Shown here: one piece after another, positions 1 to 64,000 of the stretch
Numbering within the stretch: the first letter of the stretch is position 1
Layout of the letters: each line of letters begins with the position of its first letter
Source: Squalus acanthias
Taxonomy: Eukaryota
Assembly (NCBI GenBank): GCA_030390025.1
Contig: CM059425.1
Span: forward strand, 260,710,001 to 260,774,000
Direction: 5' to 3'
DNA length: 64,000 bases
Translations under genes and position numbers: made by a program
The notes under the pieces: model-generated
Told to the model about the DNA's origin: nothing
Database searches by the model: none
What the model saw: the letters and a program-made list of their open reading frames with translations, nothing else

Positions 1-270
1 CGACCCGTTCCCCCCCGAGTCGACCCGTCCCCCCCGAGTCGACCCGTCCTACCCGAGTCCACCCGTCCCCCCCGAGTCGTCCCATCCCCCCCGAGTCCAC
101 CCGTCCTACCCGAGTCCACCCGTCCTACCCGAGTCGTCCCGTCCTACCCGAGTCCACCCGTCCTACCCGAGTCGTCCCGTCCCCCGCGAGTCGACCCATC
201 CTACCCGAGTCCACCCGTCCCCCCCCCCGAGTTGTCCCCCCCCCGCCCCCCCGAGTCCATCCGTCCTACA
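1..270. repeat. GC-rich minisatellite, ~19-20 bp unit (CCCGAGTCCACCCGTCCTA / CCCGAGTCGACCCGTCCCC), truncated by the window start
   Basis: Directly visible tandem copies with variable C-runs. Confidence 0.9.
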
Positions 271-285
271 ATCTACAGGCTTTTA

Positions 286-740
286 AAGAAAGAACTTGTA
301 TTTCTGTCGCACCTTTCACAACCTCAGGATTTCACAAAACGCTTCATATACAATGAATGACTTTTGAAGTGGAGTCACTGTTGTAATGTGGGAAACATGG
401 CAGCCAATTTGCGCACAGCAAGGTGCCACAAACAGCAATGTGATAATGACCAGATAATCTGTTTTCGGTTTGAGAAATGTATATCGGCCAGGACACCTGG
501 GAGAACTCCCCTGCTCTTCTTCAATATCGTGGTCATGGGATCTGTTACGTCCACCTGAGAGAGCAGGCAGGGCCTCAATTTAAGTCTCATCCGAAAGTCG
601 GCACCTCCGACAGTGCAGCACTCCCTCAGCACTGCACTGGGGATGTCGGTCTGGATTATGTGCTCAAATCTCTGGAGTGGGACTTGAGCCCATGGTCTTC
701 AGACATTGAGGTGAGAGTGCTACCAACTGTGCCACGGATA
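286..740 (-). mobile_element. DeuSINE (SacSINE1-like) tRNA-derived SINE
   Basis: Reverse complement of the same element seen at 31741-32200 (Deu core and 3' tail). Confidence 0.75.
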
Positions 741-948
741 AGCCGCAAAACTCAAAAGCTAAGAGTTTTCCGAGAGTTTTTAAAAGCTCAGTTTGGCGTT
801 CCCCGAATCATTACTTTGTGATTCAGCTCATTTTCTCCTCTATTTTTCCAGCCTCGATGGGGTCCTGTACGATGGTCCTTTCACCTATGTTACTCCAGTC
901 AAAAAAATCCATGTTCCATATTTTCTTACATTTTTGTGTCTTTGACAG

Positions 949-1020
949 ATCCACAAGAACTTGGAAGTGGTGGTGTTTACAGTGTTGTTAATTTTAGGGA
1001 GTCACAGCAAGCTGAGACAG
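949..1020 (+). CDS. Gene P cytoplasmic exon (72 nt, phase 1-1): xPQELGSGGVYSVVNFRESQQAET
   Basis: Acceptor tttgacag, donor gtaatg; paralogous to exons at 4730 and 5772; Tyr motif GVYSVV. Confidence 0.8.
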
Positions 1021-1343
1021 GTAATGAGGCGACTCCACAAGCAACTACAACACAGCAAATAGCGCAGCGGTTAAGGAGCGGTGCTGGGACCACTGTTGCT
1101 CACAAGTTACAGAAACAATTTGGACTCGGGAATCGGAAGCACAAAAAAAATTTGCTGGAATGATATCAGAACTGAGGGGTTCTACCCATCAGGAAAGATT
1201 GAACAGGCTGGGGCTCTTTTCATTGGAAGAAAGAAGACTGGGTGGTGACCTGATACTTTAACATTGTGAAAGGGTTTGATAGGATCGTGGTAAAGGAGAT
1301 GTTTCCATTTGTGGGAGAGACAAGAACTAGGGGCCATAAATCG

Positions 1344-1750
1344 GGTATGGTAGCATAGTGGTTATGTCACTGGACTAGTAATCCAGAGGCCTAATGATCC
1401 GGAGACGTGAGTTTGAATCCCACCATGGCAGCTGGGGAATTTAAATTCAATTAAATAAATCTGGAATAAAAAGCTAGTATCAGTAATGGTGACCCTGAAA
1501 CTACCGGATTGTCATAAAAACCCATCTGGTTCACTAATGTCCTTTAGGGAAGGAAATCTGCCGTCCTTACCCGGTCTGGCCTATATGTGACTCCAGACCC
1601 ACAGCAATGTGGTTGACTCTAAACTGCCCTCTGAAAGCCACTCATGTATTCAAGAAGGGGGCTCACCACCACCACCACCTTTTCAGCGATTAGGGATGGG
1701 CAATAAATGCTGGCCTTGCCGGCGACGCCCACATCCCGTGAATGAATACA
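1344..1750 (+). mobile_element. tRNA-derived SINE sharing its 3' tail with the CR1-clade LINE fragments at 30130-30700 and elsewhere
   Basis: A/B-box-like head (GGTAGCATAGTGG...GAGTTTGAATCCC); tail GGGATGGGCAATAAATGCTGGCCTTGCC; inserted in a CR1 fragment. Confidence 0.65.
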
Positions 1751-2622
1751 AAAATATAAATAAGAGATAGTCACTAATAAATCCAATCGGGAATTCAGGA
1801 GAGTCTTCTGTACCTTAACTCCATTCACCCGCCTTAGTTCCAGATCTCTTGATACCCTGACCAAACAGAAATCTAGCAATCTCAGTCTGGAAAGCTCCAG
1901 CTGTCCCAGCATCCACAGCCTCATTGGGGCCAGAATTCCAGATTTCCACTCCCCATTGTGTGGAAACGTGCTTCCTGATTTCCCTCCTAAATGGTCTAGC
2001 CATCATTTTCAGATTATATACTCGCGTTCTTGACTCCCCCATCAGTGGAAATTGTTCCTCTGTATCTATCCTATTGAATCCCTTCATCATTTCAAGCACC
2101 TTGATGAGGTCACTCCTCAACCTTCTATAGTCAAGGGAATAAAAACCACCTTTATACAAGTTGTCCTCGTAATTTAACCCTCTAATCCCCAGTATCATTC
2201 TGGTGAATCTGCGCTGCTCCCCCTCCAAGGGCCAGTATATCCTTCCTGAGGTGCGGTGCCCAGGACTGAACGAGTGCTCCAGATTCCATTAACCATTGTG
2301 TGATGGCTTTTTGTTCCTGTCTACTAGCTTTAACTAATGAAACAGCAAAGAATATAGCAATTTCCAACAATACGGATCTCTGCGCTCCTCCAATTCTGGC
2401 CTCTTGCGCATCCCCGAAATTCATCGCTGCACCATTGGCGGCCGTGCCTTCAGCTGCCTCGGCCCAGAATTCCCTCCCAAAACCTCTCCGCCTCTCTCCT
2501 CCTTGAAGATGCTCCTTAAAACCTGCATGTCTGACCAATTTTCTAATTTCTCCTTATGTGGCTCGGTGTCAAATTTTGTTTGATAATCGCTCCTGTGAAG
2601 CGCCTTGGGACGTTTTACTACA

Positions 2623-4603
2623 TTAACATAAGAAATAGGGGCAGGAATAGGCCACTTGGCCCCTCGAGCCTGCTCCGCCATTCAATAAGATCATGGCTGA
2701 TCTAGGGCTCAAAGCCACTCCGCCGCCCGCTCCCAAACCCTTCACTCCCTTATCTTGCAAAAATCTGTCTATCTCCACCTTAAATGTATTTAATGACCCA
2801 GCCTCCACAACTCTCTGGGGCAGAGAATTCCACAGGTTTACGACCCTCTGAGAGAAGAAATTCCTCCTCATCTCAGTTCTAAAAGGGCGACCCTTTATTC
2901 TAAAACTGTGACCCCGCGTTCTAGATTTCCCCACGAGGGGAAACATCCTCTCTGCATCTACCTTGTCGAGCCCCCTCAGTATCTTATATGTTTCAATAAG
3001 ATCCCCTCTCATTCTTCTAAATTCCAATGATTATAGGCCCAGCCTGCTCAACCTTTCCTCATAAGTCAACCCCCTCATCTCTGGAATTAACCTAGTGAAT
3101 CGTCTCTGAACTGCCTCCAATGCAAGTATATCCTTCCTTAAATAAGGAGACCAAAACTGTACGCAGTACTCAAGGTGTGGTCTCACCAATACCCTGTACA
3201 GTTGTAGCAGGACTTCCCAGCTTTTATACTCCAACCCCTTTGAAATAAAGGCCATCATTCCATTTGCCTTTTTTATTACTTGCTGTACCTGCATGCTAAC
3301 TTTTTGTGTTTCATGCACAAGGACCCCCAGGTCCCTCTGAACTGTAGCATTTTGTAATCTCTCTCCATTTAAATAATAATTTGCTTTTTAATTTTTCCTG
3401 CCAAAGTGTATAACCTCGCACTTTGCCACATTATACTCCATCTGCCAAATGTTTGCCCACTCACTTAGCCTGTCTAAATCCCTTTGCAGGTTCTTTGAGT
3501 CCTCTGCACAACTTGCTTTCCCACCCATTTTTATCATCCGCAAACTTGGCTACATTATACTCGGTCCCTTTATCCAAGTCATTGGGCCAAAAATTCGGCC
3601 CTTCCCGGGTGAGTACGCGCTCTGTACTCACCCGTATTGCTTCCCGAAGTGCCGGTTTCCTACATGCACTGCGCATGTGCAGGAAACCGGAACTTCCGGT
3701 ATGGTGAAGGGGGCGGTTCCTAGGTGAACTGCGTGCGCGGTAGAGGCTGCGCGCACGCAGCAAACTTAGATTTTTTTTCAGGTTTCTACGCGAGGGTAAG
3801 TATTGAAGAACCTGCGCTTTTAAAAAGGAGGCGCAAGACCCGTTTTCAACAAGGTAAGTGGTTAATTAAGTATAATTTTAAATTTTTTTCAACAGGTTTA
3901 TCTTTTTTAGATACTTTAAAGAAAGATAAGTTTATTTTTATCACTTTTAAAAAGTATTTTAATTTTTTCAAAAATTTAAATTTTTGTTTAAAGTGGTTAA
4001 TTTATTTAACTATAGTTATTTTATAAATGTGATGGTTTTTTAAAAAAATTTATTTTAAGTTTAGCTGTTCTTTTGGGGCTGATTTCAATTCACAGATTTG
4101 ACAGGTCAAATCTATGAATGAAAGATGGTCTGCTGCCATTGGCTCTCCATGGCTCACGTGATCCCAGGGGACGCATCGCACTAACTGCGCCCCTGGGACA
4201 CGCAAGCACTGCACGCCGGCAGTTGGGAGAGGCCCAGGAGCTGAAGTTCCCGTGGGCCCAAAACACAACGGCAGGCGCGGTAGGTAAGAGCGCGTGCGAT
4301 CCTTACCCCCGCGGCAAGCCGGAGAGGCGAATTTCTGGGCCATTGATGTAGATTGTAAATAGTTGAGGCCCCAGCACCGATCCCTGTGGCACTCCGGAAA
4401 ATGACCCATTTATCCCGACTCTCTGCTTTCTGTTAGTTAGCCAGTTCTCTATCCATGCTAATATATTACTCCCAATTCCGTGAGCTCTTATCTTATGCAG
4501 TAACCTTTTATGTGGCACCTTATCGAATGCCTTCTGGAAATCCAAATACACCACATCCACTGGCTCACCATTATCCACCCTGCTCGTTACATCCTCAAAG
4601 AAC
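2623..4603 (-). mobile_element. CR1/HER1-like LINE 3' part (RT C-terminus and tail), split by a MITE
   Basis: Peptides VYLDFQKAFDKVPH, GVPQGSVLGPQLF, KFADD, LVRPHLEYCVQFWSP; frameshifted. Confidence 0.9.
3584..4341. mobile_element. Harbinger-type MITE (758 bp)
   Basis: TIRs GGGCCAAAAATTCG / CGAATTTCTGGGCC; 3-bp TSD ATT (3581-3583, 4342-4344); CR1 sequence rejoins when it is removed. Confidence 0.85.
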
Positions 4604-4729
4604 TAAGAACGTTAAGGCACAATATAAATACACGTTGTTGTTGAATTCATTATTATTATACCATTAAATTGCATCAAAGTTTTGCCGATGAGGATGTAAG
4701 AAGTTAGTAACTGCCTGTGTCCTTTACAG

Positions 4730-4801
4730 ATCCACAGGAGTCTGAGAGTCTCCCTGTCTACAGCACTGTTAAATGTCTAAGACCCCACCAAGCAGTGACA
4801 G
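4730..4801 (+). CDS. Gene P cytoplasmic exon (72 nt, phase 1-1): DPQESESLPVYSTVKCLRPHQAVT
   Basis: Acceptor cctttacag, donor gtaagg; same length and phase as its paralogs; not in the ORF track. Confidence 0.8.
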
Positions 4802-5222
4802 GTAAGGAATGGTGAATACAGAGCAAGCAGCAAAAAGCTAGCAGCCAAACATGATTCTTACCTTGAATTAAAGAGTAAACCTTTCACATATCTACAATTG
4901 GCATGACAGCGTGCCTTTTATAGACTGGCAGTGTACGGGGCTACCCATAGTGGTGATATGTGGAACACACATGACCTCCCACTCACCCTGCACACTCCGG
5001 TGGGGGTCAGTGGCAGAGGTCACCGACGGGAGCGATCCCGGTGAAATTGCGGGGATCAAATCCTGGAGAAATTCTGCCCCATCTCCCAAGTTTGCTTTAA
5101 AAACACAAAATCCTGACTCTTTGTCTTAAAAGGTCATTGCTGAGCACATTTTGTTGCTCTTGTGTTAAATGGCCTTCGGGTTGATCAGACAATGGGATTG
5201 TCCTGACTGGGATCTAGCCTGT

Positions 5223-5657
5223 CATAGAAACATGGAGCAGGAGTAGGCCATTCGGCCCGTCGAGCCTACTCCACCATTCAATACGATCATGGCTGATCAT
5301 CCAATTCCAGTACCCTATCCCTGCTTTCTCACACAGAATCCCCACATCGAGCCTGCACCTATCCCACCCTATCCCCGTAACCCCACGTATTTAATTCCCC
5401 CTAACATATCCCATCCTATCCCCATAACCCCACATATTTAATCCCCCCTAACACTAAGGGTCAATTTATCATAGCCAAATCAACCTAACCCGCACATTTT
5501 TGGACTGTGGGAGGAAACCGGAGCACCCGGAGGAAACCCACGCAGACACGGGGAGAATGTGCAAACTCCACACAGACAGTCACCCGAGGTCAGATTCGAA
5601 CCTGGGTCCCTGGCGCTGTGAGGCACCAGTGCTAACCACTATGCCACTGTGTTGCCC
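5223..5657 (-). mobile_element. HE1-like V-SINE
   Basis: tRNA head, V-domain (GTTTGCACATTCTCCCCGTGTCTGCGTGGGTTTCC) and CR1-like tail on the minus strand. Confidence 0.85.
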
Positions 5658-5771
5658 ATGTCATGTAATCATCAGTTCAATGGAACAGATTGTCAGTAAC
5701 AGGGAGCATTTGGTTTCTTAATTCTATTGTCTATGACGCAGCTATGGAGATAATGGATTGTGTCTTGATAG

Positions 5772-5843
5772 ATGCGCAGGAGGGAGAAGCTGCTCTCTAT
5801 AGCACTGTCAACAAACCCAAACCACCTCAAGCAGAACAGACGG
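5772..5843 (+). CDS. Gene P cytoplasmic exon (72 nt, phase 1-1): DAQEGEAALYSTVNKPKPPQAEQT
   Basis: Acceptor tcttgatag, donor gtaaga; paralog of the 949 and 4730 exons. Confidence 0.8.
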
Positions 5844-6140
5844 GTAAGACAACAAGAATGGCCCTTGAACGTTCTTCCATTGTGCCATCACTCAGTGTTG
5901 GTCAATTACAGCCTAGTACATGGAATGAATGAGGGGTTGGATTATGAGGAGTGATGATGTAAATGGGGCAAGTTCTCACTGGGACAGAGAAGGTTGAGGG
6001 GTGATACAATTCCTCATTTTAGATTTCTGAAGGAAGTAGATACCGTGACGAGCTGTTTCACCGTGTCCAGAACAGTCGACCCAGAGGACACGGCCTGAGC
6101 TTCAATGGGGGTAAATTCAAAACTAATCTGAGGAAACAAT

Positions 6141-8623
6141 GGCCCCGATAGTTATGGGGTGGGGGGGAGGCTGAACACAGCTGAAGAACCCGGCAAGGCC
6201 GGGGACAGAGGTCCTGCTGAATTTATTGGCAGCTCCTCATTCTCATTTTTTTGTTCTATTTCCAACCCAGATTCCGAGCGAGAGATCGAGACTGGGGGAA
6301 AGAGAAAGGGGCTGGGGGAGAGAGAGAGGCCATTGGGACTGGGGGGGGGGGGGGGAGAGAGAGAGAGAGAGAGAGAGAGGCCATTGGGACTGGTGGGGGA
6401 AAAGAGAGAGAGGGGCCATTGGGACTGGGGGCGAGAGAGAGAGAGGACATTGGGACTGGGGGAGAGAGATAGAGAGAGGCCATTGGGACTGGGGGGGGGG
6501 GGAGAGAGAGAGAGAGAGGCCATTGGGACGGGGGGAAGAGAGATAGAGAGAGGCCATTGGGACTGGGGGGGGGGAGAGAGAGAGAGGCCATTGGGACTGG
6601 GGGGGGGGAGAGAGAGAGAGGCCATTGGGACTGGGGGTGAGAGAGAGAGAGGCCATTGGGACTGGGGGGGAGAGAGAGATAGAGAGAGGCCATTGGGACT
6701 GGGGGGAGGGGGAGAGATAGAGAGAGGCCATTGGGACTGGGGGGGGGGAGAGAGATAGAGAGAGGCCATTGGGACTGGGGGGGGGGGAGAGAGAGAGAGG
6801 CCATTGGGACAGGGGGGGAGAGAGAGAGAGGCCATTGGGACTGGGGGGTGTGGAGAGAGAGAGAGAGAGGCCATTGGGACTGGGGGGGGAGAGAGAGAGA
6901 GGCCATTGGGACAGGGGGGGAGAGAGAGAGAGGCCATTGGGACTGGGGGGCGGGGAGAGAGAGAGAGACAGAGGCCATTGGGACTGGGGGGCGGGGAGAG
7001 AGAGAGAGAGAGGCCATTGGGACTGGGGGGGGGAGAGAGAGAGAGGCCATTGGGACAGGGGGGGAGAGAGAGAGAGGCCATTGGGACTGGGGGGTGTGGA
7101 GAGAGAGAGAGGCCATTGGGACTGGGGGAGAGAGAGANNNNNNNNNNNNNNNNNNNNNNNNNNNNNNNNNNNNNNNNNNNNNNNNNNNNNNNNNNNNNNN
7201 NNNNNNNNNNNNNNNNNNNNNNNNNNNNNNNNNNNNNNNNNNNNNNNNNNNNNNNNNNNNNNNNNNNNNNNNNNNNNNNNNNNNNNNNNNNNNNNGGAGA
7301 GAGAGGCCATTGGGACTGGGGGGGTGGGGGAGAGAGAGAGAGAGAGAGAGAGAGGCCATTGGGACTGGGGGGGGGAGAGAGAGGCCATTGGGACCGGGGG
7401 GGGGGGAGAGAGAGAGGCGCCATTGGGACTGGGGGGGGAGAGAGAGTGGCCAATGGGACGGGGGGGAGAGAGAGAGGCCATTGGGACTGGGGGGGGGAGA
7501 GAGATGCCATTGGGACTGGGGGGGGAGGAGAGAGAGGCCATTGGGACTGGGGGGGGAGGAGAGAGAGAGGCTATTGGGACTGGGGGGGGGGGGGAGAGAG
7601 AGAGGCCATTGGGACTGGGGGGGTGGAGAGAGAGAGGCCATTGGGACTGGGGGGGGAGAGAGATGCCATTGGGACTGGGGGGGGAGGAGAGAGAGAGGCT
7701 ATTGGGACTGGGGGGGAGAGAGAGGCTATTGGGACTGGGGGGGGAGAGAGAGGCCATTGGGACTGGGGGGGGGAGAGAGAGAGGCCATTGGGACTGGGGG
7801 GGAGAGAGAGAGAGGCCATTGGGACTGGGGGGGGGAGAGAGAGAGAGGCCATTGGGACTGGGGAGAGTGAGAGAAGCCATTGGGACTGGGGGGGAGAGAG
7901 GCCATTGGGACTGGGGGGGAGAGAGAGAGGCCATTGGGACTGGGGGGGAGAGAGAGAGGCCATTGGGACTGGGGGAGAGAGAGAGAGGCCATCGGGACTG
8001 GGGGAGAGAGGGCATTGGGACTGGGGGGGGGAGAGAGAGAGGCCATTGGGACTGGGGGGGAGAGAGAGAGAGGCCATTGGGACTGGGGGGGAGAGAGAGA
8101 GAGGCCATTGGGACTGGGGAGAGTGAGAGAAGCCATTGGGACTGGGGGAGAGAGAGAGAGGCCATTGGGACTGGGGGGGAGAGAGGCCATTGGGACTGGG
8201 GGTGAGAGAGAGAGGCCATTGGGTCTGTGGGGGAGAGAGAGGCCATTGGGACTGGGGGAGAGAGAGAGAGGCCATTGGGACTGTGGGGGAGAGTGAGAGG
8301 CCATTGGGACTGGGGGGGAGAGAGGCCATTGGGACTGGGGGAGAGAGAGAGAGGCCATTGGGACTGGGGGGGAGAGAGGCCATTGGGACTGGGGGGGAGA
8401 GANNNNNNNNNNNNNNNNNNNNNNNNNNNNNNNNNNNNNNNNNNNNNNNNNNNNNNNNNNNNNNNNNNNNNNNNNNNNNNNNNNNNNNNNNNNNNNNNNN
8501 NNNNNNNNNNNNNNNNNNNNNNNNNNNNNNNNNNNNNNNNNNNNNNNNNNNNNNNNNNNNNNNNNNNNNNNNNNNNNNNNNNNNNGGGGGGGGAGAGAGA
8601 GGCCATTGGGACTGGGGGGGTGG

Positions 8624-8654
<31 letters not shown>

Positions 8655-10218
8655 GCCATTGGGACTGGGGGGGGAGAGAGAGGCCATTGGGACCGGGGGT
8701 GGGGGGAGAGAGAGAGGCGCCATTGGGACTGGGGGGGGAGAGAGAGTGGCCAATGGGACGGGGGGGAGAGAGAGAGGCCATTGGGACTGGGGGGGGGGGA
8801 GAGAGATGCCATTGGGACTGGGGGGGGAGGAGAGAGAGGCCATTGGGACTGGGGGGGGGAGAGAGATGCCATTGGGACTGGGGGGGGAGGAGAGAGAGGC
8901 CATTGGGACTGGGGGGGGAGGAGAGAGAGAGGCTATTGGGACTGGGGGGGGAGAGAGAGGCTATTGGGACTGGGGGGGGAGAGAGAGGCTATTGGGACTG
9001 GGGGGGAGAGAGAGGCCATTGGGACTGGGGGGGGGAGAGAGAGAGGCCATTGGGACTGGGGGGTGGAGAGAGAGAGGCCATTGGGACTGGGGGGGGAGAG
9101 AGATGCCATTGGCACTGGGGGGGGAGGAGAGAGAGAGGCTATTGGGACTGGGGGGGAGAGAGAGGCTATTGGGACTGGGGGGGGAGAGAGAGGCCATTGG
9201 GACTGGGGGGGGGGAGAGAGAGAGGCCATTGGGACTGGGGGGGAGAGAGAGAGAGGCCATTGGGACTGGGGGGGAGAGAGAGAGAGGCCATTGGGACTGG
9301 GGGGGAGAGAGGCCATTGGGACTGGGGGGGAGAGAGAGAGAAGCCATTGGGACTGGGGGGGAGAGAGGCCATTGGGACTGGGGGGGAGAGAGAGAGGCCA
9401 TTGGGACTGTGGGGGAGAGTGAGAGGCCATTGGGACTGGGGGGGAGAGAGGCCATTGGGACTGGGGGAGAGAGAGAGAGGCCATTGGGACTGGGGGGGAG
9501 AGAGGCCATTGGGACTGGGGGAGAGAGAGAGGCCATTGGGANNNNNNNNNNNNNNNNNNNNNNNNNNNNNNNNNNNNNNNNNNNNNNNNNNNNNNNNNNN
9601 NNNNNNNNNNNNNNNNNNNNNNNNNNNNNNNNNNNNNNNNNNNNNNNNNNNNNNNNNNNNNNNNNNNNNNNNNNNNNNNNNNNNNNAGAGAGAGAGAGGC
9701 CATTGGGACTGGGGGGGGGGAGAGAGAGAGAGAGAGGCCATTGGGACTGGGGGGGAGAGAGGCCATTGGGACTGGGGGGGAGAGAGAGAGAGGCCATTGG
9801 GACTGGGGGGGGAGAGAGGTCGGCAGGGAGGAGGAGGTGCCCTCGATCGTCGGGGGAGGCCAAAGGCTTCCTTGTGGGGGCGGGGGGAGCGGGGAGCACT
9901 CCTGCTCCTCCTGGCCCACAAGCAGTGCTGTAAAAGTCACTTGCCCTGTGGGGCCGGTAGATCCCGCCTCCCTTTCACTGCCGGGTTTCCCAACCCCCGG
10001 GAACCCCACGCCGCAGCTGTGAGTTTTAAATCGGGCTCCCAATTGCGGTGAGAGCCGGATTTAAATATGTTAATGAAGGTGACCCGCCTCCCCGCGGCGG
10101 GACACTTGGACGCACCAATATCCGCTGCCGTGCGTGACGTGCTGCGGGGGCGTTCCCCGTATTAGACTCTGCCCCCGACCCCCTCCCACCTGTCGTGGGG
10201 GGGGTTAATATCGAGGCC
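6141..10218. mobile_element. Harbinger-type non-autonomous element inflated by an internal minisatellite
   Basis: TIRs GGCCCCGATAGTTA / TTAATATCGAGGCC; TSD AAT (6138-6140, 10219-10221); interrupts a CR1-like tail. Confidence 0.8.
6290..9818. repeat. G-rich minisatellite, unit (GA)n-GGCCATTGGGACT-(G)n, ~27-40 bp; contains three N runs
   Basis: Directly visible; accounts for all the long low-complexity ORFs here. Confidence 0.95.
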
Positions 10219-10621
10219 AATATTTCAGTGAGCGAGCAGCCAATCCATGGAACAGGTTCCCTCGGGAGACGATGGAAGCGGTTAGTGTTGCTTCATTGAA
10301 ATACAAATTAGATGGATTTCTGACAGAAAATGATATTTTGGGATGCAGTATGTGAGTAATTTGAGAGGTGACGTGTGGTGAGTGTAGCAAGCTCGGGAGG
10401 AACAGGTGACTTGGCACCGATGGTTTCCGATACTCCGATACTGTTATAACTAAAGCCTCCAAAGAATTATTTTTTTGAAGAAGTGTTTTTGAATGCCCCG
10501 GTGATCGGTCTCCTGAGTTTCTTGCAGTGATGTCCTGGAGATTAGTTTCTCATTCCTGGAGACTCCCGGACAATGCTGGAGGGTTGGCAAGCCTCGTCTA
10601 CAGAGACAGGAACCTACCCCT

Positions 10622-11008
10622 ATCTCATTGAAACGTATAAAATTTTGACAGGGCTAGACAGACTGGATGCAGGGAGGATGTTTCCCCTGGCTGGGGGGGT
10701 CTAGAACGAGGGGTCATAGTCTCAGGATACGGGGTAGGACATTTAGGACTGAGATGAGGAGAAATTTCTTCACTCAGAGGGTGGTGAACCTGTGGAATTC
10801 TCTAGCACAGAAGGCTGTGGAGGCCAAGTCACTGAATATATTTAAGAAGGAGATAGATAGATTTCTGGACACAAAAGGCATCAAGGGGTATGGGGAGAGA
10901 GCGGGAATATGGTATTGAGATAGAGGATCAGCCATGATCATATTGAATGGCGGAGCAGGCTCGAAGGGCCGAATGGCCTACTCCTGCTCCTATTTTTCTA
11001 TGTTTCTA
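10622..11008 (+). mobile_element. CR1/HER1 3' end
   Basis: [35 protein letters not shown] plus tail. Confidence 0.85.
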
Positions 11009-11861
11009 TAGAAAGAAAGACTTGCATTTCGACAGCGCCTATCACGTCCTCAGGATGTCCCAAAGCGCTTGACAGCCAATGGAGTGCTTTTTGAAGTGCG
11101 GTCACTGTTGTAATGTAGGGAGTCCACGGCTCCAGGATTTGTGGTGTGGTCATGGGGAGGTTAAAGTGGAGGCTGAAAGTTCTGATCCACCGCACTCCCA
11201 ATGGCCCAGTGTGAGGCTGGGATTCCTAGGCTTGTGCGCTCAAGTGCTGGAGCAGGACTTGAACCTACAATCTTCTCCCTCAACAACAACAACTTGCATT
11301 TATATAGCGCCTTTAATGTAGTAAAACATCCCAAGACGCTTCACAGGAGCGTTATCAAACACAATTTGACACCAAGCCACATAATGCTAAAGGCACGGCC
11401 ACCAATGGTGGAGCGATTAAAATCGGGGATGCTCATGAGGCCAGAATTGGAGGAGCGCAGATATCTCGTGGAGTTGTGGGGCTGGAGGAGATTACAGAGA
11501 TGGGGAGGGGGCGAGGCCATGGAGGGATTTGAACACACGGATGAGAATTCTAAAATCGAGGATTTGCTCACGGGGCAAGTGTGCTACCCACCCAAGTGAA
11601 GGCTGCAAATGACACTCCACCACATTGTCCCAGGATGTTTTCTGGGTTTTTACACGGCGGTGAACCTGTACAAAGGGAGACCTGTCAGCTCAACATCTCT
11701 TCCTGAATGAGTTCAAACTCCTTGCTCTGTCAGTCCCAGCTTCCACATAGCGCCAGTGACCTTGTCTAGCAATAAAGGGGCCGAGGATCGAACAATTATC
11801 GAACACATGTTTGAATTTGAGTGCTAGCTTACTTTCAGCAATGGATCAATTAAAGAACAAT

Positions 11862-12618
11862 GGGCTCGAAATTGGCCTCCTTTGCTGCTCCCGATATTGC
11901 CTCCGGGGGGCGATAACGGGACGATAACGACTTACCGACCGGGCGCGGCGAGAGAAACGACACCGGCAAAATCCAATAGGTGGGTAGCGCCGGCGGTAAA
12001 ACTTACCGCCTCGACCTCCTACGCCCCGGAGATCGTGACGTCGTCCGTCGCACAGCGCCCCGTTACCGCCCCGGATCCTAAATTCGCTTCCGCCCCCTGC
12101 AGCTTCGCCGGGCATCAACAACGGCAGCCGTAGGAGGCGTCGTGACTGCGGCCGGCCGCTTTGGGAGCGCTAATTAAAGGGATTGGTGGTCGGGTCGGCC
12201 CTAAGAAAAAAACATTTTCTCCCCTCTTTGTGCTGTTCCTTTAAATTTTTCATCGCCGCGATTGAGCGGCCCTCCGCTCTCTGAGTGCTTGGGGCTGCTC
12301 CTCGCGGATCACGGGAACCATCACCGACCCAATCCCCGGCCTTCCCTTTAACTGCTGTGAGCATCGGCCCTTCCCTTCAAGGGAGGGAATCCGCCGGCGC
12401 TGCACGGTACGTTGATCAGCGCTCCGCCCATCCCGCCCCTCTCACTCCCTTTAGCGCGCTAAGGGAAGTGGTTGGCGCTTGATTTAAGCGCTCCGCTTCC
12501 CTCTTGAAGCGCTGCAACTGGATTTCGCGGGAGCTTCTCATCATTAGCGCCTGGGGATCATTTTTCCGCTCCCGAAGTTTTAGTGTCCCAAACGGGGGCT
12601 GCAATGAATTTCTTCCCC
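11862..12618. mobile_element. GC-rich Harbinger-type MITE (boundaries approximate)
   Basis: Starts AAT-GGGCTCGAAATT and ends GAATTTCTTCCCC; CpG-rich interior; right TSD not clear. Confidence 0.5.
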
Positions 12619-12825
12619 CTCCCCCATTGTGTTTACAATAGTTGGGTGTCAGCTGTCCTCACTTACAGTTACAACCAAGAGCCGTAGCCAAGCAGATCCG
12701 ACTATACCTGTTCAATAGTCCATAAGATTCTGAAAGCTTTCCTCTCAATTGTTCTGCAACAAAGCTGCAGAATCTCAGAAAACAGAACGCATAAAAATCC
12801 TAAATCACAACCGTTTCTTTTTCAG

Positions 12826-12869
12826 CTGTAATTTACGCGACTATCATCAAGTCCACCAAACAGCTGTAA
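12826..12869 (+). CDS. Gene P last coding exon: AVIYATIIKSTKQL* (canonical ITIM VIYATI)
   Basis: Acceptor tttctttttcag; phase 1 matches the upstream exon; TAA at 12867-12869; donor gtgagt at 12873. Confidence 0.75.
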
Positions 12870-13597
12870 GACGTGAGTGAATATTAACTCTCTGTGTGTG
12901 TCAATGCTGTTGATAAAGTGAAGGCGTGTCTATTGAACTGGAACTCCAATACACAGCGTCACGTGCCCCCAGAATGGAAGGTTTGTGAGTTCCCAATCTC
13001 GGCAGCCCCGCCACGGGAGCTTCGGCACAAGAGGAAAAGCCAGGTTCTTCTAAAGAAAGACTTGCATTTATACAGCGCCTTTCAGGATCTCAGGACGTCT
13101 CAAAGCGCTTTAGAGGCAATGAAGTAATTTTGAAGTGTGGTCACTGTTGTAATGTAGGAAATACGGCAGCCAATCTACACACAGCAAGCTCCCACAAACA
13201 GCAATGTGATAATGACCAGATAATCTGTTGAAGTGATGTTGACCAGGGATAAATATTAGCCAGGACACCGGGGAGAACTCCCCTGCTCTTCTTTGAATAG
13301 TGCCATGGGATCTTTTACATCCACCAGATTAAACCAACACTGAACTGGGAATCTTGTTGGCAAAGGCCAGCAGAATGACAGGTGCCGGAAGGTGGTCTTA
13401 AGGCTGAGTTTCAAAGATGCATTCTTTGGCCAACATTGAAGGCACTTTATGTTGCATGTGACCTGTATGGCAACTGCTCAGACCGAGCCTGATACTAAAC
13501 TGGAGTTCAAAATGTATTTAAATTTCTGTTCTCAAAAATAAAAGCCCCTAAAGATTTATAGGACAACCAATGAATAACAGTGTCCATCCTTTTCTAG

Positions 13598-14257
13598 ATT
13601 GGTGTATCGCGAATCTGTACAGACGGGCCAGCTCGAGATTTCAATGAATTACTAAAGAAATCGCCATGGTGTGAAGAAGTGTAATCCATGGATTGTTTAT
13701 TTTTTTCACCTTCATTTATGAATTGTTAACCAACGATTGAAGTGTGTAAACAGTCGATTGTAATTCATTCTTCCCTCAGGACATGTAGTAAAAAGGAGAT
13801 CGTCTCCAAATATCGTCTTTGCGTTGTGTTGTTGTTGAGTTATTTTCTTGTACACAGGGAATGAACAATGGGCTGAGAGTGTTGCTACAAGGGCCTGAAC
13901 TGATGCCATACTTTCTCTCTTTGTGTTAACATGTGATTCGTTGACTTATGTCAAGCGTCGACCCAGCAACGCATCATTATGGCTGCAATATTCTGCTAGA
14001 GATCCATTGGTGTATGTGAGAAAGAGGGTCAGAAACTGCTGACCAAAGGTTTAAATTATAACAATTTATTAAACCGTTATATGTACAATACAATCATATT
14101 GCGGGAATAATATCGTAACACTGATTCCACACAAAGGTGTTGGCTTGTGAAGAGAAGCCCAGCTTTGTGCACTGGTTGGTGAGGTAAGACCGTCAATCAT
14201 TGAATAAACTCTAAAATTGTGATTAATTTTCCCCAGTGAAGACTTAAGAAAAATAAA
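13598..14257 (+). other. Probable 3'UTR terminal exon of gene P
   Basis: Acceptor ccttttctag at 13596-13597; unique AT-rich sequence; ATTAAA 14068, AATAAA 14203 and 14252. Confidence 0.45.
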
Positions 14258-14293
14258 TGAGCCGGAGCAGATCTAGAAGTGAATACTTGTCAC

Positions 14294-14313
14294 TCAGATG
14301 AAGCTTCTTTCAG
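14294..14313 (-). CDS. Gene A probable terminal exon start (AERSFI* in the exon-skipping isoform), continuing as 3'UTR toward AATAAA at 14070-14065
   Basis: Acceptor tttgatgtttcag; phase 1 matches the 15549-15671 exon. Confidence 0.45.
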
Positions 14314-14353
14314 CTGAAACATCAAATCAGGGTTATTATGAATTATATATAAC

Positions 14354-14786
14354 GGGCAACACGGTGGCATAGTGGTTAGCACTGGTGCCTCACAGCGCCA
14401 GAGACCCGGGTTCAAACCTGACCTCGGGTGACTGTCTGTGTGGAGTTTGCACATTCTCCCCGTGTCTGCGTGGGTTTCCTCCGGGTGCTCCGGTTTCCTC
14501 CCACAGTCCAAAAATGTGTGGGTTAGGTGATTTGGCTATGATAAATTGACCCTTAGTGTTAGGGGGGATTAAATATGTGGGGTTATGGGGATAGGATGGG
14601 ATATGTTAGGGGGAATTAAATATGTGGGGTTACGGGGGTAGGGTGGGATATGTGTACTGTGGGGATTAAAGCAGGGACAGGGTACTGGATTTGGATGATC
14701 AGCCATGATCGTATTGAATGGCGGAGCAGGCTCGACGGGCCGAATGGCCTACTCCTGCTCCTAGATTCTATGTTTCTATGTTTCTA
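14354..14786 (+). mobile_element. HE1-like V-SINE, full length
   Basis: A box GGTGGCATAGTGG, B box GGTTCAAACC, V-domain, CR1-derived tail. Confidence 0.9.
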
Positions 14787-15548
14787 TATATTGTCCTTCA
14801 GTACGGTGGCCGTGAGGGGAGATTGATTGTATGAGCGCGCTGCTATTAAGAAATCCATCCTTTATTTGGCAGCACACTGGAGACCGTGCTGGAGGAGGGC
14901 AGTGCAGAGCGACGCACCCCACTTCCAACTCGGAAAGAAAACACAGAGAGTTGAGGTACGGACCAGCCACGATCTGATTGAATGACGGAACGGGCTCGAG
15001 GGGCCGAACGGCCTACTCCTGTTCCTAGAATGCACATCCCTGGTGTGACATGCATTTCAAAGCGTCATATCCAAGGGGAGCTGGAGAACAGAACCGTTCA
15101 CAAGCAGTGCGAGGCTTTCACGGATGTAGCCTCAGCGGGGATGAACTTGGCAGCAGTGGAACGTAGGAACAGGAAGAGGCCATTCAGCCCCTCGAGCCTG
15201 CTCCGCCATCCAATCAGATCATAGCTTACCAGTTCCCCCAACTCCATTTCCTCACCTTTGCTCCACATCCCACGATACCCTTACCCAACAAAAATAGACA
15301 CCGGTCTACAAGTGCAGTTGTGGACGTTACATTGTTGGCTATTTTCCTTCGAGGGAGGTAATCAGGTTCGGTTTAGGACTGCTTTGGCTCCCAGATGACA
15401 TTTCTGGTGACGAGAGACTCGAGCCAAGTCAATAAATGCCGGCCTTGCCGGCGACGCCCACATCCCGAGAATGAAAGTTGCAGCTCGTGAAAATTCCAGC
15501 AGAACCTCTGCACACACTCGGCACGCGGAAGTATTGGCTCTTGCCAAC

Positions 15549-15671
15549 CTGCACGTAGATTCACGTAGGAACTGGGATGTTCTGCCCCACGGGATGAGAC
15601 TGTGGATCCCGCATCAGGCAGTAGATTGCTTCTGGCGATTGATGGCTCTCCGTGTGTGTCAAGACAACCAG
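15549..15671 (-). CDS. Gene A candidate cytoplasmic exon (123 nt); phase-1 frame ...AEHPSSYVNLRA, phase-0 frame ...SPEAIYCLMRDPQ...PT*
   Basis: Acceptor gttttggatcag, donor gttggc; length divisible by 3; Tyr motifs in two frames. Confidence 0.5.
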
Positions 15672-15887
15672 CTGATCCAAAACAACACCCGTAAAAGTCA
15701 CAATTCATCCAATTGTGTCGACGCACAGAATGGGCGGTCAGGCGATGACGACCATTTGACGCAGAATCGGACTCCTTTCAGGTGAAACATGTCTCGAGTT
15801 GTTGTATTTTGGGTTAACCGCCCTTCTGCGATTTATAGTCCCAGGGTGTGACAGGAGTGAAGTGTCGTACACAATAAAACTCCTCAC

Positions 15888-15934
15888 TTATAGATTGTTC
15901 ACTTCCTTCGATGTTTCAGCAGTGCAGGTCACCT
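15888..15934 (-). CDS. Gene A cytoplasmic exon (47 nt): EVTCTAETSKEVNNL*
   Basis: Strong acceptor cctttttttacag; TAA is the last codon, directly before donor gtgagg. Confidence 0.6.
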
Positions 15935-15957
15935 CTGTAAAAAAAGGAATGAATTTA

Positions 15958-16327
15958 AACATAGAAACATAGAAACTAGGAGCAGGAGTAGGCCATTCGG
16001 CCCGTCGAGCCTGCTCCACCATTCAATATGATCATGGCTGATCATCCAAATCCAGTACCCTGTCCCTGCTTTCTCACACAGAATCCCCATCGAGCCTGCA
16101 CCGACACATATCCCACCCTATCCCCGTAACCCCACGTATTTAATTCCCCCTAACATATCCCATCCTATCCCCGTAACCCCACATATTTAATCCCCCCCTA
16201 ACACTAAGGGTCAATTTATCATAGCCAAATCAACCTAACCCGCACATCTTTGGACTGTGGGAGGAAACCGGAGCACCCGGAGGAAACCCACGCAGACACG
16301 GGGAGAATGTGCAAACTCCACACAGAC
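15958..16327 (-). mobile_element. HE1-like V-SINE, 5' truncated
   Basis: Near-identical to the 5223-5657 copy. Confidence 0.85.
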
Positions 16328-16409
16328 TTCAGTATTGGAGACAATCTCACCGTGTTACCAAGGCACCGAACTCCAACCCTGTCACGTTAACACCGAGTTT
16401 TACGCACTT

Positions 16410-17376
16410 CAATCTTTCCAGCACATTCCGCTCGGGAATTCTTTCTAGAATATTCTGCTCGGAGATTCTTTCTAGAATATTCTGCTCGGAGATTCTTTCT
16501 AGCACATTCCGCTCAGAGATTCTTTCTAGCACATTCCGCTCGGAGATTCTTTCTAGCACATTCCGCCTGGAGATTCTTTCTAGCACATTCTGCTCGGAGA
16601 TTCTTTCTAGCACATTCCGCTCGGAGATTCTTTCTAGCACATTCTGCTCGGAGATTCTTTCTAGAATATTCTGCTCGGAGATTCTTTCTAGCACATTCCA
16701 CTCGGAGATTCTTTCTAGCACATTCTGCTCGGAGATTCTTTCTAGCACATTCCGCTCGGAGATTCTTTCTAGCACATTCTGCTCGGAGATTCTTTCTAGA
16801 ATATTCTGCTCGGAGATTCTTTCTAGCACATTCCGCTCGGAGATTCTTTCTAGCACATTCCGCTCAGAGATTCTTTCTAGCACATTCCGCTCAGTGATTC
16901 TTTCTAGCACATTCTGCTCAGAGATTCTTTCTAGAATATTCTGCTCGGAGATTCTTTCTAGCACATTCCGCTCAGAGATTCTTTCTAGAATATTCTGCTC
17001 GGAGATTCTTTCTAGCACATTCCGCTCAGAGATTCTTTCTAGAATATTCTGCGCTGAGATTCTTTCTAGCACATTCTCCCCGGAGATTCTTTCTAGCACA
17101 TTCTCCCCGGAGATTCTTTCTAGCACATTCTCCCCGGAGATTCTTTCTAGCACATTCTCCCCGGAGATTCTTTCTAGCACATTCTGCGCTGAGATTCTTT
17201 CTAGAATATTCTGCCCGGAGATTCTTTCTAGCACATTCTGCCCGGGGATTCTTTCTAGCACATTCTGCCCGGGGATTCTTTCTAGCACATTCCACTCGGA
17301 GATTCTTTCTAGCACATTCCGTTCAGAGATTCTTTCTAACACATTCCGCTCAGAGATTCTTTCTAGAATATTCTGT
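16410..17376. repeat. 27-bp minisatellite (TTCTTTCTAGCACATTCCGCTCGGAGA), roughly 35 copies
   Basis: Directly visible; a unit divisible by 3 explains the repetitive ORFs on both strands. Confidence 0.95.
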
Positions 17377-17680
17377 TTCCACCATCCTTTCAGGCAGTGC
17401 ATTCCAGATCATAACAACTCGCTGCGTAAAAGAAAATCCTCAGGTCGCCTCTTTTTTTTGACAATTACTTTCAATCTGTGCCCTCTGGTTACCGACCCTT
17501 CTGCCACTGGAAACAGTTTCTCCTCATTTACTCGATCAAAACCCTTCATAATTTTAAACAACTCGATTAAATCTCCTCTTAAGCTTCTCCACTCTAAGGA
17601 GAACAATCCCAGCCTCGCTAGTTAAATAATTGAATAATTATTTAATTGTTGGAAGTCACTGTCAGTGGGTCCACAGTTAC

Positions 17681-17742
17681 CTGATATTGACTGCTGCTGA
17701 TACAGCTTAGCTTTACAATACTTGGGTGAATCCGGCTGGTAT
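17681..17742 (-). CDS. Gene A cytoplasmic exon (62 nt, phase 2-1): RYQPDSPKYCKAKLYQQQSIS
   Basis: Acceptor ttccttatctcttag, donor gtaact; phase matches its neighbours. Confidence 0.7.
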
Positions 17743-17884
17743 CTAAGAGATAAGGAAGAAATAGAATTAAACTATAATTGTTATGACAGACAGACGCAAT
17801 ATTCACAGCAAGTTCCACTGAAGCCATGTCATGTCAGGACTCGCCCTCACTGACCCTTAGACACACAACTCTCCAACTGTGTCA

Positions 17885-18490
17885 GTGGTGACGACTCAAA
17901 ACAAATGGATGTTGAGCCAGAAACAGAGATATTAGGATTGCTGATGAAAACTTGGTCAAACAGGCAGGTTTTAAGAAGCGTCTTAAAGGAGGAGTGGGAA
18001 GCGGAGAGGTTTAGGGAGGGATTTCCAGAGCATAGGGTCCAGGTGACTGAAGGCACGGCCGCCAATAGTGGGACATTGTGGGGGGCGGGGAGGGTGAGCA
18101 AGAGGCCAGAGTCAGAGGAACGGAGGGAACTCAGGGAGGTTGCAGGGTGGAGGAGGTTTTGGCGACGGGGAGCGGGAGGCCTGAAAAGGATTTAAACACG
18201 AGGATGAGAATTTTAAACTTTGAGGCATCGGCGGGGGATCAGGAACCAATGTCGCTCAGTGAGGTCAGCAGTGACGGGTGAGGAGGACTTGATGTGGGAT
18301 AGGATACGGGCAACGGAGCCTTGGATGAGCTGAGGCTGGCAGAGACTGGAGGATGGGAGGCCGGCCAGGAGAGCGTTGGAATAGTCGAGTCTGGGGGTAG
18401 CAAAGGCTTGAAGGAGGGTTTGAGCAACAGATGGGCTGAGGTAGGTGATATGATAGAGGTGGAAGTGGCCAGTCTTTGTGATGGAGAGGA
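17885..18490 (-). mobile_element. L2-like LINE 3' fragment
   Basis: Degenerate reverse complement of the L2 3' end at 55860-56420. Confidence 0.65.
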
Positions 18491-19781
18491 CACACAGACT
18501 CTGTGACTGCGTCAGTGAAACCTGGAGGGCTATTTTAACCTATTTCCCCTGTTGGGGGGGGGGAAGAATCCCGCGGGATCGGGAGAAACGCCGGTTTTAC
18601 ACCCGACCAATATTACTCTTCAGTGACTTCAATAGAGAGTAAAGTCGGGCGGGCTGTAAATCCAGCGCTGCGCCCGATCCCCTCAGTTTCCCGACGGGGA
18701 GTTAAGGTTAACACTGCACCTCCCTCAAGTTAGAAATGCCCAGAAAAAAATCACTTCATTTTGAAGTGAGGCGCGACAATTAGTTTCCCAAATGTCCTCC
18801 CCTTTCCTCCTGAAGGACTGCTCTCTAGTTGGGCTACAGGTCCACAGGCACTGACAGCTCCAATAACAACCCCAACTGCCCATTATTCACATGTGAGCAA
18901 AGACAGCGAGTCTCAGCAGGCTATTCGGCCATGTAGGGAATCGCTGCCCTGCCTCATCCCATCTCGACGTCCAATAGCAGGGGGTCACTGGATCGTGATC
19001 AGAAGCAGGAACCCTGGCTGGTTTGTTTCCTCTTTCCAATCCCTGGTTTAGAATCAAAGAATCTTACAGCACAGAAAGAGGCCATTCGGCCCATCGTGCC
19101 TGTGCCGGCTCTTTGAAAGAGCTCTCCAATTCGTCCCACTCCCTCTTTCGCCATAGCCCTGAAAATATTTCCTTTTCAAGTATTTATCCAATTCCCCTTT
19201 GAAAATTATTATTGAATCTGTTTCCACCACCCTTTCAGGCCGTGCGTTCCATTATGTGTCACAATTCCCAGCAGTCTGATGGGCTTAACCGTCCTTGGGA
19301 ATCTGAAGGGTTCTTAAGGCCCATTCCCTTGGGAATCTGAAGGGTATTTAAGGCCCATTCCCTTGGGAATCTGAAGGGTATTGAAGGCTAATTCTGTGTG
19401 TTCTAGTTCCTGGAATTTTGATGGGCCTGAGGAACCCAGTTCTCTGGCAGTCCGATAAAACTGTACCTTGCTCATACATCTAGGAAGACAATTAGTCCGT
19501 TCGGCCCATTGGCCCTGCTCCACCACATTCTTAGCACGACAGCCCCTGATTATTTCGATCCCAATGCCCACCCTTCCTTCAGGTCCCATATTTATAGAAG
19601 TTCAGGTTGATGTAAACTGCCTTTCTGAGCACAGGTACTGAAATACAAACCGAAATGTGGCTACAGCTAAGAAATGGCCTCCAAATTAAATACTAATTTG
19701 ACATAGATTGTCGTAATGATATCACTTTAAGAAAACATAGCAACATGATTAATAGAGAAAAGCTGTAAGGTGGAATCGTAC

Positions 19782-19812
19782 CTTTCTCTCTGTGGGGTAA
19801 ACGTCGCTCTTC
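19782..19812 (-). CDS. Gene A first cytoplasmic exon (31 nt, phase 1-2): GRATFTPQRE
   Basis: Long polypyrimidine acceptor tctttctttccccattcag, donor gtacga. Confidence 0.7.
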
Positions 19813-19939
19813 CTGAATGGGGAAAGAAAGACAAGAGATTTTAAGCACTGTCTCATTGCTGATCAGATATCTCAGTTCCCATGCACTCACTGTGGTGAGT
19901 TAATAGTTCATTTGGTGCACTGTCGCATTCGAATGTGCC

Positions 19940-20372
19940 TCGCTGGACCAGCCACATAAATACTGTGGCTACAAGAGCAGGTCAGAGGCTGGGTATTCTG
20001 CGGCGAGTGTCTCACCTCCTGACTCCACAAAGCCTTTCCACCATCTACAAGGCACAAGTAAGGAGTGTGATGGAATACTCTCCACTTGCCTGGATGAGTA
20101 CAGCTCCAACAACAATCAAGAAGCTCGACACCATCCAGGACAAAGCAGCCTGCTTGATTGGCACCCCATCCACCACCTTAAACATTCACTCCCTCCACCA
20201 CCGGCGCACCGTAGCTGCAGTGTGTACCATCTACAAGATGCACTGCAGCAACTCGCCAAGGGTTCTGCAAAACCCGCGACCTCTACCACCTTGAAGGACA
20301 AGAGCAGCAGGTGCATGGGAACACGAGCACCCACCTCCAAGTTCCCCTCCAAGTCCACGCCATCCTGACTTG
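19940..20372 (+). mobile_element. CR1-clade LINE ORF2 C-terminal fragment (second family)
   Basis: LSTIYKAQVRSVMEYSPLAW...HSLHHRRTVAAVCTIYK; further copies at 30130-30700, 42380-42750, 45165-45460, 50350-50710 and 51825-52140 (-). Confidence 0.8.
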
Positions 20373-20603
20373 GTCTCTCCCTCTCATTGCCTGTCGCTAG
20401 ATCTCCCCCTCCAGTTTCCTGTCTCCTCCCCAGTCACTCCCTCTCATTTCCTTTCAGTTCCCTCACCTTTTGATTTGCAGTTTCTGGTGTAACTTGAGGT
20501 TAGGCCGTCCCACCCTTAGACACCCAAACTATATATATTTTAAATGAACCCAATGCAAAATGAGTACAGCGACATCGTCAGTCCTTGACTTATAATAACC
20601 TAC

Positions 20604-20987
20604 CTCTCCTTCTCCTCCAGATCACTAAGGCAATAACAACCAGGATTATCAGAACGACACTTCCAACCGAAACATAGATCATGAGTTCGAGCAGAAACCG
20701 CTCCCCGTCGACGCTGGTGAAGTAGATGGCGTGGGCGACACTGCCTTGGTCGTTGGTGGCCACACAGCTGTAGTTTCCCCTAAGCTTCGGGTCGTGTAGT
20801 TCTCCCACCATCTGGTACTTCCCCGGCCCTCGCATTACCGGTGTGTTGCTGCCGTTCACGGGGAGTCTGTTGTTCTGGGGATCAATCCACATGATGTTTG
20901 GGGAGGGTTCCCCTTCCACCAGGCACACTAAGGTGAACTGCGTGGCGTTAACGACTGTGATAGACAGGTTGAGGATGGCTGGCGGGC
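20604..20987 (-). CDS. Gene A Ig C2-set + TM exon (384 nt, phase 1-1)
   Basis: LVCLVEGEPSPNIMW...GNYSCVATN; TM LMIYVSVGSVVLIILVVIALVIW followed by RRRR; acceptor tttgttctcag, donor gtaggt. Confidence 0.92.
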
Positions 20988-22321
20988 CTGAGAACAAACA
21001 GGATAGACGCGCGATTAAAGTAAGACACTGACACACGGAGCAGTCCACCTCGTGACTGCTGCATCGATCCAGTGTATTTAAAGACAGACAGGATCCCAGA
21101 CTGTGTGACTCACTGGGCTAGAAGAGGAAGCAGGTGGCAGGAAATCATCATCAAGACCGCAAAGAGGAAGATGTAAAAATGATACTTCAGTCCCACTCCA
21201 GAGACTTGAGCACAAAATCTCGGCTGACACTCTAGCGCAGTACTGAGGGAGTGCTGCCGTCTTTCAGAGGAGACGTTAAACAGAGGCCCCATCTGCCCTC
21301 TCAGGTGGACGTAAAGGATCCCATGGCACTATTAGATAGAAGAGCAGGGGAGTTCTCCCCATGTCCTGGCCAATATTTATCTCTCAACCAACATAACACA
21401 AACAGATTATCTGGTCATTACCTCATTTATGGGACCTTGTGCGCAAACTGTCTGCCGAGTGTGGGGGTGAGAAAGCCAAGGGTGGGAGTTTCAGCGGCAG
21501 GTGGGCTGAGGCAGGGGCGGAGACAGGCAATATTATGGGAGTGGAAGTAGGCGGTCTTTGTGATGGAGAGAACATGGGGTTGGAAGCTCAGCTTGGGATT
21601 GAATAGAATACGGTCTGGTTCAGCTCGAGACAGTGGCCAGGAAGGGGGTGTAGTTGGTAGCAGAGATACGGAGGTTATGTTGGCGGTCAAAGGCAATGGC
21701 TTTGGTCTTCCCAATATTTAGCTGGAGGAAATTATGTCTCATCCAAGATTGGATGTCAGGCAATCAGTCTGAAAACACACAGAGAGGCAACGGAAGGGTC
21801 GAGAGAGCTGGTGGCGGGGTAGAGCTGGGTGGCGTACATGTGAAAGCTTACAATCTCACCAAAGGGCTGCATGTAGATGAGGAAGCAGAGGGGACCAAGC
21901 ATGGATCCTTGGGGTACATCCCAAGGTGACAATGCAGGGGCAGGAAAAGAAGGCATTGCTCTGGCTGCACTTGCACAGTTAAGAGCGGAACCAGGCGAGG
22001 GCAGTCGCAATGAGCTGGACAATGGAGGAGAGGCATTGGTGGAGGATGGTGTGGTTGACCATGTCAAAGGTTGCAGACTGGTTAAGGAGGAGGAAAAGGG
22101 GGGGGGGGGGGACAATACAACAACAGCTTGCATTTATAGAGCACCATTAACGTAGTAAAACATCCCAAGGCGTTTTCAGGGAGGCCCCGCCACTGCCGCG
22201 TGTTACAGAGGATCGCAGAGCTAATCGAGAGAGAGAAGAGACTGTCACCCATCAGTCACACTCAGGGCTGGTCTAACGCTATCCAGCATCCCCCAGCAAT
22301 TTAGGTTCCTGTTGAATTTAC

Positions 22322-22732
22322 CTGTTACTTCCAAGATGGTTCCAGGGTTGGTTTCATCCATGAAAGTTTGCAGTCCCTGACGTTTGACTTCCACACGACA
22401 GAAGTACTGACTGTTGTCATCGAGCATGGCATGTTTCAGCTCTAACGAAGCATCGTTTTGCCTGGGGTCCCCGGCCAGTCCGTATCGGTCATTGACGTTT
22501 GTGTGAACTACATTTTCGAACTCCTTGTCGTGATCCTTGACCCTGTTGGTCGAGTTGAACAGAACCGGCCCTTTGTAAAACACCTTGATCTTCCAGATGA
22601 CTGTAATCTCAAAGGTAGTGTAATGAGAATAGGAGGAGTTGAACTGGCAGGGCAAAACGACAGAGCTTCCGACCATCCCGCTCACTCGCCTCGGTACTTT
22701 CACGGACACTGGCACCAGCACTCCATTACTTC
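22322..22732 (-). CDS. Gene A Ig V-set exon (411 nt, phase 1-1), Siglec-15-like with the F-strand Arg
   Basis: VVLPCQF...W...GDPRQNDASL...QYFCRVEV resembles Siglec-15 (GNPRRNDLSL...RYFCRVEF); canonical splice sites. Confidence 0.92.
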
Positions 22733-22869
22733 CTACAGGGACGCAAGAGTCAGGGAGTCAATGAACTGCTTGTTCAATGGCCCACGATGGAGCCTCTCAG
22801 CCAAATGACATCAAATGCATTTTCTTATCGAGGCCAAAAAAAAAACGATCAAAATTGCCCCCTTTTTTT

Positions 22870-23046
22870 AAAAAAAAAGTCCCAAATCATATATAAAACA
22901 AAGGAAACTTATCAAAGTAAGTCATGATATTATTTACACCATCCACCATCGACTCCAGTCCCTGCGGTGCCCGCCGGTCACGGAAAGCCTGAAGCGTACC
23001 GGCGGACACCGCGTGCTCCTTCTCCAGGGCCACCCAAGAGGGGTGT
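22870..23046 (-). mobile_element. L1/Tx1-like LINE extreme 3' end
   Basis: Minus strand reads VALEKEHAVSAGTLQAFRDR; related copy at 48400-48600. Confidence 0.55.
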
Positions 23047-23714
23047 CAGACACTATGCAGGGGTAAGGAGGAGAACTGTGGGTGCGACTGAAGATATGGT
23101 TCAGTAGTGCAGTGGTTCTGGTACCCGGAACCCACCCAGAGGCTGAGAGTTCTAAATCCCACCCAGAGCAAGTGGGGACATTGAATTAATTTGTCACCTG
23201 GCGCCAGAGAAATGAAATGCCTATGATAGTCAATGTGATAGCCCAACTGGTTCACTAATGCCTTGCAGGGATGGGGCCCTATGGCCAACTCCTGCCTCTA
23301 TTTCTTATGTAAGATGAGAAGTCAAGTGAGCAGTGAAGCATCAGATCTCAACACCACCCCAGCCTCAGAACCAGGGATGAGGGACTTCAGTTACGTGGAG
23401 AAGCTCGGGTTGTTCTCCTTAGAGCAGAGAAGGCTAAAGGGGAGATTTAACAGAGGTGTTCAAAATGATGTGGAGTTTTGATAGAGTAAATAAGGAGAAA
23501 CTGTTTCCACTGGCAGGAGGGTCAGTAACCAGAGGACACAGATTTAAGCTAATTGGCAAAAGATCCGGAGGGGAGTTGAGAATTCATTTTAGTCAGCTCT
23601 GTCCCGTATCCCTCAAAGGGCAGTGGAAGCAGATTCAATGGTAACATTCAAAAGGGAATCGGATAAATACTTGAAAAATGCCAAGCTATGGGGAAAGAGC
23701 AGGGGAGTGTCAGA

Positions 23715-24272
23715 GTCAAAGAGTCATAACGGCACAGAAGGAGGCCATTCGACCCATCGAGTCCCTGCCAGCTCTTTGTAGAGCAATCCAGTCAGTCCCA
23801 TTCCCCCGCTCTATCCCCGTAGCCCTGCAAGTTTATTTCCCTCAAGTGCCTATCCAGTCTCCCCTTGAAAACATTGAGTGTCTCCGCTTCCACCACTTCC
23901 ATCGGCAGCGAGTTCCAGGTCCTCACCACTCGCTGCGTAAAAAAGTTTTTCCCTCACGTCCCCCCTGTATATCTTGCCCAAAACCTTAAATCTGTGTCCC
24001 CTAGTCCTTGTACCATCAACTAGTGGGAACAGCCTTTCCCGGTCTAGCCTATCCAAACCCGTCATAATCTTGTACACTTCTATCAAATCACCCCTCAACC
24101 TCCTTTGCTCTAATGAAAACAAATCCAGCTTCTCCAAACTGTCCTGGTAGCTAAGATCCCCCATCCCCAGAACCATTCTGGTAAATCTCCTCTGCACCCT
24201 CTCAAGGGCCTTCACATCCTTCCTAAAATGTGGTGACCAGAACTGGACGCAATACTCCAGTTGTGGCCTAAT
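23715..24272 (-). mobile_element. CR1 3' end
   Basis: KALERVQRRFTRMV...TRGHRFKV; very similar to 40060-40615. Confidence 0.85.
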
Positions 24273-25135
24273 TGGAGAGCTCTTTCAAACAGGCACGATG
24301 GGCCGAATGGCCTCCTTTTGAGCTGTATGATTCTAACTCTGATGTGAAGCCCGGCAATGATGAAGCAAGAACAAATTTAGCTTTAACGTTTATTTTAGTG
24401 AATGCTGGAGCTTAATCCTGGAGGCTTCCTTTATTGTGGTTAAGCCACAGCTCTGTCCCGTATCCCTCACAAGTGTACAGATCTGTGAGAATGAGCGTTG
24501 AAACGGGAACTAGCTAGTTGTGGTGCGGCCATGTGACACACACACAGCCTTGCACAAGCCTTGGCATGTGACCTGGCCTCTGGGTTTGTGGTTTTCAAGA
24601 GGTTGAAATTGCAGAATGAAAACCCCAATAAGAATTCTGAAATCTCATGGAATTTAAATAATTCAGTCACCGTAAAACAATGTCCCCTTTTTTCAAGTGT
24701 TATGGAATACAGTGGGTTTCCCCCCCACTGCTCGCGTTGTTTACATTCATACGCAAAACAGATTCAATCCCTTAGAATAGGTTTGAAATGGTCTAAGAAA
24801 TAAACTCCGCAGTTGAAGTACATCCTCGTGACGATTACGTGGATGAATAAGGAAGTCAACAAACTTGCAATAATGCTGTAGAATGTCCCAAAGTGCTTCA
24901 CAGCAGAGCCACCGATGCTGAGGCGGTAGTTGAAGGGTTTGGGGAGATGACTAAATGTAGGATCCAAAAGATAGGTTGGGGAAGTCTCTTGAAGGCAGAG
25001 AGAGAGAGAGAGAAGCAGGGCTGGAAGGGGTTAAAGGGGGCCGAGCCAGCTGAAGGCTACCCCCACCCACCCCCCATAGTGGAACAATGGGAGGGTGGGT
25101 GAGGTCCTTAGGGGGTCAGTGCAGGGGTGGGGGAA

Positions 25136-25608
25136 ACATAGAAAAATAGGAGCAGGAGTAGGCCATTCGGCCCTTTGAGCCTGCTCCGCCATTCAATATG
25201 ATCATGGCTGATCCTCTATCTCAATACCATATTCCCGCTCTCTCCCCATACCCCTTGATGCCTTTTGTGTCTAGAAATCAATCTATCTATCTCCTTCTTA
25301 AATATATTCAGTGACTTGGCCTCCACAGCCTTCTGTGGTAGAAAATTCCACAGGTTCACCCTCTGAGTGAAGAAATTTCTCCTCATCTCAGTCCTAAATG
25401 TCCTACCCCGTATCCTGAGACTGTGACCCCTTGTTCTAGACCCCCCAGCCAGGGGAAACATCCTCCCTGCATCCAGTCTGTCTAGCCCTGTCAGAATTTT
25501 ATACGTTTCAATGAGATCCCCTCTCATTCTTCTAAACTCTAGTGAATACAGGCCTAGTCGACCCAATCTCTCCTCGTACGACAGTCCTGCCATCCCAGGA
25601 ATCAGCCA
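25136..25608 (-). mobile_element. CR1/HER1 3' end
   Basis: GLSYEERLGRLGLYSLEFRRMRGDLIETYK. Confidence 0.85.
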
Positions 25609-28019
25609 GGAAATCAAAGGGTGCAGACTGGTGTAAGGCCGGAAGAGTTGGCAGAGTCAGGGAGGGGCAAGGCCACAGAGGGATCAGTAAACGATGAACA
25701 GGATTTTGAATTTGGTGTTTTGGAGGAACAGGGTCAACAGGGAAAGAAAGATTTGCATTTCTATAGCACCTTTTATGGCCTCAGGACGTCCCAAAGCGCT
25801 TTACAGGCAATTAAGTACTTTTGAAGTGTAAGGGAAAGGGTGATGGTTGAACGTGACGCAGTGTGGGACAGGAGGCAGATCATAGAATCCTACAGCACAG
25901 AAGGAGGCCATTCAGCCCATCATTCCTGTGCCAGCTCTCCCCCATTCCTTCCCCATAGCCCTGCAAATTTTTCCTTTTTAAGTATACTATTTAATCTCTG
26001 CCCCCCACCCCCCCCGGCTTTTTTGCCAATTATCTTAAATCTCTGTCCCCTAAAAAGAAAAAAAGACAGACTTGCATTTATATAGTGCCTTTCACGACCA
26101 CCAATGAAGTACTTTACAGCCAGTGAAGTACTTTTGAAATGTAGTCAGTTATAATGTATGAAACGTGGCAGCCAATTTACGCACAGCAAGATCCCAGCTC
26201 CCACAAACAGCAATGAAATAAATTGGCAGATAATCTGTTTTAGTGATGTTAGTTGAGGGATAAACATTGGCCAGAACACCGGAGAGGTCTCCCCTGCTCT
26301 TCTTTGAATAGCGGCAGTGTAAATGAAAGCATAAAATTACAAAAGGGATATCGACAGATTAACTGTGGCAATTTAGGCAAACGTGAGGTCGTCTACTTTG
26401 GACCTAAAAAGGACAGAACAGGAAATAGTGCCAGGGGATCTTCTACGTCCACCCGAGAGAGCAAACAGGACCTCGGTTTAACATCTCATCCGAAAGACGG
26501 CACCTCTGACAATGCAGCACTCCCTCAGCACTGCACTGGAGCGTTAGCCTAGTTTTTTGTGCTCAAGCCTCTGGGGTGGTGACTTGAACCCATGACCTTC
26601 TGACTCAGAGGCGAGAGGGCTACCCACTGAGCCACAGCTGACAATCTAATTACCAATCCACCTGCCAGTGGAAACAGTTTCTCCCTATCTACCCTGTCAA
26701 AACCTCTCATAATTTTGAACACCTCAAGTCTCACCTTAACCTTCTCTGCTCTAAGGAGAACAATCCCAGCTTCTCCACGTAACTGAATTCCCTTATCCCT
26801 GGTACCATTCCACTAAATCTTCTCTGTACCCTCTCCAAGGTTTTAACATCCTGTCCAGGGTAGAGTTTTGGACAAGTTGGTAGTTCAGTGGGTTTGGTGC
26901 CAATGTAGAAAAGCCTGATCCTACTCAATTTCCAAACACCAGGGTATTGGGGAAAACAAGCCTGGAGGTAACTAAAGCACAGTTAAAGGTCTCAGATGTG
27001 GTTGGGGAGGGGGGTGAGGTCCAGAAGCAGAAATAGTCCTGAAGATGGACAGAAGGTGGGGATTGAGGCTCAGCTGGGAGGTTGAGCGAGCAGCTTAGAA
27101 TGGGATAAAATCAGGGGTTTTCAACAAGCCCCAAATACTCTAGCATTTTAGGGACTTGCCCCAGCACATCCCATTGTTGAGTCTGCGAGAGGCCACTTCC
27201 AATTTTGCTAGAGGAAGGATCTGAGGGCTCTGAATCGACCCCTCCCTTCGTATATTGGAACCAAACTGGTTGGGTAGCCTCACATCCCGGCTCACTGTTG
27301 TTCTGAACCATCTCCGCCTCTTAGCTCCTCACAATTGGTGCTTCTGCCTAAACAGCTCATTTTAACCTCACAATCCTCAACACTCACAAATCTCAAACAA
27401 AAACAGCAAACACTCAGCAGGTCAGACAGCAGATAATACAAGTCTGGCCACTTTTCAGGTATAAACCTTTAGGGACACAGGAGGAGGCCATTCGGCCCCT
27501 TGAGCCTGCTCCGACATTCAGTCAGATCACGGCTGATCTGTATCTCAACTCCATTTACCCGCCTTTGCTCCATATCCCTTGATACCCTTACCCAACAAAA
27601 ATCTATCAATCTCAGTCTTGAAAGCTCCAATTGAACCTGCAGCATCCACAGCCTTTAGGGGAGAGTTCCTGATTTCCACTACCCCTTGTGTGAGAAAGTG
27701 CTTCCTGGTTTCCCTCCTGAACGACCTGGCTCTAATTTTAAGCATATTCCCCCACCAGAGGAAATAGTTTCTCGGTATCTACCTTATCGATTCCTTTTAT
27801 AATTTTAAACACCTCGATCAGATCATCCCTCAATGTCCTAAACTCAAGGGAGCACAAGCCAGGTTTATGCGACCGGTCCTCACAATTTAACCCTTTTAAG
27901 TCCTCAGAACTGAAAGATATGATGAACATCATTTAAAGGGGCCAGAATTGGAGAAAAGGGAAAGAGGGGGCAACATAAGAATTAGGAGCAGGAGTGGGCC
28001 GTACGCCCCCTCGAACCTG

Positions 28020-28151
28020 CACGGTGCTCGCTCGGTACAGGCACTGTCTCAAAGTCTTTCTCTCTCTCTCTCTCTCTCAGTAGAACCAGGAAGTCACGTC
28101 GCTTCCTCCTCCGTGTCTTTATATTTAAATAAACTTAAGCCTTATTGGTAA
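28020..28151 (-). repeat. Diverged copy of the gene A core promoter/5'UTR (source 28599-28724) inserted into a CR1 tail in intron 1
   Basis: Direct repeat of ~130 bp; the flanks (CTCGAACCTGC / ATTCAATAAGATCATGG) are near-contiguous CR1-tail sequence. Confidence 0.85.
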
Positions 28152-28541
28152 TTCAATAAGATCATGGCTGATCTTCAACCTCAACTCCACTTGCCCGCTC
28201 GATCCCCATATCCCCTGATTCCCCGAGAGTCCAAAAATCGATCTCAGCCTTGAATATACTCAATGACTCAGCATCCACAGCCCTCTGGGGTAGAGAATTC
28301 CAAAGATTCACAACCCTCTGAGTGAATAAATTCCTCCTCATCTCAGTCTTAAATGGTCGACCCCCTCATCTTGAGAGTTCCCAGCTCTCCAGCCGATAAT
28401 CTTCCTCAGTATTTTTACTTTCTTGATCTAAATACGTTACTGGGCTGACCCAACAGAAGCGCCCTCCTTCCTTCCCCGAGCTTGCCCTCCGAGGTAGCCC
28501 AGCCGCCAGCTAGTTACAGAGACCCAGTGGTAAGTACATAC

Positions 28542-28593
28542 CAGAGCCAGAGACAGAGAGCAGGAGTGGGACCAGTAGGGAAAGAATGTCCAT
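28542..28593 (-). CDS. Gene A leader exon: MDILSLLVPLLLSVSGS(G)
   Basis: Kozak-like AAGATGG; hydrophobic signal peptide; phase-1 donor gtatgt in frame with the V exon. Confidence 0.85.
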
Positions 28594-28654
28594 CTTCACA
28601 CGGTGCTCGCTCGGTACAGGCACTGTCTCAAAGTCTCTCTCTCTCTCTCTGTAA

Positions 28655-28724
28655 AACCAGGAAGTCACGTCGCTTCCTCCTTCGCGTCTTTATATATTTA
28701 AATAAACAGAAGCCTTATTGGTAA
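28655..28724 (-). promoter_or_regulatory. Probable core promoter of gene A: CCAAT, TATA-like TAAATATATAAA, and two ETS-type GGAA cores
   Basis: Motif order and position 60-130 bp upstream of the ATG; motif-level evidence only. Confidence 0.55.
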
Positions 28725-31700
28725 ACCGAAAGCAGAGCCGCCGTGCAATGCCTCATCACCACAGAAAGTCCCTTCTTATCTGGCGTGTGTCACGCCCACG
28801 GGTCAAGTATCCTTCGGTCAGGTACAAGTAATGCAATATATCGCCCCCCTCCTCCCTTGTTCCTGCCGGTCTGAGGTCGGGCAAAGGCGTCTATCCCGGG
28901 GCAAGGTGCAGCCTCACATGTGCAAGGCAGAAACCCCGCCAGTTCCTCAAAATAAAACGGAACCGCTCGGTTTCTTTCAATCAACAGGAACTCAAATCTG
29001 AAATGCCGGAGACAGGCAGCATCTGGGCCGAGCTAACACACCACACTCCAAGAGGCTGAATCTGACCCGGCCCGGCAGTCCTGATTATTTACTTATTTTT
29101 TTAACTTCATCTATGTGTGTGTTTTTTTTTAAAGTATTTTTTTTGCGATAGGAACGGAATCCTGTCTGTGTGGGGAGAGTTCCTCCGGGATTTTGCTGGG
29201 ATTTTTCGGTGCCAGAAGTCTCCAGCGAGACTTTCTTGGTGTTGCTTTAAGTCTTCGAGGGAAATTACAGCATTTTTTTTTGTTTGTAGAGTGGGTTCGG
29301 CGAGGAGGTGAGATTGAGGGCATTGAGAGGAGGGAATTTTCTATTTTTGTTTAAAGGGATCCGCCGACCCAATGCGGGGAAATCCCTCGCGAATCATCAC
29401 TTCAAGCAGAGTTGGGACCTTGAATGAAAACACACTCCTTTGTTATTGGGGATCGGGGGGTGTTAACTCTGTCATTGCTGGAATTTCCAGTGTATTTTTT
29501 ATATATCTCTGGGGGGAGGTATAGGGTTGGAAAGCCCAAATTCAGTCAGGTGACATCATTGCACGTGTCAATGGGGGAATCCCCGTCCGTGGGGGGAAAT
29601 CCCCAGGGAAGTCCCTGAGCTGGGACTAACGGAGCCGGTGACCCACTAACACTGCCGTCCTGTTTCATTGCCCGCCTACTAAATCCGAGAACTGCTGTCT
29701 GGATGGTCACTTTTATTTAAAAAAATCCTGAATGTAACTAGTTTTTTTTTGGCAGTGGATTTAGTTCTTCGCTTCACATTTTGATTACAGGAAGATCGGT
29801 CCGGCCGAGGAATAAATATTCAGACGCTACAACGTGAGGGTCTCTCCAGAGGGGTGGACAAAAGATGGGCCATTTGGACTTCCTCCTCAGTAATTGTCCG
29901 GTGATCGACCTCACTCTTTGTTAGAAACCCACGTCACACAACTAACTGCCTCGTGACATACCCAGATATTTGATTAATTTTTAGTTGAAACTTATTATTT
30001 ACATACCTGTTTTAGGAACAGGACAAAGACCAAGGTCCATCGAGTTCACCGTCTACCATCCTGGGGGTCGCCTGATGTAACAATAATGGAGTTGTTAACT
30101 AATCACAGCGATCAATCTCTATCAATGAGTGACTAGCCTCCTGACTCTCCAAAGCCTTTCCACCATCTACAAGGCACAAGTAAGGAGTGTGATGGAATAC
30201 TCTCCACTTGCCTGGATGAGTGCAGCTCCAACAACACTCAAGAAGCTCGACACCATCCAGGACAAAGCAGCCCGCTTGATTGGCACCCCATCCACCACCT
30301 TAAACATTCACTCCCTCCACCACCGGCGCACCGTGGCTGCAGTGTGTACCATCTACAAGATGCACTGCAGCAACTCGCCAAGGCTTCTTCAACAGCACCT
30401 CCCAAACCCGCGACCTCTTCCACCTAGAAGGACAAGGGCAGCTGGCGCATGGGAACACCACCACCTGCAAGTTCCCCTCCAAGTCACACACCATCCTGAC
30501 CTGGAAATATATCGGCCGTTCCTTCATCGTCGCTGGGTCAAAATCCTGGAACTCCCTCCCTAACAGCACTGTGGGAGCACCATCACCACACGGACTGCAG
30601 CGGTTCAAGAAGGCGGCTCACCACAACCTTCTCGAGGGCAATTAGGGATGGGCAATAAATACTGGCCTTGCCAGCGACGCCCACATACCGTGAATACATT
30701 TTTTTTAAATAGTCTACAACAGACCCAGACATGAGGCGAGGAAAACCCCCAGTGGTGGAGAGCTTTGGGAATCAGAGGTCCAAAGTCACCTGTTCCTCCC
30801 CAAGCACCCTACACTCACCACAGGTCATGTCTCAAATTACTCATGTACTGTGTCCCAAAAGAAAGCTATCTAATTTGCATTTTGAATGAGTGAATTCTAT
30901 TCAATTGTTTTATTTGACTCAGAACCAAGTACAGAATTTACAGAACCAAATATGCGGAGAAATAAGGAGAAACTGTTTCCACTGGCAAAAGGTCAGTAGC
31001 CAAAGGACACAGATTGAGGGTGATTGGCAAAAGAACCAGAGTCAACTTGATGAAACTTTTTTTTTACACAGCGAGTTGTTGTGATCTGGAATGCGCTGCA
31101 GTGGAAGCAGATTCAATAGTAACTTTCAAAAGAGAATTGGATAAATACTTGAAGGACATCTTATTTTACAGGGCTATGGGGAAAGACCAGGGGGAGTGGG
31201 ACTAATTGGACAGTTCTACCAAAGAGCCAGCACAGGCACGATGGGCCGAATGGCCTCCTTCTGTGATGTATCATTCCATGATTCTATGATATGGAATGAC
31301 TATCTGTAGGGCAAGGGCTTTGCTATGGCTCAGATATCAGCACTTCCATTCTTTCCAGGATATTTGCTGAATTGTCATTCCTGGGCAGTGAATCACACCA
31401 GTCGCAGCAAGTGTAAAACCAAATCACAGCAAGACCACCTCATTCCACCTCTAACAGCACCGATGGCCTATGTCAGCCTATCTGCTTCTGGAACCCTTCC
31501 CAGTTCCCCAACACCTCCAATTTAAAGTCTAATCATCCTCCTGTTCAAATCCCCTCATGGCCTCGCCCCTCTCTATCTCTATTACCTCCTCCAACCCCCC
31601 CCCCCCCCCCTCCAGAACTCTCCGTTCCTCTGACTCTGGCCTCTTGTGCATAACCCCCCACCACCCTTCTCTCCACCATTGGTGGCCGTGCCTTTAGCCG

Positions 31701-31740
31701 CCTAGGCCCTAATCTCTGGAATTCCCTCTCTAAACCTTTC

Positions 31741-32200
31741 TGTGGCTCAGTGGGTAGCACCCTTGCCTCGCGAGTCAGAAGGTTGTGGGTTCAAAGTCCC
31801 ACTCCAGAGACTTGAGCAGAAAAATCTAGGCTGACACTCCAGTGCAGTACTGAGGGAGCGCTGCACTGTCGGAGGTGCCGTCTTTCAGATGAGACGTTAA
31901 ACCGAGGCCCCGCCTGCCCTCTCGGGTGGATGTAAAAGATCCCATGGCACTGTATCGAAGAAGAGCAGGGGAGTTCTCCCCGGTGTCCTGCCCAATATTT
32001 ATCCCTCAATCAACATCACTAAGACAGATGATCTGGTCATTACCACATTGCTATTTGTGGGAGCTTGCTGTGCGCAAATTGGTTGCCTCATTTCCTACAT
32101 TACAACAGTGACTACACTTCAAAAAGTACTTTATTGGCTGTAAAGTGCTTTGTGACGTTCGGTGGTCGTGAAAGGCGCTATAAAAATGCAAGTCTTTTTT
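31741..32200 (+). mobile_element. DeuSINE (SacSINE1-like), near full length
   Basis: tRNA-like head GTGGCTCAGTGGGTAGCAC...GGTTCAAAGTCCC, Deu core, L2-like tail; about ten further full or partial copies in the window. Confidence 0.8.
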
Positions 32201-35200
32201 TTTCTACCACCATTTTCTTTTTAAGACGCTCCTTAAAACCTACCTCTCACTCCTAATATCTCCTGCAGTGGCTCGACGACCATCTTTGTCTGATTACACC
32301 TCCGTGAAGCACCTTGAGATGTTTTTCTACATTAAAGGCATTATATACTCTTGGTGGATGGGTTACTGGGGTTAAAATATTTGCACTATTATTGGTGAAA
32401 TCTCCCTGTACAATCTCGGGAAACTTTACCTCGGGCATTCTGAGAAAGGTGACTAATAAACGAACACTGAAAGGAATGGCATGTTAATGAATGGATTGTT
32501 TATAGATTTACAACCTGCACAATGTGTCAATGTTATTACTAGTAACATGACTCTGTAACTAAGCAAACTGCTCAGCTTCAAACCCCACAGCCTCTCCGTC
32601 ACCAACACCTCTTTACTCTTTCCATCACCACGACATTGACTCCCCCTCCCTCTCTTTGCCCCCTACCTCAGCTGCTGAAACCCTTAGTCACCATTGTGTC
32701 ACCTCTTGATTTCGCCAGCGTCTCCTCTCACTCAACTCCCACCCTGCATAGACTTCAATTGCTCCAAGACCCAGCCACGCCCTGTCCCACATCAAGTCCC
32801 ACTTGACCCCCCCCCCCCCCCCCCAGTCCTCGCTGACCTAAGACTGGCTCCCAGACCACCACCCCCATCGTTAAATCATAGAAATTTACAGCACAGAAGG
32901 AGGCCATTCGACCCATCGTGTCCGTGCCAGCCGAAAAAGAACTCTCCAGCCTAATCCCACTTTCCAGCTCTTGGTCCGTAGCCTTGTAGGTTGCAACACT
33001 TCAAGTGCACATCCAAGCAATTTTTAAATGTGATGAGGGTTTCTGCCTCTACCACCCTTTCAGGCAGTAAGTTCCAGACCCCCACCACCCTCTGGGTGAA
33101 AACATTTCTCCTCAACTCCCCTCTAATCCTTCTACCAATTACTTTAAATCTATGCCCCCTGGTTACTGACCCTCTCTGCTCAGGGAAATAGGTCCTTCCT
33201 ATTCAGATCTTAGTCTACGTAGCACTGAGGCATCACACTTGGCCTCAGTACCATAAAGGGGAAATTCAGCCGGGTTTGCTGCTCCCCTTCACCAATATCA
33301 CTAAAAACAACAGATTATCTGGTCATGATCTCATTGCTGTTTGTGAGATCTTGCTGTGCGCAAATTGGCTGAAGTGTTTCCTACATTACAACAATGACTA
33401 CACTTCAAAAAGTACTTCATTGGCTGGAAAGCACTTTGGGACATCCTGAGGTTGTGAAAGGCGCTATAGAAATGCAAGTCTTTCTTTCAAGATCTTCAGA
33501 AAAAAATGCAAACGGCTAAAACAAGCCACCAAAAATGCACCAAATATCTTTTATTAATGTGTATGTATATCAATATCAATCACAGCGTGTAAATAGTTTC
33601 AAAACCAAGCAAACTATTGGCAGTCCCGTGTGATAACACCAGCCCCCCCCCCCCCCCCCCCTATCAGCCGCGGCGGCAACTAAATCGCCACCTCCCACTG
33701 CATCTGCTGCACCAGGTCTGCACCGGGGAACTCCGACCCCCCCAGCACAAAATGGAGCTGGAAGTAGAAGATTCCGCACGTTGTGTAGACACATCTCAAC
33801 TCCACATGAGCTACATTGCTGGGGCAGCACAGGGGAGCGTTTACTCAGCATTCTAGAGGCTTGTATCTGGTGTGCCTTTCATCTTTTCTTGAATGAAAAC
33901 AAGTTCAGCTCTGTAATGTTAGACAGCGTCTACAGCACAGAAACAGGCCAATCGGCCCAGCTAGTCCGTGCCGGTGTTTGTGCTCCACACGAGCCTCCTC
34001 CCACCCCTCTTCATCTAACCCCATTTGCATACCCTTCTATTCCTTTCTCCCTCATGTGTTTATCTAGCTTCCCCTTAAATGCATCTATGCTATTCGCCTC
34101 AACCACTCTCTGTGGTAGCGAGTTCCACATTCTCACCACTCTCTGGGTAAACCACTTTTCTTTTTAACGAAGTTTCCCCTGAATTTCCTATGAAATTTAT
34201 TAGTGACTACCTTATATTCATGTCCTCTAGGTTTGGACTCCCCTCCCCCACAAGTGGAAACAAATTCTCTACGTCTGTTGAGTATCTCAATAATAGAGCC
34301 TTAACCACCCTTTGTCGTCGCTCTTGTATCAGCCCATCCACTGTCTTTATTGAAGGGATGGTGCCCCCACTGTACCAAACGTCATTTCACCCATGATTAG
34401 TGCAATCATTTACAGCCAAACATCTTCCAAAGTGCAGCCTGGTGTCGTAACTCTCGGACGTTCAGGACAACCTGCGTCATGAATAATTCGAACAATACTC
34501 TTGAATTTGAGCAATCATTCGGGTCATTTTGTGTCAAGGTTTCCTGTAAGCTTCCTCTCTCTTTCTCTACATCTGTGTCCAGCCGCATAAAGACAAATAA
34601 CGACAGATAGATGGATGCTCTCCTACACAGGCAGTGCTGTTCTGGCAAGGCACTTTACTAAATTGAAGCACAGAGCATGATGAGAAGGTCAGTGGATAAC
34701 ATTGTGCTCTTCGCAGCTTTCTCTAAAGATGTCAGTGTCAGTTGCGACCAAAAAAAAAATGGTAAAAATGGAAATAAGTTGCCTCGGAATAGTTCGTGTT
34801 GCAGTAGATATTGCGTCTCCCATGGTGCGGAATTGCCCTGGCAAGCAACAGGATGTTATCGTTCTCGGTGTTCCAGGATCTGAGCCTATCTAAAGGCCCC
34901 TCAATACACAGGACCAACCCTTCACTATACAAGGCTTCATTGTTCAGAAATGAAATCGGAGGCGAGCTCCCCGAGACTTCAGGCCGACTGTGAACAGGGA
35001 CTTTGTTTTAAATAGATGAACCCTTCAGCTGCCTGTCAAGAAAACAAGAACCAGGAGACCGAGGGTCAGTCATTAAAATAAATACGCGCTGAGCCGCCTA
35101 CAATAAGGTATGAAAATAACTTTCAACACTAACATAGGAACAGGAGGAGGCCATTCAGCCGCTCGAGCCTGCTCCGCCATTCAATCAGATCATGGTTGAT

Positions 35201-36603
35201 CTGTATCTCAACTCCATCCACCCGCCTTGGTTCCTTATCCTTTGATACCCTCGCCCAACAACAATCTATCGATCTCAGTCTTGAAAGCTCCACTTGACCC
35301 CCAGCATCCACAGCCTTTTGGGGGGTGGGGGGAGAGTTCCAGATTTCCACTACCCATTGTGTGAAGAAGGGCTTCCTGACATCACCCCTGAACGGCCTGG
35401 CTTTAATTTTCAGGTTGTGCCCCCTTGTTCAAGAGTCCACCCCCCCCCCCACCATCAGAGGAGATAGCTTCTCCATATTGAACAAAACCAGAAGCAAAAC
35501 CTCATGGTGTAGGTTGCTCGGTTGCAGGGATGTGAGGAGTGCGCGACGGTGAGAGGCGTTTACAGAAAGAGCACCCACCTTACAATGTACCTGGTCATGG
35601 GGCAACATGGAGTGGAGGAGAAGCTGTGACCTCGTCTTTGTCCAACAGCTTAAACAGCCAATCCTCAGCACTGGTGCTGCTGCCGACATTGCCAAGAAAC
35701 TTCCCCTCCACAAACCACACGGCTGTTTTTACAGAAAATAGTTCCCCACCACCAGATGACCAGTGATGACAGGATTGGACAGGCCTCATTTAGAAACATT
35801 TTAAAGACTACAACAACAACAACTAGCTTTAACGTAGAAAAACATCCCAAAGCGCTTCACGGGGGCGTTATCAGAGAAGAAATTGGATTTGAGCCAAAGA
35901 AGGAGATATGAGGACAGGAAGCTGTAGGTTTTAAGGAGAGTCTTAAAGGAGGATCAAGAGGTGGAGAGGTTTAGGGAGGGAATTCCAGAGCTCAGGGCCC
36001 AGGCAGCTGAAGGCCCGGCCACCAATGGCGGGGCGAAGGAAGTAAGGGATGCGAAAGAGAATTGGGGGAACTCCGAGATCTGAGGGTTTTAGGGCTGGAG
36101 AAGGTTACAGAGATAGGCAGGGGCGAGGCCGTGGAGGGAGTTGAAGACGAGGATGAGAATTTTAAGATTGAGACGTTGCTGGATCGGGAGCCAAAATAAA
36201 TACAAACATATGGAGAAAACTTTATTTCTTTCGGTCAGTTTATAATGTACAGAGTGTTACCGATGTAGATTACTGGCCTCCTTGACATCCATTGTGGAGT
36301 TTGAATCTTTTTTTAACGACGCCAAACTCTATTCTTGTTGCCACTCGTGGTACATTAAAGCTTTGTGTTTTAAGAGTTTTATTGAGGCTTGGGATTACAG
36401 CAGAGTCCGATTGCCTACAAATTATTGACATATAAAGACTTGTATTTATATAGCGCCTTTCATGACCTCAGGACGTCCCAAAGCACTTTACAACCAATTA
36501 AGTACTTTTTGAAGTGTAGTCACTGTTGCAATGTAGGAAACGTGGCAGCCAATTTGCGTACAGCAAGCTCCCACAAACAGCGATGAGATAATAACCAGAT
36601 AAT

Positions 36604-37347
36604 GGCCCAGAAATTAAAGACGGAGCCTTCCTGCGGGGGTAAGGCTTCCCCGCGATATCTCACTGCGCGCCTGCCTTTTCCTTCCGAGCTCGCACGAACT
36701 TTAGTTTCAAGACTGCAGCTGTGCAGTGTGTGCGTATCCCACAGACGCAGTTAATTCGTGCGAGCTGTGGGATCACGTGATTCAGTTAGAGCCAATGGCA
36801 GCACACCATCTTTCATTCATAGTTTTCACAGCAAGGGCTGTCAAAGCTATGAATCTATACCCCCCCAAAAGAACAGCTAAACCTCAATTAAATTTAAAAA
36901 AAAACCCATCACATTAATAAAATAAGTATAGTTAAATAAATTAACCACTTTAAACAAAAAATTAAATTTTTGAAAAAATTTAAAATCTTTTTAAAAGTTA
37001 TAAAAATAAACTTACCTTTCTTTAAAGTCTCTAAAAAAGATATACCTGTTGAAAAAAATTCAAAAAAATACTTAATTAACTACTTACCTTGTTAAAAGAG
37101 GGTCTTACGCCTCCGTTCTTTATGTGCAAAATCTTCCATGCTTACCTGCGCGTTTAAAGCACTAAGTGCACTGCGTGCGCGCAGCCTGTAGCGCGCACGC
37201 GGTTCACTTAGGAACCGCCCCCTTTTGAAATCACCAAGTGCCGGTTTTCAGCGCATGCGCAGTGCATGCAGAAAACCGGCAATTGGAGACAGAATACGCG
37301 AGAGTACACAGTGCGTACTCTCGCGTCCTGAGACTAATTTTTGGGCC
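36604..37347. mobile_element. Harbinger-type MITE, same family as 3584-4341 in opposite orientation
   Basis: TIRs GGCCCAGAAATTA / TAATTTTTGGGCC; TSD AAT; splits a DeuSINE; interior is the reverse complement of the 3584 copy. Confidence 0.85.
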
Positions 37348-37697
37348 AATCTGTTTAAGTAATGTTGGTTCAGGGATAAATATTGGCCAGGACACCGGGG
37401 AGAACTCACCCCCCCCCCTGCTCTTCTTCAGTGCCACGGGATCTTTTACAATGGAGGGGGCAGATCAGGCTTCGGTTTAACATCTCATCCAAAAGACGGC
37501 ACCTCCGACAGTGCAGCACTCCCTCAGCACTGCACTGGGAGTGTCAGTCTAGAGAGAAGAGATAAAAACAGAAAAAAAGGGAAGACAAACTAATACTGTG
37601 GATGCCCTTTTGTGCATCGCATTCAGGACTGGAGCCTGTTACAGAGACAGGAGACTAACAAAGGGTCATGTAGTGAGTCACAGGTCTTTACTTACCC

Positions 37698-37719
37698 TCA
37701 GGCTGTACGGTCACTTAAT
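37698..37719 (-). CDS. Gene B last coding exon: RLSDRTA* (exon 37696-37719)
   Basis: Acceptor ttttctatttcctcccacag; donor gtaagt 2 nt after the TGA; phase 2 matches. Confidence 0.7.
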
Positions 37720-38202
37720 CTGTGGGAGGAAATAGAAAAGTAAATATTCAACTGTGCTTAGTCCAATAGACATTCAGTATTTTAAACTTACCATACATAA
37801 GAGGTATCTAATATGTAAGATAATAGAAATTGGAATTAAAACTATGAATTGCAAAGCCAGATATCCCCACCTCAAAGTTGAGGAATGTACCAAAGATTTT
37901 TAAGGACATTGAAGGTTGGGGAGAGTTGAGAACTATTATTCACACTCACAGTTCTGAGTCTCCATATTCTGGGAAGATGTGGATTTATTTCCATCATATT
38001 TATCAATGGGGCTATTGGTAAAAGGGAAATGAAACATTCCTCAGGTGGATTGAAATGACCCGAAAACCCCACAGATTCCCGGGCCACCACCATTGCATAA
38101 ATCCGTGTCCCTGGCAACACTACTTTGTGTAAAACCTCTGTCAAGAGATCTTCTAGTATATATGAAGTAATAAAATTCTGATGAACAACTCTTAAAAATT
38201 AC

Positions 38203-38239
38203 CTGTCACAGTTAAAAAGTTCAGTGTATTTATCAAGAT
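38203..38239 (-). CDS. Gene B cytoplasmic exon (37 nt, phase 1-2): DLDKYTELFNCD
   Basis: Acceptor cctgcttctccag, donor gtaatt; same phase pattern as the first tail exon of gene A. Confidence 0.7.
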
Positions 38240-38367
38240 CTGGAGAAGCAGGTTTATGGTTTTCAGTCACATTTGGGGTCCATTTTTATCAATTTGAGCA
38301 GTAATTACTTCACTGATTATTTCCTCGTACCTGGTTTAAATCACAAAACAGCCAAAGATTGACGCAC

Positions 38368-38751
38368 CTTTTATTCTAATGAAGAGAATGATCCCCGTTA
38401 TCAGAAGGAGGAGAAATTTAGCTAGAGGGATCAGGCACAGCATCCCGATAATGAAATTCGAGTAGTTCCTGTCATCAGCGGGTAAGTGGATCTGACGGAC
38501 GTCACTCCCGTGTTCATTTGCAGCCACACAGCTGTAGTCCCCTCTCAGCGTTGGGTTCAGAATCTCTCCCACAGTTTGATGTTTGTCCGGCACTCGTGTG
38601 ACTGTCGTGCTACTGCTGTCCACGGGCAGTGCGTTGTTTTCAGGGTCGATCCATGTGATGTTTGCGGGTGGCTCCCCTTCAACCTTGCACACGATGGTTT
38701 CTCCAGTTATATTATCGGTCACAACCGACAGCTCCAGGATGGTGGCTGGAG
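38368..38751 (-). CDS. Gene B Ig C2-set + TM exon (384 nt, phase 1-1), TM contains Lys
   Basis: IVCKVEGEPPANITW...GDYSCVAANEHG; TM FIIGMLCLIPLAKFLLLLITGIILFI; same length as the gene A exon. Confidence 0.92.
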
Positions 38752-38844
38752 CTTGGGGAGGAAGGAAAGATGTAGATAAGTCCTTTGTGAATTGTTAAAA
38801 CTTAAGGAACATAAGACCTGGTTTCAGAATGGGCCATAAAGAAA

Positions 38845-39315
38845 GAAAGACTTGCATTTCTCCAGCGCCTTTCATGACCTCAGGATGTCCCAAAGTGCTT
38901 TACAGCCAATGAAATACTTTTGGAGTGTACTCACTGTTGTAATGTAGGAAACGCGGCAGCCAATTTGCGCAAAGCAAGCTCCCACAAATAGCAATATGAT
39001 AATGACCAGATAACGTGGTTTTAGTGATGTTGATTGATTGAGGGGTAAATATTGGCCAGGACACGGGGGATAATTCCCCTGTTCTTCTTCAAAATAGTGG
39101 CCGTGGGATCTTTTACGTCCACCTGAGAGAACAGACGGGGCCTCGGTTTGACGTTTCATCAGAAAGACGGCACCTCTGACAGTGCAGCACTCACTCAGTA
39201 CTATATTGAAGTGTCAGACTAGATTTTTGTTCTCAAATCTCTGGAGTGGGACTTAAACCCACAACTTTCTGACTCAGAGGCGAGAGTGCTGCCCACTGAG
39301 CCACTGGCTGACACA
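38845..39315 (-). mobile_element. DeuSINE (SacSINE1-like)
   Basis: Reverse complement of the 31741 element. Confidence 0.8.
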
Positions 39316-39383
39316 ACTCCATGGTTTCTAATCTCGAGTCTTATCTGCGGCTCGCTAATTATAAACTCGTGTCAAAGTTGAAT

Positions 39384-40616
39384 TTTTTGATGAAGTAACA
39401 GGGGGGATCGATGAAGGGAATGCAACAGATGTTGTCTACATGGATTTTCGGAAGGCGTTTGACAAAGTACCACATAGAAGGCTGGTTAACAAAATTGAGG
39501 CTCATGGAATAGGTGGGTCAGTGGCAGCTTGGAAAAGGAATTGGCTTAAATACAGAAAACAGTGAATTGTGGTAAATGGCTGTTTTTCAGACTGGAGGAT
39601 GGTAGACAGTGGTGTTCCCCAAGGGTCAGTGCTGGGGCCACTGCTTTTTTTGATATATATAAATGACTTGGATATTGGAATACAGAGTAGAATTTCTAAA
39701 TTTGCCGATGACACCAAACTTGGAGGTGTGGCAAACAGTGAGGATGATACCAATCGACTGCAACAGGACATAGAAAGGCTGGCAGAATGGGCAGACAAGT
39801 GGCAGATGGAATTTAATACAGAGAAGTGTGAGGTGATGCATTTTGGCAGAAGGAACAGGGAGAGGCAATATACACCTAATGGCACACTTTTAAAGAGTGT
39901 GCAGGGACAGAGGGACCTGGGAGTTAATGTGCATAGGTCCCTGAAGGTGGCGGGACATATTGAGAGAGTGGTTAACAAAGCATATGGGATCTTGGGCTTC
40001 ATAAATAGAGGTATTGAGTGCAAAAGTAGAGAAGTTATGCTGAACCTTTATAAAGCGCTGGTTAGGCCACAACTGGAGTATTGCATCCAGTTCTGCTCAC
40101 CACACTTTAGGAAGGATGTGAAGTCCCTTGAGAGGGTGCAGAGGGGATTTACCAGAATGGTTCTGGGGATGGTGGATCTGAGCTACAAGGACAGGCTGGA
40201 GAAGCTGGATTTGTTTTCATTTGAGCAAAGGAGGTTGAGGGGTGATTTGATGGAGGTGTACAAGATTATGACGGGTTTGGATAGGCGAGACGGGGAAAGG
40301 CTGTTCCCACTAGTTGATGGTACAAGGACTAGGGGACACAGATTTAAGGTTTTGGGCAAGTGATACAGGGGGGACGTGAGGAAAAACTTTTTTACGCAGC
40401 GAGTGGTGAGGACCTGGAATTCGCTGCCGATGGAAGTGGTGGAAGCGGAGACACTCAATGTTTTCAAGGGGAGACTGGATAGGCACTTGAGGGAAATAAA
40501 CTTGCAGGGCTACGGGGATAGAGCGGGGGGAATGGGACTGACTGGATTGCTCTACAGAGAGCTGGCACAGACTCGATGAGCCAAATGGCCTCCTTCTGTG
40601 CTGTTATGACTCTATG
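39384..40616 (+). mobile_element. CR1 LINE, 5' truncated (~1.2 kb), RT C-terminal half with stops
   Basis: SGVPQGSVLGPLLFLIYINDLD...KFADDTKL...LVRPQLEYC; (TATGACTC)-type tail. Confidence 0.92.
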
Positions 40617-42850
40617 ACATGCTCGCATCTACACTCTCCATTCAGCTAAACTTCACGCCTTGGATAATGCCTTCTCAGGAATATATGTTCAATTTGGCGA
40701 ATCTCATTTCATGAAGGATATATTGTATTGAGCTTAGTGGGGGTGGTACCAGGATACCAGGACTTAAAGGAGTAAATAATGACGACAGGTTGCATAAACC
40801 TGGGTTGCATTCCCTTAAGTTTAGAATTTTAATTGAGGTTTAAAATGGTGAAAGGATTCGACAGAGTAGATAAAGAGAAATTATTTCCTCTGGTGGAGGA
40901 GTCCAAAATAATGGGGCGTAACCTTAAAATTAGAACCATGCCATTCAACAACAAAAACAATAACTTGCATTTATGTAGCGCCTTTAATGTAGTAAAACAT
41001 CCCGAGGTGCTGGACAGTAAAATATGACACCGAGCCACATAACGAGGTATTAGGAATGTGACCAAAGTTCACAGATGTAGGTATTAAGGATTGTCTTAGA
41101 GGAGGAAAGGGAGGTAGAGAGGTGGAGAAGTTGAGGGAGGGACTTCCTGAGGTTGGGGCCCAGGCAGCTGAAGGCGCGGCGGACCAGGAGCCAGTGTAGG
41201 TCAGCGAGCACAGGGGGTGATGGGTGAACGGGACTTGGTGCGAGTTAGGACACGGGGCAGCAGAGTTTGGATGAGCTCAAGTTTACGGAGGGTGGAATGT
41301 GGGAGGCCGGGCAGGAGTGTGTTGGAATAGTCAAGTCTAGAGATAACAGAGGCATGGATGGGGGTTTCAGCAGCAGATGAGCTGAGGCAGGGGCAGAGTC
41401 GGGCGATGTTACGGAGGTGGAAGTAGGAGGTCTTGGTGATGAAGAGGATATGTGGTCGGAAGCTCAGCTCGAGGTCAAAGCCTCAGACAGTTGGTGGCTG
41501 GGGAAAGGAGTTTGTGGCGGGGACCGAAGACAATGGCTTCAGGAATGAAATCAGGAAGTGCTTTTACACACAAAGGGTGGTGGAAGTCTGGAACACTCCC
41601 CCCAAAAGTCTGTAGATGATGGGGGACAATTGGAGCTTTCAAGACTGAGAAGATAGATTTTTTTTTAGATAAGGGTATGGGGCAAAGGTGGGTAGATGGA
41701 GTTGAGGTACAGATGAGCCATGATTTAGTTGAATGGCGGAGCAGGCTGCTGGGCTTGAATGGCCGACCCCTGTTCCTATGTTCCATTAACTGCTTTGACT
41801 GGGAGTCTTTTCTACATCTCCATTATTCTTTGAGTTGTTTCTAATCTCGAATCCTGCCTGAGGCTTGTTAATTATATGCTCGTGCCCAAGTTGAATAACA
41901 TGTTCGCATCTACGTAAGTTTGAGCTCATCTAAAACTCTGCTCCCGTGTCCTACCTCGCACCAAGTCCCGTTCACCCATCACCCCTGCGCTCACTGACCT
42001 ACATCGGCTCCCGGTTAAGCAACACCTTCAAGTTAAAATTCTCATCCTTGTTTCAAATCTCTCCATGGCCTCGCCCCCTCCCTATGTCTGTAACGCCATC
42101 CCTACAACCCTCTGTGATCTCTGCGCTCCTCCAATTCTAATCGATAAGTAGATGGGTGGTGGAAGCAGATTCAATAATAACTTTCAGAGGGGAATTGGAT
42201 ATATAATTGAAGGGGAAAAAAATTGCAGGGCTGTGGGGAAAGAGCAGGGGGAGTGGGACTAATTGGATCGCTCTTTCAAAGAGCCGGCACAGGCAGGATG
42301 GGCCGAATGGCCTCCTTCTGTGCTGTAATGATTCTTTGATTCTATGAAGTAGTTTTTTTTGCCTTAGTGCACAGTACAGTACATTCACTCCCTCCACCAC
42401 CGGCGCACCATGGCTGCAGTGTGTACCATCTACAGGATGCACGGCAGCAACTCGCCAAGGCTCCTCCCAAACCCGCGACCTCCACCGCCAATAAGGACGA
42501 GGGCAGCAGGTACATGGGACCACCTCCAAGTCACACACCATTCCAGCTTGGACAGATATAATCGCCATTCCTTCATCGTCGCTGGGTCAAAACCCAGGAA
42601 CTCCCTCCCTAACAGCACTGTGGGAGTACCTTCACCACACGGACTGCAGCGGTTCAAGAAGGGGGCTCACCACCACCTTCTCAAGGGCAACTAGGGATGG
42701 GCAATAAATGTCGGCCTTGCCAGCGACGCCCACATCCCGAGAATGAGTGAAAAAAACCACCATTAAAAACATTCAATGACCAGATGAGAAAATACATAAA
42801 TGGTCAAAAGTCATGTTTTCCTGTTGTCATTGACGTAGATGTTTCCTTAC

Positions 42851-43219
42851 CAACAACCTGTAGTCTCATCACATCCTGAGTCACGTTTTCCCCTCGCTCA
42901 TTCTCGATGTGCACGTGACAGAAGTAGTCGCTGGTGTCGTTCAGCCCCAGGTCCCTCATCCTTATGGAGGCGTCTCCTTGGGTTGGGTTTCTGATCAGCT
43001 CATATCGATCTCCTTGATTTACACTAACTGTGTCAGTATAGTGAGAACCAGCGGCAAGGAAACGAGTGTGATTAAAAACAGTGGACTCTTGGCATGGATT
43101 CTCCTTCATCCAGAGGACAGTGATGGAGCTCGGATACCGGCCAGGGGGACTGAAGGTGCAGGGCAGTGTGGCAGAATCTCCCTTCTTCCCAGTCACTGGT
43201 CGGGTATTGTTCTTATCAG
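42851..43219 (-). CDS. Gene B second Ig V-set exon (369 nt, phase 1-1)
   Basis: SATLPCTF...W...NPTQGDASI...DTSDYFCHVHI; acceptor ttctctacctcag, donor gtaagg. Confidence 0.9.
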
Positions 43220-43374
43220 CTGAGGTAGAGAACGGTTTTGAAGAATGGACATTATTCATTAGCACAGTGCATTAAACACAGTTTACACTACGTTTGCATG
43301 TGTGGCGATATTCTCTGAAACAGAAAGTGAGGCATCTTTACAACAAATATAAAGGACTACTTCCCCTCCAATAA

Positions 43375-43843
43375 AAAGAAAGACTTGCATTTCTACAGCA
43401 CCTTTCATGACATCAGGACGTCCCAAAGCGCTTTACAGCCAATGAAGTACTTTTGAAGTGTAGTCACTGTTGTAATGTAGGAAACGAGGCAGCCAATTTG
43501 CACACAGCAAGCTCCCACAAGCAGCATTGTGATAATGACCAGATAATCTGTTTCTCAGTGATGTTGGCTGAGGGATAAATATTGGCCAGGACACCTGGGG
43601 AGAACTCCCCTGCTCTTCTTCGAATATTGCTGCGGGATCTTTTACGTCCACTTCAGAGAGCAGACGGGGCCTCGGTTTAACGTCTCATCTGAAAGACGGC
43701 ACCTCCGACAGTGCAGCACTCCCTCAGCACTGCACTGGGTGTGTGTGCCTGGATTATGGGCTCAAGTCCCTGGAATGGGACTATGAACCCACAACCTTCT
43801 GACTCAGAGGCAAGAATGCTACCCACTGAGCCACAGCTGACAC
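43375..43843 (-). mobile_element. DeuSINE (SacSINE1-like)
   Basis: Reverse complement of the 31741 element. Confidence 0.8.
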
Positions 43844-44683
43844 AGAGAAGGCTAAGATGAGATTTATTCAAGGTTTTTTAAAATTATAAAGAGTTTTGAT
43901 AGAACATAAGAACTTAAGAATTAGGAGCAGGAGTCGGCCATACGGCCCATCGAGCCTGCTCCGCCATTCAATAAGACCATGGTAAATTTTTACATTAACT
44001 CCACTTTCCCGCCCGATCCCCATATCCCTTGATTCCCTTAGTGCCCAAGAATCTATCGATCTCCGCCTTGAATATACTCAACGACTGAGCATCCTCAGCC
44101 CTCTGAGGTAGAGAATTCCAAAGATTCACAACCCTCTGAGTGAAGAAATTTCTCCTCATCTCAGTCCTAAATGGCCGACCCCTTATTCTGAGACTGTGAC
44201 CCCTGGTTCTAGACTCTCCAGCCAGGGGAAACATCCTCCCTGCATCTACCCTGTCAAGCCCTCTAAGAATTTTGTATGTTTCAATGAGATCACCTGCCAT
44301 TCTTCTAAACTCCAGAGGATATAGCCCATTCTATTCAATCTTTTTGAATAGTGGTCATGGGATCCTTTACGTCCACCTGAGAGGGCAGACGGGCCTCAGT
44401 TTGTCTCATCCGAAAGACAGCACCGAGCCACATAAGGAGATATTAGAAAAGGTGACCAAAAGCTTGGGTCAAAGAGGGCGGTTCACATGATGGGGCTCAG
44501 GGGGCGGATATGCATGAAAAGGAAAAATTTACAGGGCTATGGGGAAAGAGCCGGGGAGTGGGACTAATTGGACAGCTCTTTCAAAGAGCCGGCACAGGCA
44601 CACTGGGCCAAATGGTCTCCTTCTGTGTTGGATGATTCTATGACCCCAATTATCTGATTTTCCAGCTTTAAACAATTCCTCAC

Positions 44684-45079
44684 CTGATACAAGAATTGTT
44701 TGAAACAAGCTTTGGGATGTTTGATTCGAATATTCCTGGAGATCCACAAGGCAAATATATTGTTGATAGTTATCGCGTAGAGTCAATGATTTAATGATGA
44801 TGGAAGCGTCGTTCTCCCTCGGGTTTCCCATCACTCGGTAGCGCTCGTCCAAATTCTGATGGATCAGATTCTCAAACCCATTGCTCTGCGAGTTGAGCGA
44901 CGGATAATTTGTGTAACTAAAAAGCGTCACATTTATCCACCTTTCCTTCCAGGTGACGGTGATGTTGCCTTGATATCCAGGGTGAGGGTGAGTGAACTTG
45001 CAGAACAGAACAACAGACTTCCCTTCCCTACCCGTCACCCTATCTGGGGTCTCCATACTCCAGTTATACTCACCGAAAC
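44684..45079 (-). CDS. Gene B first Ig V-set exon (396 nt, phase 1-1), Siglec-15-like
   Basis: WSMETP...VLFCKFTHPHPGYQGNITVTWK (Siglec-15 has LPCTFTHPH)...GNPRENDASI...YICLVD; acceptor ttcttatgcctcacag, donor gtgagg. Confidence 0.9.
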
Positions 45080-46754
45080 CTGTGAGGCATAAGAAAAAAT
45101 CGTAAAAAGCACAGAATTAGTAAAAGACCTTCCATCAAGCTTCATACGATGTGCAATCTGAAATAGGATGCACTGCAGCAACTCGCCGAGGCTTCTTCGG
45201 CAGCACCTCCCAAACCAGCCACCTCTTCCACCTAGAAGGACAAGGGCAGCAGCTGCATGGGAACACCACCACCTCCAAGTTCCCCTCCAAGTCACACACC
45301 ATCCTAACTTGGAAATATATCGCCAATCCTTCATCGCCACTGGGTCAAAATCCTGGAACTCTCTCCCTAACTGTGGAGATACCTTCATCACACGGTTCAA
45401 GAAGGCGGCTCACCACCACCATCTCGAGGGCAACTAGGGATGGGCAATAAATACCGGCCTTAATCAAGAAAAAGCTCTTTCCTTCCAAATGACTCTACCC
45501 AACGTTTTGTAAATCACCTCCCTGGTCTGTATTGGATGATGTGCTCAAGTCTCTGGAGTGGGGACTTGAACTCATGATCTTCTGACTCAGAGGCGAGAGT
45601 GGTGCCCACTGAGTCAAGGCTGACCACCTCTAGAATGAAAGGGGCTACATCTGAACAGCCCAGCTCGTAAACTTGCTTTGAGCAGTGAAAAGGCCAGTTT
45701 GGGAATTCCAGTGCAAGATGAACATGCTGGGAAATACAACAGTGGATGAGAATCATTTACTGGATGGCAGATCCATTTAGCTCAAAGTCATTCAGCACAT
45801 TCCGGATTATAATATGGCAGCCTGTGTAGGGTCAGTGTTCCGACTTCACGCTCCTGGCTGGGAGCCACCAATGGTGGGAAAGTTGTGTGCTGTACGTACC
45901 TTTCTAGGCCCTTGCTCTCCTGAGACCCTGTACTCATTTTACTCATCTCATCTAAAGCACTGGACGTGGTTATGATGAGGGGAAAAGATTTATTGCAGCA
46001 AAAAGTACAGGTAACAAAGCACAGTACAATAACTCTAGCCGACAACCATGAAGCCCAGCTCACACAGTGTGTCAACCGTAGTATTGCGTTATACTCCATC
46101 TGGAGTAACTGCGTTCAGTTCTGGGCACCGCACCTCAGGAAGGATATATCGGCCTTGAAGGGGGTGCAGCGCAGATTCACCAGAATGGTACCGGGGCTAC
46201 AAGGGTTAAATTACAAGGACAGGTTGCATAAACTAGGCTTGTGTTCCCTTAAATATAGAAGATTAAGGGGTGAACTAATGGAGGTGTTTAAGATGATTAA
46301 AAGGAGTTGATAGGGTAGATAGAGAGAAACTATTCCCTCTGGTGGGGGGGGAGTCCAGAACAAGGGGGAATAACCTTAAAATTAGAGCCAGGCCGTTCAG
46401 GGGTGATGTCAGGAAGCACTTCTTCACACAAAGGCTAGTGGAAATCTGGAACTCTCTCCCCAAAAAGCTGTCGAGGCTGGGGGTCAATTGAAAATTTCAA
46501 AACTGAGATGGATAGATTTTTTTGTTAGGAAAGGGTATTAAGGGTTAGGGAGCCAAGGCGGGTGGATGGAGTTAAGATACAGATCAGCCACGATCTAAGG
46601 TGGAACAGGCTCGAGGGACTGAATGGCCTCCTCCTGTTCCTATGTTCCTAAGTTACACCACCTTGTGGGCAAACACTACTCCTAACAATTCATCCTTACA
46701 GTATAGGTTTACTCATTTTGTTTACCTGTGTAGTCAGAATGAAAGAAAACAGGA

Positions 46755-47520
46755 GTGAGTGAGAGACACAGGAGACAAAGAGAGAGTGAGACGGGAAAAC
46801 AGAGAGAGTGAGTGAGGGGAGAGAGCGCAAGAACTGCAGAGAGGAAGGAGAGACAGAGACAGAGACAGGGAGAGGGCAAAAGAAGAGAGCAAGAGAGAGA
46901 AAGAGATACTGAGGAGAGCAAAGGGTAAGAAAGTGAAAGAGGAAAAAGTGAGACTGAAAGAAGAGGGAGAGAGAGAAACAAGAGAAATAAAGGAGAGAGA
47001 GGGAAGACAGAAAGAGGAGAGGGGGGGAGTGAAAAAGGAGAGGGCAGGGGAGAAGATGAGTAAAGGAGAGGAGTGAGAGAGAGGCAAGGAGCGAAAGAAA
47101 GCAGAGATGAGAAGAGAAAGGATTGGGAAAGGAGAGGAGAGAGAAAGGCACTGAGAGAAAGAGAGATAGAGAGCATGAGAGAGAGACAGAGAGAAAGAAA
47201 GAGATAGAGAAAGAGAGAAAAATAAAAAGTGAAAGAAAAGAGATAGTGAAAGAGAGAGNNNNNNNNNNNNNNNNNNNNNNNNNNNNNNNNNNNNNNNNNN
47301 NNNNNNNNNNNNNNNNNNNNNNNNNNNNNNNNNNNNNNNNNNNNNNNNNNNNNNNNNNNNNNNNNNNNNNNNNNNNNNNNNNNNNNNNNNNNNNNNNNNN
47401 NNNNNNNNNNNNNNNNNNNNNNNNNNNNNNNNNNNNNNNNNNNNNNNNNNNNNNNNNNNNNNNNACAAAGATATAGACAGAGACAGATAGAGAACAAGAG
47501 ACAGAGACAGATGGAGAGCC
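46755..47520. repeat. GA-rich low-complexity tract with N runs
   Basis: Directly visible purine-rich strand. Confidence 0.9.
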
Positions 47521-49249
47521 NNNNNNNNNNNNNNNNNNNNNNNNNNNNNNNNNNNNNNNNNNNNNNNNNNNNNNNNNNNNNNNNNNNNNNNNNNNNNNNN
47601 NNNNNNNNNNNNNNNNNNNNNNNNNNNNNNNNNNNNNNNNNNNNNNNNNNNNNNAAAGCCAAAAGGCTAAAGAGTAAGGGAACAAGCGAGACCAGCTGCA
47701 CCTCCACAGATTTACAGGATGGTTGTGAATGTGACGCTGGGGTGGGTCCCTGAAACGAAGCTAGTTTGGGTTGAGTCGGTTGGAATGCCTGGATAGGCAG
47801 GGGCTGGCACTCTGGGAGAGTGGGGTCGGGACAGGACGAAGCACCTCCTTCATCCCAGCCTATCTTCTGATCTTGCGAATTCCAGCTGATCAAAGAGGCT
47901 ATTCTGATGCACATCGAGCTGCCTCTGATTGTAAAACCATCCCACGCTCCTCGGGTGCGATCAACAAACAACCCTTTTTGTGAACGTTCCTGGAGTTACC
48001 TGGACCATTGCGCGACCCTGGAACCTCCAGCCCCATTCCTCATCAGCCACTGACCCAGTTCTTTTCTTTTTGGGAGTATTTAATGGGTCAGCTCGTGTTA
48101 TTTTGTTTTTGTTGTGTGTCCCATTGCCCGTATCCATTACTCTGGGAAATCTCCTGCTCTCCCCTGAGACCTGCTGATTTGTACAGCAGTCCCTGTTAGT
48201 TCCACTCTCCCAGCCCACCTTCAATGGCCTCTTTATAGCGACAGTGTCCCTCTGCGTCTCCATCGCGGCGTCTCTCAATCTTGTCTCCAATGACAATCAG
48301 AGTTTCTGCAGACCCGGCAGTTTATGGGATGGGCGTGTACTCTTTTTGAGCAACCCACAAACAAACAAACTATAACTAAACTGAAAACGTTAAATGAAAC
48401 TTAGCAAATTAAATTCAAATTTGTTTTCTGGTGGGGGCGGGGGGTGATGATGCACTCCAGTCCCTGCGGTGCCCACCGGTCGCGGAAGTCCTTGAGCGTG
48501 CTCCATCTCCAGGGCCACCCGGGCGCCAACGTGGCCGCGGATGTAGAGGCAGGCAGTCAGGCTGAACAACCCCCCCTCGACCGCCCGATGGGATGGGGTG
48601 TAGGGCAACCAATGGCAGGAACGGGGGCGGGAGGTGGGGTGGGAGAGGCTGTCGGAGGACATGGGACCCAACCTCCAGGAATACGTCCGAGCAGAGTTGG
48701 CGACCGTAATTAAGCGACTCTGCTCGTCCAAAGACCTTGCTCACCGGTGACGCTCATCCTGCAACTCGCTGCCCCGGCGAGCTGTCACTGGCACCGCTGC
48801 TGCTGGTGGCGGTGAATCACCAAGGTCAAACAAGGGCAGCATTGCCTCATGGGTGGAGGAGAGGAGGGGGGGGGGTGCAATGCATGGCATCAGGCAAGGG
48901 GGCAGCATCACCCAGACCCCCCGTCACCGTACCACCCCTAACCCCAGGCCTGGTGACAACAGCGGACACATCTAATGGATACCGTGCCCATCCAAAGCAC
49001 CCAGACCTGCCCCACCACCCCCCACCCCCCCTCTCCAACCCAGGCCAGCAGAATGGGTCTCAATTTTTAAAGTGATTCATTTTGGTAGAAAGAATGAAGA
49101 GACGCAATATAAACTAAAGGGTATAATTTGAAAGGGGGGTGCAGGATCAGAGAGGCCTGAAGGTGGATGTACACACATCTTTGAACATGGCAGAACAAGT
49201 TGAGGAGGCTGTTAAAAAAGCATGTGGGATCCTTGGCTTTATTAACAGA

Positions 49250-49455
49250 TGTGAGAAGTCGCACAACACCAGGTTATAGTCCAACAGCTTTATTTGAAAT
49301 CACAAGCTTTCGGAGCGCTGCTCCTTCATCAGGTGACGAAGGAGCAGCGCTCCGAAAGCTTGTGATTTCTATTAAAGCTGTTGGACTATAACCTGGTGTT
49401 GTGCGACTTCTCACATTTGTCCACCCCAGTCCAACACCGGCATCTCCACATCATG
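49250..49455. mobile_element. Penelope-like non-autonomous palindromic insert inside a CR1 fragment
   Basis: ~85-bp inverted arms (49245-49420); 12-bp direct repeat TTTATTAACAGA at 49238-49249 and 49456-49467. Confidence 0.8.
49300..49336 (-). ncRNA. Minimal type I hammerhead ribozyme motif
   Basis: Minus strand: UCAC-CUGAUGA-A-GGAGC-AGC-GCUCC-GAAA-GCUU-GUGA; core boxes present and stems I and II pair. Confidence 0.75.
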
Positions 49456-51747
49456 TTTATTAACAGAGGCATAGAGTACAAAAGCAATGAGGTTATGCTA
49501 AACCTTTATAAAACACTGGTTCGGCCTCAGCTAGAGTATTGTATCCAATCCTGGGCACCGCACTGTAGGAAGGATGTCAAGGCCTTGGAGAGGGTGCAGA
49601 GGGGATTTACAAGAATGGTTCCAGGGATGAGGGACTTCAGTTACATGGAGAGACTGGAGAAGGTGAGATTGCTCTCATTAGAGCAGAGAAGGTTCAGAGG
49701 AAACATAATAGAGGTGTTCAAAATCATGAGGCCTTTTAATAGAGTTGATAGGGAGAAACTATTTCCACTGGCAGGAGGCAGTAATCAGAGGACACAGATT
49801 AATGGAGAATCTGTGAACCAAAGGGGAGATGAGGAGAGTTATGATCTGGAATGCGCTGCCTGAAAGGGTGGTGGAAGCAGATTCAATAATAACTTTCAAA
49901 AGGAAATTGGATAAATACTTGAAAAGGAAAATTTGCAGTGCTCTGGGGAAAGAGCAGGGGGAGTGGGACTAATTGAATTGCTCTTTCAAAGAGCCATCAC
50001 AGGTGCCTCCTTCTGTGCTGTAAGAATCTATGAACATTTGTAAGTCCGCTGTTTTAACACGGGAATCGAGCTGTCTATATTAAATGGGTTAACAGCTCCA
50101 CTAAGACAGAGGACTGAAGAATGGAATACGTGTGTGCTATTAGCCCGCTAATGTCACCAACGCTAATTCCTCAAGTTGTTCATTACTAATGGATGATGTG
50201 TAGCACTCCTCCCTCACTCTCTGTACTGTACGAGTCCTTAGTGTTTGTCCTACCTCCCAGTTATTGATCCTTCATTGAGAGGTGGCCAGCACAGGAATAT
50301 AGCAAAAAATAAACCCCCACCTCAAGTCTCATTATGCACCTTGTCCATCGCTCTGGCTGCAGTGTGTGCCGTCTCCAGGATGCACTGCAGCAACTCACCA
50401 AGGTTACTTCAACAGAACCACCCACCCCAACAACCTCTACCACCTAGAAGGACAAGGGCAGCAGGCGCGGGAGAACACCACCACCTGCAAGTTCCCCTCC
50501 AAGTCACACATCATCCTGACTTGGAAGTATATCGGCCGTTCCTTTATCATCACTGGGTCAAAATCCTGGAACTCCCTCCCTAACAGCACTGTGGGAGTAC
50601 CTTCACCACACGGACTGCAGCAGTTCAAGAAGGCGGCTCAACCACCAACTTCTCAAGGGCAACTAAGGATGGGCAATAAATTCTATGTTTCCAGCAATGC
50701 CTACATTCTGAGAACAGATATAACTTTTATAAAAAATCACAAAAATAAGCAATTCCGCCTTAGTTGACTTGGCATAGTGGGAAATCCAAGAATGAGAATA
50801 ATGCCAGGATATTTCTGATCAATTTTATCTTTATGATTCTTTGCTACTTCACTCGGCAACCTATAATTACAATAACAGAGTGTCAACACTGCCCATCCCT
50901 TTCCCCCAATTCATTCAATTTTAACAGCAGAACTTGGACCATTCCCTTTTGTTCAGCATTTTACGACTCTCAGTGACGCCAGATCTGGTCTCTTTCCCTT
51001 TTATGTGTGAATTAAGACTGCTCCCTCTCAATTAAACAATTCAACCCAATGTCACCTACACAGCTGCTATTCCGAGTGCTGTCACAGTGCAATCCTTAAC
51101 CCTTCCCTCACCTGACTTAGTGTTAATTAGGCGTCAGAAGGTTGTGGGTTCAAGTCCCACTCCAGGGACTTGAGCACAAAATCTAGGCTGACACTCCAGT
51201 GCAGTGCTGAGGGAGTGCTGCACTGTTGGAGGTGCCATCTTTGGGATGAGACGTTAATCCAAGGCCCCGTCTGCTCTCTCAGGTGGATGTAAAAGATCCC
51301 ATGGCACTACTTTGAAGAAGATCAGGGGAGTTATCCCTGGTGTCCTGGCCAATATTTATCCCTCAACCAACTTCACTAAAATATATTATTTGGTCATTTA
51401 TCTCATTGCTGTTTGTGGCATCTTGCTATTGGCTACCACGTTTCCTACATTACAACAGTGACTACACTTTATTGGCTGTAAAGCACTTTGGGACCCTTCC
51501 CTCCCTCCCTCCTCTCCTTTCTCATACCTTCCACTCTCCTCCCTTCCCTTCCACTCCCATCCCCTCGCCTCCCCTCTCCTCCCTTCCCTCCTCGTCTCAT
51601 TTCACCCCAAAGGCTGTGTCTCCTAGCTGCGGTACAATTTCTCCAGTGCTGGCAGCTCCTTGTTCATGGCCATTGACAGTGAGCATTTCTGTGACGGAGG
51701 GCATTTACACCGGCCGTGTCCTGCTCTCACCCACTGTACGCACTTAC

Positions 51748-51790
51748 TCGTTTCCAGCAGGGAACCTTGGATAGTAATCAACACTTTCAT
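51748..51790 (-). CDS. Candidate leader exon of gene B: MKVLITIQGSLLET(S)
   Basis: Consensus gtaagt phase-1 donor, in frame with the V1 exon; only a weak signal peptide. Confidence 0.3.
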
Positions 51791-53788
51791 CCTCCCTAGA
51801 TCAGAGAGCACTCTATTATTTTTATTCATTCATTCACGGAATGTGGCCGTCGCTGGCAAGGCCAGCATTTATTGCCCATCCCTAATTGCCCTTGAGGAGG
51901 TGGTGGTGAGCCGCCGCCTTGAACCGCTGCAGTCCGTGTGGTGAAGGTGCTCCCACAGTGCTGTTAGGTAGGGAGTTCCAGGATTGTGACCCAGCGACGA
52001 TGAAGGATTAGCGATATATTTCCAAGTCAGAATGGTGTGTGACTTGGAGGGGAACTTGGAGGTGGTGGTGTTCCCATGCGCCTGCTGCCCTTGTCCTTCT
52101 AGGTGGTAGAGGTCGCAGGTTAGGGAGGTGCTGCCGAAGAGGACAACTGCACTGTTCCTACCATCGGCTATCAGCTAACATCTTTACCCAGAGAGTGGTG
52201 AGAATGTGGAACACGCTACCACAGGGAGTGATTGAGGCGAATAGCATAGGGGCATTTAAGGGGAAGCTAGATAAACACATGAGGGAGATGAAGAGGGGTG
52301 GGAGGAGGCTCGTGTGGAGCCTAAACATCGGCACTGAGCAGTTGGGCCGAATGGCCTGTTTCTGTGCTGTAATATTCTATGTAATTCTATGTAACATCAG
52401 GGATCGGTCCTGCGACAATCCTAGGCTGTACGGCTCAGCTATTCACTAGACAAGCTCAGTGAACCGCTGGACGAGTGCAATTAATAACTGACCCACGGCA
52501 CATTTTTCTTTGGTTTGTTATTAAACCAAAGTGCTGTCATCGGACAATCGAAGGACAAAAAGCTTCCGAAGCTCAATTTTGAACCTTTAACTTTTCTCTC
52601 AAGTATCGTAAAGAATTCATCAGGGTAACGAGATGCTTAGCCAGCCTTGAAGTCAGTTGCCTTATCAGAAGGGACTTAGCTGAGTGAGCGCGAAGGTGCT
52701 AACCATGCCGTGGGCACTCACACACATCTAACATTAACACGCTAACACTTTACCAATAACCTAGAGTGAGAGTGTCAATCTCTGGCCATTTACCACAAAT
52801 TTAAACAGGAAAGAGATTAGTTGCTGCTTCACATTGTGAGCTACGCACCTCCAGCGCAGGTAACCTGGGCGCTCATACAGAGCAAGGCGGTCAGCATTGT
52901 CCTCCTCAGTCCCTCGGTCTTCATTCCCCCTTCTGTCGGTTGACCCTGCTCAGCACTGAGATTGAGCCTGAACCGCTTCCTTCCGAGCCCTGCAGTCAGT
53001 GTTAAAACTCCGCCCACAGCCAGGCACCTTAACCCTTTAGCTGCCAGGCCGATGAGTGAACCGAATAGGCACCCTTTCTTCCTGGCGTTTGTTTTTTTTC
53101 AGCCACTGTTGCTGGCGGGGCCTGCAAGAGGTGAAGTTAAAAAGTTGACGGGACACATCGGGGCAGACTTTGGACTTGCAGCCAGGGCGTAAAACTGGCA
53201 TTACGGATCCCCCACCCCCTCCCCTGTTATAGAAACCGCCCGATTTTCGATTTGAAACCGATGGAAATGAATCTTACACAGAATTTACAGCACAGAAACA
53301 GGCCATTCGGCCCAACTGCTCCGTGCCGGTGTTTATGATCCACACCAGCCTCCTCCCACCACTCTTCAGCTAACCCCATCAACATATCCTTCAATTCCTT
53401 TCTCCCTCATGTGTTTATCTAGCTTCCCCTTAAATACATCTATACTATTCGCCTCAACCACTCCATGTGGTAGCGAGTTCCACATTCTCACCACTCTCTG
53501 GGTAAAGAAGTTTCTCCTGAATTCCCCATTGGATTTATTAGTGACTATCTTATATTGATGGCTCCTAGTTCTGGTCTCCCCCACAAGTGGAAACATCTTC
53601 TCTCCGTCTACCCTATCAAACCCTTTTCATAATCTTAAAGACCTCGATCAGGTCGCCCCTGCAGAAAAGGATCCAATCTGTTCAATCTTTCCTGATGGTT
53701 ATAGCCTCTCAGTTCTGGTATCATCCTTGTAAATCTTTCTTGCACCTTCTCCAGTGCCTCGATATCCTTTTTGTAATATGGAGACCAG

Positions 53789-54529
53789 GGGGGATTGGAG
53801 TTTCCGCTTTGGGCGCAATCGGCAAAATCTGGGCACAAATTGCGCTTGAAATGGCGCTGGTTTTCCGAAGTGAGGTTCCGGTTCAAGTTTCCTCCCAAAC
53901 TCATTTGCATAACCACAAACGCAAAATCTTCCATGAACCTGCGCAGTCGGGCAGTGCAATAGAATGTAATTGGGTTTTTTCTTGCATTAAAAAATATTCC
54001 TTGATCTATTCACGTGCGGTAACCTGGCGCAGCTTTATTCGAACAGCTGAAAATGGGTTTATCACCAAAAATAAGCATTTTTAATAAGAGCGTCTAATTC
54101 ACCGCCTGTGAGTAACCCGATTTCAAAATCGCTGAAAATGACTTTAAAAAAAACTACACTGAACCATTTGCTAGTTTCATTGGTGTGCACTCCTCAGTTT
54201 ATCAGTAAATTAAATATTTTTTAATCATTAAAAACTTTTGAAATGTGCCTAAAAAAAAAAGCGGCTGAGTTTGAAGAGCCTCCTCGAACAGTGGCACGCG
54301 ACTACGTTCGACGCAAACTCATCACGCTCATTAATCCGATCGGGGGGGGGGCAGGATTGTGGGCGGGGCCAGCTTCCAACGTGATGGTTTTTTAAAACCA
54401 GCATTAACAATTTCACAAAACTCGAACGTAACCTGCGCTGAAAATTCTGCAATCCTTTACGCTGGCCTGGCCGGATTTCAGGCGCATTGCGTTGGTCAAG
54501 CCAGGACACTCGAATAGAAACTCCAGGCC
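53789..54529. mobile_element. Harbinger-type MITE in a CR1 fragment
   Basis: Imperfect TIRs (...TGGAGTTTC / GAAACTCCAGGCC); apparent CAG duplication; CR1 rejoins as GGAGACCAG-AATTGTAC. Confidence 0.6.
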
Positions 54530-54717
54530 CAGAATTGTACACAGTGCGATAAGTGTGGTTTAACCCAAGTTGTTTACCAGTTTAACATAACTTCTCTGCT
54601 TTTGACTTCTATCCCTCTAGAAATGAATGACATGGAATTTTACTTGAGTTGCTTTTTTTTATGGCCTTATTAACCTGCGTTGCTACTTTTAGTGATTTTT
54701 GAATCTGTACCCCTAGA

Positions 54718-55630
54718 TAAGAACATAAGAAATAGGAGCAGGAGTAGGCCATTCGGCCCCTCGAGCCTGCTCCGTCATTCAATAAGATCATGGCTGATCT
54801 TCTACCTCATCTCCACTTTCCTGCACTATCCCCATATCCCTTTATTCCCTTAATATTCAAAAATCTATTGATCTCTGTCTTGAATATACTCAGCGACTGA
54901 GCCTCCACAGCCCTCTGGGGTAGAAAATTCCAAAGATTCACCACCCTCAGTGAAGAAATTTCTCCTCATCTCAGTCCTAAATGGCCGACCCCTTATTCTG
55001 AGACTGTGACTCCTGGTTCTAGACTCCCCAGACAGGGGAAACATCCTCCCTGCATCTACCCCGTCAAGCCCTGTAAGAATTTTGTATGTTTCAATGAGAT
55101 CACCTCTCATTCTTCTAAACTCCAGAGATATTAAGTCTAGTCTACTCAGTCTCTCCTCATAGGACAATCCCCCATCCCAGGAACCAGTCTGGTGAACCTT
55201 CGTTGCACTCCCTCTATGGCAAGTATATCCTTCTTTAGGTAAGGAGACCAAAACTGTACACAGTACTCCAGGTGTGGTCTCACCAGGGCCCTATGTAATT
55301 GCAGTAAGACGTCTTTACTCTTATACTCAAATCCTCTTGTAATAAAGGCCAGCATACCATTTGCTTTCCTAATTGCTTGCTGTACCTGCATGTTAACTTT
55401 CAGTGATTTGTGTACAAGGACACCCAGGTCCCTCTGAACACCAACATTTCCCGATCTCTCACCATTTAAAAAATACTCTGCCTTTCTATTTTTCCTACCA
55501 AAGTGGATAACTTCACATTTCTCCACATTATATTCCATTTGCCGTGTTCTTGTTCATTCACTTGGCCTGTCTATATCCCCTTGAAGCCTCCTTGCATCCT
55601 CCTCACAACTTACATTCCCACCCAGCTTAA
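54718..55630 (-). mobile_element. CR1/HER1 3' part
   Basis: EYNVEKCEVIHFG...LVRPHLEYCVQFWSP. Confidence 0.9.
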
Positions 55631-55859
55631 ATCCCTTTGTTCCTCTATCCCATTTAGACTCTTCTTTTCAAAGCAGTATATGGCCTCCTTATTCTTCCTA
55701 CCACTTGATACTTATCTATATTGAAATGAATTTGCCTGGGGTGGTTTTGATAACGATCAGCTGATCGGCAACACTAGCTTCATGCCCGGATGGCAAGTTG
55801 AAAATCTTACCCCAGTATTTCAAAATGCCAGAAGTGTTCACAACTACCCAATTCTTCGG

Positions 55860-56422
55860 TGATGTCATGCCTTTGTTACCTTTAGATTCAAGTATTCCAA
55901 CGCTCTCCTGGCCGGCCTCCCAGCTCGCACCCTCTGTAAAATTGAGCTCATCCAAAACTCTGCTGCCCGTGTCCTAACTCGCACCAAGTCCCGCTCGCCC
56001 ATCACCCCCTGTGCTCGCTGACCTACATTGGCTCCCGGTCCACCAACGCCTCGATTTTAAAATTGTCATCCTCGTGTTCAAATCTCTCCATGGTCTCTGT
56101 AACTTCCTCCAGCCCGACAACCCTCCGAGATCTCTGCGCTCCTCCAACTCTGCCCTCTTGAGCTTCCCCGATTTCCTTCGCGCCACCATTGGCCGTGCTT
56201 TCAGCTGCCGAGGCACTAAGCTCTGGAATTCCCTCCCTAAACCTCTCCGCCTCTCCACCTCCCTTTCCTCCTTTAAGATGCCCTTTAAGACCTAACTCTT
56301 TGTCCTAACATCTCCTTTTGTGGCTCGGTGTCCAATTTTGTCTCATAGTCGCTCCTGTGAAGCGCCTTGGGACGTTTTACTACGTTACCAAGGCGCTATA
56401 TAAATACAAGTTGTTGTTGTTG
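55860..56422 (+). mobile_element. L2-like LINE 3' end
   Basis: LADLHWLPVHQRLDFKIVILVFKSLHG; tail GCGCTATATAAATACAAGTTGTTGTTG. Confidence 0.8.
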
Positions 56423-56878
56423 TCAGACCAACATTCTGTATTTTAGTCCCGAGTTTTGGGCTTTTAGCTTTGCGTTCTGACCATTCGGTTTCCTGGGTTG
56501 TGAAGTCAGTGTCTGACTGAGAGGTGAGATATTGCTGCCAGCTGGGTATTCCAGTTGACCTTCAGGCTCTCATTCAGCAGCTGAGCTGAGCTCTCAGGTA
56601 CCTCACCTCCCCTCACCTGACATTCCTGCCAGTAAAAACCGCCTGAACCTTGTTTTTTTTTTATTGAGCCTGCTTTACGACTAAGCCTCTATTCAGCAGT
56701 AAAATCTTTTTGCCTCATCTTCTGATTGAAGCAGACATTTTGAAGGCTCCCCAGAGCCACAGGACGGGCACTGCACAGAAGGAGACCGTTCAGCCCATCG
56801 CGTCTGTGTCGGCTCTCTGCTGGAGCAATCCCAAACTAATTCCACTGCCCTGCTCCCTCCCCTCTGCTTCAAATCTTT

Positions 56879-57594
56879 GGGGGAAAAATTAGGTCGTGCC
56901 CTCTTTAGGGCGCTAACTTCGCCGGGGCGCTACTTTTAGCGCCTCAGAAAAGCTTGCACCCCCGTGCCATAAATTGAGTGGTAGCGCCCCAAGCAGGAGG
57001 CGGGGCGCTATTGGAAGTGCTCCCCCTCCCCCTTGGGGTGCTCCCATTGAATATCGCGGCGCTACGTGCAGCAGCACCACGCGCACCGGCACGTCACACC
57101 GCGGTACTGCAGGCCTCCCTCCCCTGATTAAAGGGGAGGGGCATAGCGCAGTGCGCACCGGGGCCCTGCTGGACCACCGGGGAGCGGGGTGCCGGCAAAA
57201 AGAGCCCGGCACTCAAGAGGAGCGCCGGGCTGACCGATCGCAGCCGGCACCCCGCGGGAGGAGGGGAGAGGGGTCAGGTGCTGGCAGGCGGCCCAAAAAA
57301 AAATGGCCACCTGGCACCTGCCCTTTAATTTGCGCCGCCGCGGCCGTAAAGACAACACCCTGACCCTGTCGGACATATCGTCCGGCGGTAGGTCAGGGGG
57401 CGTGAGCAAAGTTTGCGGACGGGGCGCAAGCGGGGAGCTGCGCATGTTGATGACATCATCACTGGAGGCGCGGCGCCATGGGGTGCTGCCGGCTACCACT
57501 GAATTTCACGGGAGACGTTAACGGCGCCGCGCCCGGGCGCTAGGTGCTTTGCGCCCCGTTAGCGGGAGGCGCAAAGCAACCCAATTTTTCCCCC
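56879..57594. mobile_element. GC-rich Harbinger-type MITE (716 bp)
   Basis: TIRs GGGGGAAAAATT / AATTTTTCCCCC; TTT on both flanks. Confidence 0.75.
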
Positions 57595-57715
57595 TTTATC
57601 TCCTGTATCCCCAACATGTAATTGTCTCTACCTCAGCACTGATGTGATGTTTCAATATTCTCCAGCAAAAGCGTTGATCAGCAGGCACTGCTGGGAAGCC
57701 ATCGCTATGGATTCA

Positions 57716-57899
57716 TTGGGTACCGACTCCTTGCAGAGGTACACCGCCATGGGTACTGACTCCTTGCAGAGGTACACCGCCATGGGTACTGACTCCTTGC
57801 AGAGGTACACCGCCATGGGTACTGACTCCTTGCAGAGGTACACCGCCATGGGTACTGACTCCTTGCAGAGGTACACCGCCATGGGTACTGACTCCTTGC
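57716..57899. repeat. 33-bp tandem repeat ATGGGTACTGACTCCTTGCAGAGGTACACCGCC, ~5.5 near-perfect copies
   Basis: Directly visible. Confidence 0.95.
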
Positions 57900-58984
57900 T
57901 GGAATTCGCTCCCTAAACCTCTCCGCCTCTCTTCATTTCTCTCTGTCTCTTCCTTTAAAACCCACCTTAAAACCTGCCTCTTTGATCAAACATAACATAA
58001 GAATATAAGAATTAGGAGCAGGAGTCGGCCATTCAGTCCCTCGAGCCTGCTCCGCCATTCAATAAGGTCTTGGTTGATCTTTGACCTCAACTCCACTTTC
58101 CTGCCCGATCCCCATATCCCTTGATACCCCTAGAGTGCAAAAATCTATCAATCTCAGCCTTGAATACAGTCAACGATTCAGCATCCACAGCCCTTTGGGG
58201 CAGAGAATTGCAACATTTAATAATTACCTCTCAATATCTTCTTCTTTGGCTCTATGTCAATTCTTGTCTGGTTCCGCTTCCCTGAAGTGCCTTGGGATGG
58301 TTTCCATTGTTAAATGCACTATGTAAATGCAGATAGTTGTTGAAACATGTGATTCGAGATAAGTTTAGCATCAATGGGTGTAATTATCGCAGGTTAGTGC
58401 GGTGCTAACTGTTGGTACTGTGTATCGTGCAAGTCTTCAGATCTTTGTCTGCATTAGTTGCTGGTGACAGGTAACAGGAGGGAGTCCGCCACATTGCCCT
58501 GCATATTCAGATGCTTTAGGCCGGATCGGATAATACCACTGTCCTTTCTGATGATGTGATGGTCAGAGATCTTTGCAATCGCACTTGTTGCCAAGCAAGA
58601 TTCCCCGAAGGAAATGAAAACCGGCTGATGGGAAACCCAACTGAAGGAAGGACTTCCCTCAGGATGAGAAACCCGAGGACTGATCGACACACCCGCAAGT
58701 ACACATCAAGTATGGGAAAATAGGAACACATGACTCAGGATGAGATTAATTGCGTGGTCGGTGAGAAAACATCGGTTTCTGTGAGCGATGAAAAGGAAAG
58801 AACAATTTTGCCCTATTTATGCATTCTGGCTCCTGGTCACTGAATAGTTTTTCTGCACAGTACTAAAAAAAAGAAAGTCTGGAATTTCTACAGCATCTTT
58901 CACATCCTCAGGACGTCCCAAAGCGCTTTATATCCAATGAAGTACTTTTGAAGTGTAGTCACTGTTGTAATGTGGGAAACACAG

Positions 58985-59557
58985 CAAGGAAGTTATGATG
59001 AACCTTTATAAAACACTGGTTCAGCCTCAACTGGAGTATTGTGTCCAATTCTGGGCACTGCACTTTAGGAAGGATGTGACAGCCTTAGAGAGGGTGCAGA
59101 AAAGATTTACGAGAATGATTCCAGGAATGAGGGACTTTAGTTACATGGATAGACTGGAGAAGCTGGGGTTGTTCTCCTTAGAGCAGAGAAGGTTGAGAGG
59201 AGTTTTGATAGAGGTGTTCAAAATCATGAGGGGTCTCGACAGAGTAGATAGAGAGAAACTGTTCCCATTGGCGGAAGGGTGGAGAACCAGAGGACACAGA
59301 TTTAAGGTGATTGGCAAACGAACCAAAGACGACATGAGGAGAAACTTTTCTACTCAGCGAGTGGTTAGGATCTGGAATGCACTGCCTGAAAGGGTGGTGG
59401 AGACAGACTCAATCGTGGCTTTCAAAAGGGAATTGGATAAGTACCTGAAGGAAAAAAATTTGCAGGGCTACGGGGAAAGGATGGGGGAGTGGGACTAGCT
59501 GAAGTGCTCTTTGGGCCGATAGGCCTCCTTCCGTACTGTAACCATTCTATGATTCTA
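58985..59557 (+). mobile_element. CR1 3' end inserted in a DeuSINE
   Basis: LYKTLVQPQLEYCVQFW...TRGHRFKV; SINE sequence on both sides. Confidence 0.88.
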
Positions 59558-59879
59558 AGTGGCAGCCAATTTGTGCACAGCAAGCTCCCGCAAACACAAT
59601 GGGCTGGATTTTGATTCAGGGGCGGGCTGGGGTCATGTAATCCGCATTTCGTGTTAGCCCCCCGAATCTAAATTGATGTGGGAGATTGATGCAATTTTAA
59701 CATAATTGGCCAATTGAGTTCCAACGTCTGGGAACCCATGGCCAGTGAGTTTTTCCAGTCTGAAAGTCGCTTCCGATGACGTCCTCATTGCTGCAGCATT
59801 TAAGGTCTGCAACAAGCCTTGCTTCCTCTGCAGACTGCCAAGCTTCTGCCTTTGCATGTTAGAGGCACCTGCAGGAAGA

Positions 59880-62038
59880 ATGGCCAGCCAGAGACTTAGG
59901 TCTGCACCTCGATTTGATGACATCGTCCTGCAAGCTTTAATTGAGGGAGCCAGAGCTAATAAGGAGGTGCTCTTCCCTTCTTCAGGGAGGAAGAAGCCTT
60001 CCCATCAAACCAAGGCTGTGTGGATTCAGGTGGCAGAGGAGGTCAACTCGTTGTCCATAACCCGCAGAACCTGGCTTCAGTGCAGGAAGAGGTTTCATGA
60101 CCTGCTGCACACTGGAAAAGTGAGTATGAATTTCCCATCACCCTCATTCTGATCCCCATTGCCTCTCCTCACCAGCACTCAGCTTTGACAATCTTCACAT
60201 CCCACTTGACACTGACATCCCTGCACCCTTACCCATTCCCTCTCCCTCTATGGTCACATTCACCTAACTATTCGACTATGCAGCCTTCACACACTCTATC
60301 GCTGGGATGCTATGAAAACAACTTACAACACACAGGGAGGGCCCATGGTCTTGCCACCTCACTCCAAATTTGTCTCCTTCTAACCATCAATGATAGAGAT
60401 TCTCTACACTCACTCCTTCATTCTCACTCAAACGCCACTTGTCTCCCTCATTGCAGGAAAAGAGAGCTCACAATAAGAGGGAAAGAGCGAGGACAGGAGG
60501 AGGGCCACCCTCAGTAGCCCAGCTCACCACCTGGGAGGAGGCGGTCCTGGAGATCATGGGAGTGGAGGAGGATGCGCAAGTGGGGAACGGACAGATGGGT
60601 GCATCAGAGCAAGCTGGTGACAGAATAGTTTATCATCTCTGTCGTAAGAATGAGCCTTACGCGTGGTGAACTTAAAGTAAGCTTTAATCAACTAAAAAGG
60701 TGCTACATACAAAAGAGGTCTTACTCTATGCCTCTCCAGGATCCAACTGATCAGTCCAGTATTTATCCTGGACTAATCACAGGAAGTGATGCAATAAAGT
60801 TCGAGTCACAGGAAGCTGTATTGTGTTACCACAATCTCTCTCATTGACATTGCATGAGTCACTGATAATGATTCTGATGCTCCAGCAGACTGATTTATGA
60901 TCATCTGCAATATGCAATGTGCATGTAACCTTGGACTCACATCTCTGACTCTTTCCTCTACTCCCCCCCAGGACCATCGCGAGCACCTGTCCCCACCGTC
61001 CAGGAGGAAGAGCATGAGCCTCACGACTCCTTAGAGGAAGCTGCAACCTCTGAGGGCGCAGCGTCAGCAGAATTCAGCGCACCCAGCACCAGCGTAGACA
61101 CTCACACCTCGGAGGGAACATCGCGAGATAGCGTAGTGTTGTCACCTGGTGTATCACAGCTCACAAGTGAGCATCAGCAGATAGTGGAGACAGGGACAGC
61201 AGTGGAGAGTCCTAGTCGGAGGGCGCAGGACTCTCCTAGCTCGGCTCAGCTGCATGTCGACCCTCTGCCTCTGGGTCCATCCATAAGATCAGCGGTGCTG
61301 GAACTCCAGGAACAGATGCAGGAGTCTCTGGCAGGTTTTGTCTCCAGGGTCGCTGCGAGTGTGGAGCGAATGGAGGAGTCCATAGCGAACATGAGCAGAG
61401 CCTTTGTGGAGTCATTGGCACATGAATGCAGCACCACGGAAAGGATGGCATCCTCCGTGGAAAGGATGGCTACAGTAGAGGAGAGGATGGCTACGGCTAT
61501 GGAGGAGATAAGTCGCCAGAGTGTAGAAAACATGGTCATTGTTCAGAATAGACTGGCATCTCTTGAGGAGCGATGGTCAGCTATTGAACACAGAAACCAG
61601 ACCTTCATGGAAGTCCTTCTGAGTAGGACTTCCAGTGCAGATACGGGTCCCCATGGCCCCCCTGATGTGCAGCAAGGTCCTCTCAATCCACTTGCAAGTG
61701 CTGAGGTGGGGCTGACCCATGAGAGGGATGTTGGTGGCAGACAACAAGGAAGTGGGGGCTCCTCTCCAAGCGCTCACACGACCAAGCCACTGCAAAGCCC
61801 TCGGTCAGAGCCCCACAAGAGTCCTCACCCAACTGAGATCGGCGTCTCAACCCCTGCACAGCCGCAGGAGCAGCAGACTGTTGCCGAGCCCTCACAGGCT
61901 CGCAACCCCAGAGGACGCCCGCCAAAGGTGTCGAGGCAGGAGCAGCAAGAAAGTGAGCAAGGGGCCTCCACATCTGCTGAAGCCACAGGGGAAGCACCAC
62001 GTAGGAGCACGCGTAAAAGAAAAATAATGCACAAGTAG
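59880..62038 (+). CDS. Harbinger Myb/SANT-like DNA-binding protein, join(59880..60119, 60457..60616, 60972..62038), 488 aa (496 aa from ATG 59856)
   Basis: RSAPRF...L..LI...W..VAEEVN...RTWLQCRKRFHDL, then TGGGP, typical of Harbinger ORF2/NAIF1-like proteins; GT-AG introns in phases 0 and 1; frame open throughout. Confidence 0.85.
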
Positions 62039-62296
62039 TCACAAGGGTAGTCATTTGGGTGTAATGTTGTGTTTAATCTTGAAATGCCAGCACTTGCTTG
62101 GTGTGATTAAAAATTCTGCTGGCAAACTGCTGAAGTTGTGGCGTCTGTCATTTCGCAAATGGGACTTCCACATTGAGGGCTTAGGATGACTTGCAATTGT
62201 CAGTATGGTGGTCAGAGTGATAGGAATCCGCAGGTTCCTGGCCATTGTCGATGGTCTGATAAGAAGGTGCGAGGCAAAAGTGTTTGATTGTGCAGG

Positions 62297-62518
62297 CTAA
62301 GCAAATCTGGTCAAGTGCGTCCCTTGCATCTCAGGCAGCAATGTGGTCGCGCGCTGGCGCCTTCTGGCCTGTGCAGCTTCAGGTGGGTGAGGAGCAGCTT
62401 GGCACTCCTGTTGATGCTGCTGCTGCTGGTGGTGCTGTTGTTCATGGTTCTACTGCTGCCACGGCTGGTCCTCGTCCGAATCTGATGTCCAGGAGGAAAG
62501 GAAATAAATGGTTCCCAT
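62297..62518 (-). pseudogene. Probable stub of the Harbinger transposase (N-terminal and C-terminal bits, no DDE core)
   Basis: Convergent position; MGT...SDSDED Q-rich start and degenerate AA*DARDAL..RFA* end; stops and a frameshift. Confidence 0.4.
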
Positions 62519-63602
62519 GCTTCTGGTATATGCCTCAGTTGAGGAAGCGCTCAGTCAAGGTGGCGAGAGGGGTTTCCCAGGAGGTCACACTGGAGATGGG
62601 TGTCAGGCTCCAAACTTCCACAGCTGTGGTTATGCCATATAAAAGTTTCCCCAGACCTCAGACAACAAAGTCCTGCCAACTGCAAATGATGGCTGATCAC
62701 ATCTCCTATTTCATGGTTGAGCTGCAGCTGATAGTCAGCAATCCAAATGTGCTCCCGCCAGGTTTCACATTCGTGGTTCAGAACAGGCGTGCTTCACGTG
62801 GAAAAAGCATTAAAATCACAAAGGCCTTTCAAAATGGCATTATAGAGGCAATTTAGTGCTTGTTAAGGGCCTTAACGGCCTATCCCGCCTCTTGGAGGCG
62901 GGACGGAGTCGGGACCAGCAGACACGATTTAATGACAATTGCGTGGAGGGGGGATGGAAGCGGGCTTGTGCCCGCCCGCCAGTTTTCGCAATTTTAACCC
63001 CCCACACGCCTCCAAACCCGCCTCCACGGGTCAATGAAAATTCTGCCCAATGTGATAATGACCAGCTAATTTTTTTTAGTGATGTTGGTTGAGGGATAAA
63101 TTTTGGCCTGGACACCGGGGAGAACTCCCCTGCTCTTCTTCGAAATAGAGTCATAGGATCTTTCACTTCCACCTGAGGGGACAGTCGGGGCCTCGGTTTA
63201 ATGTCTCATCTGAAAGATGACACCCCAACAATGCAGCACTCCCTCAGCACTGCACTGGGAGTGTCAGCCTGGATTATGTGCTGAGGTCCTGGAGCAGGGC
63301 TATGAACCCACAATCGTCAGACTCAGAGGCGAGTGTGCTACCCACTGAGCCACAGCAGGAAGCAAGTTTAAATTATTGAAGAGCAGGAACAGGCTGGATA
63401 TTGGTGAGTTGCTCTTTTCCCAGAGAGTAGTGAGCCTCTGGAATGTGTTGCCAGCTGTTGTGGTGGGTGCTGACTCTCTGCGCGGCTCCAAGAGGGAGCT
63501 GGAGCGCTTCCTGACTGGGGCAGACATCGCATCTTAGGTCAGTGTCTTTCTAGATAACACTTGGCCCGTGTGATCTCCTAGACTGGTTTCCATCACCTGA
63601 AA

Positions 63603-64000
63603 ACATAAGGACATAAGAAATAGGAGCAGGAGTCGGCCATTCGGCCCCTCGAGCCTGCTCCGCCATTCAATAAGATCATGGCTGATCTTCTACCTCATCT
63701 CCACTCTTCTGCACTATCCCCATATCCCTTGATTCCCTTAATATTCAAAAATCTATCGATCTCTGTCTTGAATATACTCAACGACTAAGCCTCCACAACC
63801 CTCTGGGGTAGAGAATTCCAAAGATTCACCACCCTCTGAGTGAAGAAATTTCTCCTCATCTCAGTCCTAAATGGCCGACCCCTTATCCTGAGACTGTGAC
63901 CCCTGGTTCTAGACTCCCCAGCCAGGGGAAACATCCTCCCTGCATCTACCCTGTCAAACCCTGTAAGAATTTTGTATGTTTCAATGAGATCACCTCTCAT
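63603..64000 (-). mobile_element. CR1/HER1 3' end, runs off the window
   Basis: RGDLIETYKILTG...[16 protein letters not shown]. Confidence 0.88.

Follow-up and report, generated by a model that had tools for sequence, protein, structure and literature searches.

The window (the whole 64-kb stretch of DNA analysed here) represents, in the explanation that we consider rather probable, a part of an old and conserved chondrichthyan gene cluster of the Siglec-15 family with three gene types: gene B, which would encode an adaptor-dependent activating receptor, gene P, its counterpart, and gene A, a separate and older paralogue. Genes A and B are real and conserved, models of them being already public for related species, and the division of Siglec-15 features among neighbouring genes is common to sharks, rays and chimaeras, and apparently has never been studied.

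Gene models in the window

The initial annotation of this DNA had described two genes on the same strand, each possessing a C2-set and transmembrane (TM) exon of 384 nt and sharing the same exon phases, and this description agrees with our readings (Table 1). All exons of genes A and B lie on the minus strand, and every immunoglobulin (Ig) exon is flanked by AG and GT. The five Ig exons enter and exit in phase 1 without exception; this phase is usual for Ig-domain exons, so the shared pattern should not be taken as a special sign. Consensus splice sites, together with the protein models of orthologues, served to deduce the junctions. That we deal with two separate genes, as had also been claimed, is supported by a predicted leader exon of its own in each, matching the N-termini of the respective orthologues.

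In the leader exon predicted for gene A, an ATG and a hydrophobic core are followed by a G/GTATGT donor; roughly 100 nt upstream lies an AT-rich, TATA-like box, and the encoded N-terminus agrees with that of P0169, the orthologue from Pristiophorus. The V exon is recognised as a Pfam V-set (E 1.1e-10). The exon readings retain the V-C2 plan proposed earlier, with the Arg of YFCRVE (QYFCRVEV in the Arg column) and without TM Lys: the hydrophobic core of the membrane segment contains neither Lys nor Arg, and a Glu stands at its outer edge. The 31-nt cytoplasmic exon came from a scan for AG...GT exons of fitting phase and matches orthologue tails reading ...TATFTPQ..., and the 62-nt exon gives a weak tblastn match (E 0.39) to the tail of Carcharodon Siglec-15 (P0002, 63% over 19 residues). 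The last exon, with a frame deduced from the phase of the preceding one, is the weakest part of the model. The long Tyr-bearing tail of the initial annotation is kept as to its tyrosines, of which there are three, while its length is corrected to about 40 residues, and none of the three Tyr in the tail exons of the window stands in an ITIM or ITSM context ([SIVL]xYxx[IVL] was sought). The site homologous to the ITIM reads PKYCKA here and SKYCKV in the nearest relatives; the nearest orthologue, from the sawshark Pristiophorus japonicus, is 85% identical in the V domain, in line with the earlier view that this DNA comes from a cartilaginous fish. Public annotation gives the name "Siglec-15" to this gene type in sharks.

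Gene B extends past position 45079, which had been taken as its end, because its leader exon lies outside that range; the exon agrees with the N-termini MLAVLFCVIAQVSCSG and MSEGLKRTVLAVLLC... of B-type orthologues. The V2 exon is a Pfam V-set with E 5.8e-16, and the V-V-C2 architecture, the TM Lys (PLAKFLLLL) and the lack of Arg in V1 and V2 were all described correctly before; Leu and His stand in its place. A tail of about 22 residues had been claimed as well, and here our result differs: in 8 of 10 B-type orthologues the protein ends only 4-9 residues past a membrane window of 21 residues, 9 of 10 tails being free of Tyr, and the acceptor at 38239, from which the longer tail would follow, is backed by no orthologue model. 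The exon chosen instead is in accord with shark orthologue models ending ...KIKD, on the ground of which the tail of gene B is probably a single residue, though acceptors at 38239 and about 37807 could serve as alternatives.

Gene P enters the window with its tail exons only, its Ig exons lying to the left. The three repeat exons were detected by tblastn with the tails of two proteins, P0012 from Heptranchias and P0189 from Heterodontus, and the last coding exon agrees with the C-termini of the same proteins at 64% of 14 and 75% of 12 residues, respectively. Gene P is most likely the counterpart of gene B, a V-V-C2 receptor with an ITIM tail.

Table 1. Exons of genes A, B and P and a decayed exon of the same family, in window coordinates
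Feature	Coordinates	Strand	Description
Gene P, first visible cytoplasmic repeat exon	949..1020	plus	72 nt, PQELGSGGVYSVVNFRESQQAET; tblastn
Gene P, second cytoplasmic repeat exon	4730..4801	plus	72 nt, PQESESLPVYSTVKCLRPHQAVT; tblastn E ~1e-6
Gene P, third cytoplasmic repeat exon	5772..5843	plus	72 nt, AQEGEAALYSTVNKPKPPQAEQT; tblastn
Gene P, last coding exon	12822..12863	plus	canonical ITIM VIYATI near C-terminus
Gene A, last exon, start (deduced)	14294..14313	minus	split codon, ERSFI, stop 14294-14296; acceptor ...ttcag
Gene A, cytoplasmic exon	17681..17742	minus	62 nt, phase 2 to 1; sequence YQPDSPKYCKAKLYQQQSIS; carries Tyr residues
Gene A, cytoplasmic exon (deduced)	19782..19812	minus	31 nt, phase 1 to 2; internal codons RATFTPQRE
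Gene A, C2-set + TM exon	20604..20987	minus	384 nt, phase 1-1
Gene A, V-set exon	22322..22732	minus	411 nt, phase 1-1; F-strand Arg in YFCRVE
Gene A, leader exon (predicted)	28542..28593	minus	ATG at 28593; signal peptide MDILSLLVPLLLSVSGS; exits phase 1
Gene B, next exon, most likely	37696..37719	minus	split codon Asp, then stop; protein end ...RIKD
Gene B, C2-set + TM exon	38368..38751	minus	384 nt, phase 1-1; mid-membrane Lys (PLAKFLLLL)
Gene B, V2 exon	42851..43219	minus	369 nt, phase 1-1; His replaces Arg (DYFCHVHI)
Gene B, V1 exon	44684..45079	minus	396 nt, phase 1-1; Leu replaces Siglec Arg (QYICLVDL)
Gene B, leader exon (deduced)	52849..52924	minus	ATG at 52924 or 52897; ...MLTALLCMSAQVTCAG; exits phase 1
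Decayed V2-like exon, same family	58464..58786	plus	stop codons and frame shift

Relation to Siglec-15

Human Siglec-15 (7ZOZ) is the best PDB match of all three V exons, with E values of 9.5e-14 for gene A V, 4.6e-12 for gene B V2 and 9.7e-11 for gene B V1, and the next families come behind it at E 1e-5 to 1e-8. The AF2 model of gene B V1 (pLDDT 88.7) gives the same structure, as chain 7ZOZ_A, for the top Foldseek match (E 4.6e-10, TM 0.78), followed by one at E 2.3e-7 and TM 0.60. Among solved structures, the earlier assignment of these domains as Siglec-15-like and not of another family is thus upheld both by sequence, for the three V exons, and by fold, for gene B V1. Gene A fits the plan of one V-set, one C2-set and a single membrane span, and gene B has an extra V-set which is kept from the chimaera to sharks. 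Two V domains occur also in P0007, a lungfish protein bearing the name Siglec-15, where the V tree shows them to be a recent internal copy.

According to the available text of PMC7226832, the F-strand Arg (R143 in human) is needed for sialic-acid binding by Siglec-15, and the TM Lys couples the protein to DAP12/DAP10. This Arg is present in gene A and is replaced by Leu in V1 and by His in V2 of gene B. As it has the Arg retained, gene A is probably the sialic-acid-binding member, and canonical binding of sialic acid is improbable for gene B, since the salt-bridge Arg is replaced in both of its V domains. By analogy with mammalian Siglec-15 and receptors of similar function, we infer that gene B encodes an adaptor-dependent activating receptor, whose Lys would pair with a membrane Asp of DAP12, DAP10 or an FcR-gamma-type chain; ligand binding and adaptor use, in the same way as splicing and expression, are the deduced side of this explanation, while the exons, their residues, homology, conservation and linkage are read directly.

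Conservation and linkage in cartilaginous fishes

Public annotation of sharks, rays and a chimaera contains genes of the A and the B type, though not under uniform names, and for each type there are full-length orthologue models, from more than 10 species in all. The Arg column is invariant in A-type proteins (15/15) and in the bony-vertebrate rows (15/15), and also holds Arg in both ITIM-type V1 domains; in B-type V1 it is occupied by Leu in 8 of 11 rows, by Arg in two and by Trp in one, and in V2 by His in 12 of 14. The membrane Lys is found in all 10 B-type and in none of the 14 A-type orthologues. The separation of Arg and membrane Lys into different genes, claimed earlier for this DNA, is therefore seen not only here but in many chondrichthyans. 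Seven of the 14 A-type tails contain an ITIM-like motif and one an ITSM-like motif, because of which gene A could be inhibitory in those species.

The accessions or locus tags of genes A and B directly follow one another in Heterodontus, Chiloscyllium punctatum and Scyliorhinus torazame, in the last case on one 141-kb contig, and in Heptranchias the same is true for A and the ITIM type. As to the synteny in other chondrichthyans that had been proposed as a check, the gene types are adjacent in at least four species, as read from accession order and not from coordinates.

Trees and origin

In the V tree the A-type domains form one clade with the chimaera included (96/88), the V1 domains of B- and ITIM-type proteins another one (96/83), and their V2 domains a third (100/100). 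Both the V and the C2 trees make the A and B lineages older than the split of chimaeras and elasmobranchs. The bony-vertebrate V domains group in the free V tree with the V domains of gene B (94/83); the AU test rejects neither a grouping of A with bony-vertebrate Siglec-15 (p 0.279) nor a single clade made up of every chondrichthyan V domain (p 0.263). In the C2 tree A and B stand together, a branch (96/93) separating them from all rows of bony vertebrates, a grouping which is silent on the order of events because the tree has no outgroup.

We may tentatively go further and suggest, with clearly less confidence than for the cluster as such, that a paired Siglec system of great age, using a Siglec-15 scaffold, has survived in cartilaginous fishes, established before the split of sharks and rays and perhaps before that of chimaeras. 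The ITIM form would have kept the Arg of the outer V domain, and its DAP12-type twin would owe the near-identical inner domains to repeated sequence exchange, its Arg being replaced and its outer domain remodelled, with a third, Arg-bearing V-C2 gene having the tail known from tetrapod Siglec-15. On this view the tetrapod protein, with Arg, Lys and tail in one chain, could represent a single combination left over from an ancestral cluster and not the ancestral form, and the activating twin might be a counter-measure receptor for a ligand other than sialic acid.

Possible partners of gene B

The 384-nt exons of genes A and B align without gaps over all 127 residues (BLASTP identity 44% over 124 residues, E 1e-35). 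The V domain of gene A is 38% identical to V1 and 30% to V2 of gene B, and the C2 domains are 53% identical. For the Lys and ITIM forms of one species the corresponding values are 85% in V2 and 94% in C2 in Heterodontus, and 80% in V2, 85% in C2 and 49% in V1 in Pristis. The two forms cluster by species, in V2 with 100/97 and 98/78 and in C2 with 99/96 and 99/97, and the ITIM-tailed twins of both genera retain the V1 Arg. The contrast of an ITIM tail (VIYATI) in P with a Lys and a short tail in B is present inside the 64-kb window itself.

It would be logical to suggest that gene B acts as an activating receptor by means of its mid-membrane Lys, being essentially tail-less, and that the gene P type, which elsewhere has the V1 Arg kept and V2 and C2 domains near to the Lys form, would be its ITIM-tailed V-V-C2 counterpart. 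Such twins may have no common ligand at all, since the ligand-binding V1 is their least similar domain in the species that offer both forms, the reverse of the situation in Siglec-5/14. Gene A, with its Arg, its short Tyr-bearing tail and no membrane Lys, would be a separate, older paralogue and not the twin of B.

The initial annotation had instead paired A with B, as products of the duplication of a Siglec-15-like ancestor into a sialic-acid-sensing modulatory or inhibitory receptor (A) and an adaptor-coupled activating receptor for another ligand (B). This we find unlikely, although the Arg occurs solely in A and the Lys solely in B in a conserved manner, the two genes adjoin in at least four species, 8 of 14 A-type tails bear an ITIM-like or ITSM-like motif, a single chondrichthyan V clade is not rejected by the AU test, and the Lys context of tetrapod Siglec-15 is met in B and its tail motif in A, as expected if one ancestor held both. 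The joint position of A and B in the C2 tree also favours such a couple, but that tree lacks an outgroup. The ectodomain identities of A and B are far from those of known pairs, their split predates the divergence of chimaeras and elasmobranchs, the domain numbers differ, the tail of gene A is here without an ITIM (PKYCKA against SKYCKV), and a closer, linked ITIM twin of B exists.

Somewhat less probable still is that A, B and P do not act as lectins and represent nothing more than diverged paralogues of the Ig superfamily, all three binding proteins independently of one another and the Arg of A being structural. The cloned zebrafish orthologue of Siglec-15 showed no strong binding to the glycans tested (available text of PMC7226832), the B-type V domains are devoid of Arg and yet have intact frames in 10 orthologue models, and some members are publicly named "CXADR-like membrane protein" or "CD276 antigen homolog"; against this stand the invariance of the Arg in A-type, bony-vertebrate and ITIM-type V1 rows and the fact that Siglec-15 is always the best match in sequence and fold. 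That we deal with one gene only, or with unexpressed pseudogenes such as the decayed V2-like exon of Table 1 might bring to mind, is very improbable, given that every exon has an open frame, consensus splice sites and compatible phases, that there are two leader exons and full-length orthologue models of both types, and that, of the words sampled from the gene A stretch 20500-22800, a share of 0.36-0.42 is present in some runs, whose RNA nature is guessed, near the exon share of 0.35.

Comparison with known receptor systems

Gene A shares the V-C2-TM plan and the F-strand Arg with mammalian and avian Siglec-15 (7ZOZ; bird P0072), and gene B has its Lys in the same PL..K.L.LL context as the bird protein, aligned within one column. 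The bird tail aligns with A-type tails at a DS.Y motif, in an alignment that is short and possibly due to chance, so that the tail of gene A may be homologous to that of tetrapod Siglec-15. Tetrapod Siglec-15 unites Arg, Lys and tail in one protein, whereas here they are spread over different genes, and gene B differs from it in having an additional V domain and in being nearly tail-less. In the available text of PMC7226832, where sharks are not covered, Siglec-15 is presented as a single conserved gene with Arg and membrane Lys kept "from fish to mammals". The sharks, rays and chimaera compared here have them in different linked genes, with an ITIM twin in the same neighbourhood.

Public chondrichthyan models, such as XP_041041398 (Carcharodon) and XP_067885298 (Heterodontus) for the A type, XP_067885297 (Heterodontus) and GCC37643 (Chiloscyllium) for the B type and XP_067838215-218 (Heptranchias) for the ITIM type, are alike to the window in the three gene types, in the residues and in the neighbourhood. 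They are automatic, vary in name (Siglec-15, Siglec-12, CXADR-like, CD276 homolog, uncharacterized) and are all from other species, with a best identity to the window of 85%. The result for the window by itself is modest. If the binding and adaptor roles are true, however, the pairing of activating and inhibitory Siglecs would date to early jawed vertebrates, the family would give a natural case of an activating partner that has dropped the canonical sugar contact, and the inconsistent public gene names could be corrected.

Ray-finned proteins named "Siglec-15" or "siglec15l" (Amia P0027, sturgeon P0066, Astyanax P0028, Conger P0081) resemble gene A in being Arg-bearing V-C2 receptors with Tyr-motif tails and without membrane Lys, but in the V tree they group with tetrapod Siglec-15 and not with gene A (93/92), and their tails have Y.N or ITIM motifs which gene A lacks here. 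PILR-alpha and PILR-beta likewise combine a V-set carrying an F-strand Arg with an ITIM/charged-membrane pair; they have just one V domain and lack a C2 domain, and PILR chains are among the weaker PDB matches of gene A V (E ~1e-3), about ten orders weaker than Siglec-15.

A parallel in organisation is given by mammalian Siglec-5/14 and 11/16, where an ITIM partner, as of the gene P type, is likewise linked to a short-tailed partner with a basic membrane residue, as of the gene B type, and where parts of the ectodomains are alike within a species, as in Heterodontus and Pristis. The mammalian paired Siglecs are CD33-related, while the shark family is Siglec-15-like. In the mammalian pairs the N-terminal domains are those kept alike; here, on the contrary, V2 and C2 are similar and the N-terminal V1 is divergent (49% in Pristis), the ITIM form having Arg there and the Lys form Leu.

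Gene structure and limits

Our analysis confirmed the original observation of two neighbouring Siglec-15-like genes and corrected their limits and tails. Exon boundaries bear out that gene A (V-C2) and gene B (V-V-C2, with a membrane Lys) lie on the same strand, with an equal 384-nt exon for the C2-set domain and transmembrane segment and with a common phase pattern (see the table). The two 384-nt exons align without gaps, residue for residue, and their products are 44% identical over 124 residues (BLASTP, E 1e-35); the common size is therefore inherited and not a matter of chance. The phase pattern is no special sign, because phase 1 at entry and exit is the rule for Ig-domain exons. Pfam assigns V-set to all three V exons and Ig_3/I-set to both C2 exons, and local tblastn with the five exon products as queries found no other intact family exon in the window, its sole further match being a weak V2-like one near 58.5 kb on the plus strand.

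Exons of the Siglec-15-like genes and related features in the window
Feature	Position	Strand	Remarks
Gene P tail exon, 72 nt	949-1020	plus	matches third-type tails of P0012, P0189
Gene P tail exon, 72 nt	4730-4801	plus	matches third-type tails of P0012, P0189
Gene P tail exon, 72 nt	5772-5843	plus	matches third-type tails of P0012, P0189
Gene P last exon	12822-12863	plus	canonical ITIM VIYATI; matches P0012, P0189 tails
Gene A last exon (predicted)	from 14313; stop 14294-14296	minus	split codon, ERSFI, stop
Gene A tail exon, 62 nt	17681-17742	minus	orthologue-matching frame reads YQPDSPKYCKAKLYQQQSIS
Gene A tail exon (candidate), 31 nt, phase 1 to 2	19782-19812	minus	RATFTPQRE; matches ...TATFTPQ... 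of orthologues
Gene A C2-set + transmembrane exon, 384 nt	20604-20987	minus	AG/GT-flanked, phase 1-1
Gene A V-set exon, 411 nt	22322-22732	minus	AG/GT-flanked, phase 1-1
Gene A leader	28542-28593	minus	encodes MDILSLLVPLLLSVSGS, donor G/GTATGT
Gene B terminal exon (predicted)	37696-37719	minus	split Asp codon, then stop; same ending as shark models
Gene B C2-set + transmembrane exon, 384 nt	38368-38751	minus	AG/GT-flanked, phase 1-1
Gene B V2 exon, 369 nt	42851-43219	minus	AG/GT-flanked, phase 1-1
Gene B V1 exon, 396 nt	44684-45079	minus	AG/GT-flanked, phase 1-1
Gene B leader	52849-52924	minus	...MLTALLCMSAQVTCAG, donor G/GTGCGT
Decayed V2-like exon	58464-58786	plus	two stop codons, frame shift, YFC motif absent

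A scan for leaders (ATG, hydrophobic core and phase-1 donor) gave a single convincing one between A and B, that of gene A, which has a TATA-like box about 100 nt upstream and matches the N-terminus of the sawshark (Pristiophorus) orthologue P0169, MDIVSLLLPLLLSVS... The gene B leader matches the N-termini of B-type orthologues (the corresponding proteins of other chondrichthyans) and puts the start of gene B about 7.8 kb past the end of the range given in the initial annotation. The reading of the A and B exons as a single gene was rejected, as each gene has its own leader and signal peptide matching its own orthologues.

The frame YQPDSPKYCKAKLYQQQSIS of the 62-nt tail exon of gene A is 63% identical to the Carcharodon tail over 19 residues, a weak match (E 0.39), and it requires a small upstream exon of phase 1 to 2, for which we have one candidate. 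An alternative frame of the 62-nt exon matches no orthologue and was rejected. The tail had been described as long and Tyr-bearing; as predicted here it measures about 40 residues and does bear three Tyr, none of them in an ITIM or ITSM context. The window's gene A has PKYCKA where its two nearest relatives have SKYCKV. Across A-type tails, an ITIM-like motif occurs in 7 of 14 and an ITSM-like one in 1 of 14, but the ITIM-like counts prove little because the loose pattern also matches a mammalian Siglec-15 tail row. B-type orthologue models continue for 4-9 residues past the 21-residue membrane window in 8 of 10 cases and are Tyr-free in 9 of 10, those of sharks ending in ...KIKD. The longer gene B tail proposed earlier (acceptor 38239, with a YxxL motif) is present in no orthologue model and is disfavoured, short of outright rejection.

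We infer the splicing and expression of genes A and B in Squalus acanthias. Part of the interval 20500-22800 is contained in 10 sequencing runs, whose type is only guessed and none of which is recorded as RNA. Four of these runs belong to a single study and cover 0.36-0.42 of the interval's sampled words, against a share of 0.35 for the two gene A exons; transcript contigs would give such a share, though the run type is a guess.

The gene A intron that follows the 62-nt exon and precedes the last one carries a 27-nt minisatellite (16413-17375, 35.7 copies, 90% matching), which produces long false ORFs on both strands. Introns and spacers also contain LINE-type reverse-transcriptase ORF fragments at 39569-40363 (plus, 264 residues), 2623-3318 (minus), 24000-25600 (minus) and 58995-59498 (plus).

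Family assignment and relatives in other species

The assignment of A and B to the Siglec-15 family is supported, and the domains do not cluster with a non-Siglec family. The human Siglec-15 structure 7ZOZ is the top solved-structure match of all three V exons (E 9.5e-14, 4.6e-12 and 9.7e-11 for A V, B V2 and B V1, respectively), the next solved families, Siglec-10, CD33, CD276, VSIG4, TIM and PILR, scoring from 1e-5 to 1e-8. It also ranks first by fold: with B V1 as modelled by AlphaFold2 (mean pLDDT 88.7) for a query, Foldseek placed 7ZOZ_A at the top (E 4.6e-10, TM 0.78, rmsd 2.8), followed by Myelin P0 and CRIg with E of 2e-7 or weaker and TM of 0.60-0.68. The C2 exons of both genes give no family signal, because many I-set domains match them better than Siglec-15 does.

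A search of 1.84 billion representatives with the gene A V exon returned 228 proteins with E-values up to 0.001, and the types described here are drawn from the best 150 of these matches together with further named proteins. The A type is a V-C2 protein of about 290-330 residues, longer in rays, and is annotated as Siglec-15 in the sharks Carcharodon, Cetorhinus, Mustelus, Heterodontus, Pristiophorus, Scyliorhinus, Heptranchias, Hemiscyllium, Chiloscyllium and Rhincodon, and also in Amblyraja, Leucoraja, Hypanus and Callorhinchus; among the matches listed, the nearest relative of gene A is that of Pristiophorus (85% in V, 83% in C2). The B type, V-V-C2 and about 400 residues long, occurs in the same groups with a nearly invariant membrane segment, under public names that vary from Siglec-15 and Siglec-12 to CXADR-like membrane protein and uncharacterized. 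A third, ITIM type has a V-V-C2 ectodomain followed by a membrane segment that is neutral and by a long tail; it is represented by Heptranchias P0012/P0179, Pristis P0184 and Heterodontus P0189, the last a partial model. All three types are thus already represented by gene models in the public annotation of relatives, and in our literature search, short of subscription journals and supplementary files, no paper dealt with Siglec-15-type genes in a cartilaginous fish.

Six lungfish and ray proteins (P0001, P0004, P0010, P0011, P0180, P0188) carry 3-7 serial Siglec-15-like V domains in up to 1128 residues, so V multiplication in the family goes far beyond V-V-C2.

Division of the two hallmarks

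The division of the F-strand Arg and the membrane Lys over neighbouring genes, Arg in A only and Lys in B only, holds in the window, and its conservation across chondrichthyan orthologues is supported. When aligned to 7ZOZ, gene A has Arg (QYFCRVEV) at the position of the Arg in YFCRVEF, whereas the first V domain of gene B has Leu there (QYICLVDL) and the second has His (DYFCHVHI); according to PMC7226832, the Arg is R143 of Siglec-15 and is needed for sialic-acid binding. Gene B has its Lys in the middle of the hydrophobic segment (IPLAKFLLLL), at most one alignment column from the Lys of bird Siglec-15 (VPLGIKVLILL), while the hydrophobic core of gene A lacks a basic residue and has Glu at its outer edge.

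In the Arg column, Arg occupies 15/15 A-type rows, the window's included, 15/15 rows of bony vertebrates and both third-type V1 rows (2/2). B-type V1 has Leu in 8/11 rows, Arg in 2/11 (Mustelus and one Callorhinchus gene) and Trp in 1/11, and the V2 domains of the B and third types have His in 12/14, Arg in 1/14 and Tyr in 1/14. The membrane Lys is found in all 10 B-type orthologues (10/10) and in none of the A type (0/14). Of the 14 A-type proteins, nine, each from a shark, have Lys or Arg directly before the hydrophobic core; this outer-edge site holds Glu in the window's gene A and in Callorhinchus, and neither Lys/Arg nor Glu in rays.

PMC7226832, which ascribes coupling to DAP12/DAP10 to the transmembrane Lys, describes this Lys as conserved in Siglec-15 from fish through to mammals. 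It is absent, however, from the proteins of Amia, Astyanax, Salminus, Latimeria and sturgeon that carry the name Siglec-15 (P0027, P0028, P0038, P0043, P0066), and the statement therefore fails for some annotated fish genes; the characiform protein P0076 has this Lys. As a query for further homologues, P0027 of Amia retrieved nothing but itself.

Gene order and the likely receptor pair

The plus-strand tail exons at the left of the window match third-type proteins, and gene P, to which they belong, therefore runs towards gene A; the two genes lie tail to tail, with the Ig exons of gene P left of the window. Read along the plus strand, gene P comes first, followed by gene A, gene B and a decayed V2-like exon, near which no partner exons were found. 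The gene P intron includes a purine-rich simple-repeat block (6150-10050, G+C 0.55-0.57, GC skew +0.63), which is interrupted by several N runs and accounts for very long spurious ORFs in every frame.

Linkage in other species, which is read from annotation order (accessions, locus tags) and not from coordinates, places A and B at consecutive protein accessions in Heterodontus, at consecutive GenBank accessions in Chiloscyllium punctatum and at consecutive locus tags of one 141-kb contig in Scyliorhinus torazame. In Heptranchias the third type comes directly after the A type in accession order, and in Callorhinchus the accessions are close, on a single chromosome.

The initial annotation proposed A and B as candidate paired receptors between which the Arg and Lys of Siglec-15 had been partitioned after duplication. 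The V domain of gene A shares 38% and 30% identity with those of gene B, and the C2 domains share 53%; A and B form clades of their own, each including the chimaera (A V 96/88, A C2 95/89). The Lys (B-type) and ITIM (third-type) forms are much closer within a species, with 85% identity in V2 and 94% in C2 in Heterodontus, and 80% in V2, 85% in C2 and 49% in V1 in Pristis. They group by species (V2 100/97 and 98/78; C2 99/96 and 99/97), and the window's gene B stays below these within-species values when compared with the Heterodontus B type (V2 70%, C2 78%). This pattern fits an exchange of sequence or duplications that were recent and repeated, both of them marks of paired receptors. Since the Lys and ITIM forms are alike in V2 and C2 within species and A and B are far apart, gene B and the gene P type are, from sequence comparison, the better-supported pair; a pairing of A with B is less likely, gene A being rather a separate Arg-bearing member. 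The B/P-type pair would be unusual in that its outer, ligand-binding domain is the diverged part: the V1 domains of the ITIM forms do not group with V1 of the elasmobranch B type, and they keep the Arg. The parts of the literature accessible to us, PMC4016189 included, gave no description of DAP12 in cartilaginous fish.

Relation to tetrapod Siglec-15

The V and C2 trees comprise 42 proteins picked by hand out of 244, plus the window exons; this set leaves out, among others, P0174, P0194, P0192, P0023 and P0179 as well as every multi-V protein of lungfish and rays, and the C2 tree further omits Amia, Salminus and Astyanax, whose C2 matches are too short, and Albula, Conger and loach, which have no C2 match. 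In the V tree, rooted on a single distant outgroup (P0104), bony-vertebrate Siglec-15 (93/92) joins the V domains of B (94/83), with A outside. AU tests rejected neither a grouping of A with bony vertebrates (p 0.279) nor a single clade of all chondrichthyan V domains (p 0.263), and the C2 tree cannot decide orthology because it has no outgroup.

Tetrapod Siglec-15 has its Lys context in common with gene B, and the tail of bird Siglec-15 aligns with A-type tails around a DS.Y motif, in an alignment so short that it may be due to chance. Taken together, a Lys context like that of B and a DS.Y tail like that of A would fit a split of an ancestral Siglec-15.

Follow-up and report, generated by a model that had tools for sequence, protein, structure and literature searches.

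Two Siglec-type genes, A and B, lie on the reverse strand of the window, a 64,000-nucleotide stretch of the Squalus acanthias genome (GCA_030390025.1, contig CM059425.1, positions 260,710,001 to 260,774,000). Gene B comprises, in order, a signal-peptide exon (52849..52897, with its ATG at 52897 and a phase-1 donor), a Siglec-15-like V-set exon, V1 (44684..45079; 396 nt, B–F cysteines C26/C109), a second V-set exon, V2 (42851..43219; 369 nt), an exon encoding a C2 domain and a transmembrane (TM) segment with a lysine (38368..38751; lysine codon 38419-38417), and a last coding exon (37715..37719) that completes a single aspartate ahead of the stop codon, giving the five-residue tail IRIKD. The signal-peptide exon, whose join to V1 is a prediction, is the top-scoring ATG-to-GT candidate against the N termini of named orthologues, and a second in-frame ATG lies upstream at 52924. 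The product has 400 residues—two named orthologues have 401—and follows the Siglec plan of a type I membrane protein with a V-set and then a C2-set domain, to which V2 is an addition. A search of the whole genome with its TM segment gives a single match.

V1 carries the motif YICLVD (leucine codon CTT, 44750-44748) and V2 the motif YFCHVH (histidine codon CAC, 42917-42915), each without the arginine found in the YFCRVE of gene A. An earlier, sequence-only reading of the locus had given these motifs, the outer limits of the exon pair and the open frames with canonical splice sites, and all are borne out: both exons are open, phase 1 and bounded by AG/GT, and all three V domains of genes A and B score at or above the Pfam V-set cut-off. 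V1, V2 and C2/TM are joined in one contig at the predicted boundaries in three of the four public runs examined, and the V1–V2 joint and the joint 38368-37719 to the last exon are present in all four. These runs come from two studies and none is recorded as RNA (the label is a guess), yet their contigs skip the introns. No variant is listed at the V1 leucine codon in these transcript contigs; the V2 histidine codon becomes glutamine, still not arginine, in those of two runs. Seven of the ten V2 variants correspond to a paralogue base, and contig variants may be paralogue chimeras.

Gene A has a single V exon (22322..22732) and an exon for C2 and a neutral TM segment (20604..20987), the second of which has a partial copy in L036; neither a signal nor a tail exon was identified. 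Its V domain keeps the arginine, the aromatic residue at +11 and an equivalent of Siglec-15 Tyr87, and has valine at the W44 position. On the forward strand, four tyrosine-motif tail exons (949-1020, 4730-4801, 5772-5843, and 12826-12869) were recognised by tblastn to named paralogue tails. Judged by splice sites and frame, with predicted joins, they most likely belong to the adjoining Arg-bearing V1-V2-C2 paralogue, the nearest to gene B, whose ectodomain exons are in L005. The tail of this L005/L006 paralogue, adjoining gene A, is made of repeated 72-nt exons.

Searches of the same genome return 29–33 V matches for each query, mostly at C1:260.2-261.8 Mb, and exons in this cluster were paired into genes by order and strand, gene B excepted. 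The cluster holds six B-type genes with both V1 and V2 (V1 being frameshifted in one) and one V2-C2 copy for which no V1 was found, three C-type genes (one of them V1-V1-V2), five D-type genes, and the single-V gene A. The V-V layout, which the sequence-only reading had singled out in gene B, is thus shared by about 14 genes. Thirteen of 15 open first-V exons have the arginine (gene B has leucine, L003 histidine), and none of the 15 V2 exons in the genome does, including those of genes with an Arg-bearing V1. Tandem V domains of which the second lacks arginine are thus the common plan of the family, and of the double arginine loss noted in gene B, only the V1 half is therefore informative. The other B-type genes have neutral TM segments, which makes gene B the only one of its subfamily to be of activating type. 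V2 of gene B also has a third cysteine, in its C–C′ loop (window 43100-43120, reverse strand), that could form an inter-chain bond; it occurs in 7/7 in-genome B-type copies and is absent from the named orthologues.

The D-group (L015-L020, C1:260.92-261.81 Mb), in whose genes V1 has arginine and V2 leucine, is a second and classical paired set: a TM exon lying close by bears lysine in L015-L018 and L020 and is neutral in L019. The V1 pN/pS of the group is about 2.7, with few synonymous changes. Four intact D-group genes combine a V1 arginine with a TM lysine. The C-group (L009-L013) has the most Siglec-15-like V1 (arginine and an extra cysteine pair), includes the V1-V1-V2 copy and a neutral TM candidate in L011, and shows a V1 pN/pS of about 2; its V1 query found one match among longer proteins, which is weak evidence. 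Decaying copies occur, such as L004, with a one-base frameshift in V1 (L004:7770-8150), and L003, in which the V1 arginine has become histidine (L003:7672-8091), and truncated V exons lie in L037 and L020. Unplaced contigs (L039:5322-5681, C1353) carry a distinct family of V exons, marked by YYCRVE and presumably PILR-like.

The best sequence match in the PDB is human Siglec-15 (7zoz) for V1 (E 1e-13), V2 (1e-11), and the V domain of gene A (1e-13). An AlphaFold model of V1 (pLDDT 86.6) likewise finds 7zoz as its first structural match (TM 0.81; Z 18.7 and rmsd 1.7 over 119 residues, the next match having Z 15.2), and C26 and C109, which form the B–F disulfide, are invariant in alignment A2. 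The corresponding CD33 match of V1 reaches an E value of 2e-6, and V1 has the F-strand cysteine, unlike CD33-type domains. By these comparisons, and with homologues sampled from cartilaginous fish, gene B is a descendant of the Siglec-15 type. The SLC14A and ATP-synthase genes, which we take to be markers of the mammalian SIGLEC15 block, lie elsewhere: SLC14A-type genes are at C2:51-55 Mb and an ATP synthase subunit gene is at C2:5.5 Mb, with the cluster on C1. No Siglec-15-like V was detected within 150 kb after SLC14A and no anchor gene in the 100 kb on each side of the cluster, where the 128 of 551 candidate flank open reading frames scanned in Pfam gave mobile-element domains only. A long open LTR-retroelement pol frame (L048:6577-9999) lies just before the cluster.

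In Siglec-15, sialic acid is contacted by R143, Y154, W44, Y87, and the backbone of V150, R153, and E155, and mutation R143A is reported to abolish binding (PMC10264397). The V1 leucine and V2 histidine of gene B align to this essential arginine, as the sequence-only reading had supposed; the register of R143 and Y154 is set by the L005 paralogue, which aligns without gaps to the Siglec-15 hairpin and places phenylalanine on Y154. At that G-strand aromatic position, which in Siglec-15 contacts the glycerol chain, gene B has serine in V1 (44717-44715) and valine in V2. The V1 F–G hairpin (44684..44790, reverse strand) thus combines the leucine and serine changes with an N-Q-T N-glycosylation sequon (44726) at the position of Siglec-15 residue 151, a set specific to the activating type. 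The tryptophan matching W44 is retained. The sole arginine near the site face, V1 position 46 close to the C–C′ loop, is arginine in 1/16 aligned rows; the compensating arginine that could have undone the sequence-only claim is not conserved anywhere near the site across these rows. With leucine, serine and the sequon in place, and the only nearby arginine in one row, loss of sialic-acid binding is predicted, and gene B is unlikely to bind this sugar. Since the lectin-defining residues are missing, gene B is better not classed among functional Siglecs.

Homologue searches matched proteins of cartilaginous fish only (13 and 35), a set then enlarged by cluster look-up. Orthologues were taken to be the proteins with a TM lysine and a short tail—the TM lysine being read by eye in P0004, P0015, P0022, P0023, and P0032—with P0051 included through its 90% cluster with P0003. 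Leucine replaces the V1 arginine in 15 of 16 named elasmobranch orthologues (14/15 aligned species and a partial Heptranchias model). The exception, P0004 from Mustelus, has arginine and phenylalanine on the V1 hairpin, the aromatic being kept in no other of the 16 rows. Within V1, L113, N118, T120, and Q126 are invariant in 16/16 rows and Q122 and T127 are present in 15; N and T of the sequon are accordingly unchanged throughout (a valid sequon in 15 rows), while none of seven inhibitory-type rows has it. In matched species, conservation of the hairpin is 65–67% among activating-type V1 domains versus 35–44% among inhibitory ones. The TM segment, within which a cysteine is conserved, is 76–86% identical to all 11 elasmobranch orthologues compared versus 6–18% to the neutral-TM paralogues, and gene B is single-copy with 1:1-like orthologues.

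Models from two catshark species (Scyliorhinus P0015, P0060-P0063) are without most of V1 and keep V2-C2-TM(Lys), and both carcharhiniform genera seen, Mustelus and Scyliorhinus, thus break the V1 leucine rule. Callorhinchus has two genes with a TM lysine, P0023 with tryptophan in place of the arginine and P0022 with arginine. V2 arginine is present in Rhincodon and Chiloscyllium plagiosum. Among the neutral-TM partners, several of which have ITIM/ITSM-like motifs, arginine is found in 6/7 rows, Callorhinchus P0024 having cysteine. A two-copy complex prediction for the ectodomain of orthologue P0002 (residues 17–362), run without an alignment, scored 0.00.

The domains of gene B differ sharply in their closest relatives. 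V2 and C2 share 94–97% and 93.5–95.5% nucleotide identity, respectively, with inhibitory-type paralogues of the same genome, compared with 85–88% over V1 codons 1–98 and 44–46% over the V1 F–G region; the similarity covers exons and short flanks, with no alignment over the TM segment or unique intron sequence. At the protein level, V2 is 91–96% identical to the four paralogues compared and 50–79% identical to elasmobranch orthologues, whereas the F–G hairpin is 18–21% identical to four paralogues and 55–82% and 42–58% identical to shark and ray orthologues, respectively. Trees, from which isoforms (P0007, P0019, P0031), fragments (P0030, P0032, P0033, P0035), and truncated V1 domains were excluded, show the same division. 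The V1 tree unites the 11 Lys-TM rows from elasmobranchs in a single clade (87/91, not starred); in the V2 tree, Lys-TM and neutral genes pair by species (this genome, Heterodontus, Heptranchias, Pristis, and Callorhinchus), and the C2 tree mixes the two types by species in like manner. Approximately unbiased (AU) tests, with Callorhinchus rows excluded, reject a single Lys-TM clade for C2 (p-AU 2e-89) and V2 (6e-4). Skates are the exception: there, for V2 as for C2, each type has a clade of its own, and matching has thus lapsed. Taken together, V2 and C2 have likely been homogenised by exon-limited gene conversion that spared the binding site, a process that may be a by-product of proximity. 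Among paralogues, pN/pS is about 1.2 for V2 and 1.05 for C2 over few differences, giving no clear arms-race signal, and the value of 0.92 for B-type V1 paralogues shows no positive selection.

As a description, it is very probable that gene B belongs to a paired Siglec-15-like family, of which it is an activating-type member, conserved and without the arginine. The sequence-only reading had overlooked the lysine in the membrane segment, the shortness of the tail and the inhibitory-type partners among the paralogues. The lysine-dependent coupling of Siglec-15 to DAP10/12 is established (PMC7226832), and activation is thus the likely output of gene B, probably through a DAP12-type adaptor; a search of the genome for the DAP10 family gave no match, small exons making such a search weak. 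Paired receptors acting as counter-traps and bacterial ligands that act independently of sialic acid are known (PMC6288428). Our preferred reading, to which we give a probability of about 0.5, is that gene B is an activating decoy twin, predicted to be sialic-acid-blind, of its inhibitory-type, Arg-bearing neighbours. Repeated exon-limited conversion would keep the V2/C2 surfaces that it shares with these paralogues matched, and selection would purge conversions that restored the arginine or overwrote the TM segment. A microbial or parasite protein making protein contact with the inhibitory paralogues would then trigger gene B too, which self sialoglycans would not. Such a decoy would account for the copying and for the spared site alike. 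Against it, activating-type receptors need not lose the arginine, as the four D-group genes, Callorhinchus P0022, the Mustelus orthologue, and Siglec-15 attest; the lapse of matching in skates, the catshark models short of V1, and the lack of a selection signal in B-type V2/C2 count against it as well.

A further difficulty for the decoy is that the V1 hairpin is conserved beyond the needs of mere binding loss, which favours a receptor with its own ligand. The hairpin would then have become a new site that binds either a host protein or some conserved structure other than sialic acid, and homogenisation of V2/C2, a mere stalk, would be a tolerated by-product. Such a role is possible: the activator-specific G-strand motif is strongly conserved over the 16 rows, orthology is close to one-to-one, and arginine has been replaced, here by tryptophan, in Callorhinchus P0023 too. 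An invariant sequon beside the site would, however, point to a face that is masked and not to one left bare for binding; the catshark models lack most of V1 and retain the remainder, and Mustelus displays both arginine and phenylalanine on the same hairpin. The sequence-only proposal of a non-sialic-acid ligand such as a pathogen protein fares unevenly: sialic-acid binding does look unlikely, and a hairpin that is conserved and not fast-evolving also fits a conserved role.

It is unlikely that gene B serves as a signalling subunit in cis, pairing through V2/C2 with Arg-bearing paralogues and tuning or converting their sialic-acid signal. Co-evolution of V2/C2 would preserve the homotypic contacts needed, and the conserved TM cysteine and the additional V2 cysteine of the in-genome copies would suit such pairing, but the latter is missing from the named orthologues and known paired Siglecs are described as separate receptors (PMC6288428). 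Still less probable is a receptor for sialylated or sulfated glycans that works by another mode or a compensating arginine; the retained W44-equivalent, the arginine at position 46, and the V2 arginine of Rhincodon and Chiloscyllium plagiosum speak for it, against which stand the restriction of position 46 to one row, the loss of the aromatic as well, and the effect of R143A on Siglec-15 (PMC10264397). Least credible of all, and contradicted by the orthologues, is private decay of a redundant Siglec, which retention of the arginine elsewhere would have implied. Sporadic arginine loss does occur in the cluster (histidine in L003, the frameshifted L004), but leucine in 15/16 named species, an intact spliced frame, and a conserved TM segment show that the loss is not private.

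If the decoy reading is extended beyond this species, cartilaginous fish would possess a paired system with inverted logic, one in which a glycan-capped, blind activator has copied inhibitory surfaces since before the shark–ray split, roughly 270–300 million years ago, and reads not 'sialic acid' but 'engaged by non-self protein', with Mustelus as a natural revertant. This wider picture is offered tentatively. Siglec-15 is regarded as one activating lectin, single and conserved, and gene conversion between paired Siglecs has been described in primates. In cartilaginous fish, expansion of a Siglec-15-like family has produced both activating and inhibitory-type genes, one of which has retained a disabled sugar site in sharks and rays alike. 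A natural test set, bearing on what an Arg-less Siglec does and on whether decoys arise against pathogens that exploit inhibitory Siglecs, is made up of gene B, a paralogue that has the arginine, the Mustelus revertant, and the V1-less catshark form. Proteins of this type stand in NCBI under automatic names, many as Siglec-15, and the names Siglec-15 and Siglec-12 on shark proteins probably overstate lectin activity. Within the literature searched, which took in few subscription journals, no account of a shark Siglec-15-like V-V family was found; parts of the family may already have been described in subscription work on Siglec evolution, and the whale-shark genome paper makes passing mention of Siglecs.

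Among known systems, Siglec-15 itself shares the B–F disulfide and the TM lysine, which falls within two residues in the phmmer alignment. It differs in that gene B has an additional V2, no equivalent of Arg143 or Tyr154, and a multigene paired cluster around it; furthermore, V1 of gene B contains two cysteines only and so lacks the C95–C104 pair of Siglec-15, in the region of which C- and D-group V1 domains have two extra cysteines. PILR-alpha and PILR-beta form a Siglec-fold pair in which the activating, DAP12-associated member binds ligand more weakly (PMC13358205). These have a single V domain, arginine in both members, and a lower structural match to gene B (Z about 14). A Trp/Leu difference in the G strand is reported to underlie the weaker binding of PILR-beta.

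The primate pairs Siglec-5/14 and Siglec-11/16 resemble the shark genes in having an activating Lys-TM gene beside inhibitory genes with tyrosine motifs, and in their concerted evolution (PMC6288428, PMC5701461). They are of the CD33-type lineage, however, and the gene B family is Siglec-15-type. Conversion between SIGLEC11 and SIGLEC16 is described as including the binding exon (PMC5701461) and keeps glycan preference alike, whereas in gene B the binding hairpin has been left out, across sharks and rays. Siglec-12 (Siglec-XII) likewise has tandem V-set domains and has lost the arginine of the first, through R122C in humans (PMC6288428); that loss is recent and human-specific, in a CD33-related gene with common null alleles, and the loss in gene B is old and conserved, in a receptor of activating type. 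With Siglec-15 rather than a CD33-type protein as its best match, gene B is, as the sequence-only reading proposed, of separate origin, and its likeness to Siglec-12 is, on this affinity, one of convergence only.
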